A DNA stretch of 64,000 nucleotides from Leucoraja ocellata (lineage: Eukaryota). The notes beneath the pieces are model-generated. The model was not told the DNA's origin. It ran no database searches and worked only from the letters and a program-made list of their open reading frames with translations. The translations under genes and the position numbers were made by a program. Numbering within the stretch: the first letter of the stretch is position 1; each line of letters starts with the position of its first letter. The DNA lies in assembly GCA_036785375.1 (NCBI GenBank), contig JAWMAR010000384.1, positions 744,001 to 808,000 on the forward strand, given 5' to 3'. Below, in pieces: positions 1-64,000 of this stretch.

Positions 1-59
1 TGCTCAAAGGGCCGAACAGCCTACTCCTGCACCTATTTTCTATGTTTCTATGTTTCCAT
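1..59 (+). mobile_element. CR1 LINE 3' end
   Basis: GGGCCGAACAGCCTACTCCTGCACCTAT followed by a (TTTCTATG)n octamer tail. Confidence 0.85.
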
Positions 60-480
60 ATTACTCTCACTCACCACCAGCCCCACCCAGTTAATTCACA
101 GATGAAATAGGTTGGAATTGCTAAGTGAATAGTATTAGCAAGGTCACATATAACGATTACTGTCTGTCCTCGAATACGTTTCTACATGAGCGCCCCATTT
201 TGTTCGTGTGTGTGCGTGTGCGCGCGCGCGGCTCTATGAACCAATTTATCATCACACCAGTTTATAACATAACGTTCGGCAACATTTATCACCGGTTCTT
301 CCATAAGGTAAAATAATGAAGGTTGATTAAATACATTTGATTTTCTCTGATCAGAAATAAAAACCCAACACATGTATCGCTCTTAAGATTGAATTATTGA
401 TTTTAGTCGAGAGCTGTATTTGTATGTTAATCACGTGGGTAAACAAAACAAACCTGAATGTAATCTTTAGACCACTGTCT

Positions 481-486
481 TTTAAT
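481..486 (-). terminator. Candidate poly(A) signal ATTAAA for cluster 1 (paralog near 14668)
   Basis: tttaat on the plus strand about 215 nt past the C stop. Position-based guess only. Confidence 0.35.
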
Positions 487-700
487 GAATATTTGGGAAT
501 GCATTTAACAGATTGAATAACATTGGAGTTTCAATTCACAACGAGTTGCTTCAATTGAATGACGTTTACAAACAGCGAGACAAAGGACAATTTTACCGCA
601 AATGCTAGTCGATAATAGAGAATATTTTTATATCAATTTTTGACAAATGAAAGACGGAGCAACAATATTTGTCAGTTTGATTTGTTGGAATCTAGAGGTT

Positions 701-1023
701 TTACAGACAGCTGGACCTGGCGATGTTTGCCTGCAGCGGGCTTGCCTGCGACTCGTGTTTAACCACACAGGAGTAAAGATCGTGTGCGTTCCACACTGTG
801 GCTGGCAGAGTCAGGTAACTGCTCGCACTGAACGTGTTGTCCGCCTCCTGTTGGATCCGGCTGGTCTCAACGCCATCACTCCTCGCACTGCCGTCCACGG
901 TCCAGTCAATTTCCACAGCACCCGGATTAAAACCGTTCACCAAACACACCAGGGTGGCCGTTCCCTTTCCCGTCAATTCTTGCGCTGAAGGTCCAAGCAC
1001 GGACAACGCGGGGGGCTGAGGAT
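701..1023 (-). CDS. IGLC: Ig light-chain constant exon, cluster 1 (C1-set domain)
   Basis: PQPPALSVLGPS...TATLVCLVNGFNPG...W...YSCVVKHE...SSCL* has both domain cysteines, the tryptophan and the penultimate interchain cysteine. Acceptor is ttttaaatag|AT with AG at 1024-1025. Confidence 0.95.
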
Positions 1024-2486
1024 CTATTTAAAATAAAGTCACAGATTAGTAGGGCTGGCAGAACTGCTTCGGTTAAAACATTATCTTTGTTAAAAATCCA
1101 GTTGGTATAACATGGATTCATTTGTTCTAAGTGAGATCTCCAAACAATAACTGCTATTTATGGCAATGGGACAGAATATGCGCAGCAGCGTAAAATATAT
1201 TATTTCGGCAGTATTTTTAATTGATCTCCAGAGTATTATTTTCGTTGGCTCCAGCTACAATTAAGAAAACCCCAGCGTTTTACCCGACAGCCAGTTGCGG
1301 GTTTTCATTGCTGCCAAAGTTCCACTAAACTCGCTTAAAACTTTAGTTTAGTTTAAATACCTTCCCTTAATTCATCTGTTCATTTATTATGACCAGATGC
1401 CGAAATGTTACTAATGGTTGGATTTTAGCGACAAGAATATTTTGCCGTTTTCGCCATCAATGAACAGACTAGATTTGCAGCCACGTTAAATTTACGGTTT
1501 CTCGCATTGTAAATAGTCGTTGATAAGATTTACATTATTGCTGAAACGTTTATGTTTGTTTTTTCTCGACCAGTCTCTTCTCTTTGAAGTCATAATTCAG
1601 CTCAGATTTCCGAGCTTGAATAGCGAATCTTATTCCTTTTGCTTAATGGCACAACAGCAAAATGCGTTATAAGATGTCGCATGGAACAAAACTGATTTGA
1701 GGAAGGGACCCGAACCGAAAGTCACCTATCCATGTTCACCAGAGACGCTGCCCTACCCGCTGAGTCACCCCAGAGCTTTGTGTATTTTTTTTGTAAACCA
1801 GCACCGGCAGTTCCTTGTCCCTCCAAAGTTATTTCCCGTTCCCTTACGTTCGGTCTAACAATGTGGACGGAGTGGCTGGAGAAATCTATCGGCGGGACTC
1901 CGTGTTCTGCAATTATCCAGGCTTGATAATTGTCAACTCGCCGTCAGCAAAATATTTAACAATTTAAAAAAACAGCTGGACACCCGTTTCGTCCTTTCAT
2001 TGCTGTTGTCAACTAATTTGTCATAAAAGACTAGATCGTGGCCGAAAATTTAAAACATAGCGGCTTTAAATACCTTTTATTTTAGCTATTTAGTGTGAAA
2101 AATACAAACAGCAGTCATAGCATCAAGCCCTTTGATAGAGCTACGTCTAATAATTTGCCAAAGGAAAATTATTTTTAGTCGAACGCTGAACATAGATAAT
2201 TGCGTTAAAAGCTTTTCCTTTGAACCTTCGATTCGCGACAGAAAACCAATTACTTTTCACTGCTATATATCATTAACCCAAAGACCGAATATGCAAGAAG
2301 GAACTGCAGACCCATTCATGCCCTACAGAGATGCTGCCTGTTCAGCTTGTTGTGCTTATCTTCGGTTTAAACCAACATCTGCCGTTCCTTCCTAAAACCC
2401 TTTCCTTCTCTCCAGAGATGCTGCCTGTCTCGCTGCGTTACTCCAGCTTTTTGTGTCTACGCAGAGATAGAAGGTATTTTACTTAC

Positions 2487-2831
2487 TGCCAATACCCAGC
2501 CTCGTTCCTTTGCCGAAGATTATAGCACTTTTCCACACAGCACAGTAGTAGTCAGCAGCGTCCCCAGACTGTAAGTTCGATATTGTCAATGTTGCAGTGT
2601 TGCCTGACACTGATCCGGAGAAACGTTCAGAAACTCCCGAGCCTCTAGTAATGCTGCTGCCCGAGTAATAGTAGAACAGAAACCGCGGGACCGCTCCGGG
2701 AATCTGCTGGTACCAGGAAACGTCACTGTTACCTAAACTACCGCCAGACAGGGTACAGGCAATTTCCACGTTCTATCCCAGAGATGTGGATTTTGAAGAC
2801 GGCTGATTTACTGCAAATTGCGCATTTATAT
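2487..2831 (-). pseudogene. IGLV: Germline-joined VJ exon, cluster 1, with premature stop
   Basis: INAQFAVNQPSSKSTSLG*NVEIAC...WYQQ...DAADYYCAVWKSAIIFGKGTRLGIG. Donor GTAAGT at 2481-2486, acceptor tttctag with AG at 2832-2833. Confidence 0.92.
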
Positions 2832-2956
2832 CTAGAAAACAAACCAGATAAAAGTAGAATATTAACTCATATCAGATAAACAGTAGAATTATCACGGATA
2901 GAAAGGTTTAATCGTACTCGAGATTAAATATCATGTCGGTTGAAGTAAATACTCAC

Positions 2957-3005
2957 AAGCTGCGGAAAACGCTAACGCATAGACTAGAGAGATCCAGCAA
3001 GACAT
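2957..3005 (-). CDS. Leader (signal peptide) exon, cluster 1
   Basis: ATG at 3005 gives MSCWISLVYALAFSAA plus 1 nt, then donor GTGAGT at 2951-2956. Splices in phase 1 to the VJ exon. Confidence 0.9.
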
Positions 3006-3059
3006 TGTAATGAATTGTCCGGAGAACGCCATGTGAAGTGGCTCCTCAGTGTTTCACTC

Positions 3060-3155
3060 CTGGTCGCTTATGAACCGTGTGACAAGGCGTCACCTCGAGT
3101 TCCTTATCTATCCTTGAACAGTCAAATCAGAATGCGTGTTGCGCCAATCAGAAGT
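3060..3155 (-). promoter_or_regulatory. Putative IgL promoter, cluster 1 (TATA-like TTCATAAG, CRE-like TGACGCC, inverted CCAAT)
   Basis: Motifs at 3067-3074, 3086-3092 and 3144-3148 recur at the same spacing upstream of all five leaders. Confidence 0.55.
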
Positions 3156-5604
3156 TGCCAGATTCTTCCTGGGTCAAATTATTTCCAAGGTAAATAAGGA
3201 TTTGGTGTCGAATATCTCGGTACAATTTATCCCGGTACATTTGTACCTCGGGACGATTTAATATGGACTCAATCACATAAGATACTTTGTTTAGTTTGAA
3301 AGGAGGTGTTGAATTATTCCTTTTCATTTATTCTGAATCTTTTGCTGTGCAGTTGCACGGCATGCGCCTTCAAATAAATTAATCGAATAACCTCATCATA
3401 ATTCCTGGCGACTGCTCATTCACTCTTGAAAAATGAAGGGATACATTCCAACAGGGGCTGAAGAATCCGATCTCATGGTCTCGCACTACTGTACGCGACA
3501 TGTATCTTCACCCTTTTAGTTGCACACACACATTTTATTTGAAACTGGTAAATATTCTGATGAAGACGGTGTGTAGGAAATCTTTCAAAGCGCAATGTGA
3601 AGAAACAATTGTCTTCAAAATGATTTACGAATTTGCAAATTTGGGGGTCAATGCACCGTCAACACCGCTGTAATTCTGGAAAGCATGCTTGCTAGCAGCA
3701 CACATGTTCACTTGCTTAGCACGGGCAATTGACTTAATTGAGAAAAGAAATTGAGAAACATGTTTAATCGACATGTTAGTAGCTGCTGGCGAGATTTATA
3801 TATGAAAGACCTCGATGTCTGCACGTGCTTGCAATGCTATGATATAATTTCTGTCCAACTTCATCTGACATATGAAATGATATTTACATGCAACCAGCGT
3901 TGCCTTATACTTGGTCTAATGTACGCAGATTTTATATCGCAACCTAATCGCGCTAGTTGTCGCGGCAGCGCTCCTATCGCTTTGTGTATTATCCCTGCAG
4001 GGTAGTAACACTGGGCGAATCAGTGCTAACGGCGATGAACAAGAAAATACAGTCAAAAAACTGTCTACATTTTCAAAATGTTGATATTTGGACTAACGAT
4101 TTCGCTGGTAATTAATCAAAGGAGACCGGGCTGTTCTGCTGATGTGTCTGGACAGTTAATACTCGCATCTCATAAAAGTCCTCAGATCGATGACATGCAA
4201 ACAGGTCAAGCAAAGGCATCAATGTCTTTTGAAATCGACCTTCTTGCAATTCAGAAACCTAATTTCGGGACTATTCTTACCCCTTCCATGCATACTTTTA
4301 TGCATCCTCTTCATTTATTGTCAGTGTGTCTAGCACTGGCACAGACAGCACTCCTAGCTATTATTTTATCTACCACGCGTATTCCTTTCACAGGCCTGTG
4401 ATCACAAATGATATTAGAGGTATTTTGGCGAAGTAGTATTTCTTTTAAGTGTATTGTCCAAAGAAGGAAAACGATGCATATACTAGAGGCCATATGCTAT
4501 CGTAAATCGAATGCTAGCTATCATGAAACAGAGAGTAGGCAGAATTGGGTCTGGTTCTGATTTGTAAGGACTACCACTGTCGTATTGCAAGTAAGTGCGT
4601 GTGCCCTCAACCCCAGCTTCGGTTTCCTTACAATATATTTGAATTCCATATGATCTGATCTCTGATGTGGCAACACAGTCATATTCCTTTATTCATACCA
4701 TTGATTGTTCTGTTGATAGTTTTTATTTTGCCACAGAGAATTCAACCATCCCTTCAGTTGTGTTCCACATAAAGTCACTATAGTCCAGAATATAGTTCTT
4801 TTCAGAGTTATGCTTATCTGAATATTGGTTAATCTTCTCTATCGAAAAATATCTCGATCGTTATTTGCGGGCAAGTGTCACAGCTTGGTTATTTGGCTAA
4901 ATAACAGTCAATAAACTGAAGGTAAACGTAAGTGGAGCGCCATATTGAGATTGGTTTATTGAGGCTTAAGCTCAAGAGGCTTCTGTGAGGGTTACCGGAG
5001 GATAAGGTTTGGTCTGTCACTTGATGTTGGCTTTGCAGCACAACCTGGTCTTGGTGTGATAGAGATGGAGGCTTGTGTGCTCAGCCTGTGGGATGTTGGG
5101 TCTGAAGAAGACGTAGCGTCTCTGAACATTACATCTGCAGGAGGTGTGTCCAGGTGCAGCTCCTGAAAGATTAGTGATCTGCAGTTGCAATTGGATGACC
5201 TCGTGTTCGTCCAGACAGTGAGCAAGTCATAGTGAGGTACTCATACCTGTGGTGAGGACACAGAATAGATGGGTGACAACCAGCAAAGGGAATAGATAGA
5301 GGGTTCAGGAATCCCCCGTAGACATTCCCCTGCAAAACTGCTATGTTCTTTTGCAACTGTTGAGGGGACAGCAGCAGCAGTCAGGTCTGTGGCACTGGGC
5401 CTGTCTCTGATGTGCAGCGGTATGAAGTTAGACAGAGTGATTGTGATAAATACATTGGTGAAGTGGACAGGAGCAAATAGGCCTCATGGATGGACTGTTG
5501 CCTCTCTGGTGCAAGGATCTAGGATGTCCTGGAGCGGCTGCAGATCATTTTTAAAGTGGTGGGTGGACAGACAGAAGTCGTTTTGCATGTCAGCACAAAT
5601 GATA

Positions 5605-8265
5605 TAATAATAATAATAATAATAAACTTTATTTCGGACTCGAGGTCCAGACAAGGGACAACATTACATAAAAATACATTGCATATAAAAAACATAAAAT
5701 ACATATACAATCTTAGTATGTCACATAATAGCATCATACATTATATATAAAAAAAAACACAATACATGATTTAAAATCCCGAATAAAATGATCAATGTCC
5801 AACAACGAAACAGCGATACCAGTGTCTCCATAAGTGGGATTCGTAACGTGTAGAGCTAAACATTATGTTTGACAAAGCAACGATAATTACATTTTCAAGT
5901 CATTTATCCTGCCAATTAATTTATACATATGATTTCTTAGGATAGGTCCTGCAGCCACAAACATGTTACTAGCACTACACCATCTAGGTTTCCTCAGCAG
6001 TATTCTCATGGCATTATTATAGGCCACCTTTACTCTCTGCAAACTTGTCTTTCAGTACTTCAACCACAGGTGTGCAGTATAGAGTGGTGTGCAGTATGCT
6101 CTAAACAGCGACATCTTCACCACATCTGTACACGCACCAAACTTATGCAAGAGAATATTCGCCTGTACATACAGCATAGTCGTTGCCTATAAAAATTATC
6201 ATAGAAACATAGAAACATCGAAAATAGGTGCAGGAGTAGGCCATTTGGCCCGTCGAGCCTGCACCGCCATTCAATATGATCATGGCTGATCATCCAACTC
6301 AGTATCCTGTACCTGCCTTCTCTCCATACCCCCTGATCCCTTTAGCCACAAGGGCCACATCTAACTCTCTCTTAAATATAGCCAATGAACTGGCCTCAAC
6401 TACCTTCTGTGGCAGAAAATTCCAGAGATTCACCACTCTATGTGTGAAAAATGTTTTCCTCATCTCCGTCCTAAAATATTTCCCCCTAATCCTTAAACTG
6501 TGACCCTTGTTCTGGACTTCCCCAAGATCGGGAACAATCTTTCAGCATCTAGCCTGTCCAACCCCTTAAGAATTTTGTAAGTTTCTATAGGATTCCCCCA
6601 CCTTGCAGCCTCCTAGCATCCTCCTCACAGCTAACACTGCCCCCCAGCTTCGTGTCATCCGCAAACTTGGAGATGTTGCATTCAATTCCCTCATCCAAAT
6701 GATTAATACTGTATATATCGTAAATAGCTGGGGTTCCAGCACTGAGCCTTGCGGTACCCCACTAGTCACTGCCTGCCATTGTGAAAAGGATCCGTTTACT
6801 CCTACTTTTTGCTTCCTATCTGCCAGCCAGTTCTCTATCCACATCAATACTGAACCCCCAATACAGTGTGCCTTAAGTTTGTATACTAATCTCTTATGTG
6901 GGATCTTGTCGAAAGCCTTCTGAAAGTCCAGATATAACACATCCACTGGTTCTCCCTTATCCACTCTACTAGTTACATCCTCGAAAAATTCTATAAGGTT
7001 CGTCAGACATGATTTACCTTTCATAAATCCATAAATCCTTATTACAGACACTAAGATTATTGTCAGACAATTTATAATCAGGAAATGTTAGACATTTATC
7101 CCCTTTGGTTCTACAGATCATAACAGCAGTCTTACAAGCGTTACATTTAATATCATGTTCCACACCATGCACAGAACATTAAGTACGGAGCTGCTGCAGA
7201 CCAGCGCTAGATGGACTAAAGACCACAAGATTATCTGCATACATAATATGGTTCACTAAAAAATTGCCAATCATGCACCCATTATTACAGGCTTTCAATT
7301 GCTTGGACAGATCATCAATATAAAGATTAAAAAGGACTGGGGAGAAAATTCCCCCTTGTCTAACACCATTGGCAACCCTAAATGAGGGTGGGACCCTATT
7401 GCCCCATTTTATTTGCATAATCTGGTGCACATAACAGTAAACCAGAATTATCACAATGTATATAGGCACCGCCCTCTGACTCATTTTAACAAACAGCTTT
7501 CTATGATTAACACGATGAAAAGCTTTGGAAGCATCAATAAAGCACATCAGAATTGAAGTTTTTGCCTCTATATTTGTTTGCAATCTCCTTTAGGTCATAT
7601 ATGCACAAGTCAGTGCCATGTTTAGTCTTAAAACCAAACTGGTTATCTGTGGAGTTAACAAACTCATTTACTCTATCCGGCAGAATTCTTTCTAAGACCT
7701 TTGACAATATGTTGGCTAAAGCTATGCGCCTGTAATTATTTAGGCTGCCTATTTTACCAGCTTTGTCCTTAATGACCGGCAGTAGCAGAACAGGCAACAT
7801 TGAGGCTGGTAACAAGCCATGAATCATAACGCCAGTAAGACAAATAGCAAGGAGAGGAGCTATCCTCATACTCGCATACTTAAGATGTTCAGCAGAAATA
7901 TGATCCAAGCCACTTGCTTTGTTGTTGGACAGCTTGTTCATGACATGATACACCTCATGTGACATCACCACTGAGTAATTACTCTCAATATTGTCCACCC
8001 TATACAAATCATCTTGGACACAGTTGAATAAAGTGCTATAATGTTGTCGCCATAAGTCCGCGATATTAGCTGTCCTGGAGATTCCATCTACAGTGCATGG
8101 TAGAGATGTTTTACAACTGTTAAGAGCTCTTTCCAAAAACCAGTATCATTGTTACTTAGCAGCTTCTTAGCCATGGAATCAGCCCTCATAGTTTGCTCAT
8201 TTTTACAGATGAAGCGAACACCATACTTATATCTTGTATTAGTGAGCTTCATTTACTCAAACACA
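5605..8265 (-). mobile_element. RTE-X-like non-LTR retrotransposon, 5'-truncated and frameshifted
   Basis: RT motifs NYRRIAL, QFGFK, CFIDASKAFHRVNH, GVRQGGIFSPVLFNLYIDDL and YADNLV in ORFs 7534-8136 and 7179-7583. The 3' end has AATAAA plus a (TAT)n tail at 5605-5633. Clade call is from motif resemblance only. Confidence 0.75.
6200..7035 (-). mobile_element. Young CR1 LINE fragment nested in the RTE-X-like element
   Basis: RT motifs [25 protein letters not shown] and SGVPQGSVL. (TTTCTATG)n tail at 6200. Internal deletion near 6600. Confidence 0.92.
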
Positions 8266-9411
8266 TGTGTAGAAAACTGGATGAGGTCCTAAAGAGGAGT
8301 AAAAAGATTTGGGAAAAAAGTTAGGAAAAGGGAATGGGTCCTGTGGAGAGAATATAGGGAGTTCAGCAAAATATAACGAAGGGCAATGTGGTCTAACGGC
8401 GTGTCTATGGGGAGTTTGGTAAAAAGTTAAAATTCCCACCTGGTGGGTGGTAATCTCTAGATTACTACAGTTACCACGTTAGTGAGGGTAGCACTAGGAG
8501 GATAGGACAGAAGAATGCACGACTGAGGAGTTGGTGCAGGGGAAAGGATTCAGATTGTAGACCATTGACATTTCTATTGCCGTAAAGGCGACCTGCACAA
8601 GAGGGACAGTTTGCACTTGAACTGAAGGGACACCAACATCCTTGCGGTGTAGTTTGCTCGTACTACTCTGGATAATTTAAGATGGAATGGACAGAGAATG
8701 GGAACGAAAGTAGCAAGTTTGCAAATGGAAAGGCTGACAAGAAGTGGAGGTTATAACAAGTAATGCTCAAAGGAATAATGAGCAGGGAGTGGTTCATGAT
8801 TATGTGGCAATTAGAGGATGAAATGTTTACTTCAGTGCAGGGATTATTGTGGATAAAGCAAAATGAACGTAGATAGTCGAGATCAGTGCTTGGAGTAATA
8901 AAGTTGTGGCCATTATGGAAACTTGTTTGTTGGAGAGACATGACTGGCAGTTCAATGTATCAGGGCTTCGATATTTAAGATGGTGGTACTCAGAGGGGAC
9001 ATAACTGGAGGATACATCTATTGAGGCATATGGGGTGTGCATAAAAATAAGAAAGGAACAGTCTCTCTAATGGGATTATATTATGGGACACCCAATAAGC
9101 AGCGGGAGATGGATCGGATATGCAAACAAAACTACAGTGTTGTTGTAGTGGGTATCGTTAACTTCCCCAACATTGACGGTTTTGTGTTCAGTGGATGGGA
9201 GTTAAATGAGGCAGAATTTATGAAGTATATCCAAGAAGTTTTCCTTAAACGGTGTTTGGGTAGTCTGAATCCGGGAGGGACGATACTGGACATTGTGTTG
9301 GGAAATGAACTTGGCCAGGTAACTGGTGGTATGCTGGAATACTGGCCTACTCCTGCACCTATTTTCTATGTTTCTATGTAAGAGCACTTGGCAATACTGA
9401 CCACAACTTTA

Positions 9412-9800
9412 CATAGAAACATAGAAACATAGAAAATAAGTGCAGGTGCAGGAGTAGGCCATTCGGCCGTTCGAGCCTGCACCGCCATTCAATATGATCA
9501 TGGCTGACCATCCAACTCAGTATCCTGTACCTGCCTTCTCTCCATACCCCCTGATCCCTTTAGCCACAAGGGCCACATCTAACCCCTTAAATATAGCCAA
9601 CTAACTGGCCTCAACTACATTCTGTGGCAGAGAATTCCAGAGATTCACCACTCTATGTGTAAAAAATGTTTTTCTCATCACAGTCCTGAAAGATTTCCCC
9701 TTTATCCTTAAACTGTGACTCCTTGTTCTGGACTTCCCCATCATCGGGAACAATCTTCCTGCATCTAGCCTGTCCAACCGCTTAAGAATTTTGTAAGTTA
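9412..9800 (-). mobile_element. CR1 LINE 3' fragment
   Basis: Same 3' UTR and octamer tail as the other young CR1 copies. Confidence 0.9.
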
Positions 9801-10982
9801 CAAGGTTTAATATTTGTTTGAATAAGTATTAGTCTGGATCTTCACAGAAGCAAAACAGATTAAAATGTCATTAGGCAGGAGCTTGGGAGCAGTTGTTGTT
9901 GAGTATGTTCACAGCTAACATATGGGAGTTATTTAACCAAAGTACAGGATCAGCATGTTCCAGTAAGGAGGATAGATAACGATGGCATGGTAAGGGACCC
10001 GTGAATGACCACAGTGGTTATAAACCTTTTCAGAAACAAAACGGAAGCTATGACAGATTTAACAAAGTGGCATCATACGGGGATTGTGAGGAATGGCAAG
10101 TAGCAAAGAGCTGAACCGGGTGATTAGTAAGGCCAAACTGGTCATGAAATATAATTGATGAGTTGGGTTTCAGAAAATCCTGCGGCTTTTTATACATATG
10201 TTAAAAACAAGAAGGATGCCAAGAGATATGGTAGGCCTGATCAAGGATATAGTGTAATTGTTAAGCGAATGTGTACTGCATCTATATTCACCAAGGAGAA
10301 AGACGTGGATGACGGTTAGATCAGTGTGGAGAAAACTAATATGCTATGTTTGTTTGTGGTTTATTGTTATTGTCACATGTCTCCCTTTTGCCAAATTCAA
10401 ACCGGGAACATAAGAAGAAGGAATAAGTAAGTTGTTCAAGGCTTCACCGGGAGTCATGTGTTCTTCTTCTTGGTTCTTGGTTCTCCAAAATATTCCAAAT
10501 GGAATTTAAACTGGATGTGGCGGAGGGTGGACTTAAGCAAAAAAGGGCCCTTGGAGAAGAAGAGCTACCTTAAATGCAGTTGCGTCTGGTTGGGTAACTA
10601 TGGTAGGGTGAAGACTATTCCATGCTTTAATTGTGCAGGGGAAGAATGCTGAACACATCAGTCTTAGTAGCTGGTATCTCAAATTGGATCGAATGGGATA
10701 GACTCTTCCAGGCAGAACTGCCTTTTCGATCACGGTTGTTCCCCTGCCAGGTAAGTGGGCCTGGGCCTCATCCATTGTCAGAGTGTGGCCCAGTGCAAAT
10801 TGGAGGAACAGCACCTCATATTTCGCTTGGCAGCTCACACCCCCAGTCAAGAGTCAAGACTCCCCTAGTAAAATTCGACCACATTGGTTCAATATTTGTG
10901 TTGGGAGGAACTGCAGATGCTGCTTTAAACCTAAGATAGGCACAAAGGCCGGAGTAACTCAGCGGGTCAGGCACCACAACTT

Positions 10983-11368
10983 TACATAGAAACATAGAAA
11001 CATAGAAAATAGGTGCAGGAGTAGGCCAATCGGCCCTTCGAGCCTGCACCGCCATTCAATATGATCATGGCTGACCATCCAACTCAGTATCCTGTACCTG
11101 CCTTCTCTCCATACCCACTGATCCCTTTAGCCACAAGGGCCACATCTAACTCCTTCTTAAATATTGCCAATGAACTGGCCGCAAACTACATTCTGTGCAG
11201 AGAATTCCAGAGATTCACCACTCTCTGTGTAAAAAATGTTTTTCTTATCACAGTCCTGAAAGATTTCCCCTTTATCCTTAAACTGTGACCCCTTGTTCTG
11301 GACTTCCCCATCATCGGGAACAATCTTCCTGCATCTAGCCTGTCAACCTCTGAAGAATTTTGTAAGTT
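10983..11368 (-). mobile_element. CR1 LINE 3' fragment (part of a local duplication of 9400-9870)
   Basis: Same truncation point and same flanks as 9412-9800. Confidence 0.88.
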
Positions 11369-11605
11369 ACAAGGTTTAATATTTTGTTTGAATAAGTATT
11401 GGTCTGGATCTTCACAGAAGCAAAACAGATTAAAATGTCACCGGAGAAAAGGAATAGGTCACACTTCGGGTCGAGACCCTTCCTCAGACTGAGCCAGGTA
11501 AGTGAAACGAGAGATATAGACGGTGATACAGAGGTGCATATAGAACAAATGAATGAAAGATATCCAAAAAAAGTAACGATGATCAAGGAAACGGACGACT
11601 AGCAT

Positions 11606-11637
<32 letters not shown>
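11606..11637 (+). repeat. Poly-G run (poly-C runs also at about 15994-16020, 21956-21975 and 55821-55839)
   Basis: Read directly. Confidence 0.95.
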
Positions 11638-11959
11638 CGGGGAGAGAGGTGATGCAACGGTTACTTGAAAGGTTAGAGAATTCCTGGTTGTAATCTGCCC
11701 AAGCAGGTGCTGTTCCTCCACTTTACACTGGGCCTCACTCTGACAGTGGAGGAGGCCCAGGACAGAAAGGTCAGTGGGGAATGGGAAAGGAAGTTGAACG
11801 TTTAAACAAACTCCAGTGTCCCGCCCTTTTCCCACTCCCTTAATCGCTTAAAGTTCTTTCGATGTCAATCTGTTTGAGTATCGGCAAGCATTATGGAGTA
11901 AAGTATCCAAACATTATAATCGCATCCAGCAAGAATACTTTTCTTTTCAGTCCTGATGA

Positions 11960-13460
11960 CCCAGCCCATTATCTGATGATGAAATCAGGCAGAAATATGA
12001 AATCGAGTTGGAAATAACTTAAGCGGTCGATTAGAAGAGCCAAAAGGGGGCATGAAACGGGGTTGTCGAGCTAGATTAAAGAAGTTCGCAAGTTTTATGT
12101 ACCTAATTTAAATGGAAGATGGTAACCAGAAAGATGGTAACTCGAGGATAAAGGGAGGAATTTGTGCTTTGAAGTCAAGGGATATAGGCGAGATATTAAA
12201 TTAATGCGTTGTATGTCTTTCACCAAGGAGAAGGACAAGAAGGAGAGTGAGATCAATGTGGCGAATATTCATATGCAAGGGCACTGTGTGATTAAGAAGT
12301 AGGTGTTGGGTGTCTTGAGGGGCAGTGTGCATGAATGGACAGATTATTGAGAGACACAACAGACGAGATTGTAGGAGCCATGCCAAAGATCTCTGCACCT
12401 TCTCTAGTAGTTAATACGTTTACAGATGACAGCTAGATTGTTTGGGTTGCGGACAGTGAGGAAGGCTGTCAAAGTAAACAGCAGGATAGGTAATAAAAAT
12501 GAGAGATGAAATGATAGATGCAGATAACCAGAGCATTGAAGTGTTGGGGGAGGGATCGATTGTAAAGAGAAATATACGAGACGTTGCCTGACCCGCTGAC
12601 TTTACTCCAGCATTTTGTATCTACTTTCGATTAATAACCACACTATTGATGTACAGAGGTATTTTGGGATCCAAGTCTATATGTCCCTCAGTGGCAACAC
12701 TACTATATAGAGTGGTGAGAAGGCATATTTTTATGTTTTGCTTCATTGAGCAGGGCATTCAGGATAAGGGCAGGCGAACGTCATTATGCTACTTTATGCC
12801 CCTGTCCAACTTAGGAAACCTGAACGGAAACCTCCGGAGACTTTGCGCCCGACCCAAAGGTTTCCGTTGCGGTTCCCAGAAGTTGCAGGTGGTTGCCGGA
12901 GGTTGCAGGCAGTGGAAGCGGGTAGGGAGACTGACAAAAACCTCAGGGAACCTCCGGGAACCGCAACGGAAACCTTGGATGGGGTACAAAGTCTCCAGAA
13001 GTTTCCGTTCAGGTTTCCTAGGTGGGACAGGGGTAAAGGACTTCTGCTAGGCTGCATTTCGGGTACTGCCATCATGTCCTTCGCCCCAATACTAGATGGA
13101 AGTGGAGGCCTTGGAAAAGGCGCAGAGGATGTTTACCAGCATGATACCTGAATTAGGGGTATTAACTACGAGCACAGGTTGGACAGAATCGGGTTGTTTT
13201 CTCTGTAACCGTTAACGATGAGAGGAGACCTGCTAGAAATATATAAAATTATGAGTCCTAGATAGGGCAGAGAATGATTACCATTTCCCCCCAGAATGGA
13301 AATATCAAGGACTCGATGACATAGCTTTAAGGAGAGAGACGCATGGACATTTTATATACAGAGGTCGGTGAGAACTGTGAAGGCGTTGGCGAGGGTGGTG
13401 GTGGCGGCACAAGCAACAGTGGCATTTGTAAGATTTCTGGATCCAGATCACGTGCCCGCA
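11960..13460 (+). mobile_element. Old degenerate CR1 ORF2 and 3' remnant
   Basis: Decayed resemblance to the RT C-terminus and 3' region of the younger CR1 copies. Boundaries approximate. Confidence 0.6.
12799..13033. mobile_element. MITE with about 85-bp imperfect terminal inverted repeats (possibly PIF/Harbinger-type)
   Basis: Left end CCCCTGTCCAACTTAGGAAACCTGAACGGAAAC... matches the reverse complement of the right end CCCCTGTCCCACCTAGGAAACCTGAACGGAAAC... Inserted at a TA-rich site within a CR1 remnant. Confidence 0.85.
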
Positions 13461-13667
13461 GATAAGATTTGGTTTTGGCATCATGTCGGCAGAGGCATGG
13501 AGTGCGGAAAGGCTTGTTCGTGTGCTGTGCTGTACTATGTTCTGCGCTTTGTGGATACTGCAAATTATAGTTTGCACTCATCAATCAGGAGAAATGACGT
13601 CTGCACCTTTCCTGCCAAGACCACGACGAGATTTATATATTACAGTGGCTGATATATTATATATTGT

Positions 13668-13875
13668 GGGGCGGCACAGAGCTGGTAGAGCAGCTGCCTC
13701 GACAGCGCCAGAGACCAGGGTTCGATCCTGAGCTCGGATGCTGTCTGTGAGGAGTTTACACGTTTCCCATGTGGTGCCGTGGTTTGCCTCCCACATCCCA
13801 AAGATTGCGGGTTTCTAGGTTAATTGACCTCTGTAAAATTGCCCTTCACTGTGTAGGGAGTGGATGAGAAGGTAG
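13668..13875 (+). mobile_element. tRNA-derived SINE (V-SINE/HE1-like)
   Basis: Pol III B box GGTTCGATCC at 13719-13728 followed by a V-domain-like GCTGTCTGTGAGGAGTTT...CTCCCACATCCCAAAGA. Confidence 0.8.
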
Positions 13876-14042
13876 GCTACACTTCTCAGTAGTTCCGCGC
13901 AGCGTGCACTTATCCCGCTAATCAGCTCAGCAGGAACCAACCAAGAACTTCAGTACCTCTATTAGGCGAGGAAAGTAAAACTATATGTGATACTCCATGT
14001 GTGCTAGCGCCCTATATAAAGGCAGAAAGACCATATTCTGCC

Positions 14043-14246
14043 AGACAATGAGGCCAGTTCATTGGCTATATTTAAGAGGGAGTTAGATGTGGCCCTTGTG
14101 GCTAAAGGGATCAGGGGGTATGGAGAGGAGCGCCTTATGGGATACTGAGTTGGATGATCAGCCATGATCATATTGAATGGCGGTGCACGCTCAAAGGGCC
14201 CAACAGCCTACTCCTGCACCTATTTTCTATGTTTCTATGTTTCTAT
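14043..14246 (+). mobile_element. CR1 LINE 3' fragment (paralog of 1-59)
   Basis: CR1 3' UTR plus (TTTCTATG)n tail at the same position relative to C as in unit 1. Confidence 0.88.
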
Positions 14247-14887
14247 ATTAATCTCACTCACCACCAGCCCCACCCAGTTAATTCACAGATGAAATAGGTT
14301 GGAATTGCTAAGTGAATAGTATTAGCAAGGTCACATATAACGATTACTGTCTGTCCTCGAATACGTTTCTACATGAGCGCCCCATTTTGTTCGTGTGTGT
14401 GCGTGTGCGCGCGCGCGGCTCTATGAACCAATTTATCATCACACCAGTTTATAACATAACGTTCGGCAACATTTATCATCGGTTCTTCCATAAGGTAAAA
14501 TAATGAAGGTTGATTAAATACATTTGATTTTCTCTGATCAGAAATAAAAATCCAACACATGTATTGCTCTTAAGATTGAATTATTGATTTTAGTCGAGAG
14601 CTGTATTTGTATGTTAGTCACGTGGGTAAACAAAACAAACCTGAATGTAATCTTTAGACCACTGTCTTTTAATGAATATTTGGGAATGCATTTAACAGAT
14701 TGAATAACATTGGAGTTTCAATTCACAACGAGTTGCTTCAATTGAATGACGTTTACAAACAGCGAGACAAAGGACAATTTTACCGCAAATGCAAGTCGAT
14801 AATAGAGAATATTTTTATATCAATTTTTGACAAATGAAAGACGGAGCAACAATATTTGTCAATTTGATTAGTTGGAATCTAGAAGTT

Positions 14888-15210
14888 TTACAGACACCTG
14901 GACCTGGCGATGTTTCCCTGCAGCGGGTTAGCCTGAGTCTCGTGTTTAACCACACAGGAGTAAAGCTCGTGTGAGTTCCACACTGTGGCTGGCAGAGTTA
15001 GGTAACTGCTCGCACTGAACGTGTTGTCCGCCGCCTGTTGGATCCGGCTGGTCACAACGCCTTCACTCCTCGCACTGCCGTCCACGGTCCAGTCAATTTC
15101 CACAGCGCCCGGATTAAACCCGTTCACCAAACACACCAGGGTGGCCGTTCCCTTTCCCGTCAATTCTTGCGCTGAAGGTCCAAGCACGGACACCGCGGGG
15201 GGCTGAGGAT
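14888..15210 (-). CDS. IGLC: Ig light-chain constant exon, cluster 2
   Basis: Intact 323-nt exon PQPPAVSVLGPS...ARSRCL*, acceptor AG at 15211-15212. Confidence 0.95.
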
Positions 15211-16631
15211 CTATTTAAAATAAAATCACAGATTAGTAGGGCTGGCAGAACTGCTTCGGTTGAAACATTATCTTTGTTAAAAATACAGTTGGTATAACAT
15301 GGATTCATTCGTTCCAAGTGAGATCTCCAAACAATAACTACTATTTATGGCAATGGGACAGAATATGCGCAGCAGCGTAAAGTATATTGTTTCGGCAGTG
15401 TTTTGAATTGATCTCCAAAGTATTATTTTCGTTGGCTCCAGCTACAATTTAAAAAACCCAACTGTTTTACTCGACAGCCAGTTGCGGGTTTTCATTGAAG
15501 CCAAAGTTCCACTAAACGCGCTTAAAACTTTAGTTTTGTTTAAATACCTTCCCTTAATTCATCTGTTCATTTGTTAAGACCAGATACCGAAATGTTACTA
15601 ATGGTTGGATTTTAGCGACAAGAATATTTTGTCGTTTTAACAATCAATAAATTTGCAGCCACGTTAAATTTACCGTTTCTCGCATTTTAAATAGTCGTTG
15701 ATATGATTTACGTTAATGCTGAAACCGATATGTTTGTTTTTCTCGACCAGTCTCTTCTCTTTGAAGTAATAATTCAGCCCATATTTCTGAAGTTGAATAG
15801 GGAATCTTATTCTTTCGCATAATGGCACCACAGCGAAATGCGTTATAAGATGTCACACGGAACAAAACTGATTTGAAGAAGGGACCCGAACCGAAAGTCA
15901 CCTATCCATGTTCACCAGAGATGCTGCCCTACCCGCTGAGTCACCCCAGAGCTTTGTGTCTTTTTTTGTAAACCAGCACCTGCAGTTCCTTGTCCCCCCC
16001 CCCCCCCCCCCCCCCCCCCCAAAGTTATTTACCGTTCCCTTACGTTCGGTCTAATTCTTATCCAGGTTTGATCATTGTCAACTTTCCGTCAGCAAAGTAA
16101 TAAAGAATTAAAAAAAACAGCTGGACAGCAGTATCGTCCTTTCATTGCTGTTGTCAACTAATTTGTCAAAAAAGACTCGATCGTGGTCGAAAATTTAAAA
16201 CACATCGGCTTTAAATACCTTTTATTTTAGCTATTTAGTGTAAAAAATACAAACAGCAGTCATAGCATCAAGCCCTTTGATAGAGCAACGTCTAATAATT
16301 TGCCAAAGGAAACTCGACTTTAGTCGAACGCTGAACATAGATAATAGCGTTAAAAGCTTTTCCTTTGAACCTTCGATTAGCGACAGAAAACCAATTACTT
16401 TTCACTGTTATATATCATTAACCCAAAGACCGAATATGCAGGAAGGAACTGCAGACCCATTCATACCCTACAGAGATGCTGCCTGTTCAGCTTGTTGTGC
16501 CTATCTTCGTTTTAAACCAACATCTGCAGTTCCTTCCTACGACCCTTTCCTTCTCTCCAGAGATGCAGCCTGTGTCGCTACGTTACTCCAGCTTTTTGTG
16601 TCTACGCAAAGATAGAAGGTATTTTACTTAC

Positions 16632-16976
16632 TGCCAATACTCAGCCTCGTTCCTTTGCCGAAGATTACAGCATCTTTCCACACAGCACAGAAGTAGTCAG
16701 CAGCGTCCCCCGACTGTAAGTTCGATATTGTCAATGTTGCAGTGTTGCCTGACACTGATCCGGAGAAACGTTCAGAAACTCCCGAGCCTCTGTAAATGCT
16801 GCTGCCCGACCAATAGCGGAACAAATAACGCGGAACCGCTCCTGGAATCTGCTGGTACCAGGAAACGGTGCTACTACTTAAACTGCCGCCAGACAGGGTA
16901 CAGGCAATTTCCACGTTCTGTCCCAGAGATGTGGATTTTGAAGACGGCTGATTTAGTGAAAATTGCGCATTTATAT
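16632..16976 (-). CDS. IGLV: Germline-joined VJ exon, cluster 2 (intact)
   Basis: INAQFSLNQPSSKSTSLGQNVEIACTLSGGSLSSSTVSWYQQ...DYFCAVWKDAVIFGKGTRLSIG. Donor GTAAGT at 16626-16631. No RSS between V and J. Confidence 0.95.
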
Positions 16977-17100
16977 CTGAAAAACAAACCAGAAAAAAGT
17001 AGAAAATTAACTAATATCAGAGAAACAGCAGAATTTCACAAATAGAAAGGTTTAATCGTACTCGAGATTAAATATCACGTCGGTTGAAGTCAATACTCAC

Positions 17101-17149
17101 AAGCTGCGGAAAACGCTAACGCATAGACTAGAGAAATCCAGCAAGACAT
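17101..17149 (-). CDS. Leader exon, cluster 2
   Basis: MSCWISLVYALAFSAA followed by a GTGAGT donor. Confidence 0.9.
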
Positions 17150-17204
17150 TGTAATGAATTGAGCGGAGAACGCCATGTGAAGTGGCTCCTCAATGTTTCT
17201 CTCC

Positions 17205-17300
17205 GGGTCGCTTATGAACCGTGTGACAAGGCGTCACCTCGAGTTCCTTATCTATCCTTCAACAGTCAAATCAGAATGCGTGTTGCGCCAATCAGAAGTT
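17205..17300 (-). promoter_or_regulatory. Putative IgL promoter, cluster 2
   Basis: TTCATAAG at 17211-17218, TGACGCC at 17230-17236, CCAAT at 17288-17292. No octamer-like motif at the position where clusters 3-5 have one. Confidence 0.55.
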
Positions 17301-20300
17301 GCCAGATTCGTCCTGGGTCAAATTATTTCCAAACTAAATAAAGATTTGGTGTCGAATATTTCGGTACAATTTATCCCGGTACATTTGTACCTCGGGCCGA
17401 TTTAATATAGACTCAAGCACATAAGAGTCTCTGTTTAGTTTGAAAGGAGGTGTTGAATTATTCCTTTTCATTTATTCTGAACCTTTAGCTGTGCAGTTGC
17501 ACGGCATGCGCCTACAAATAAATTAATCGAATAACCTCATCATAATTCCTGGCGACTGCTCATTCACTCTTGAAAAATGAAGGGATACATTCCAACAGGG
17601 GCTGAAGAATCCGATCTCATGGTCTCGCACTACTGTACGCGACATGTATCTTCACCCTTTTAGTTGCACACACACATTTTATTTGAAACTGGTAAATATT
17701 CTGGTGAAGACGGTGTGTAGGAAATCTTTCAAAGCGCAATGTGAAGAAACAGTTGACTTCAAAATTATTTACGAATTTGCAGATTTGGGTGTCAATGCCC
17801 CGTCAACACCGCTGTAATTCTGGAAAGCATGCTTGCTAGCAGCACACATGTTCACTGGTTTAGCACGGGTAATTGACTTAATTGAGAAAAGAAATTGAGA
17901 AACATGTTTAATCGACATGTTAGTAGCTGCTGGCGAGTTTTATATATGAAAGACCTCGATGTCTGCAAGTGCTTGCGTTGCTATGATATTAATTCTGTCC
18001 AACTCCATCTGACATATGAAATTATATTTACATGCAACCAGCGTTGCCTTATACTTGATCTAATGTACGCAGATTTTATATCGCAACCTAATCGCGCTAG
18101 TTGTCGCGGCAGCGCTCCTATCGCTTTGTGGATTATCCCTGCAGGATAGTAACACTGGGCGAATCAGTGCTAACGGCGATGAACAAGAAAATGCAGTCAA
18201 AAAACAGTCTACATTTTCAAAATGTTGATATTTGGACTAACGATTTCGCTGGTAATTAATCAACGGAGACCGGGCTGTTCTGCTGATGTGTCCGGACAGT
18301 TAATACTCGCATCTCATAAAAGTCCGCAAATCGATGACATGCACACAGGCGTCAATGTCTCAAACATTGTTTCCGAGATTGATCTAGTCCTCGGTACTTC
18401 GGAAATGCTTTGGAACAGGGAATCATTCCTGTGATACCGTGGCATGATTATGCAGCATTTAACTGGCATTAACAATATTTTAGTTGAAATGATGACATCA
18501 GACTATGTTTCAGTACGCAGTGTAGTTGCCTTTGCTCAGTTATCCTCGGATCTCTCCACATTAACGCTTTACTGAAGAAGGTAATCCGCTCTTTGATACT
18601 TTTCTCATTCCAATATTCATCCTCTCCCAAGTAACAATATATTGCCACGACTCTCTTGGCAATACGTAAAATGCATTACAATTATGCCTAGGACTCACGG
18701 ACAACACCTCCGTGCCGAATCAGGATAAGAGCAAAGGGAGTACATAGGAGCACCTCTCTTGCTAGACAAGTCACAGGCGATGTTGAGTGCGAAATACATT
18801 GCTACGCTTTGCGATTGTTGGGCCCATTTGTTGGAAATCCCTTTCTAATTGCAGCATTTGGGTCCTATCGCCAGAATACTTCAGTGATTCAAGAAGCTTA
18901 CCAGTGCATACTAATCCGCATCTTGCTATCAATGTTGATTAAAATTTGGCGTATTGATGGAACTTTAGGTTTTGGAAACAAAATGAGATTATAGGGTAAT
19001 AGAACTGTTCTACTCGTCTTGTTGGAGTTTGGCAGAATATTATTTCTGCTTGATCCATAGTGTAACTCTACGTGCGAGCATTATGGTAAGAACAACGAGA
19101 GAGATAGAGAGAAAGAGGCGTTGACAGGCAGACTGAAAGTCTCAAAATATTAACATTTGTAATGAAATGTTGAACAGAACGGGGTTGTGACGTTCAATGA
19201 GATGAGACTGTGAGATGCTGGGATCTTCAGTAAAACGCACAATGCTGGAGTAGATGGTCTCGTAAGGACATTTCGGATCGAGAACCTTCTTTAGAGTCTG
19301 GAACAGGGTCCCCACCAAAAACATAACATATCCATGTCATCCAAAGATGCTGCCCTATCTGCTGAATTACTCTAGCACTTTGACAATGGAGTGGACATTC
19401 ATCACATTAACAAATTAATGGAAGTGAAGTATTAAAGCAACCTAGATATTCTCTAAAATAAATAAGATTACGTATTTAAATATAGTTTTATCGTTTTACG
19501 CAGGGAAGATGTACATTGCATAGAAGCCACAGCTGAAGAATAACGGAGTTAATGACTAACAAACATTCACTTCTGTGTGGAATGTTTCCTGTATGCGAAG
19601 CGCGCTTCCAAATTGCTCGGTTGGAGCAAAACCACACACATTGTGATGGTCCAGCGAGGGGCAGCGTTACCAGGGCAGCCTGGTCGAGAAGCAATCTGTT
19701 CCCGTAGGTTATCCCGGAGATTATGTAGCAGTGCAATTTCAGGTAAAGATGAACGGACAGAAGACTGTGATCCTTAATACATTCAATATAGGGATGTGAT
19801 GTGGACTCTGTAATCGTTAAGGACCACCTTCTCTGGAATTGATGCAGTCATTTTGCCGAAAATACAGCTCCAACCCACTAGGAATCCCATTCCAGAATTT
19901 ACTTCTTACAATGTTACTGAAATCGGCCTTCTTGCAATTCGGAAACCTGATTTCGGGACTATTCTTATTCCTTCCAATACATTCTTTACGGGTTAAATAC
20001 AATGGTTTTGTACCCTCAAAATATCATCACACTGATGCTTCATCCTCTTACCTGGCCACTTATTCTCAGTGGGTCTGGCACTGGCACAGAAAGCACTCCT
20101 AGATATTCTTTTATCCACCACGTCCATTCCTTTCACAGGCATGTGATCACAAATGATATTAGAGGTATTTTGCCGACGTAGTATTTCTTTGGCTGCTTTA
20201 GATCAAATTTGACGAGAATAAGCGTCATAGTAGGATATTTGGAAACGTGAATATTATTGAATATTAAAACTATCACATGCGTTTGTGCCGAAGTGCTCAA

Positions 20301-20744
20301 GCAACTTGGCAGGCAACGTTTGTCTAATGTATTGGAATACTAACGTGCAATTTCCAAAGAAGGAAAATGATGCATGTACTAGAGGTCACATGCTATCGTG
20401 AAGCGAAGGCTGGCTTCATGAAACAGAGAGTAGGCAGAATTGGGCCTGGTTCTGATTTGTAAGGACTACCACTGTCGTGTTGCAAGTAAGGGTGTGTACC
20501 CTCAACCTCAGCTTCGGTTTCCTTACAATATTTAAAAAAAAAATCATATGATCTGATCTCTGATGTAGCAACACAGTCATATTCCTTTATTAATACAATT
20601 CATTGTTCTGTTGATTGTTTTTTTATGCCACAAAGAATTCGACCACCCCTTTAGTTGTGTTCCACATTAAGTCACTATAGTCCAGAATATAGTTCTTTAC
20701 AGAGTTATGCTTATCTGAATATTGGTTAATCTTCTATATCGTTA

Positions 20745-21043
20745 ATACACTTTATTTCGGACTCAAGGTCCAGACGAACGACAACATTATATAAAAATAC
20801 ATTGCACCATAAAATACATATAAAATCTGAGTATATCACATAAACACGTCATAAATTATATATAAAAAAACACAATACATGATTTAACATCCAGAATAGA
20901 AAAGATCAATGTCCCACAACGAGACAGCGATACCAGTGTCTCCGTAGCGTGTAGTGCTAAACCTTATATTTGACAAGGCATTGTTAAATACATTTTTAGA
21001 GTCGTTTATCCGGCAAATGAATTTATACATATGATTTCTTAGG
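20745..21043 (-). mobile_element. 3' fragment of the RTE-X-like element
   Basis: Aligns to 5625-5945. Cut off by the CR1 starting at 21044. Confidence 0.75.
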
Positions 21044-23736
21044 ATAGAAACATAGAAACATAGAAAATAGGTGCAGGAGTAGGCCATTCGGCCCTTCGAG
21101 CCTGCACCACCATTCAATATGATCATGGCGGATCATCCAACTCAGTATCCTGTACCTGCCTTCTCTCCATACCCCCCTGATACCTTTAGCCACATGGGCT
21201 ACATCTAACTCCTTCTTAAATATACCCAATGAACTGGCCTCAACTACCTTCTGTGGCAGAGAATTCCACAGATTCACCACTCTCTGTGTGAATTTTTTTT
21301 TCTCATCTCGGTCCTAAAAGATTTCCCCCTTATCCTTAAACTGTGACCCATTGTTCTGGACTTCCCCAACATCGTGAACAATCTTCCTGCATCTAGCCTG
21401 TCCAACCCCTTAAGAATTTTGTAAGTTTCTATAAGATCCCCCCTCAATCTTCTAAATTCTAGCGAGTACAAGCCGAGTCTATCCAGTCTTTCTTCATTTG
21501 AAAGTCCTGCCATCACAGGAATCAGTCTGGTGAACCTTCTCTGTACTCCCTCTATGGCAAGAATATATTTGCTGAGATTAGGAGATCAAAACTGTACACA
21601 ATACTCCAGGCGTTGTCTCACCAAGACTCTGTACAACTGCAATAGAATCTCCCTGCTGTTATACTCAAATTATTTTGCTATGAATGCTAACATACCATTT
21701 GCTTTCTTCACTGCCTGCTGCACCTGCATGCCTACTTTCAATGACTGGTGTACCATGACACCCAGGTCTCGTTGCATCTCCTCGTTTCCTAATCAGCCAC
21801 CATTCAGTTAATAGTCTACTTTCCTGGTTTTGCCACCAAAGTGGATAACATCACATTTATCCACATTATACTGCATCTGCCATGCATTTGCGCACTCACC
21901 CAGCCTACCCAAGTCACCTTGCAGCCTCCTAGTATCCTCCTCACAGCTAACACTGCCCCCCCCCCCCCCCCCCCCAGCTTTGTGTCATCTGCAAACCTGG
22001 AGATGTTGCATTCAATTCCCTCATCCAGATCATTAATATATATTGTAAATAGCTGTGGTCCCAGCACTGAGCCTTGCGGTACCCCACTAGTCACTGTCAG
22101 CCATTCTGAAAATGACCCGTTTACTCCTACTCTTTGGTTCCTGTCTGTCAGCCAGTTCTCTAACCACATCAATACTGAACCCCCAATGCCGTGTGCTTTA
22201 AGTTTGCATACTAATCTCTTATTGGGACCTTGTCGAAAGCCTTCTGAAAGTCCAGATATAACACATCCACTGGTTCTCCCTTATCTACTAGTTACATCCT
22301 CGAAAAATTCTATAAGATTCGTCAGACATGATTTACCTTTCATAAATCCATGCTGACTTTGTCCAATGAATTCACCAATTTCAAAATGTGCTGCTATCCC
22401 ATCTTTAATAACTGACTCCAGAATTTCCCCCACCACCGATAATAGACTAACTGGTCTGCAATTCCCTGTTTTCTCGCTCCCTTTTAAAAAAAGTGGGGTT
22501 TCATTAGCTACCCTCCAGTCCTCAGGAACTACTCCAGAATCTAAAGAGTTTTGAAACAATTATCACTAATGCATCCACTATTTCTGCGGCTACTTCCTTA
22601 TGTACTCTGGGATGCAATTTATCTGGCCCTGGGGATTTATCAGCCTTTAATCCATTCAACACTACTTCCCGGCTAATCTGGATTTCACTCAGTTCCTCCA
22701 TCTCATTTAACCCCCGGTCCCTTGCTGTTTCCGGCAATTATTTATGTATTCCTTATAGAAGACAGAACCAAAGTAGTTATTCAATTGGTCTGCCATGTCC
22801 TTGTTCCCCATGATCAATTCGCCTGTTTCTGACTGCAAGGGACCTGCATTTGTTTTAACTAATATTTTCCTCTTCACATATCTATAAAACCTTTTGCAGT
22901 CAATTTTTATGTTTCTTGCCAGTTTTTTTTTATAATCTATTTTCCCTTTCCTAATTAAGCCTTTTGTCCTCCTCTGCTGGACTCTGAATTTCTCCCAGTC
23001 CTCTGGTAGGCTGCTTATTCTGGCTAATTTGTGCACTTCATCTTTTGTTTTGATACTATCCCTGATTTCCCTTGTTATCCACGGATGCACTACCTTCCCT
23101 GATTTATTATTTTGCCAAACTGGGATGAACAATTGTTGTAGTTCATCCATGCAGTTTTTAAATGCCTTCCATTGCATATCCACCGTCAACCCTTTAAAAA
23201 TCAATTTCCAGTCTATCTTGGCCAATTCACGTCTCATACCCTCAAAGTCATCTTTCTTTACGTTCAGGACCCGTGTTTCTGAATTAACAATGTCACTCTC
23301 CATCCTAATGAAGAACTCAACCATATTATGGTCACTCTTGCCCAAGGGGCCAGGCACAACAAGACTGCTAACTAACCCTTCCTCATTACTCAATACCCAG
23401 TCTAGAATAGCCTGCTCTCTCGTTGGTTCAGAAAACTATCCCGCATAAATTCCAATAAATCCTCTTCCTCAGCACCTCTGCCAATTTGATTCACCCAATT
23501 TGAAGTCACCCATTATAACTCTTTTACCTTTGTTGCACGCATTTCTAATTTACTGTTTGATACCATCTCCAACTCCACTACTACTGTTAGGTGGCCTGTA
23601 CACAACTCCCACTAGCGTTTCTGCTCCTTAGTGTTTCGCAGCTCTACCCATATCGATTCCACATCCTCCAAGATAATGTCCTTCCTTTCCATTGCGTTAA
23701 TCTCCTCTCTAACCAGCAACGCTACCCCGCCTCCTT
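21044..23736 (-). mobile_element. CR1 LINE, about 2.7 kb, 5'-truncated with frameshifted ORF2
   Basis: APE remnants (GGGVALLV, LGKSDHNMVEF), RT motifs ([30 protein letters not shown]) and an octamer tail. Confidence 0.93.
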
Positions 23737-24190
23737 GTGGAAGGCGGAAAGGGGTGGAGATGCGACTATTGTTGGGATCCCATTGGAGGTGGCGAAAATG
23801 TTGGAGGATTATGGCTGATGGGGTAAAAGGTAAGGACAAGGGGAACTCTGTCTCTGTTGCGATTAGGGGGAAGGGGAGCAAGGGCGGAATATGGGTACTG
23901 AGGAGACACGAGTGAGGGCATCATCTATGGTGGGAGAGGGGAACCCCGTTCACTAAAGAATGATGACATCTCGTATGTCCGGGTATGGAACGCCTCATCT
24001 TGTGCGCAGACGCGGTGCAGACGGACGAATTGGGAGTGGGGGATAGTCTTTGCAGGAAGCAGGGTGGGAAGTAGTGTAGCCGTGTTAGTTGTGGGAGTCA
24101 CTGGGTTTGTAATAGACGTCAGTCGATGGTCTATCTCCTGTGATAGAGATTGAGATCAAGAAAGGGGAGGGAGGTGTCGGAGATGGTCCT
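23737..24190 (-). mobile_element. Penelope-like element fragment
   Basis: Aligns by eye to 52625-53040 of the GIY-YIG-bearing copy. Confidence 0.8.
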
Positions 24191-24315
24191 TTAGTTTTAG
24201 CATCATGTTCGACATAGATTCCTAATTGATTAGTAGGCCCGTATTTGTTGTTCAGCCGCCCTCACTCGAATGAGATTCCATATGAATGCTCCATCGAGCG
24301 TGCGTGTATGTGAGG

Positions 24316-24368
24316 GAGAGAGAGAGAGAGAGAGTGTGTGTGTGTGTGTGTGTGCGTGTGTGTGTGTG
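24316..24368 (+). repeat. (GA)n(GT)n microsatellite
   Basis: Read directly. Confidence 0.95.
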
Positions 24369-24860
24369 TTGGGCGAGCGCTGGGTAAAGTGAACCAACTT
24401 AAAGTCACCGGTTTTATATAACGTTCGACAACCTAAATCGCTGTTTCGTCTATCAGGTCAAAACCCATAAATCTTGATTTCATACATTTGATGCTTCCGA
24501 ATCAGAAATTATAGTCACGAAAATGTATTGCTCTTAATAATGGACTATTGATTTTATTTGACAGTCGTGTTTGAATTTATGATAGCAGTAAGCAAACATC
24601 CAGAATACAAACTTCGGACCACTGAATATTAATGTATATTTGAAGATGCATCAGCTGAGATTGAATAACATAGGAGGTTCAATTAACACTTTGATTGCTT
24701 TAATGGAATGGCGTTCACAATCGGCAAGACAAACGACGATTTTAAACGCAAAGACTGGTCGAAAAACAAACAATATGCCCAGACCAATTTCACACAAATA
24801 TAGAAAGAAAGAAGGATCAAAATATATCACTTCAGCTCCATTAGGTGGAATTGAGGAGTT

Positions 24861-25183
24861 TTAGATACAGCCGGTTCTGGTGATGTCTGCCTTAAACGGG
24901 ATTGCCTGGGTTTCGTGTTTAACCACACAAGAGTAAAGATCGTTTGAGTTCCAGACTGTGACTGGCAGAGTCAGGTAACTGCTCGCACTGAACGTGTTGT
25001 CCTTCTCCTGCTGGATTGGGCTGGTCTCAACGCCGTCGCTTCTCGCACTGCCCTCCACGGTCCACTCAATGTCCACTGCACCCGGATTAAACCCGCTCAC
25101 CAAACACAGCAGGGTGGCCGTGCCCTTTCCCTTGATTTCTTCCGCTGAAGGTCCGAGGACGGACATTGCGGGGGCGCGAGGTG
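24861..25183 (-). CDS. IGLC: Ig light-chain constant exon, cluster 3
   Basis: PRAPAMSVLGPSAEEIKGKGTATLLCLVSGFNPG...TRTGCI*, acceptor ttttaaacag with AG at 25184-25185. Confidence 0.95.
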
Positions 25184-26341
25184 CTGTTTAAAATAATATC
25201 ACAGATTAGTGGAGGTTGAAGAACTGCTTCGGTTAAAACATAGTTAAAAATACCATGGATCCATTCATTTTAATGAATAAACATTTTTCCTCTACTTGTT
25301 TCAAATTGTTCAATTGCGCACGTGAGATATTTTCCAGGTGTGATCGTCGAAGATTAATTGGTATTCATGACAATGGGACACGTTCTATTTTGTGGTTAAA
25401 CATCAATTATTTCGTCAGTGTTTTTAATTGATCTCCAGAGTATTATTTCCATTGGCCCCAGTTGAAATAAAAATCGTGTGTTGGACCCGACAGCCATTTG
25501 CAGGATTTAATAAATTATGGAACTATTGTGCCAATTTCAACTGAACTCGCTTAAAACATGTCTTATTTGGATACTTTCATTTATTAAGGCCAAAGAACGA
25601 AGTGTCATGAAGGATTCGATAAAAGAGACACGAATAATTTGCCATTTAACCCATCGATGCATAGACTAGTTCCCGCATTTTTTAAATTGATTTTGGACAT
25701 GGTTTACGTTTATGTTGTGATTTCTTTTTGAAGTAAAAAATTAGCTCAATTTCTGAATTTGATCATCGAATCTCATTCCGTACACTCAATGGCAAAAAGA
25801 GTAAATCGACTGTAATGACTTGCTGATTACTGATATGGTTGGGAAATTCAATGCGCAAATTGCTTTCACATTTTCAGTTATTTTTCGTCTAAAATTGAAA
25901 TAATCGCTGTCCCATTGATTCCACGATCCGCATGCTCTAAGTGCAATGACAATTCAATCTGGCAACAAAACTCATAAGTACCGGAATTTCAAAATCACGA
26001 AATGAATTCAATATCGCATTAGCAGAAAATCATTGGCAGCATACATTGACTTTGAATATGTCCGGGAGATACAATTAAGCAAAGATTTTAAAGCATAAAA
26101 ATTAAAAACAACAACATAGATTCATAACGATGGATGATTTCAAATCCAATGTCGCTGCACTAAACCTCGCACCGCGTTATTGTTTGCGTCCGATGTTTAT
26201 CCCGGCTAAATATTGACCATGACAATCTTCAGCACTTACAAAAAAAGTATACAAGCAATATTTAAGCAGTTTTCAAAGTATAAAAGAGGACAAGGATAAA
26301 TGTGGCAGTTAGTCCTCTCGAAATAGGATTTAATTTATTTG

Positions 26342-26447
26342 TACCACATGCAGTCACGGGGAGAACGAACAAACTCCGTGCAGACAGCACCCGTAGTTGG
26401 GATGGAACCGACTGGGTTACAGCGCTAAACCGCTGCGCCACCGTGCC
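26342..26447 (-). mobile_element. V-SINE/HE1-like fragment in the J-C intron (paralogs about 36920-37025 and 47476-47580)
   Basis: Reverse complement reads GGCACGGTGGCGCAGCGGT...GGTTCCATCCC...GGGTGCTGTCTGCACGGAGTTTG. Confidence 0.75.
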
Positions 26448-27114
26448 GATTTTTGGATGAGAACCAATAATTTTCAAGAATCCACATTTCTCCATGTTCA
26501 CGATGTTGGGAAAAGTCTATCATGGTCTAGTGATCCGCAGAATCCCCACATTTTACATTTCGTGATGGAATATCAACAGAAAATGAGCTATTATTGAAGG
26601 TGCGTTTTCCATTAGAATTCTAGGCGCCATTAAAGGCAAGAAATAATTTCCCGAAAGATGCACAACGTGATGGATTCGGGAGCTTCTCTGGAGAAGATGA
26701 ATGAGGCGTTTCGGGTCGTCGCCAATCTATGTTCACCAGAGATGCTGCCTGACCCACTGAGGCACTCCTCTGCTGTTTTGGGGGTTTTTATTTTGCAAAT
26801 CAGCATCTGCAGTTCCTTGTCACTCTAATGTTAATTCCCGTTTCCATACGGTCGGTTTTATTAGTACCCTTGGCTTGGTCAATGTTAGTTCATCGTCCGA
26901 ATAGTAATTAAGAATTAAAAAAAACAGATGGACAGTCATTTTGTCCTTTCATGCTGTTGTCAACCAATTCGCCAAAGGAGATTCGATCTTGGTCGGGTAT
27001 TGTTAAAAAAATCAGCTTTAAAAGCCTTTTATTGGAAACATCAATCAGCGACACAAAACTAATTATTTTTCACAGCAGTATCAATGACCCATAGGTAGAA
27101 GATAGTTTACTTAC

Positions 27115-27459
27115 AGCCAATACCCAGCCTCGTTCCTTTGCCGACGATGAAAGGATTTAGCCACACACCACAGTAATAGTCCGCAGCGTCCCCAGACTGC
27201 ACATTCGCTATTGTCAATGTTATGGTGTTGCCTGACACTGATCCTGCGAAACGGTCAGAAACTCCCGAACCTCTAGTAATGCTGCTGCCCGCGGAATAGT
27301 AGAACAGAAACCGCGGAACCGCTCCGGGAATCTGCTGGTACCAGGAAACAGTGTAGGTACTTAAACTGCCGCCAGTCAAGATACAGGATATTTGCACGTT
27401 TTGCCCCAGAGACGTGGATTTTGAAGACGGCTGATTTAGTGCAATTTGCGCATTTGTGG
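27115..27459 (-). CDS. IGLV: Germline-joined VJ exon, cluster 3 (in frame, J motif VGKG)
   Basis: TNAQIALNQPSSKSTSLGQNVQISC...DYYCGVWLNPFIVGKGTRLGIG with canonical splice sites. Confidence 0.93.
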
Positions 27460-27583
27460 CTGGAAAACAAACCAGAAAAAAAGTACAACATTAACCAAGA
27501 TATTAGCGAAAGAGCAGAAGTGTCAGATATCTAAACTTTTAATCGCACTCCAGAATAAATAACTTTGGAAGCAAAATACTCAC

Positions 27584-27632
27584 ACGCTGCGGAAAATGCT
27601 AACACACAAACCAGTGACATCCAGCAAGACAT
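27584..27632 (-). CDS. Leader exon, cluster 3
   Basis: MSCWMSLVCVLAFSAA followed by a GTGAGT donor. Confidence 0.9.
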
Positions 27633-27689
27633 TGTAATTATTTTGGTGGAGGGCGCCAGATGAAGTGGTTGATCAGGTGTCTCTCCAGG

Positions 27690-27775
27690 TCGCTTATGAA
27701 CCCTGTTGCGAGGCGTCACTGCCTTCCATAATTATGCAAAACACTCAACTCAGAATGGACGCTGCGCCAATCAAA
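27690..27775 (-). promoter_or_regulatory. Putative IgL promoter, cluster 3, with octamer-like TTTTGCAT
   Basis: TTCATAAG at 27693-27700, TGACGCC at 27712-27718, TTTTGCAT (7/8 match to ATTTGCAT, light-chain orientation) at 27734-27741, CCAAT at 27767-27771. Confidence 0.6.
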
Positions 27776-29279
27776 TGTTGCCAGATTGTTCCTGTGTCAA
27801 ATTATTTCCGAAATGTTAGGTAGATATGGATTTAGTTTCCAATTATGTATCTCGGTACAATTTAATATATTTCCAAGCACGTAAGATATTCTGTTTTGAT
27901 ATCTCTAGTTTCCCTCTCCCGTGACTCTCAGTATGAAGAAGGGTCGCTACCCGAAACGTCACCTATTCCATCTTAAATCCAGCAAATGTGTGCTTATCTT
28001 CGGTGTAAACCAGCATCTGCAGTTCCTTCCTACAACTGGAGAATTTGTGTTATTTGAAACGGGCCATTCAATTCTGGTTTTGCATTTAATTGAATCCTTT
28101 TCTGTGTGGTTGCAGAGAGTGTGTGTTAAAATAAATTATATTCATGGAAGTAACTCATCATATCCAGTACTGATTAATCTGATCTCACTGTGTCATCCTA
28201 CTGCGCGGGACTTGTTCCTTCACCCCTTTAATTGCATATTGTATTTGAACTGGTGAATATTATGATGAAGATGGCGACTAGGAGATGTCTGAAAGCGAAA
28301 TTGCAATTGGCTGCAAATTATGTATGATTTTTTTAAATCTCGGTGCCAATTCTGGCCAACTTACTGACTACGCAAGTCACTGTCAAAACCAATGTAAAGA
28401 TTTTTGAGTTATTTTTGGAAACCATGTTTGCTCGTCGCACCCAAGGTTAGTTGAGGTTCACTGACTTTGCTCGTGAAACTAAACTGCACGCGAAATTGAG
28501 AAGGAAATTGAGAAATATATTTCATCGCCAAGGTAGCTTTATCCGTTAAAAAGGTGAAGTGAGTCTGTACTTGTTTGGATTGCCATGCTATAGATTCTGT
28601 CAACCTTCATTCGATATATGGAATTATATTTAGATGTGAACAGCGTTGATTGATATGACGTGCGCACATTTCTTACTGCGAACCAATCGCTCTATTTATA
28701 GCGAAAGCCTCTTTTCATATTGTGAATTGCTACAGCACCGTGTGAATCAATGCTAAAGCATATCAACAAGAAAATACAGCCTAAAGAACCGAAAAATATC
28801 AGCATTTTCTTATTTGGACTCTAACAATTCGGCTGACAATTAATCAAAAGAAAGCGGTCCTTTCCACGAATGTGCCCGTACAGTGAAAACTCTCACCTAT
28901 AAAGTCCTCAGATCGGTGACTTGTAAACAAGCCAAGCAGAGGCATCAATGTCTCAAGCTTTGTTTCCGATTTTTTTTAATACTGCTTAGTATTTCTGAAA
29001 TGCTTTCAGCTTACCTAGATGTGTGCAGCTCCGACAGCAATCAAGTAATTGAACTTAATTCACAGCAAAATAATCCGCTTTATTTGACACTTGCCACATT
29101 CTATATGTTCACTCGCTGCAAGTAACAATGAATTACGAAGACACTGTTTGCGTATACTAAATACATTGCAATTACATTGCATTACAAACGGACAGAGTTA
29201 TGCTTATTTGAATATTGGTTCACCTTCTCTATCGTTATTTGCGGGCAAGTGTCACACTTGGTTATTTGGCTAAATAACT

Positions 29280-32060
29280 ATTGCAAATAAAATGAAGGTA
29301 AACATAAGTGGAGCGGCCATATATAGTAAGATTGGTTTATTGAGGCTTAAGCTCAAGAGGCTCCTGTGAGGGTTACCTTAGGATACGGTTTGTTCTGTCA
29401 CTTTATGTTTGCTTTGCAGCACAACCTGGTCTTGGTCTCATAGAGATGGAGGCTAGTGTGCTCAGCCTGTGGGATGTTGGATAGCGTCTCTGAACATTAC
29501 ATCTGCATGAGGTGTGTCCAGGTGCAGCTCCTGAAAGACCCTGTTAGTGATCTGCAGTTGCAATTGGATGACCTCGTGTTCGTCCATAGAGTGAGCAAGT
29601 CATAGTTAGAAGTCATAGTGAGGTGCTCACACGTGTGGTGCGGACAAAGAATAGAAGAGTGACCAGCAGCAAAGGGAGTAGGCAGAGGGTTCAGGAGTCC
29701 CCTGTAGGCTTTCCCTTGCAAAACAGCTATGTTCGTTTGCAACGTTTGAGGGGGTAACCGTTCAGGGAACAGCAGCAGTAGTCAGGTCTGTGGCACTGGG
29801 CCTGTCTCTGATGTGCAGCGGTGTGAAGTCAGGCAGTGATTGTAATCAACCACATTAGTGCGGGGGACAGACAGGAGCAAATAGGGCTCATGGACGGACT
29901 GTTGTCTCTCTGGTGCAAGGATCTAGGATGTCCTGGAACGACTGCAGAGCATATTCGGCCTGGTGGGTGAACAGACAGAAGTCGTTGTGCATGTCCGCAC
30001 AAATGATATGTAGGAAACTGGATGAGGTCCTATAGAGTCAGTGTAAAGAGATGGGAAAAGAGTTAGGAAAATGGATGGGGTCCTCTGGGGAGAATATAAG
30101 TAGATCAGCAAAATGTACCGAAGAGCAATGAGGTCCTGCGGAGTGTGTATTGGGAATTAGCTAAAAGGTTTCAATTACCACCCGCAGGGCGGTAATCTCT
30201 AGATTACTACAGTCGCCACGTGTTATTGAGTGTAGCAATAGGAGGATGGGACAGATGAATGCATGGCTGAGGGGTTGGTGCAGGGGAAATGATTCGGATT
30301 GTAGACCATTGAGATTTCTGTTATCGCAAAGGCAACCTGCACAAGAGGGACACGTTGCATTTGAACTGAAGGGGCTCCAAAATCCTTTCAGTGAAGTTTG
30401 CTCATACTAATCTGGAGAATTTAGGTTACAATGGACAGAGAATGGGAACGAAAGGAGCAAGCCTGCAAGTGGGAAGGATGAAGGGAAAGTGGAGGTTATA
30501 ACAAGTAGTCCCAAAGGAAAGATGGGCAGGGATTGGTTCATGATTATGGGGCAATTAAGGGATGACATGTTTACTTCAATGCAATGAGTATTGCGGATGA
30601 AGTTAAATGAACGTAGATAGGCGAGATCAGTGCTTGGAACAATAATGTCGTGGCCATTATGAAAACCTGCTTGTGGGAGAGACATGTATCAGGGCCTCGA
30701 TATTTGGGATGGCGGAACTCAGAGGGGACGTACTGGAGGGTACTTCTATTGAGACATGTGGGTTGTGCTTAAAAATAAGAAAGGACCAGTCTCTCTAATG
30801 GGATTATATTATGGGATACCCAATAATCAGCGGAAGATCCATCCGTCCATCTATTAGAGTAGATCTAATCTAATCTCATCGAATCTAATAGATGGATCAG
30901 ATATGCATACAGATGCATGAACTACAGTGTTGCTGTAGTGGGTATCGTTAACTTCCCCAATATTGACTGTATTTTGTTCAGTGCAAGGGGGTTAAATGAG
31001 ACAGAATTTATGAAGTATATCCAAGAAATTTGCCTTAAACGGTGTATGGATAGTCTGAATCCAGGAGGGACGATACTGGAGCTTGTGTTGGGAAATGTGC
31101 TTGGCCACGTGACTGGTGGTATGCTGGAAGAGCACTTGGGGATAGTGACCTCAACATTACAAGGTTTAATATTGGTTTGAATAAGGATTTGGTGTGGATG
31201 TTGGCAGAAGCAAAACAGATTAAGATGTCATTAGGCAGGAGCTTGGGAGCAGTTGTTATTGAGTATGTCCACAACTAATATATGGGAGTTATTTAACCAA
31301 GTACAGGATCAGCACGTTCCAGTAAGGAGGATGGATAACGATGGCATGGTAAGGGATCCGTGAATGACCACGGAGGTTATACACCTTTTCAGAAACAAAA
31401 CGGAAGCGTATGTCAGATTTAACAAAGTGCCATCATACGGGGATTATGAGGAATGATGAGTAGCAAAGAGCTCAACTGGGTGATTAGTCGGGCCAAACTG
31501 GTCACGAAATGTAACTGATTTGTTGAGTTAAGGAAAATACTGCGGATTTTTATACATATGTTAAAAAACAAGAAGGGTGTAAGGATACGGTAGGTCTGAT
31601 CAAGGATAAAGGATGTAGCGGAATTGTTAAACGAGTGCGTTCTGCATCTGTATTCACCAAGGAGAAAGACGTGGATGACGGTGAGATCAGTGTGGAGTAA
31701 ACTAATATGCTAGGGCACATATGCTGGGGCTTGAGGTTGAAAAGAGCGGCAGTGAGGCTTTTGAGGAACATTGAGTTGGATAGGTCCCCTGCACCCGTTG
31801 GTATCTATCCCAGTTTATTGAGGGAGGCGAGAGGTGATTCCAGGGGTCTTGAGAATATTTGCTTCTTCTCTTGCCAGAGGCGAGCATATAGAGGACTGGG
31901 AAATGACCAGTTGTTCCTTTGTTGATTGAGACGTAGAAAGAATCCAGGGAAATAGAGGCCGGAGAGACGCACGTCAGTGGTAGGAAACTATTGGAGATAA
32001 TTCATTGAGATTTACTCCCATTTGAAGGAGAATGAGCTAGTTAGCGATAGGCATGGCTGT
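29280..32060 (+). mobile_element. Old degenerate CR1, uninterrupted paralog of 4900-10345 (second copy about 39820-42610)
   Basis: Colinear with the unit 1 spacer but lacks the RTE-X-like and young CR1 insertions. Confidence 0.75.
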
Positions 32061-32061
32061 G

Positions 32062-33125
32062 TAATAGACAATAGACAATAGGTGCAGGCGTAGGCCACAC
32101 GGCCCTTCAAGCCAGCACGGCCATTCAATGTGATCATGGATGATCATCCACAATCCGTACCCTGTTCCTGCCTTCTCCCCATATCCCCCCTGACTCCGCT
32201 ATCTTCAAGAGCCCTATCGAGCAATTTCTTGAAAGTTTCCAGAGAACCGGCCTCCACCTGAGGCAGAGAATTCCACAGACTCGCAACTCTCAGTGTGAAA
32301 AAATGTTTCCCCATCTCCTTTCTAAATTGCTTACCCCTTATTCTTAAACTGTGGCCCCTGGTTCTGGACTCCCCAACATCGGGAACATATTTCCTGCCTC
32401 TAGCGTGTGCAAACCCTTAATAATCCTATATGTCTCAATAAGATACCCTCTCATCCTTCTAAATTCCAGAGTAGACAAGCCCAGCCGCTCCATTCTCTCA
32501 GCAAATGACAGTCGCGCCATCCCTGGAATTAACCTTGTGAACCTACGCTGCACACCCTCAATAGCAAGAATGTGCTTCCTCAAATTTGAAGATCAAAACT
32601 GCACACAATCCTCCAGGTGTGGTCTCACTACAGCCTTGTACAATTGCCGAAGGAAATCTTTGCTCCTTTACTCAACTCCTCTTGTTATGAAGGCCACCAT
32701 GCCATTCGCTTCCTTCACTGCCTTCTGTACCTGCATGCTTGCTTTCATTGATTGATGAACAAATACCCCACAGATCCCGTAGTACTTCCCCTTTTCCCAA
32801 ATTGACACCATTTACATAATAATCTTTCTTTTTGTTTTTGCCACCTAATTGGGTAACCTCACATTTATTCACATTAAACCGCATCTGCCATGCATCTGCC
32901 CACTCACCCAACCTGGCCACGTCACGCTGCATTCTCAGAACATCCACTTCACATTTCACACTGCCACCCAGCTTTGTATCATCTGCAATTTGCTAATGTT
33001 ACTTTTAATTACTCCATCTAAATCATTAACATATATTGTAAATAGCTGCGGTCCCAGCACCAGCCTCGCGGCACCCCACTCGTCACTTCCTGCCAGCCTG
33101 AAAGGGGCCCGTTAATCCCTACCGC
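32062..33125 (-). mobile_element. CR1 LINE 3' portion, subfamily with a (TATTGTC)n tail (second copy about 42612-43676)
   Basis: RT C-terminal peptides (VTSGVPRGSVLGP, IEGVQRRFTRLIPGM) and a 7-mer tail. Confidence 0.88.
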
Positions 33126-33235
33126 GCGGACCAGTGATAAGGTCATAAGGTCGTAAGGAATGGTAGAATTACGCCACGACCCATCTTCAACCCACCATTC
33201 AATCATGGTTGATTTGTCTCTCCTTCTTAACCCCG

Positions 33236-34935
33236 TTGTTAGCTGATCATTGGGTGAAGACGAGGAGCTGGTGTGACTTGGGTGGGGGAGGGATAGAGAG
33301 AGAGGGAATGTCAGGATTACTTGATGTTAGTTAAATCAACATTCATTCCACTTGGCTGTAGGCTGCCCAGCGAATATGAGATGCTGTTCCTCCAATTTGC
33401 ATTTCGCCTCACTCTGCCTATGGAGGAGACGGTGATTTGGATGGGAAGGGATGAGTTACCCAGGGAGTTGCTGAGGATCTCTGCGGAAGGCGGAAAGGGG
33501 TGTAGATGGAAAGATGCGACTAGTGTCGGGGTCGCATTGGAGGTGGCGAAAATGTTGGAGGATTATGTGGTGTATGCGACGTCTGATGGGGTCAAAGTTA
33601 AGGACCGGGGGAACTCTGTCTCTGTTGCGACTGGGGGGAAGGGGAACAAGGGCGGAGCTGCGGGTACTGAGGAGACACGAGTGAGGGCATCAACTATGAT
33701 GGGGAAGGGGACTCCCGTTCACTAAAGAATGAGGACACCTCGGATGTCCATGTATGGAACACCTCATCATGTGCGCAGATGCGGTGCAGACGGACGAATT
33801 GGGAGTGAGGGATAGTCTTTGCAGGAAGCCGGGTGGGAAGTAGTGTAGCAGAGATAGTTATGGGAGTCAGTGGGTTTGTAATACACGTCATTCGGTGGTC
33901 TATCTCATAGAAACATGGAAGCATAGAAAATAGGTGCAGGAGTAGGCCATTCGGCCCTTCGAACCTGCACCGCCATTCATTATGATCATGGCTTATAATC
34001 CATCTCAGTATCCCATCCCTGCCTTCTCTCCATACCACCCTGATCTCTTTAGCCCCAAGAGCCACATCTAACTCCCTCAATATAGCCATTGAACTGGCCT
34101 CAACTACCTTTTGTGGCAGAGAATTCCACAGATTCGCCACTCTCAGTGTAAAAAAAGATTTTCTCATCTCGGTCCTAAAATACTTCCCTCTTACCCTTAA
34201 ACTGTGACCCCTAGTTCTGGACTTCTCCAACATCGGGAATAATCTTTCTGCATCATGCTTGTCCAACCCCTTAAGAATTTTGTAAGTTTCTATAAGATCC
34301 CCCCTCAATCTTCTAAATTCTAGCGTGTACAAGCCGAGTCTATCCAGTCTTTCTTCATGTGAAAGTCCTGCCATCCCAGGAATTAGTCTGGCGAGCCTTC
34401 TCTGTACTCCCTCTATGGCAAGAATGTCTTTCCTCCGATTAGGAGACCAAGACTGTACGCAATACTCGAGGTGTGGTCTCACCAAGACCCTGTACAACTG
34501 CAGTAGAACCTCCCTGCTCTCATACTCAAATCCTTTTGCTATGAACGCTAACATACCATTTGCTTTCTTCGCTGCCGGCTGCACCTGTATTCCTACTTTC
34601 AATGACTGGTGTACCATGACACCCAGATCTCGTTGCATCTCCCCTTTTCCTAATCGGCCACCATTCAGATAATAGTTTACTTTCCTGTTTTGCCACCAAA
34701 GTGGATAACCTCACATTTATCCACATTATACTGCATCTGCCATGCATTTGACCACTCACCCAACCTATCCAAGTCACCTTGCAGCCTCCTAGCATCCTCC
34801 TCACAGCTAACACTGCCCCCCAGCTTCGTGTCATCCGCAAACTTGGAGATTTTGCATTCAATTCCCTCATCCAAATAATTCTCTCTCCTGTGATAGAGAT
34901 TGAGATCAGGAAAGGGGAGGGAGGTGTCGGAGATG
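33236..34935 (-). mobile_element. Penelope-like fragment interrupted by a CR1 at about 33906-34878 (second copy about 43790-45490)
   Basis: Penelope-like sequence breaks at ggtctatct and resumes at ctcctgtgatagagattg. It is uninterrupted at 24120-24150. Confidence 0.8.
33906..34878 (-). mobile_element. Young CR1 LINE 3' portion (second copy 44461-45433)
   Basis: [12 protein letters not shown] and LVRPHLEYCVQ peptides plus an octamer tail. Confidence 0.92.
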
Positions 34936-35517
34936 TTTCTTTAGTTTTAGCATCATGTTCGACATAGATTCCTAATTGATTAGTAGGCCGGTATATGATG
35001 TTCAGCCGCCCTCACTCGAATGAGATTCCATATGAACGCGTGTGTGTGTGTTTCTGCTACCTATGGGCGAGCGCTGGTTAAAGTGAACCAACTTAAAGTC
35101 ACCGGTTTTATATAACTTTCGACAACCTAAATCGCTGTTTCGTCTATTAGGTCAAAAACCATAAATAATAGTCACGGAAATGTATTGCTCTTAATAATGG
35201 ACTATTGATTTTATTTGACAGTCGTGTTTGAATTTATGATAGCAGTAAGCAAACATCCAGAATACAACCTTCAGACCACTGAATATTAATGAATATTTGA
35301 AGATGCATCAGCTGAGATTGAATAACATAGGAGGTTCAATTAACAATTTGATTGCTTTAATGGAATGGCGTTCACAATCGGCAAGACAAACGACGACTTT
35401 AAACGCAAAGACTGGTCGAAAAACAAACAATATGCCCAGACCAATTTCACACAAATATAGAAAGAAAGAAGGATCAAAATATATCACTTCAGCTCCATTA
35501 GGTGGAATTGAGGAGTT

Positions 35518-35840
35518 TTAGATACAGCCGGTTCTGGTGATGTCTGCCTCAAACGGGATTGCCTGGGTTTCGTGTTTAACCACACAAGAGTAAAGATTGT
35601 TTGAGTTCCAGACTGTGACTGGCAGAGTCAGGTAACTGCTCGCACTGAACGTGTTGTCCTTCTCCTGCTGGATTGGGCTGGTCTCAACGCCGTCACTTCT
35701 CGCACTGCCCTCCACGGTCCACTCAATGTCCACTGCACCCGGATTAAACCCGCTCACCAAACACACCAGGGTGGCCGTGCCCTTTCCCTTGATTTCTTCC
35801 GCTGAAGGTCCGAGGACGGACATTGCGGGGGCGCGAGGTG
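35518..35840 (-). CDS. IGLC: Ig light-chain constant exon, cluster 4
   Basis: Intact 323-nt exon, near-identical to clusters 3 and 5. Confidence 0.95.
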
Positions 35841-37690
35841 CTGTTTAAAATAATATCACAGATTAGTGGAGGTTGAAGAACTGCTTCGGTTAAAACATAG
35901 TTAAAAATACCATGGATCCATTCATTTTAATGAATAAACATTTTTCCTCTATTGTTTCAAATTGTTCAATTGCGCACGTGAGATCATTTCCAGGTGTGAT
36001 CTCCGAAGATTAATTGGTATTTATGACAATGGGACACGTTCTATTTTGTGGTTAAACATAAATTATTTCGTCAGTGTTTTTAATTGATCTCCAGAGTATT
36101 ATTTCCATTGGCCCAGTTGAAATAAAAATCGTGTGTTGGACCCGACAGCCATTTGCAGGATTTAATAAATTATGGAACTATTGTGCCAATTTCAACTGAA
36201 CTCGCTTAAAACATGTCGTATTTGGATACTTTCATTTATTAAGGCCAAAGAACGAAGTGTCATGAAGGATTCGATAAAAGAGACACGAATAATTTGCCAT
36301 TTAACCCATCGATGCATATACTAGTTCCCGCATTTTTTTAATTGATTTTGGACATGGTTTACGTTTATGTTGTGTCTTCTTTTTGAAGTAAAAAATTAGC
36401 TCAATTTCTGAATTTGATCATCGAATCTCACTCCGTACACTCAATGGCAAAAAGAGTAAATCGACTGTAATCAATTGCTGATTACTGATATGGTTGGGAA
36501 ATTCAATGCGCAAATTGCTTTCACATTTTCAGTTATTTTTCGTCTAAAATTGAAATAAACGCTGTCCCATTGATTCCAGAATCCGCATGCTCTAAGTGTA
36601 ATGACAATTACATCAGCATACGTTGACTTTGAATATGTCCGGGAGATACAATTAAGCAAAGATTTTAAAGCATAAAAATTAAAAACAACAACATAGATTC
36701 ATAACGATGGATGATTTCAAATCCAATGTCGCTGTTCTAAACCTCGCACCGCGTTATTGTTTGCGTCCAATGTTTATCCCGGCTAAATATTGACCATGAC
36801 AATCTTCAGCTCTTACAAAAAAAGCATACAAGCAATATTTAACCAGTTTTAAAAGAATAAAAGAGGACAAGGATAAACGTGGCAGTTAGTCCTCTCGAAA
36901 TAGGATTTAATTTATTTGTACCACATGCAGTCACGGGGAGAACGAACAAACTCCGTGCGGACAGCACCCGTAGTCGGGATGGAACCGACTGGGTTACAGC
37001 GCTAAACCGCTGCGCCACCTTGCCGATTTTTGGATGAGAACCAATAAGTTTCAAGAATCCACATTTCTCCATGTTCACGATGTTGGGAAAAGTCTATCAT
37101 GGTCTAGTGATCCGCAGAATCCCCACATTTAACATTTCGTGATGGAATATCAACAGAAAATGAGCTATTATTGAAGGTGCGTTTTCCATTAGAATTCTAG
37201 GCGCCATTAAAGGCAAGAAATAATTTCCCGAAAGATGCACAACGTGATGGATTCGGGAGCTTCTCTGGAGAAGATGTTTGAGGCGTTTCGGGTCGTCGCC
37301 AATCTATGTTCACCAGAGATGCTGCCTGACCCACTGAGGCACTCCTCTGCTTTTTTGGGTGTTTTTATTTTGCAAATCAGCATCTGCAGTTCCTTGTCAC
37401 TCTAATGTTAATTCCCGTTTCCATACGGTCGGTTTTATTAGTACCCTGGCTTGGTCAATATTAGCTCATCGTCCGAATAGTAATTAAGAATTAAAAAAAC
37501 AGATGGACAGTCATTTCGTCCTTTCATTGCTGTTGTCAACCAATTTGCCAAAGGAGATTCGATCTTGGTCGGGTATTATTTAAAAAATCAGCTTTAAAAG
37601 CCTTTTATTGGAAACATCAAATAGCGACAAAAAACTAATTATTTTTCACAGCAGTATCAATAACCCATAGGTAGAAGATAGTTTACTTAC

Positions 37691-38035
37691 CGCCAATACC
37701 CAGCCTCGTTCCTTTGCCGAAGATTAAAGCATTTATCCACACAGCACAGTAGTAGTCCGCAGCGTCCCCCAACTGCACATTCGCAATTGTCAATGTTGCA
37801 GTGTTGCCTGACACTGATCCCGCGAAACGGTCAGAAACTCCCGAACCTCTAGTAATGCTGTTGCCCGAGTTGTAGTAGAACAGAAACCGCGGAGCCGCTC
37901 CGGGAATCTGCTGGTACCAGTAAACATAATAACTACCTAAACTGCCGCCAGTCAAGATACAGGAAATTAGCGCGTTTTGCCCCGGAGACGTGGATTTTGA
38001 AGGCGGCTGATTTAGTGTAATTTGCGCATTTATGC
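37691..38035 (-). CDS. IGLV: Germline-joined VJ exon, cluster 4 (intact)
   Basis: INAQITLNQPPSKSTSPGQNALISCILTGGSLGSYYVYWYQQ...DYYCAVWINALIFGKGTRLGIG with canonical splice sites. Confidence 0.95.
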
Positions 38036-38159
38036 CTGAAAAAAAAACCAGAAAAAAAGTACAACATTAACCAAGATATTAGCGAAACAGCAGAAGTGTC
38101 AGATATCTAAACGTTTAATCGCACTCCAGAATAAATAACATTGGAAGTAAAATACTCAC

Positions 38160-38208
38160 ACACTGCGGAAAATGCTAACACACAAACCAGTGACATCCAG
38201 CAAGACAT
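38160..38208 (-). CDS. Leader exon, cluster 4
   Basis: MSCWMSLVCVLAFSAV followed by a GTGAGT donor. Confidence 0.9.
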
Positions 38209-38264
38209 TGTAATTATTTTGGTGGAGGGCGCCAGATGAAGTGGTTGATCAGGTGTCTCTCCAG

Positions 38265-38350
38265 GTCGCTTATGAACCCTGTTGCGAGGCGTCACTGCCT
38301 TCACTAATTATGCAAAACACTCTAATCAGAATGGACGCTGCGCCAATCAA
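38265..38350 (-). promoter_or_regulatory. Putative IgL promoter, cluster 4
   Basis: TTCATAAG at 38269-38276, octamer-like motif at 38310-38317, CCAAT at 38343-38347. Confidence 0.6.
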
Positions 38351-41300
38351 ATGTTGCCAGATTGTTACTGTGTCAAATTATTTCCGAAATGTTAGGTAGA
38401 TAAGGATTTAGTTTCCAATTATGTATCTCGGTACAATTTAATATATTTCCAAGCACGTAAGATATTCTGTTTTAATATCTCTAGTTTCCCTCTCCCGTGA
38501 CTCTCAGTATGAAGAAGGGTCGCTACCCGAAACGTCACCTATTCCATCTTAAATCCAGCAATGTGTGCTTATCTTCAGTGTAAACCAGCATCTGCAGTTC
38601 CTTCCTACAACTAGAGATTTTTTGTTATTTGAAACGGGACATTCAATTCTGGTTTTGCATTTAGTTTGAATCATTTTCTGTGTTGTTGCAGAGAGTGTGT
38701 GTTAAAATAAATTATATTCATGGAGGTAATTTATCGTTTTCAGTGCTGATTAATCTGATCTCACTGTGTCACCCTACTGCACGGGATTGCACATTGTATT
38801 TGAAACTGTCGAATATTATGATGAAGATAGCGACTAAGAGATGTTTGAAAGCGAATATGCAATTGACTGCAAATTATTTATGATTTTTAAAATCTCGGTG
38901 CCAATTCTGGCTAACTTACTGTCTACGCAAGTCACTGTCAAAACCAATGCAAAGATTTTTGAGTTATTTTTGGAAACCATGTTTGCTCGTAGCACCCAAG
39001 GTTAGTTCAGGTTCACTGACATTGCACGTGAAATTGAGAAGGAAATTGAAAAATATATTTCATCGCCAAGGTAGCTTTATCCGTTAATAAGGTGATGTGA
39101 GCCTGTAGGTGTTTGGATTGCCATGGTATGAATTCTGTCAACCTTCATTCGATATATGGAATTATATTTAGATGTGAACAGCGTTGCTTGATATGACGTG
39201 CGCACATTTCTTACTGCGAACCAATCGCTCTATTTATAGCGAAAGCCTCTTTTCATATTGTGGGTTGCTACAGCACCGTGTGAATCAATGCTAAAGCATA
39301 TCAACACGAAAATACTGCCTAAACAGAAAAATATCAGCATTTTCTTATTTGGACTCTTACAATTCGACTGACAATTAATCAAAAGAGAGCGGTCCTTTCC
39401 ATGAATGTGCCCGTACAGTGAAAACTCTCACCTATAAAGTCCTCAGATCGGTGACTTGTAAACAAGCCAAGCAGAGGCATCAATGTCTCAAGCTTTGTTT
39501 CCGATTTTTTTTAATACTGCTTAGTATTTCTGAAATGCTTTCAGCTTACCTAGATGTGTGCAGCTCCGACAGCAATCAAGTAAATTAACTTAATTCACAG
39601 CAAAATAATCCGCTTTATTTGACACTTGCCACATTCTATATGTTCACTCGCTGCAAGTAACAATGAATTACGAAGACACTGTTTGCGTATACTAAATACA
39701 TTGCAATTACATTGCATTACAAACGGACAGAGTTATGCTTATTTGAATATTGGTTCACCTTCTCTATCGTTATTTGCGGGCAAGTGTCACACTTGGTTAT
39801 TTGGCTAAATAACTATTGCAAATAAAATGAAGGTAAACATAAATGGAGCGGCCATATATAGTAAGATTGGTTTATTGAGGCTTAAGCTCAAGAGGCTCCT
39901 GTGAGGGTTACCTTAGGATACGGTTTGTTCTGTCACTTTATGTTTGCTTTGCAGCACAACCTGGTCTTGGTGTCATAGAGATGGAGGCTAGTGTGCTCAG
40001 CCTGTGGGATGTTGGAACTGAAGAAGACGTAGCGTCTCTGAACATTACATCTGCAGGAGGTGTGTCCAGGTGCAGCTCCTGAAAGACCCTGTTAGTGATC
40101 TGCAGTTCCAATTGGATGACCTCGTGTTCGTCCAGAGAGTGAGCAAGTCATAGTTAGAAGTCATAGTGAGGTGCTCACACGTGTGGTGCGGACAAAGAAT
40201 AGAAGAGTGACCAGCAGCAAAGGGAGTAGGCAGAGGGTTCAGGAGTCCCCTGTAGGCTTCCCCCTGCAAAACAGCTATGTTCGTTTGCAACAGTTGAGGG
40301 GGTAACCGTTCAGGGGACAGCAGCAGTAGTCAGGTCTGTGGCACTGGGCCTGTCTCTGATGTGCAGCGGTGTGAAGTCAGGCAGTGATTGTGATAAACCA
40401 CATTAGTGCGGGGGACAGACAGGAGCAAGTAGGCCTCATGGACGGACTGTTGCCTCTCTGGTGCAAGGGTCTAGGATGTCCTGGAACGACTGCAGAGTAT
40501 TTTCGACCTGGTGGGTAAACAGACAGAAGTCGTTGTGCATGTCCGCACAAATGATATGTAGGAAACTGGATGAGGTCCTATAGAGTCAGTATAAAGAGAT
40601 GGGAAAAGAGTTAGGAAAATGGATGGGGTCCTCTGGGGTGAATATAAGTAGATCAGCAAAATGTACCGAAGAGCAATGAGGTCCTGCGGAGTGTCTAATG
40701 GGAATTAGTTAAAAGGTGTAAATTACCACCTGCAGGGCGGTAATCTCTAGATTACTACAGTCGCCACGTGTTATTGAGGGTAGCAATAGGAGGATGGGGC
40801 AGATGAATGCATGTCTGAGGGGTTGGTGCAGGGGAAATGATTCGAATTGTAGACCATTGAGATTTCTGTTATCGCAAAGGCAACCTGCACAAGAGGGACA
40901 CGTTGCATTTGAACTGAAGGGGCTCCAGAATCCTTTCAGTGAAGTTTGCTCATACTAATCTGGAGAATTTAAGCTACAATGGACAGAGAATGGGAACGAA
41001 AGGAGCAAGTCTGCAAGTGGGAAGGATTATGGGAAAGTGGAGGTTATAACAAGGAGGTCTCAAAGGAAAGATGGGCAGGGATTGGTTCATGATTATGGGG
41101 CAATTAAGGGATGACACGTTTACTTCAATGCAATGAGTATTGTGGATGACGTTAAATGAACGTAGATAGTCGATATCAGTGCTTGGAATAATAATGTCGT
41201 GGCCATTATGAAAACCTGCTTGTGGGAGAGACATGTATCAGGGCTTCGATATTTGGGATTGCGGAACTCAGAGGGGACGTAGTGGAGGGTACATCTATTG

Positions 41301-44300
41301 AGACATGTGGGTTGTGCTTAAAAATAAGAAAGGACCAGTCTCTCTAATGGGATTATATTATGGGACACCCAATAATCAGCGGGAGATCCATCCGTCCATC
41401 TATTAGATTAGATCTAATTTAATCTCATCGAATCTAATAGATGGATCGGATATGCATACAGATGCATGGACTACAGTGTTGCTGTAGTGGGTATCGTTAA
41501 CTTCCCCAATATTGACTGTATCTTGTTCAGGGCAAGGGGGTTAAATGAGACAGAATTTATGAAGTATATCCAAGAAATTTGCCTTAAACGGTGTATGGAT
41601 AGTCTGAATCCAGGAGGGACGATACTGGAGCTTGTGTTGGGAAATGTGCATGGCCACGTGACTGGTGGTATGCTGGAAGAGCACTTGGGGATAGTGACCT
41701 CAACATTACAAGGTTTTGAATAAGGTTTGAATAAAGATTTGGTGTGGATGTTGGCAGAAGTAAAACAGATTAATATGTCATTAGGCAGGAGCTTGGTTGC
41801 AGTTGTTATTGAGTATGTCCACAACTAATATATGGGAGTTATTTAACCAAGTACAGGATCAGCACGTTCCAGTAAGGAGGATGGATAACGATGGCATGGT
41901 AAGGGATCCGTGAATGACCACGGAGGTTATACACCTTTTCAGAAACAAAACGGAAGCGTATGTCAGATTTAACAAAGTGCCATCACACGGGGATTATGAG
42001 GAATGATGAGTAGCAAAGAGCTCAACTGGGTGATTAGTCGGGCCAAACTGGTCACGAAATGTAACTGATTTGTTGAGTTAAGGAAAATACTGCGGATTTT
42101 TATACATATGTTAAAAAACAAGAAGGGTGTAAGGATACGGTAGGTCTGATCAAGGATAAAGGATGTAGCGGAATTGTAAAACGAATGCGTTCTGCATCTG
42201 TATTCACCAAGGAGAAAGACGTGGATGACGGTGAGATCAGTGTGGAGAAAACTAATATGCTAGGGCACATATGCTGGGGCTTGAGGTTGAAAAGAGCGGC
42301 AGTGAGGCTCTTGAGGAACATTGAGTTGGATAGGTCCGCTGCACCCGTTGGTAGCTATCCCAGTTTATTGAGGGAGGCGAGAGGTGATTCCAGGGGTCTT
42401 GAGAATATTTGCGTCTTCTCTTGCCAGAGGCGAGCATATAGAGGACTGGGAAATGACCAGTTGTTCCTTTGTTGATTGAGACGTAGAAAGAATCCAGGGA
42501 AATAGAGGCCGGTGAGACGCACGTCAGTGGTAGGAAACTATTGGAGATAATTCATTGAGATTTACTCCCATTTGAAGGAGAATGAGCTAGTTAGCGATAG
42601 GCATGGCTGTGTAATAGACAATAGACAATAGGTGAAGGCGTAGGCCACACGGCCCTTCAAGCCAGCACGGCCATTCAATGTGATCATGGATGATCATCCA
42701 CAATCCGTACCCTGTTCCTGCCTTCTCCCCATATCCCCCCTGACTCCGCTATCTTCAAGAGCCCTATCGAGCAATTTCTTGAAAGTTTCCAGAGAAGCGG
42801 CCTCCACCTGAGGCAGAGAATTCCACAGACTCGCAACTCTCAGTGTGAAAAAGTGTTTCCCCATCTCCGTTCGAAATTGCTTACCCCTTATTCTTAAACT
42901 GTGGCCCCTGGTTCTGGACTCCCCCAACATCGGGAACATATTTCCTGCCTCTAGCGTGTGCAAACCCTTAATAATCCTATATGTCTCAATACAAATCCCT
43001 CTCATCCTTCTAAATTCCAGAGTAGACAAGCCCAGCCGCTCCATTCTCTCAGCAAATGACAGTCGCGCCATCCCTGGAATTAACATTGTGAACCTACGCT
43101 GCACACCCTCAATAGCAAGAATGTGCTTCCTCAAATTTGAAGATCAAAACTGCACACAATCCTCCAGGTGTGGTCTCACTACAGCCTTGTACAACTGCAG
43201 AAGGAAATCTTTGCTCCTTATCTCAACTCCTCTTGTTATGAAGGCCACCATGCCATTCGCTTCCTTCACTGCCTTCTGTACCTGCATGCTTGCTTTCATT
43301 GATTGATGAACAAAGACCCCACAGATCCCGTAGTACTTCCCCTTTTCCCAAATTGACACCATTTAGATAATAATCTTTATTTCTGTTTTTGCTACCTAAT
43401 TGGGTAACCTCACATTTATTCACATTAAACCGCATCTGCCATGCATCTGCCCACTCACCCAACCTGGCCACGTCACGCTGCATTCTCAGAACATCCACTT
43501 CACATTTCACACTGCCACCCAGCTTTGTATCATCTGCAATTTGCTAATGTTACTTTTAATTACTCCATCTAAATCATTAACATATATTGTAAATAGCTGC
43601 GGTCCCAGCACCGAGCCTCGCGGCACCCCACTCGTCACTTCCTGCCAGCCTGAAAGGGGCCCGTTAATCCCTACCGCGCGGACCAGTGATAAGGTCATAA
43701 GGTCGTAAGGAATGGTAGAATTACGCCACGACCCATCTTCAACCCACCATTCAATCATGGTTGATTTGTCTCTCCTTCTTAACCCCGTTGTTAGCTGATC
43801 ATTGGGTGAAGACGAGGAGCTGGTGTGACTTGGGTGGGGGAGGGATAGAGAGAGAGAGGGAATGTCAGGATTACTTGATGTTAGTTAAATCAACATTCAT
43901 TCCACTTGGCTGTAGGCTGCCCAGCGAATATGAGATGCTGTTCCTCCAATTTGCATTTCGCCTCACTCTGCCTATGGAGGAGACGGTGATTTGGATGGGA
44001 AGGGATGAGTTACCCAGGGAGTTGCTGAGGATCTCTGCGGAAGGCGGAAAGGGGTGTAGATGGAAAGATGCGACTAGTGTCGGGGTCGCATTGGAGGTGG
44101 CGAAAATGTTGGAGGATTATGTGGTGTATGCGACGTCTGATGGGGTCAAAGTTAAGGACCGGGGGAACTCTGTCTCTGTTGCGACTGGGGGGAAGGGGAA
44201 CAAGGGCGGAGCTGCGGGTACTGAGGAGACACGAGTGAGGGCATCATCTATGATGGGGGAAGGGGACCCCCGTTCACTAAAGAATGAGGACACCTCGGAT

Positions 44301-46072
44301 GTCCATGTATGGAACACCTCACCATGTGCGCAGATGCGGTGCAGACGGACGAATTGGGAGTGAGGGATAGTCTTTGCAGGAAGCCGGGTGGGAAGTAGTG
44401 TAGCAGAGATAGTTATGGGAGTCAGTGGGTTTGTAATACACGTCATTCGGTGGTCTATCTCATAGAAACATAGAAGCATAGAAAATAGGTGCAGGAGTAG
44501 GCCATTCGGCCCTTCGAACCTGCACCGCCATTCACTATGATCATGGCTTATAATCCATCTCAGTATCCCATCCCTGCCTTCTCTCCATACCACCCTGATC
44601 TCTTTAGCCCCAAGAGCCACATCTAACTCCCTCAATATAGCCATTGAACTGGCCTCAACTACCTTTTGTGGCAGAGAATTCCACAGATTCGCCACTCTCA
44701 GTGTAAAAAAAGATTTTCTCATCTCGGTCCTAAAATACTTCCCTCTTACCCTTAAACTGTGACCCCTAGTTCTGGACTTCTCCAACATCGGGAATAATCT
44801 TTCTGCATCATGCTTGTCCAACCCCTTAAGAATTTTGTAAGTTTCTATAAGATCCCCCCTCAATCTTCTAAATTCTAGCGTGTACAAGCCGAGTCTATCC
44901 AGTCTTTCTTCATGTGAAAGTCCTGCCATCCCAGGAATTAGTCTGGCGAGCCTTCTCTGTACTCCCTCTATGGCAAGAATGTCTTTCCTCCGATTAGGAG
45001 ACCAAGACTGTACGCAATACTCGAGGTGTGGTCTCACCAAGACCCTGTACAACTGCAGTAGAACCTCCCTGCTCTTATACTCAAATCCTTTTGCTATGAA
45101 CGCTAACATACCATTTGCTTTCTTCGCTGCCGGCTGCACCTGTATTCCTACTTTCAATGACTGGTGTACCATGACACCCAGATCTCGTTGCATCTCCCCT
45201 TTTCCTAATCGGCCACCATTCAGATAATAGTTTACTTTCCTGTTTTGCCACCAAAGTGGATAACCTCACATTTATCCACATTATACTGCATCTGCCATGC
45301 ATTTGACCACTCACCCAACCTATCCAAGTCACCTTGCAGCCTCCTAGCATCCTCCTCACAGCTAACACTGCCCCCCAGCTTCGTGTCATCCGCAAACTTG
45401 GAGATTTTGCATTCAATTCCCTCATCCAAATAATTCTCTCTCCTGTGATAGAGATTGAGATCAGGAAAGGGGAGGGAGGTGTCGGAGATGTTTCTTTAGT
45501 TTTAGCATCATGTTCGACATAGATTCCTAATTGATTAGTAGGCCGGTATATGATGTTCAGCCGCCCTCACTCGAATGAGATTCCATATGAACGCGTGTGT
45601 GTGTGTTTCTGCTACCTATGGGCGAGCGCTGGTTAAAGTGAACCAACTTAAAGTCACCGGTTTTATATAACTTTCGACAACCTAAATCGCTGTTTCGTCT
45701 ATTAGGTCAAAAACCATAAATAATAGTCACGGAAATGTATTGCTCTTAATAATGGACTATTGATTTTATTTGACAGTCGTGTTTGAATTTATGATAGCAG
45801 TAAGCAAACATCCAGAATACAACCTTCAGACCACTGAATATTAATGAATATTTGAAGATGCATCAGCTGAGATTGAATAACATAGGAGGTTCAATTAACA
45901 ATTTGATTGCTTTAATGGAATGGCGTTCACAATCGGCAAGACAAACGACGACTTTAAACGCAAAGACTGGTCGAAAAACAAACAATATGCCCAGACCAAT
46001 TTGTCACAAATATAGAAAGAAAGAATGATCAAAATATATCACTTCAGCTCCATTAGGTGGAATTGAGGAGTT

Positions 46073-46395
46073 TTAGATACAGCCGGTTCTGGTGATGTCT
46101 GCCTCAAACGGGATTGCCTGGGTTTCGTGTTTAACCACACAAGAGTAAAGATTGTTTGAGTTCCAGACTGTGACTGGCAGAGTCAGGTAACTGCTCGCAC
46201 TGAACGTGTTGTCCTTCTCCTGCTGGATTGGGCTGGTCTCAACGCCGTCACTTCTCGCACTGCCCTCCACGGTCCACTCAATGTCCACTGCACCCGGATT
46301 AAACCCGCTCACCAAACACACCAGGGTGGCCGTGCCCTTTCCCTCGATTTCTTCCGCTGAAGGTCCGAGGACGGACATTGCGGGGGCGCGAGGTG
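46073..46395 (-). CDS. IGLC: Ig light-chain constant exon, cluster 5
   Basis: Intact. Differs from cluster 4 C by one amino acid (K to E). Confidence 0.95.
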
Positions 46396-48246
46396 CTGTT
46401 TAAAATAATATCACAGATTAGTGGAGGTTGAAGAACTGCTTCGGTTAAAACATAGTTAAAAATACCATGGATCCATTCATTTTAATGAATAAACATTTTT
46501 CCTCTATTGTTTCAAATTGTTCAATTGCGCACGTGAGATCATTTCCAGGTGTGATCTCCGAAGATTAATTGGTATTTATGACAATGGGACACGTTCTATT
46601 TTGTGGTTAAACATAAATTATTTCGTCAGTGTTTTTAATTGATCTCCAGAGTATTATTTCCATTGGCCCAGTTGAAATAAAAATCGTGTGTTGGACCCGA
46701 CAGCCATTTGCAGGATTTGATAAATTATGGAACTATTGTGCCAATTTCAACTGAACTCGCTTAAAACATGTCGTATTTGGATACTTTCATTTATTAAGGC
46801 CAAAGAACGAAGGGTCATGAAGGATTCGATAAAAGAGACACGAATAATTTGCCATTTAACCCATCGATGCATATACTAGTTCCCGCATTTTTTTAATTGA
46901 TTTTGGACATGGTTTACGTTTATGTTGTGTCTTCTTTTTGAAGTAAAAAATTAGCTCAATTTCTGAATTTGATCATCGAATCTCACTCCGTACACTCAAT
47001 GGCAAAAAGAGTAAATCGACTGTAATCAATTGCTGATTACTGATATGGTTGGGAAATTCAATGCGCAAATTGCTTTCACATTTTCAGTTATTTTTCGTCT
47101 AAAATTGAAATAAACGCTGTCCCATTGATTCCAGAATCCGCATGCTCTAAGTGTAATGACAATTACATCAGCATACGTTGACTTTGAATATGTCCGGGAG
47201 ATACAATTAAGCAAAGATTTTAAAGCATAAAAATTAAAAACAACAACATAGATTCATAACGATGGATGATTTCAAATCCAATGTCGCTGTTCTAAACCTC
47301 GCACCGCGTTATTGTTTGCGTCCAATGTTTATCCCGGCTAAATATTGACCATGACAATCTTCAGCTCTTACAAAAAAAGTATACTAGCAATATTTAACCA
47401 GTTTTAAAAGAATAAAAGAGGACAAGGATAAACGTGGCAGTTAGTCCTCTCGAAATAGGATTTAATTTATTTGTACCACATGCAGTCACGGGGAGAACGA
47501 ACAAACTCCGTGCGGACAGCACCCGTAGTCGGGATGGAACCGACTGGGTTACAGCGCTAAACCGCTGCGCCACCTTGCCGATTTTTGGATGAGAACCAAT
47601 AAGTTTCAAGAATCCACATTTCTCCATGTTCACGATGTTGGGAAAAGTCTATCATGGTCTAGTGATCCGCAGAATCCCCACATTTAACATTTCGTGATGG
47701 AATATCAACAGAAAATGAGCTATTATTGAAGGTGCGTTTTCCATTAGAATTCTAGGCGCCATTAAAGGCAAGAAATAATTTCCCGAAAGATGCACAACGT
47801 GATGGATTCGGGAGCTTCTCTGGAGAAGATGTTTGAGGCGTTTCGGGTCATCGCCAATCTATGTTCACCAGAGATGCTGCCTGACCCACTGAGGCACTCC
47901 TCTGCTTTTTTGGGGGGTTTTATTTTGCAAATCAGCATCTGCAGTTCCTTGTCACTCTAATGTTAATTCCCGTTTCCATACGGTCGGTTTTCTTAGTACC
48001 CTGGCTTGGTCAATGTGAGTTCATCGTCCGAAAAGTAATTAAGAGTAAAAAAAAACAGCTGGACAGTCATTTCGTCCTTTCATTGCTGTTGTCAACCAAT
48101 TTGCCAAAGGAGATTCGAGCTTGCTCGCGTATTATTTAAAAAATCAGCTTTAAAAGCCTTTAATTGGAAACATCAATTAGCGACAAAAAACTAATTATTT
48201 TTCACAGCAGTATCAATAACCCATAGGTAGAAGATAGTTTACTTAC

Positions 48247-48591
48247 CGCCAATACCCAGCCTCGTTCCTTTGCCGAAGATGAAAGCATTTATCCACACAG
48301 CACAGTAGTAGTCCGCAGCGTCCCCCAACTGCACATTCGCTATTGTCAATGTTGCAGTGTTGCCTGACACCGATCCCGCGAAACGGTCAGAAACTCCCGA
48401 ACCTCTAACAATGCTGTTGCCCGAGTTATAGTAGAACAGAAACCGCGGAACCGCTCCGGGAATCTGCTGGTACCAGGAAACATAATAACTACCTAAACTG
48501 CCGCCAGTCAAGATACAGGAAATTAGCGCGTTTTGCCCCGGAGACGTGGATTTTGAAGGCGGCTGATTTAGTGTAATTTGCGCATTTATGC
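48247..48591 (-). CDS. IGLV: Germline-joined VJ exon, cluster 5 (intact)
   Basis: INAQITLNQPPSKSTSPGQNALISC...SYYVSWYQQ...DYYCAVWINAFIFGKGTRLGIG. Donor at 48241-48246. Confidence 0.95.
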
Positions 48592-48714
48592 CTGGAAAAC
48601 AAACCAGAAAAAAGTACAACATTAACCAAGATATTAGCGAAACAGCAGAAGTGTCAGATATCTAAACGTTTAATCGCACTCCAGAATAAATAACATTGGA
48701 AGTAAAATACTCAC

Positions 48715-48763
48715 ACGCTGCGGAAAATGCTAACACACAAAACAGTGACATCCAGCAAGACAT
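48715..48763 (-). CDS. Leader exon, cluster 5
   Basis: MSCWMSLFCVLAFSAA followed by a GTGAGT donor. Confidence 0.9.
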
Positions 48764-48819
48764 TGTAATTATTTTGGTGGAGGGCGCCAGATGAAGTGGT
48801 TGATCAGGTGTCTCTCCAG

Positions 48820-48905
48820 GTCGCTTATGAACCCTGTTGCGAGGCGTCACTGCTTTCCATAATTATGCAAAACACTCAACTCAGAATGGACGCTGCGCCA
48901 ATCAA
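48820..48905 (-). promoter_or_regulatory. Putative IgL promoter, cluster 5
   Basis: Same motif set as clusters 3 and 4. Octamer-like motif at 48865-48872, CCAAT at 48898-48902. Confidence 0.6.
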
Positions 48906-50959
48906 ATGTTGCCAGATTGTTCCTGTGTCAAATTATTTCCGAAATGTTAGGTAGATATGGATTTAGTTTCCAATTATGTATCTCGGTACAATTTAATATA
49001 TTTCCAAGCACGTAAGATATTCTGTTTTGATATCTCTATTTTCCCTCTCCCGTGACTCTCAGTATGAAGAAGGGTCGCAAACCGAAACGTCACCTATTCC
49101 ATCTAAAATCCAGCAATGTGTGCTTATCTTCGGTGTAAACCAGCATCTGCAGTTCCTTCCTACAACTGGAGATTTTGTGTTATTTGAAACGGGACATTCA
49201 ATTCTGGTTTTGCATTTTGAATCATTTTCTGTGTGGTTGCAGAGAGTGTGTGTTAAAATAAATTATATTCATGGAAGTAACTCATCATATCCAGTACTGA
49301 TTAATCTGATCTCACTGTGTCATCCTACTGCGCGGGACCTGTTCCTTCATCCCTTTAATTGTATATTGTATATGAACTGGTGAATATTATGATGAAGATA
49401 GCGACTAGGAGATGTCTGAAAGCGAATTTGCAATTGACTGCAAATTATGTATGATTTTTTTTAAATCTCGGTGCCAATTCTGGCCAACTTACTGACTACG
49501 CAACTCACTGTCAAAACCAATGTAAAGATTTTTGAGGTATTTTTGGAAACCATGTTTGCTCGTCGCACCCAAGGTTAGTTCAGGTTCACTGACTTTGCTC
49601 GTGAAACTAAACTGCACGCGAAATTGAGAAGGAAATTGAGAAATATATTTCATCGCCAAGGTAGCTTTATCCGTTAAAAAGGTGAAGTGAGTCTGTACTT
49701 GTTTGGATTGCCATGGTATAGATTCTGTCAACCTTCATTCGATATATGGAATTATATTTAGATGTGAACAGCGTTGCTTGATATGACGTGAGCACATTTC
49801 TTACTGCGAACCAATCGCTCTATTTATAGCGAAAGCCTCTTTTCATATTGTGGATTGCTACAGCACCGTGTGAATCAATGCTAAAGCATATCAACACGAA
49901 AATACAGCCTAAAGAACCGAAAAATATCAGCATTTTCTTATTTGAACTCTTACAATACGGCTGACAATTAATCAAAAGAGAGCGGTCCTTTCCACGAATG
50001 TGCCTGTACAATTAAAACTCTCACATATAAAGTCCTCAGATCGGTGACTTGTAAACAAGCCAAGCAAAGGCATCAATGTCTCAAGCTTTGTTTCCGATTT
50101 TTTTTAATACTGCTTAGTATTTCTGAAATGCTTTCAGCTGACCTGGATGTGTGCAGCTCCGACAGCAATCAAGCAATTGAACTTCATTCACAGCAAAATA
50201 ATCCGCTTTATTTGACACTTTGCCCCATTCTATATGTTCACTCGCTGCAAGTAACAATGAATTACGAAGACACTGTTTGCGTATACTAAATGCATTGCAA
50301 TTGCTTTCACAGGACAAACGGACAACGCCATTCAGGCTGAGAGCAAATTATGTGCATGGGACCAGCACTGGTGCTATCAAGCCATGGGCCACGTTCAATG
50401 TTTTTTGATTGCTGGGCCTGTGTCCTGGAAATCCCTTTTCAATAACAGAATTGGGGCCCGGTCCCCAGAAGACTTCAGTGATTCAATAAGCATCCCATCG
50501 CAATCTTATGGTTAATTAGAGATGTGTGACAAATACCTTGCTATCAATGGTGATTCAAATTTGACGTATTGATGGATAATGTGATTAATTTTGGTTCAAT
50601 TATTTCCTGAAGGCATTGGAGTAAATATCAGTTTTAACCTTTTTCAGGAGCAACGCGTTTTATTGACGTTGCGGGAACACACGGGCTTTGAAAGAGATTA
50701 AATGATTCCTGGTTTTGGAAACAGAGGCAGAGGATAGGACAGTAGAACTGTTCTACTCGTCATGCTAAAGCTTTGGGGAAAAATATGTCTGCTCTGGCTA
50801 TAGTGTATCTCTCTTTGCGAGACAGAGAGAAGCTTACTAACATTAGATATTAACTTACCATGACTGCGGTGCTCATTCAGACGCTACAGAGCATTCCAAA
50901 TGGCAAAAGCATATTGGATGAGAAATCACTCCCTTGGATCCTGGCTTGGACACCTCTGC

Positions 50960-51830
50960 TGTGTACACAAGTGGCTTACTTCTACACTATTTATGTTCCT
51001 CGTAATTTTGTATATCACCATCATGTTCACGCACAAACTTAACTAGTTCATAGAAAACGAAGCTGGCCTATCGAGTCTTTCCTTGGAAATGGAACATTCC
51101 ATCACAGGCAACATCCAAGTGAATAATTTAGTGCAAACCCTCCCGTATAGTCACGTCCGTTCTATAGTGCACTGATCAGAACCCAATGTTTTATAAAGTT
51201 GAATTAAGTCCGATCTCTTATATTTGATGCACGTGCTGTTGAAGACAATACCTCATACGGCATATTTATCACTTCATACGTGCACTGCTATGTCCATGGA
51301 ACTTTCCAACCGTAGACTGCGAACCCTATGTTCTTCAACGCCCCAGGGCCCGACCATTCATGGTGTATGGCCTACCATTATGTAAAACCCTAATATGCAA
51401 CACCGCATAATAATCAGGATTAAATTCCACATGTAATTATCTTTCACATTTTACCCGATGATCGATATCATTTTGCAGACTGACACTCTCAGTATCAACC
51501 ACCGCTTGTCGTGCCACCTTAATAATCATACCTCCTACATGCCCGGCTGAATTATAGACTTCATATAACAAATAGCCCTCACTGATCGTTGCTTACAAAG
51601 CTGGTCACAGGCTTCCATTCGCAAAAGCAATTGTCCACCATTATCTACTGCATCGTAATACCTAGATCAATTTAATCCAATTTGGTAATGTGCCTTGAAT
51701 ACAATGGGCTCCAATCTTTTGCACCAATTTACCAAATGTAATCCTGTCATGCATTTTACTGTAGCTTAGGCAAGCGGCGTTAAGGACACTGCCTTCATGA
51801 ACATGTTAATTACCAGTTTGAAAATTCACA
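50960..51830 (-). mobile_element. Very old LINE (CR1-like) remnant
   Basis: Weak, decayed resemblance to CR1 RT sequence only. Confidence 0.35.
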
Positions 51831-51924
51831 TCGTCAGACAGAATCTTCCACCAACAAGACATGCTGATCATCAATGCGCAAGCCTTTTTAAATTCCCAAC
51901 CTCTGACGTTGGATTAACTGACTT

Positions 51925-53135
51925 GCAATTTCGGGACGAGACACCTTCTTCAGACTGGTTAGGGATTGGGGACACGAGAGATATAGACGATGATGTGGAG
52001 AGATGAAGAACAATGAATACAATATATGCAAGAAGTAGAGATGGTGAAGGAAACAGGCCATTGTTAGCTGTTTGTGGGGTGAAAACGCGAAGCTAGTGCG
52101 ACTTGAGTGGGGGGAGGGATAGCGAGATAGGGAATACCGGGGCTACCTGAAGGGAGATACATTAATATTCATACCAGTGGGCTGTAAACTGCCCAAGCGG
52201 AATATGAGATGCTGTTCCTCCAATTTGCGTTTAGCCTCACTCTGACTATGGAGGAGACCTAGGCCAGAAAGGTATGTGTAGAAATGGGAAAGAGAATAAA
52301 AGTGTCCGGTAATCGGGAGATCAGGTGGGTTCAGGCGGGCTGAGTGAAAGTGTTCTGCGAAAAGATGGCCCAGTCTACATTTGGTCTCACCGATGTATAA
52401 GAGTCCACATCTTGAACAACGGATACAGTAGATGAGGTTGGAGGAGGTGCAAGTGAATCTCTGCCCAACCTGAAAGGACTGTCGGGGTCCCTTGACAGAC
52501 ACGAGGGAGGAGGAATAGGGACAGGTGTTGCATCTTCTGCGATTACAGGGCAAGGTATCTGGGGAGAGGGTGTTTTGGGTGGGAAAGGATAAGTTAACCA
52601 GGGAGTTGCGGAGGGAACGCTCTATGTGGAAGGCGGAAAGGGGTGGAGATGGGAAAATGTGGCTAGTGGAGGGATCCCGTTGGTGGGTACCGAGGAGACT
52701 CCAGTGTTGTGTTGGGAGGGGAGCAATGGCGGAGCGGAGGGGTACCGAGGAGACTCCAGTCAGGGCCTCGTCTATGATGGAAGAGTGGACCCCCCGTTCT
52801 CTAAAGAATGAGGACATCTCGGGTGTCCTTGTATGGAACACTTCATATTGGGCGTATATGCGGCGTAGATGGGGGAATAGGGAGTAGGGCATAGAGTATT
52901 TGCGGGAAGAAGGTTGGGAAGAAGTGTAGTCGAGATGGTTGTGTGAGTCTGTGGGTTTGTAATAGACGTCGGTCAATAGTCTATTTCCTGTGATGGAGAT
53001 TGTGACATCAAGAAAGGGGAGGGAGGTAGCCGGAGATGGTCCAAGTAAATTTGAGTGCAGGATGAAAATTAGTGGTGAAGTTGATGAAGTCCATGGGTTC
53101 TGCATGGGTGCAGAAGGTAGCACCGATGCAGTCCT
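51925..53135 (-). mobile_element. Penelope-like retroelement: RT C-terminus, GIY-YIG endonuclease and 3' terminal region
   Basis: ORF 52143-53123 contains LPFLDVTI, VYYKPTD, CNRRRCNTC and NLIYCIRCSRCGLLYIGETKCRL...EH. Confidence 0.92.
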
Positions 53136-54564
53136 TCAAGCTGTCCTTTACTTTGGCGTAAGGTTACGTTTGACTAATGCAATAGAATTATTTGAAGAAT
53201 TGATGTGCATTGTCCAAATAAGGATAATGGTGCATGCACTCGGATTTTCTAGGATAACGTGCCGCAGCAACAACGTGTTGAACAAAAATCAAAGCGCGCA
53301 GTGCAGAGGTGATATCTATGGTGAATCGAAAACCAGCTGCCAGGAAACCGAGAGTAGGCATAATCAGGTGTGGTTCTGGTTTGTAATGCAAACTGTTGTG
53401 TCGCGGGTAAGTGTGTGGGCCCACAACTCTTTTACATACATTAAAATGACTTTAATGAATGCTCGAATTTGACCGGAAATCAGTGCTGATGATACGTAAG
53501 GAGACCAGATGTGACAGCCAATAGTAAATTAAGACGACACAGATCTGGCAAGTAGATTGTATACATCAAAATACCAAAAGGTGCCATTTATCGCTATGGG
53601 AACTGGATACAAACATGACGAAGTTATGCTTCACCTATGTATTTTTGTTACTCCACAAAAAGGAACTTCGAGGGAAATAATTCAGAGAACATGATTTCTA
53701 AAGATCGAAGCATCGGCTCAAGATAATTGAGAATTTCAGCTCTGATATCCGAGTGCTACTCCACAAAAGGCGAGGTGGTTTGTTTGCGGCGGGTGATTGT
53801 TTCAGGAGGGTGCATAATACGCCAGGGAAAGTAGAACCAAACCAAATGAATGTTACAAAATGTTGCTTAAGGTTATTACTGTTTTTAAGAACCATATAAA
53901 ACAAATTTGGGCGTCGGAAATTGACTAATTAACATCGAAAATTTAGATAGTTTGCAGGTTATTGGATGTCAGAACTAATCTTGAGGACTTTACGTCAATG
54001 TTTATGCATGTTTATGATTTTTAAATTTATACAGAATCTAGTACATCCCATTGCTTAGTACAAAATTAGTGCTATTGTCAGAGATAAGCTTTTATCAGAA
54101 TCATGGGTGCGAACAAAAGCAGAATCGCGGTTATTCCCAAATCCTTACGACCGGCATAAATCCTTACAAAAAAGATACGTGCTGAAGTAGATCAGTGGGT
54201 GGGCCATCACATCTAGAGAACATATGCGACGTTTTGGGTCGGGACCCTTCCTCTGGTTTCTGATTGTAGAGGGGATGGGGGTCACAAATCCATAAGACGT
54301 AGGAGCAGCATTAGGCCATTCGGTCAATCGAACCTGCTTCGCTATTCTATCATGGCTGATCTATTTTACCTCTCACCTCCATTCTCCAAGAACCTGTCAA
54401 TCTCCACTTTATGTTGGAAGAGGGCTGTTGGCGGGACAAAATCTGGCAAGTGATTGGTGGATGTAGATAAGGCGGGGTGGGTTGATTAGCAAATGGTTGG
54501 ATAAAGGCCTGTGTGGAAACTACAAAAGGGGTAAGGATAGAACGGTTGCGAAAGTGAATACACG

Positions 54565-54925
54565 GAAAACGACTGTCCTAGATGTAGTTCCGAACATATC
54601 CGCCACTGAACGCCACAGGGGATTCTTCTTCCCTGTGGCTATCAAACTGTTCAACTCCTCCCCCTTCTGTAGACGGAGACTGGCTCCCCGCCCTCCTTTC
54701 TCCTCCCTCCTCCCTCCTCTCCCTCCTCCCTCCTCCCTCCTCCCTCCTCCCTCCTCCCTCCTCCCTCCTCCCTACTCCCTCACCCCCCCCCGATCTTTAC
54801 ACATCCCCCAATCTTTTCCACTCGTCACTTTAATTTCACTCGTCACTTTATTTTGTGTTTTTATGACTGTTGGCAGATCATTTTCGCTCGTGGAATTAAT
54901 AAAGTTCTATCATATCGTATCATAT
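54565..54925 (+). mobile_element. LINE 3' end (Rex1/Babar-like) with an internal C-rich microsatellite
   Basis: TERHRGFFFPVAIKLFN peptide, then AATAAA and a short tandem tail. Confidence 0.55.
54690..54791 (+). repeat. (CCT/CCCT)n polypyrimidine tract
   Basis: Read directly. Confidence 0.9.
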
Positions 54926-55069
54926 GCTATATCCGGGACTTGTGCTGACCAGCCTGCATAGCTATTTAGGCGGCTTTGATGTTCTGATGTCCTCACCTTC
55001 TTAACGTTTTGGTTCACTATTTGCTGGCAGCAAGCGGTTGTGACAGGTATTATCTAATTACATACCCAA

Positions 55070-55400
55070 CAGTCAAGAGTCAAGAGTCAAGAGAGTTTTA
55101 TTGTCATGTGTCCCAGATAGGACAATGCAATTCTTGCTTGCTGCAGCACAACAGAATATGTAAACATAATACGGAACAGGAGATAAAAGTTCAGTGTGTC
55201 TATATACCGTAGACCATATATATATATATATACACACAATAAATAAACAGATACAGTGCAATAGGCTGCTATTGTTCAGAGTTTGTTTGATGGCGAGTTT
55301 AATAGCCTGATGGCTGTGGGGAAGTAGATGTTCCTGAACCTGGATGGTCCAGATCTCAAGCTCCTGTTCCTTCTTCCCGTTGGCAACGGATGGCAATGAA
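55070..55400 (-). mobile_element. LINE 3' end (Rex1/Babar-like)
   Basis: SRFRNIYFPTAIRLLN peptide, then AATAAA and an (ACTCTTG)n tail. Confidence 0.55.
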
Positions 55401-58240
55401 CCGCACATGCTGGTTTGCATAAAAAGTAAGCTATGCAGTAACTCAGCTGGTGAGGCAGCATCTTCGGGGCACATGGAATGGTGGGGAAATGGGTGTACGC
55501 CGAGATGGGTCACATTCTCATTCCTATGCCTTCCCATCAGTCCTGATACTCATCCATTGCAACAGTGAGGCCATACGCATAATAGAGGAAGAACATCTTA
55601 CATTTCTCATTGGTAGCTTACCAACCCAACTGTATGAACATTGAATTATCCAAATACAAGTTCCCCTTTCCCCTGAATGTCAGTCTGAAGAAAGGTCTCG
55701 AGCCCAAGCGTCCTCTATTATTTTTCTGCAGAGATGCTGCCTGACCGCTGAGTTACTCCAGGTTTGTGTGATTGTCTTCGGTTTAAACCAGCATCGACAG
55801 TTGCTCCTGACACATAACCTCCCCCCCCCCCCCCCCCCCGCCCTCGCCCAGGTCACCAAACCCCCCTCCCTCTACCACCCACCCGCTTGCTATGTTCCAC
55901 CTGAATGTTCGCTAATTTCTCCCTCTATCCCGCCTCCCTTTTCTCTTTCCCTGCCCCCTCCCATCGCTATTCCTTCCTCTGGCTCCACATTTCACGCCTA
56001 TTTCCTTATTATCTCACAGCCGTCTGTCTGTATTCGTCCCTAACATGTGCCCAACTAGCTGCCGTTCAAAGTATTTCATATGCATACATCTATCACTTAC
56101 CTAGCTTTGCAGCACCACCCCCACGTTTCTTTCAGACCACCCCCCCCCCGCCCCCTCCGCACGACAATCAGTTCGAAGTAAGGTCCTGACCCAACCCGTC
56201 GTTTCTCCATATGCCTCAATGATGCTATCTGACACGATGAATTAGCAAATTTCAACCAGTTGTCTAGTGAGCCACACAATGAACGCAATACACCGTTGAA
56301 ACCTCGCCCCTCCCATCGATAATCACGCAGTTTGCTCCTTTGGCCTTTAGCTAAAACCAGCTACACGTGGAGAGCGAACCAGCCTGCAAATCGAAAGATT
56401 TGTTTAAGATTTGCCCCCACTGAATTTGCCCCCTACATGCAAAATTAAATAAAAATAATAGTACGTTGTATTCGTCCAGATGAATCGTAAATTCATGTGA
56501 ATGCTCTGTGTATTGGGATAAGTGTTGTTGTGGCGAAGCACTCTCTACCTCCCTACGGCATGTGACTGGATCCTCCTGGTCAGAGACTCTATGAGACTCC
56601 TTTCTTGACGACTATTGGGAAGTTGCCGCCCAGTTTTGCCGAAGACGCGCACGATTTTGAAAATTAAACGACACGTTATTTTAGTTGAAACATTGTCTTT
56701 TCACATTAAGTGGAAGATATGTTGTGCCAATTTCTAGTCATTATTTTCTGTCAGCGTGCTATTCTGCTAATTCTTTCCGTTACTGCCACGTTTATAACAT
56801 CCATTCAGAGAAAGGAGACGTCATTTTGATATCCCGTGTTTCATTACAAGTACATAGTCTCCTAACAGATTCATCGGCAGTGCTTTCATTGCATTAATTA
56901 TATCCAGACCGAAAAGGTCTAGATTGAAACCGGGCAAATTGGAGGAGCTTTGATGGGTGTATTGAATGGTATGAACGGGTTGAACTATGTTTTCATGCTG
57001 CATAACTCTATGACTGTTTGATTCTTCCAAATGTTGTTTTTACAAATATACTATATCCCTGGTTCTCACAGGCGATGATCGTTTTTGTTTTCCCTCCTCC
57101 TAAGCCCAACACGGGACTTCCGCATAATGAAAATATAGGCGATCCTAAAGGTGTTATCCACCATGCGAATTAATGTAAAGTTAATTTGAACGTGCGTGTA
57201 GCAACAATAGCGTATTAGCCGGACACAGTGGTGGCCGTTGTCTATTTCTTTGATCAATCGAGCTTATAGCCACAGCGCTGTAAATAAATGAGTGTGATGT
57301 GCACAACCATTATATGACCTGTCCTCCACTCACTGACAAATTATACTGCTCCTACTCTGTGTACCTTCCGTGGATTCTATCTCTTCTGCTATATTTAAAA
57401 AAAGTGTTATCTGGATCGATTGAATTTTATTGACTAGTTATCTCCAGTGTTTTTAATTGAATTGAGTCGCATTGGCTAATTGTAAATGTATAAATGGATT
57501 GTGTTAAAACGTTAATGTGCAGAAATACTTATTTCAAAAATCATCTTTGGAGGTATTTGGTGCGAATTTGAGTCTCTGGACGAATAGGAGAATGCGATGG
57601 GGGGAAAATAAGATTGTGATTCTTTTTCCTACTGAGACTAAGTGTTCGGTGCATTCAGTGCTTCACCTGTGTTGACGTAGAACATGTTGGCAGGGCTGCT
57701 ATCAAACTGATGGTGTTTAATGACTGCCATCGTCAACTACCTTTCCCACATTTCCTGGTACCGACAGTCATACGCAATATCGCATTCCAACTAACCGAGG
57801 CTTAATATAATTACAGGATTCAAATTAATCATCCACTGTACATTGGGAGGAGATCGATTCCAAAATAAAAGGGTGGAAACATCAAAAGTTTTCTAATTCC
57901 CGGTCAACATATTTTGAATCAGAAAAAAAGGATATTGCATTGCATTTAAGATTAGTTTCTTTATTTTCTCAAAGGCTACAAACAACACTAAGGTCACATA
58001 TTGGCATTTGCCAAGTATTTGGATGTACTAAACTCATATTAATTAAACTGGAGGCTGTAAATACTACTGGTATTTTGTCGACAGAATAGTTTTAAAGTGA
58101 GCAAGTCATAGAAATTAAGCTTTACTTGAGAAATGTATCTAGCAAATGTAATACTCCAGAGACCAATACATTTCGAGATTGCATCAAATAAAAGAAAATA
58201 ATCATGATAAACAAACGCTCTCGATTAACACATTTCCATT

Positions 58241-58563
58241 TCACATACAGCTGGATTTCGCGATATCCACCCGAAGCGGGGTTGTCTGAGTCTCGTGTTT
58301 AACCACACAAGAGTAAAACTCGTGTGAGTTCCAGACTGTGGCTGGCAGAGTCAGGTAACTGCTCGCACTGAACGTGTTGTCCTTCTCCTGCTGGATTCGG
58401 CTGGTCTCAATGCCGTCGCTTCTCGCACTGCCGTCCACAGTCCACTGGATTTCCACAGCACCAGGATTAAACCCGCTCACCAAACACACCAGGGTGGCGG
58501 TGCCCTTTACTCTCATCTCATCTGCTGAAGGTAGTAAAACGGATGCGGCAGGGGGCCGAGGAT
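58241..58563 (-). CDS. IGLC: Ig light-chain constant exon, cluster 6 (divergent, VJ not visible)
   Basis: PRPPAASVLLPSADEMRVKGTATLVCLVSGFNPG...IAKSSCM*, 323 nt like the others, acceptor gttaatcag with AG at 58564-58565. Confidence 0.93.
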
Positions 58564-60145
58564 CTGATTAACAAAAGATCGCAGTTAAATAAGAATTGAA
58601 GCACTACTTTTGGATCAAAGGTCAATGTAATAACCAGAACGCCTTTACGTCCAACCGCTTCAAAATAATAAATTCTCATCGTGTATCTAGCTACTGAAAT
58701 AGAATTTACAATAAGGATTTCTGGATAAATCAAACATTACCTTAATAAAATCTCGGTAATATGTAGGAAGGAACTGCAGATGCTGGTTTAAACCGAAGAT
58801 AGACAAAATGCTGGAGTGACTTGTGTCTATCTTCGATCTAATAAATTCTCATTTTGCTTCATTCGCACAGTTCCGAACAGGAGAGTCTTGCATTATTTTT
58901 GAATCGCGCGACACAAGAAAGGGATTGATCTCGATTTCCTTTGAGCTCTCACGCAAAAGACCTCTAGGCAAAGGCGGATTTGTGTATTTATTAGGACACT
59001 TGAGGAAAACGGGCGGTCAGCTCCGTGCCAACTCCTAGCAGATAATTCTGTCCGTTCCATACTGCCCCTCCATTCCATGTCTATCTTCGGTATAAACCAG
59101 TTTCTTCCTCTCCATTATTTAACTGCAGTCTAGCAACTTATCTGAACAACTCTTCTTTCTACAGTTTGCTGCAGTAAGAAATTACATAGAGTAGTCAATT
59201 AGCCCAACAGCATGTCTTGGAGCAGTGCAAGGACATTGATGTTTTGACGAAATAACTTGCAAACCCAATAGACAGTACCCTAGGAGGGGATTGAACGCTG
59301 GAGCTGTGAGGTAGCCTTCTGCACCGGGTTATACCAGTGGTCTGTGCAGTGCTGTACACAGTTTAAACTATAATCTTAGTTATATTTAAACCCATTCAAC
59401 TCTCGCCGTGTTGTTCCATCCTAACCAATCTGACATTTTTGAAAGAGAACTGCTCCTTTCATTGTCTGAATATGGAAACAGTTCGGGCTGCACTCCATCA
59501 ACCAGATATAATACCGGACTGCTATTAACAACGTAACATATTTCACGTTTGCAGATGCGCATGATCACAATTGCAAGGGTTTTTTGCTCTTTAAAGTTTT
59601 CATGTCAGAAGACCACCAGATCCTTTACCTGGTCGAAGATTTCAAAAAACATTGAAGCTAAAATAAACAGTTGATGTTTTAAATGACTAACGCGATGCAA
59701 TGATCTTTTCATAGCTCACAGAGAGAATAGATGGTTCAGATTAAACCTTAAATTTCAGATATTTGAGAAAAAAACTTTCAATAGTCGGTCGTAGCTGAGT
59801 AAAATCCTTTCTGATCAACAAAGAACTAGAAATCAGGTATAAAAACTGAAAACGCTGGGGTTACCCAACAGAATAGACAGCTTCAGGGGAGAGAAACAGT
59901 TAACAAAACAGGCTGGCTCTGTAGTGTCGTGGGGCTGAAACAATATCCTTGTTCCGCTCTCCACAAATGATTAATTTTAATTGTGTGAAAGCGAGCACTC
60001 GATTGTCGGGTCAGCTTCAGTAGGTCGCTTTCTTCAATCAAACGTTTCCTCTCAATGCGCAGATTGACTGGTGGGTGTATAGCTATGTTACAGGGTCGTC
60101 CACAACAGTCAGTTTCCATTCCAATTGGGTTTTTGAAACTGCACG

Positions 60146-60345
60146 NNNNNNNNNNNNNNNNNNNNNNNNNNNNNNNNNNNNNNNNNNNNNNNNNNNNNNN
60201 NNNNNNNNNNNNNNNNNNNNNNNNNNNNNNNNNNNNNNNNNNNNNNNNNNNNNNNNNNNNNNNNNNNNNNNNNNNNNNNNNNNNNNNNNNNNNNNNNNNN
60301 NNNNNNNNNNNNNNNNNNNNNNNNNNNNNNNNNNNNNNNNNNNNN
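60146..60345. other. Assembly gap (200 N)
   Basis: Run of N. The round size suggests a scaffolding placeholder of unknown true length. Confidence 0.99.
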
Positions 60346-61285
60346 AGCCAATCAGAAATGTCAATGGTTTTTCCTGCGACCTATTGGAACCGGAATAGGC
60401 TTCGAATTCTGTATTTCTTGGTTACTTCGATACATTTTTAAAACATAAAACATAATAAGGAATATAGAGCATTACTGTTTTATTTTCCAATCATATATAC
60501 ATCTATTCCCATGGTGCTGTTGTGGAAGATAGGGTCCACACGAGTTTATTCAGCAAATGTGCGGTCATAAGATAGATTTTCTTACTCTGACGATTCGCAT
60601 ATTGGACGAGACATCATTGCAGATTGCGGATCTGAGGTTTTTGTCATTTTGTCCTTGTCGAAGGCGAACAGGCCCCGCGGAGGCTATCAAGTCCATGCCG
60701 ACTCTCAAGTACTCATCTACATTAATCCTATTTTTCTGCACTTGGACCATTGCTTTTACTCTCACTTCACAAAAACATCAGGTTCAACATTACACCATAG
60801 TTTTGAGCTGTGACTTTGGTGCACGGATGCAACGATGTACATTGTCTACTTTGACCGTACTGTCGTGCAGCAAACCACGACCCAATATGCGTCTGTAATA
60901 TCGGTCCTTGCACAAAACGCATGCATCATGCCATTGCATTTGATGTTAGTAAAAACGAAGATACGTTTAACTGGCGCGGTGCTGGTAACTTTATTTTACC
61001 CAACGGAAGAAAGTCTGGTGCCTCTGCTTTAAATACGAGAACCTGAAATACCATACAGTGTTGATTCCTATACTGGAGCAGCATTAAAATATAATTAAAT
61101 AAACAATAATATTACATATACGTTGTATATATTTAAAATATAGCACAAGCCGATCGCTTCGGATGATGTGCGCGGGCAGGGGGGCGGGGGCTCAAAAATA
61201 CACCTTAATAAATGCCAACGTATACTGCATACCAAGGCTTCTGCCCGCTGTGCGAGAACATTCCAAGATTCAAGGACAAATATTT

Positions 61286-61437
61286 TCTAAGGTACACAAA
61301 AATGCTGGAGAAACTCAGCGGGTGCAGCAGCATCTATGAAACGAAGGAAACGTCGACCCGAAACGTTGCCTATCTCCTTCGCTCCATAGATGCTGCTGCA
61401 CCCGCTGAGTTTCTCCAGCATTTTTGTGTACCTTAGA
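61286..61437. repeat. Near-perfect hairpin repeat with about 50-bp arms, from the abundant Penelope-terminus-related palindromic family
   Basis: TCTAAGGTACACAAAAATGCTGGAGAAACTCAGCGGGTGCAGCAGCATCTATG is followed by its reverse complement. Related copies lie at about 1695-1820, 2292-2460, 10900-11490, 58760-58835 and 62530-62660. Confidence 0.9.
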
Positions 61438-63042
61438 TTTTCCAGCATCTGCAGATCCTTCTTAAACAAATATTTTCTATCTTTTCATCGTGTTAATATA
61501 TGAGTTCCAATCATGATATTCAGAAATTCTTTGGGGTTTTTTTTTTAAACGTATGTTAGCTATGACCAATTGGCAGAAATGAAATACGCGAACAATTCAA
61601 CAGACAAACGCCGGGCTACTTTAGCAAGGATTCCCCAGACCGGTTATGCAGACTTCCGTATAAATTATGAGCATCAAATCGGACAAACCTTCAAAGATTG
61701 AATTTACCGTATTGAGGGTACATCGGCATATATTTCATCCCAGATGAAAGGAATTTATTCGAGGGTTTCTCTCGCACAATGGAAAATATGTTCAATTGGT
61801 AAATCCACAAAATGACATAATTTGAACGTGGCGGGTATATTAAGTTCGACCCGTGGCGCCTGAAATGCTAAGTGCATCATGAAAATGCACCGAATAATTA
61901 ATCTTCACGACATGTAATTAAATAAAGCATGTCATGGTTAATAAGCATTGGGTGATTAATAGGTTACACTAGGCCACTAATACCCAAATCATGACCTATC
62001 CCTATTCTTCGGGGATGCTTCCTGGCCTGCTGATGTGCACCAGCAGCGTGTATCTTTTAATTTGTAAACCATCATCTGTAGTTCCATCTCTCTACTTCTT
62101 TTAAATCCTTTCCTGTTAGTGTTACTCAAGATTACAACATCGGCATTCTTTTGTGTCACAACATAATGGAGAATTCAGACACAAAAAGAGGAGGAAGAGA
62201 ATTGGGAACTGGAAGACACAAATATATTGTCTGAAAATGGACACAGAAGGAGAAATCTACCTGGCACAAATGATGAGAAATTATGTTGAAACAGATAAGC
62301 AAGGACAAAGAATGTGAGAGGCCTGGTGCACTAAATGAGAAACACATTTCTATTCATAAATAAGAAGTTGTGGCCTTTGCCCCCAACATAAACAAAGCGT
62401 TTTCTTAAAATAAGATGTGATGAAGCACACACAGAGTGCACTTACAACTTCGCATGCGCGGTGATTGTGAAAAAAAAAGCAAATAGTAAGCACCTTTTGC
62501 AGAAATTAATGTCGTGTGTACCATCGTCGTGTGTATAGGAAGGAACTGCAGATGTTGGTTTAAACCGAAGATAGGCACAGAATGCTGGAGTAACACTGGG
62601 ATAGGCCGCATGTCCGAAGAGAAGGAATGGGGGACGTTTCGGGTCCAGCCCCTTCTTCAGAGGTGATCATTTCCACGACCTTGCAAAAATTTTTTTACTG
62701 CAACGACCTGACTCCCAATAGTATATTTCTACTAAAACAAAGGTAATGAGGCAAGAATCACCAACGAAATGCAGATTTGTAAGCTCCCATGGCAGGGAGA
62801 AGCGGAACAGAACGAAGGCGATAATTGCATTGAAATAGTTTGAGTAAAATTCATTGCCGCCAGATATGTCTAATTTAATTATAATCAACTGAAATACACT
62901 TGTTAAACAGATGTTGATGATGCCGATCTTTCAGAATCATATTGCAGCTGCACTTACCCAGAGACACAAAGGGTGTTCAATTACAGTTGGATTGTACATT
63001 TCTTTTAAATATACACATGCCATAAAGTCACAAGAGTCCGTT

Positions 63043-64000
63043 ATAAGGGGTACTTAGTTCACGATACAATAGGCCGAAGTCAGCATGGCTTTGTGAAGGG
63101 AAGGTCTTGCTTGACAAATTTGCTGGAATTCTTTGAAGAAGTAAAGAGCAGGATAGACAAAGGAGAGTCAGTAGATGTGTTTACTTCGATTTTCAGAAGC
63201 CTTTGATAACGCGCCACACGTTAGGCTGCTGAGGAAAATGAGAGTCCACGGATAGCAGGTTGGCTGGATGGTAGAAGACAACTAGTGGCTATAAAGGGGT
63301 TTTTTTTCTGGTTGCCTGCAGGTGACTAGTGGAGTTCCGCAAGGATCGGTGCTGGGGCCGCTACACTTCACGTTGTATAGTAATAATTTGGACGAAGGAA
63401 TTGAAGGCTTTGTGGCCAAGTTTGCGGATGATACAAAAATAGGCGAAGGAGCAGGTTGTGTAGAGATAGCAGGGACTCTGCAGAAGGACTTGGCAGGTTG
63501 GGACAGTGGGCAGAGAAGTGGCAGATGGAATCTAGTGTAGCAAAGTGTGGAGTCATGCATTTTCGTAATAGGATTAAAGGCATAGACTATTTCCTAAATG
63601 GGGCGAGGATCCAGAAATCGGAGGTGCAAAGGGACAAAGAATAGTGCTGGTGCAGTTCAGCTGCAAGTCGAGTCAGTTGTAATGAAACAAACTCAATGCT
63701 AGCATTTATTTCAAGAGGGCTCCTATATAAAACAGAGGTGTCGTGTTGAGGCTCTATAAGGCCGCATTTGGAATTTTATGAGCAATTTTGGGCACGATAT
63801 CTGAGGAAGGATGTGTTGGCTCTGGATGGTCTGGGGGAGGCTTGCAAGAATGATCCCAGGAATGAGTAGGTTAACCTATGTTGAGCGTTTGGAGGCACTG
63901 AGCCTTACATGCTGGAGTTTAGAAGAATGAGTGGGGACCGTATTGAAATGTACAGAATAGTGAAAGGCTTGGGTAGAGTACATGTGGAGAGGATGTTTCC
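63043..64000 (+). mobile_element. Degenerate CR1 LINE RT region running off the window
   Basis: [31 protein letters not shown] and KFADDTKI. Confidence 0.9.

Follow-up and report, generated by a model that had tools for sequence, protein, structure and literature searches.

Germline-joined immunoglobulin lambda genes arranged in tandem in a 64-kb stretch of the skate Leucoraja ocellata genome

The window, i.e., the whole stretch of 64,000 nt analyzed in the present study, very probably represents part of the skate lambda (type II) locus (probability roughly 0.8), comprising L-VJ-C genes with fused V and J that are likely diversified by exchange together with selection on the CDRs. Six C exons, all on the minus strand, were identified (Table 1), and the spacing of their ends reproduced the periods of 14187, 9973, 10657, 10555, and 12168 nt given by a sequence-only reading of the same DNA. 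As that reading had also proposed, V and J were fused in a single 345-nt exon in the five L-VJ-C units (5/5), bounded by AG and GTAAGT, with a leader exon of 49 nt located 123–125 nt upstream in each case. Splicing was predicted to yield an intact 238-aa chain in four of the five units, while the suspected pseudogene was confirmed by the TAG codon in FR1 of unit 1, at which CAG was found in the counterpart on scaffold C531 and in all contigs of the four other sequencing runs (4/4; possibly from other individuals or species). The anticipated near-identical twins corresponded to units 4 and 5 (VJ 97.7%, C 99.7%, and J-C intron 98.9% identical), and three subfamilies were indeed present in the window, namely A (two units), B (three), and G (one). 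Spacers other than that between units 1 and 2 resembled it, with RVT_1 also detected at 21819–22280.

Table 1. Features of the window, numbered from its first nucleotide.
Feature	Position	Strand
Unit 1 (subfamily A) leader exon, 49 nt	2957..3005	-
Unit 1 joined VJ exon (345 nt) with premature stop TAG at 2773-2775	2487..2831	-
Unit 1 C exon (lambda C1-set)	701..1023	-
Unit 2 (A) leader exon	17101..17149	-
Unit 2 joined VJ exon, intact, encoding a V-set domain	16632..16976	-
Unit 2 C exon; same protein as C of XP_055511148.1	14888..15210	-
Unit 3 (B) leader exon	27584..27632	-
Unit 3 joined VJ exon, intact, with VGKG in place of FGKG as J motif	27115..27459	-
Unit 3 C exon	24861..25183	-
Unit 4 (B) leader exon	38160..38208	-
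Unit 4 joined VJ exon, intact	37691..38035	-
Unit 4 C exon	35518..35840	-
Unit 5 (B) leader exon	48715..48763	-
Unit 5 joined VJ exon, intact; encoded V shares 100% identity with Leucoraja RefSeq XP_055511146.1	48247..48591	-
Unit 5 C exon	46073..46395	-
Unit 6 (subfamily G) C exon	58241..58563	-
Assembly gap, 200 N, replacing ~1256 bp of unit 6	60146..60345	
Unit 1-2 spacer, retroelement fragments (RVT_1 at 7182-7589)	3100..14500	

Two of the earlier claims on the layout held in part. The sixth C exon was present but not solitary, as it belongs to a full unit with its L-VJ inside the N gap: the gap flanks aligned to C531 at 99.0% and 98.6% with ~1256 bp between them, and this interval (C531:1054514-1055769) contains the missing parts of unit 6, namely promoter, leader, and a joined VJ of 348 nt. 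An orphan sixth C exon was therefore ruled out. Similarly, the single orientation applied within the window but not to the wider locus, where two units form an inverted pair and a second block lies on the opposite strand.

Judged by their sequences, the window genes are skate Ig lambda (type II), in agreement with the isotype originally assigned, their C exons being 66–72% identical to sandbar shark lambda and 39–46% identical to sigma/sigma-2. The C tree, which covered references other than kappa, placed the units together with Hydrolagus, sandbar lambda, and the skate cDNA AAA59379.1 cluster; as to kappa (type III/NS4), the TOP3B linkage described below argues for lambda. Similarity to sigma-2 (type I/NS5) was too low for that assignment (C 39–46% and V 36–47% identical to C94a), the C94 and C230 genes being taken here to be sigma-2. 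In a quick V tree (114 columns, with seven reference proteins left out because their J motif was missed in splitting), the window V sequences formed a second lineage (SH-aLRT 85) within a 111-row group apart from sigma/sigma-2 (92). This lineage is characterized by a CDR2 of 11 residues (Kabat) and a CDR3 of 8, the window V sequences being only 45–53% identical to sandbar lambda V, and among the named matches it was represented only by genome predictions, with Hydrolagus AAA59369.1, which has a long CDR2, being unplaced. C exons clustered by species in sharks, and V lineages crossed species. A PDB search returned only mammalian antibody chains among the best 60 of 348 matches.

Beyond the window, the array extends to a 28-unit locus on scaffold C384, with units mostly 10–19 kb apart. 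TOP3B (C384:1.11 Mb) was separated from the array by ~170 kb, and a GNAZ exon was located on the same scaffold at 2.19 Mb; GNAZ is linked to IGL in humans as well. BCR and Yippee probes had no match on C384 or C531, and no further lambda genes were detected in C384:290–712 kb (between the blocks) or 938–1125 kb (towards TOP3B). The proposed expansion by tandem duplication was upheld, but the array is no local novelty, given the position beside TOP3B, as in tetrapod IGL. Near-consecutive RefSeq accessions suggest that the same tandem layout may exist in other skates, rays, and sharks. A single-copy probe matched exactly C384 and C531, the outer flanks of which were collinear at 97.5–99%, and we infer that the two are alleles of one locus. 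Unit counts differed between these haplotype-like contigs (B, 3 vs 5; A, 3 vs 4; H, 1 vs 0), and 57 of the 58 VJ proteins were distinct, none being common to both haplotypes; gene number likely differs between the two chromosome copies.

The paralogs were mosaic in composition, with site incompatibility of 0.21–0.53 clustered along the gene (P = 0.0005 in all four families), and units 3 and 4 were 89.9% identical in VJ, 98.8% in C, and 97.5% in the intron. Such mosaics point to gene conversion besides birth-and-death; they would arise by meiotic exchange, and gene copies likely swap antigen-binding loops. The birth-and-death evolution previously proposed is consequently not the whole process: gains, losses, and pseudogenes were observed, but independent divergence was not, considering the clustered incompatibility in 4/4 families and the grouping of shark C exons by species.

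Replacements were concentrated in the CDRs (127 replacements/23 silent changes, compared with 66.5/45.5 in FR and 60.5/32.5 in C; 43 genes, Fisher p = 4e-6), and the CDR dN/dS was above 1, albeit only marginally. With all 43 genes pooled, the only set to reach significance, it was 1.73 (p = 0.013), decreasing to a marginal 1.55 (p = 0.084) without the CDR3 of family E, to 1.41 (p = 0.24) for C384 alone, and to 1.14 (p = 1.0) for the five genes of the window, in which the CDR/FR contrast was likewise not significant (p = 0.17). Selection on the CDRs may be positive rather than relaxed. A doubtful but serious alternative attributes the CDR excess to relaxed constraint, with conversion homogenizing C and introns, and fits the CDR dN/dS not significantly above 1 in any of four scaffold- or family-restricted subsets (4/4) as well as the sensitivity to the family E CDR3. 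It is at odds with the pooled estimate and with a CDR pN of 0.12–0.16, higher than the divergence of 0.02–0.04 over the final 300 nt of the J-C intron, and a like pattern is reported for skate type I genes (PMC2192082).

Copy numbers, the stop codon, and the mosaics were derived from the assembly rather than from reads of this individual, and collapsed, expanded, or mis-phased units and base errors would offer an improbable explanation for the copy-number differences, mosaics, and pseudogene. Gaps occur at C384:290k, 539k, 804k, and 943k and at C531:975k, and the connection between the two gene blocks differs from one scaffold to the other, running across N gaps in both cases. Two small contigs carry extra D units, single-base frameshifts affect 5 of the 31 units on C531, C4271, and C4817 and could be base errors, and the unit 1 stop was recovered in none of the four other runs mentioned above. 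Against an artificial origin, units differ by 1–5%, the A/B stretch of C531 is gap-free, the mosaic tracts are sub-kilobase, only one identical VJ pair exists among 58, and the same subfamilies with shuffled CDR motifs occur in the Leucoraja and Amblyraja RefSeq sets.

Tetrapod IGL is a translocon, with split V and J joined by RAG rearrangement. In the skate, the absence of heptamer and nonamer noted earlier was corroborated by an RSS scan, which found no RSS inside any window VJ exon; the lone loose match in the window (38161) lay within a leader exon on the opposite strand, and as a control the scan recovered the canonical 12-RSS that follows each of the two split sigma V genes located elsewhere in this genome. 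Nine family E genes carry an RSS-like site at their leader donor, which was rejected as one duplicated site, most likely due to chance. Across the whole assembly, all 58 modelled VJ exons were joined (58/58), and the CDR3 AVWKDAVI recurred in Amblyraja P0019, indicating a junction common to another assembly. This uniformity, together with the extension of both V lineages to holocephalan-type sequences and the joined lambda genes of all cartilaginous fish studied (PMC4279169 and PMC5192425), could also be expected if the genes were never-split relics predating the RAG transposon rather than secondarily joined. Such relics are quite improbable, because sigma is split in the same skate genome as IGL is in tetrapods. 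Moreover, the orthologous sterlet lambda cluster is split with 23/12 RSS (PMC5985310), and germline RAG joining has been shown for nurse shark NS4 (PMC2193156). The joined state would instead stem from ancient germline RAG activity.

AID-type hypermutation in the germ line is a highly improbable driver of VJ divergence among the copies: WRC/GYW sites varied more than other C/G sites in VJ (39/169 vs 51/354, p = 0.018), but the bias was not significant in CDRs alone (p = 0.48) or frameworks alone (p = 0.07) and was absent in all six other regions, including the leader intron, such that the signature was unsupported once CDR and FR were separated. The capture of somatic rearrangements from lymphocyte DNA is practically negligible as an explanation, since all units are joined on both haplotypes and identical junctions occur in the assemblies of other species.

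For the germline-joined lambda locus favored here, splicing of each unit is expected to give a light chain of 238 aa with no RAG step. The predicted VJ-C junction of unit 2 (16632 to 15210) was found in one low-depth contig of run X20, which is presumed to be RNA and may derive from an organism other than the source of the window. Three RNA runs of 2026 (X22–X24; 1–5% read, tissue not given) covered intronic repeats but no exon and were uninformative on expression. The A and B promoters carried no perfect octamer; D units are likewise octamer-less, and units of E, F, and G bear an octamer. Across generations, unequal crossing-over and gene conversion would likely diversify the units, and selection would likely favor changes in the antigen-binding loops. 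The chains would pair with heavy chains via the C-terminal Cys, and somatic hypermutation would diversify them further; joined skate type I genes have been described as potentially somatically mutated (PMC2192082). Given the predicted pairing of these conventional light chains with rearranged heavy chains, the likeness to an innate receptor family drawn by the sequence-only reading was overstated.

Earlier publications describe both germline-joined lambda genes, a gene type known since the 1990s, and a CDR bias of the germline variation in skate type I genes. A literature search found no description of the present locus layout, with nothing on lambda layout in the elephant shark supplement, PMC6795676, or PMC13433984, and a paper of 2025 described the genomic distribution of shark IgH/IgL miniclusters as poorly known (PMC12227049). 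The value of the present study lies in a concrete locus map of 28 units, with approximately tenfold tighter spacing than nurse shark IgH, a TOP3B linkage tying the skate locus to tetrapod IGL, two haplotypes that differ in their gene sets, and germline variation that recombines and is biased towards the CDRs. The locus also provides markers for studying how a single pre-joined gene, out of many, comes to be expressed in a B cell, allelic exclusion in shark Ig being a long-standing question (PMC2435157). A broader and tentative proposal is that the whole chondrichthyan lambda repertoire resides in a single locus linked to TOP3B and truly orthologous to human IGL, with tight pre-joined arrays and two ancient V lineages, in which meiotic conversion and unequal crossing-over replace V-J recombination in generating light-chain diversity and lead to MHC-like haplotype polymorphism. 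If true, ~50 in-frame RAG-free genes spaced by 10–15 kb would force a rearrangement-independent choice of one light chain per B cell, which paralog-specific SNPs make testable in single cells.

Compared with tetrapod IGL, in which V and J are split and rearranged by RAG, the skate array is pre-joined, while GNAZ linkage is shared. Linkage to TOP3B is likewise common to both (PMC9614664). The nurse shark IgH miniloci share the multi-cluster organization, but they undergo rearrangement and are spaced by at least 120 kb (PMC2435157), whereas skate lambda genes are pre-joined and far closer together. The skate type I (sigma-2) clusters are, according to Anderson et al. 1995 (PMC2192082), all joined, numerous, expressed, and marked by CDR-concentrated replacements, like the genes described here, but they represent another isotype (C 39–46% identical to three sigma-2-like genes found here), with at least 89 clusters reported there vs at least 3 such C exons in this assembly. 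The organization is also that of chondrichthyan Ig lambda (type II/NS3), each cluster of which consists of a single L, a single fused VJ, and a single C with no RSS, and with which locus family E connects through its grouping with skate cDNA AAA59379.1, although ~28 units per haplotype were found here vs the six loci given for nurse shark (PMC5192425).

Six lambda-type constant (C) exons were identified in the window, all on the minus strand and with the periods claimed in the sequence-only reading. In units 1–5, a 49-nt leader was followed by a 345-nt exon in which V ran continuously into J and which ended in a GT donor; four of these five units were predicted from the sequence to encode spliced 238-aa chains, and unit 1 carried a TAG in FR1. 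This stop was missing from the counterpart on contig C531 and from all contigs of the four runs compared, and is therefore a private allele or a base error. The absence of recombination signal sequences (RSS) from the fused exons was borne out, with none of the 21 matches from a scan of ~1.05 Mb of DNA falling within any VJ exon; as a positive control, the scan did pick up a canonical 12-RSS following each of the two split sigma V genes of contig C6. A sixth C exon had also been listed. The exon is present, but it is not an orphan, as its leader and VJ are hidden in a 200-N gap standing in for ~1256 bp present on C531, where the promoter, the leader and a joined 348-nt VJ of unit 6 were found (gap flanks matching C531 at 99.0% and 98.6%). 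The array was real and correctly described.

Across the assembly, all 58 modelled VJ exons were joined, and 50 of the 58 units gave a full chain by a length test. Contig C384, which contains the window at 744001-808000, harbored two blocks with a combined 28 lambda C exons, and none was found in the 430 kb separating them; a further 23, 5, and 3 were located on C531, C4271, and C4817, respectively. C531 has the features of the second haplotype: only C384 and C531 were matched by a single-copy probe, and the outer flanks of the two loci were collinear at 97.5–99%. The window-containing stretch comprised G, three B, three A, and H genes on C384, and G, five B, and four A genes on C531, where ~11 kb with H was absent; given an H orthologue in Amblyraja, this absence reads as a loss. 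Of the 58 VJ proteins, 57 were distinct, and none was common to both haplotypes. Because C384 and C531 connect the two blocks differently, each across gaps, the block order is provisional, and these conflicting joins, together with a doubled, inverted TOP3B, suggest that both haplotypes were scaffolded together.

Coordinates of features in and around the lambda locus
Feature	Position	Strand	Remarks
Lambda block 1	C384 151-287 kb	plus	10 units
Lambda block 2	C384 714-937 kb	mostly minus	18 units; one inverted pair
N gap	window 60146-60345		unit 6
Unit promoter	window 17230-17280		with equivalents across the 57 units
TOP3B, two inverted copies	C384:1110040-1120650; C384:1939143-1949888		one scaffold
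V-set exon	C384:136489-136836 (L094:1489-1836)	minus	single exon
Claudin-like ORF	C384:505056-505706		single exon; between lambda blocks
Two more broken units	C384:886348; C384:283087		one disrupted VJ acceptor with truncated C, one V frameshift
Degenerate lambda C fragment	C384:813154-813311		directly outside window
RSS-like motif, family E	C384:151328	minus	also in 8 other family E genes
Family F genes	C384:239342; C531:952432		6-residue CDR3

The topoisomerase gene ~170 kb past the array was TOP3B (8e-25 versus 1e-9 for TOP3A), and an exon of GNAZ, a gene linked to IGL in human, lay on the same scaffold; owing to gaps on C384, these distances are scaffold distances only. In mammals, VpreB1 and IGL are reported to be flanked by TOP3B (PMC9614664). 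A V-set Ig domain that terminates with a GNGS motif and is not a light chain was located 15 kb ahead of the first lambda gene. Its best Atlas feature match was a PD-1-family cluster (0.96), the neighbours of PD-1 in published work are unlike its own, and it is possibly a CD28/PD-1/NKp30-like gene. The single-exon ORF read between the blocks presumably resembles claudin-5.

The closest relatives of the units were skate 'lambda-1 light chain-like' proteins. The V of unit 5 and the C of unit 2 were 100% identical to Leucoraja erinacea XP_055511146.1 and XP_055511148.1, respectively, placing the V-J joins in an independent assembly and hence in the germline. C identity was 66–72% to sandbar shark lambda versus 39–46% to the putative sigma and sigma-2 genes found elsewhere in the assembly, and the C tree (no kappa among the references) placed the units alongside sandbar lambda, Hydrolagus AAA59369.1, and a cluster containing skate cDNA AAA59379.1. 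The whole assembly held at least 59 lambda, at least three sigma-2-like, and at least two sigma-like C exons, these being lower bounds; no other light-chain C exons were found there.

A quick tree of 116 V domains (seven listed proteins dropped) resolved a short-CDR2 lineage (SH-aLRT 99) with families E and F, sandbar, Squalus, and Callorhinchus, and a long-CDR2 lineage (SH-aLRT 85) with window subfamilies A, B, and G, families D and H, and shark and ray genome predictions. The IMGT CDR2 length of 3–7 residues fits the lambda range reported in PMC5985310. Counterparts of A, B, D, G, and H occurred in Amblyraja or Leucoraja, and of G additionally in Pristis and Hemitrygon. Shark C regions clustered by species across both V lineages, which points to C homogenisation. 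Near-consecutive RefSeq accession numbers in Amblyraja, Leucoraja, Hemitrygon, Hypanus, Hemiscyllium, and Chiloscyllium suggest that the tandem layout may be general. Besides the family F genes, lambda CDR3s of 5–6 residues were seen in Callorhinchus, Heterodontus, Heptranchias, Cetorhinus, sandbar shark, Pristis, Narcine, and Amblyraja, suggesting an ultrashort-CDR3 class retained over a long time.

Minimal changes among 43 genes of four families numbered 127 replacement and 23 silent in CDRs, 66.5 and 45.5 in frameworks, and 60.5 and 32.5 in C (pooled CDR versus FR, p=4e-6; CDR ratio 1.73, p=0.013). Subsets retained the CDR/FR contrast at p=7e-5 to 0.004, the one exception being the five window genes alone (p=0.17), and purifying selection on frameworks with release or diversification of CDRs is therefore solid. 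Positive selection on CDRs is likely; a CDR ratio above 1 lost its significance in subsets (1.14–1.55, p=0.08–1.0). Divergence between units 3 and 4 was 10% for VJ but 1.2% for C and 2.5% for the intron. CDR motifs reappeared in novel combinations among copies, and site incompatibility was frequent (0.21–0.53) and lower between neighbouring sites in all four families (P=0.0005), as expected under conversion or unequal crossing-over. An AID-hotspot excess in VJ with CDR and FR together (p=0.018) lost significance when these were taken apart and was not seen in flanks, and a germline AID signature was not supported.

One contig of sequencing run X20 (depth 3.8, organism code B), a presumed RNA run, joined 16632 to 15210, which matches the predicted VJ-C splice exactly. 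A perfect octamer was detected in 18 of 57 promoters, all of them from E, F, and G genes; the B and H promoters deviated from it at a single position, and those of A and D had lost it. The window units may have lower activity. In 41 of the 57 units, a GTGAC motif occurred no more than 300 nt from the ATG, mostly 88–107 nt upstream. The family E motif CACAGTG-22-ACCCAAACC is built from leader codons and the splice donor, and is probably a chance cryptic RSS.

Most likely, each unit is a ready-made light-chain gene that would require activation and no RAG cut, with repertoire breadth arising from gene number and germline CDR variation reshuffled at meiosis, from heavy-chain pairing, and possibly also, as the literature suggests by analogy, from somatic mutation. 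The joined arrangement probably arose secondarily, since the lambda genes of sterlet are split and carry 23/12 RSS (PMC5985310) and germline RAG joining is reported as demonstrated for nurse shark NS4 (PMC2193156, PMC2193153).

The gene type itself is known, every chondrichthyan lambda gene studied being reported as joined (PMC4279169, PMC5192425), and individual lambda genes are already annotated one at a time in RefSeq; they may also figure in the supplements of genome papers. How miniclusters are distributed in the genome is described as not well known (PMC12227049), and no account of a tandem lambda locus linked to TOP3B in cartilaginous fish was found in literature searches that took in a minority of subscription papers. 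The contribution consists of a map of the locus, the differences between haplotypes, and the evidence of inter-copy exchange. Same-strand neighbour units were mostly 10–19 kb apart, in contrast to nurse shark IgH miniloci, reported at least 120 kb apart (PMC2435157). For skate type I, CDR-biased replacement is reported across at least 89 joined clusters in little skate (PMC2192082), compared with the at least three sigma-2-like C exons of this assembly.
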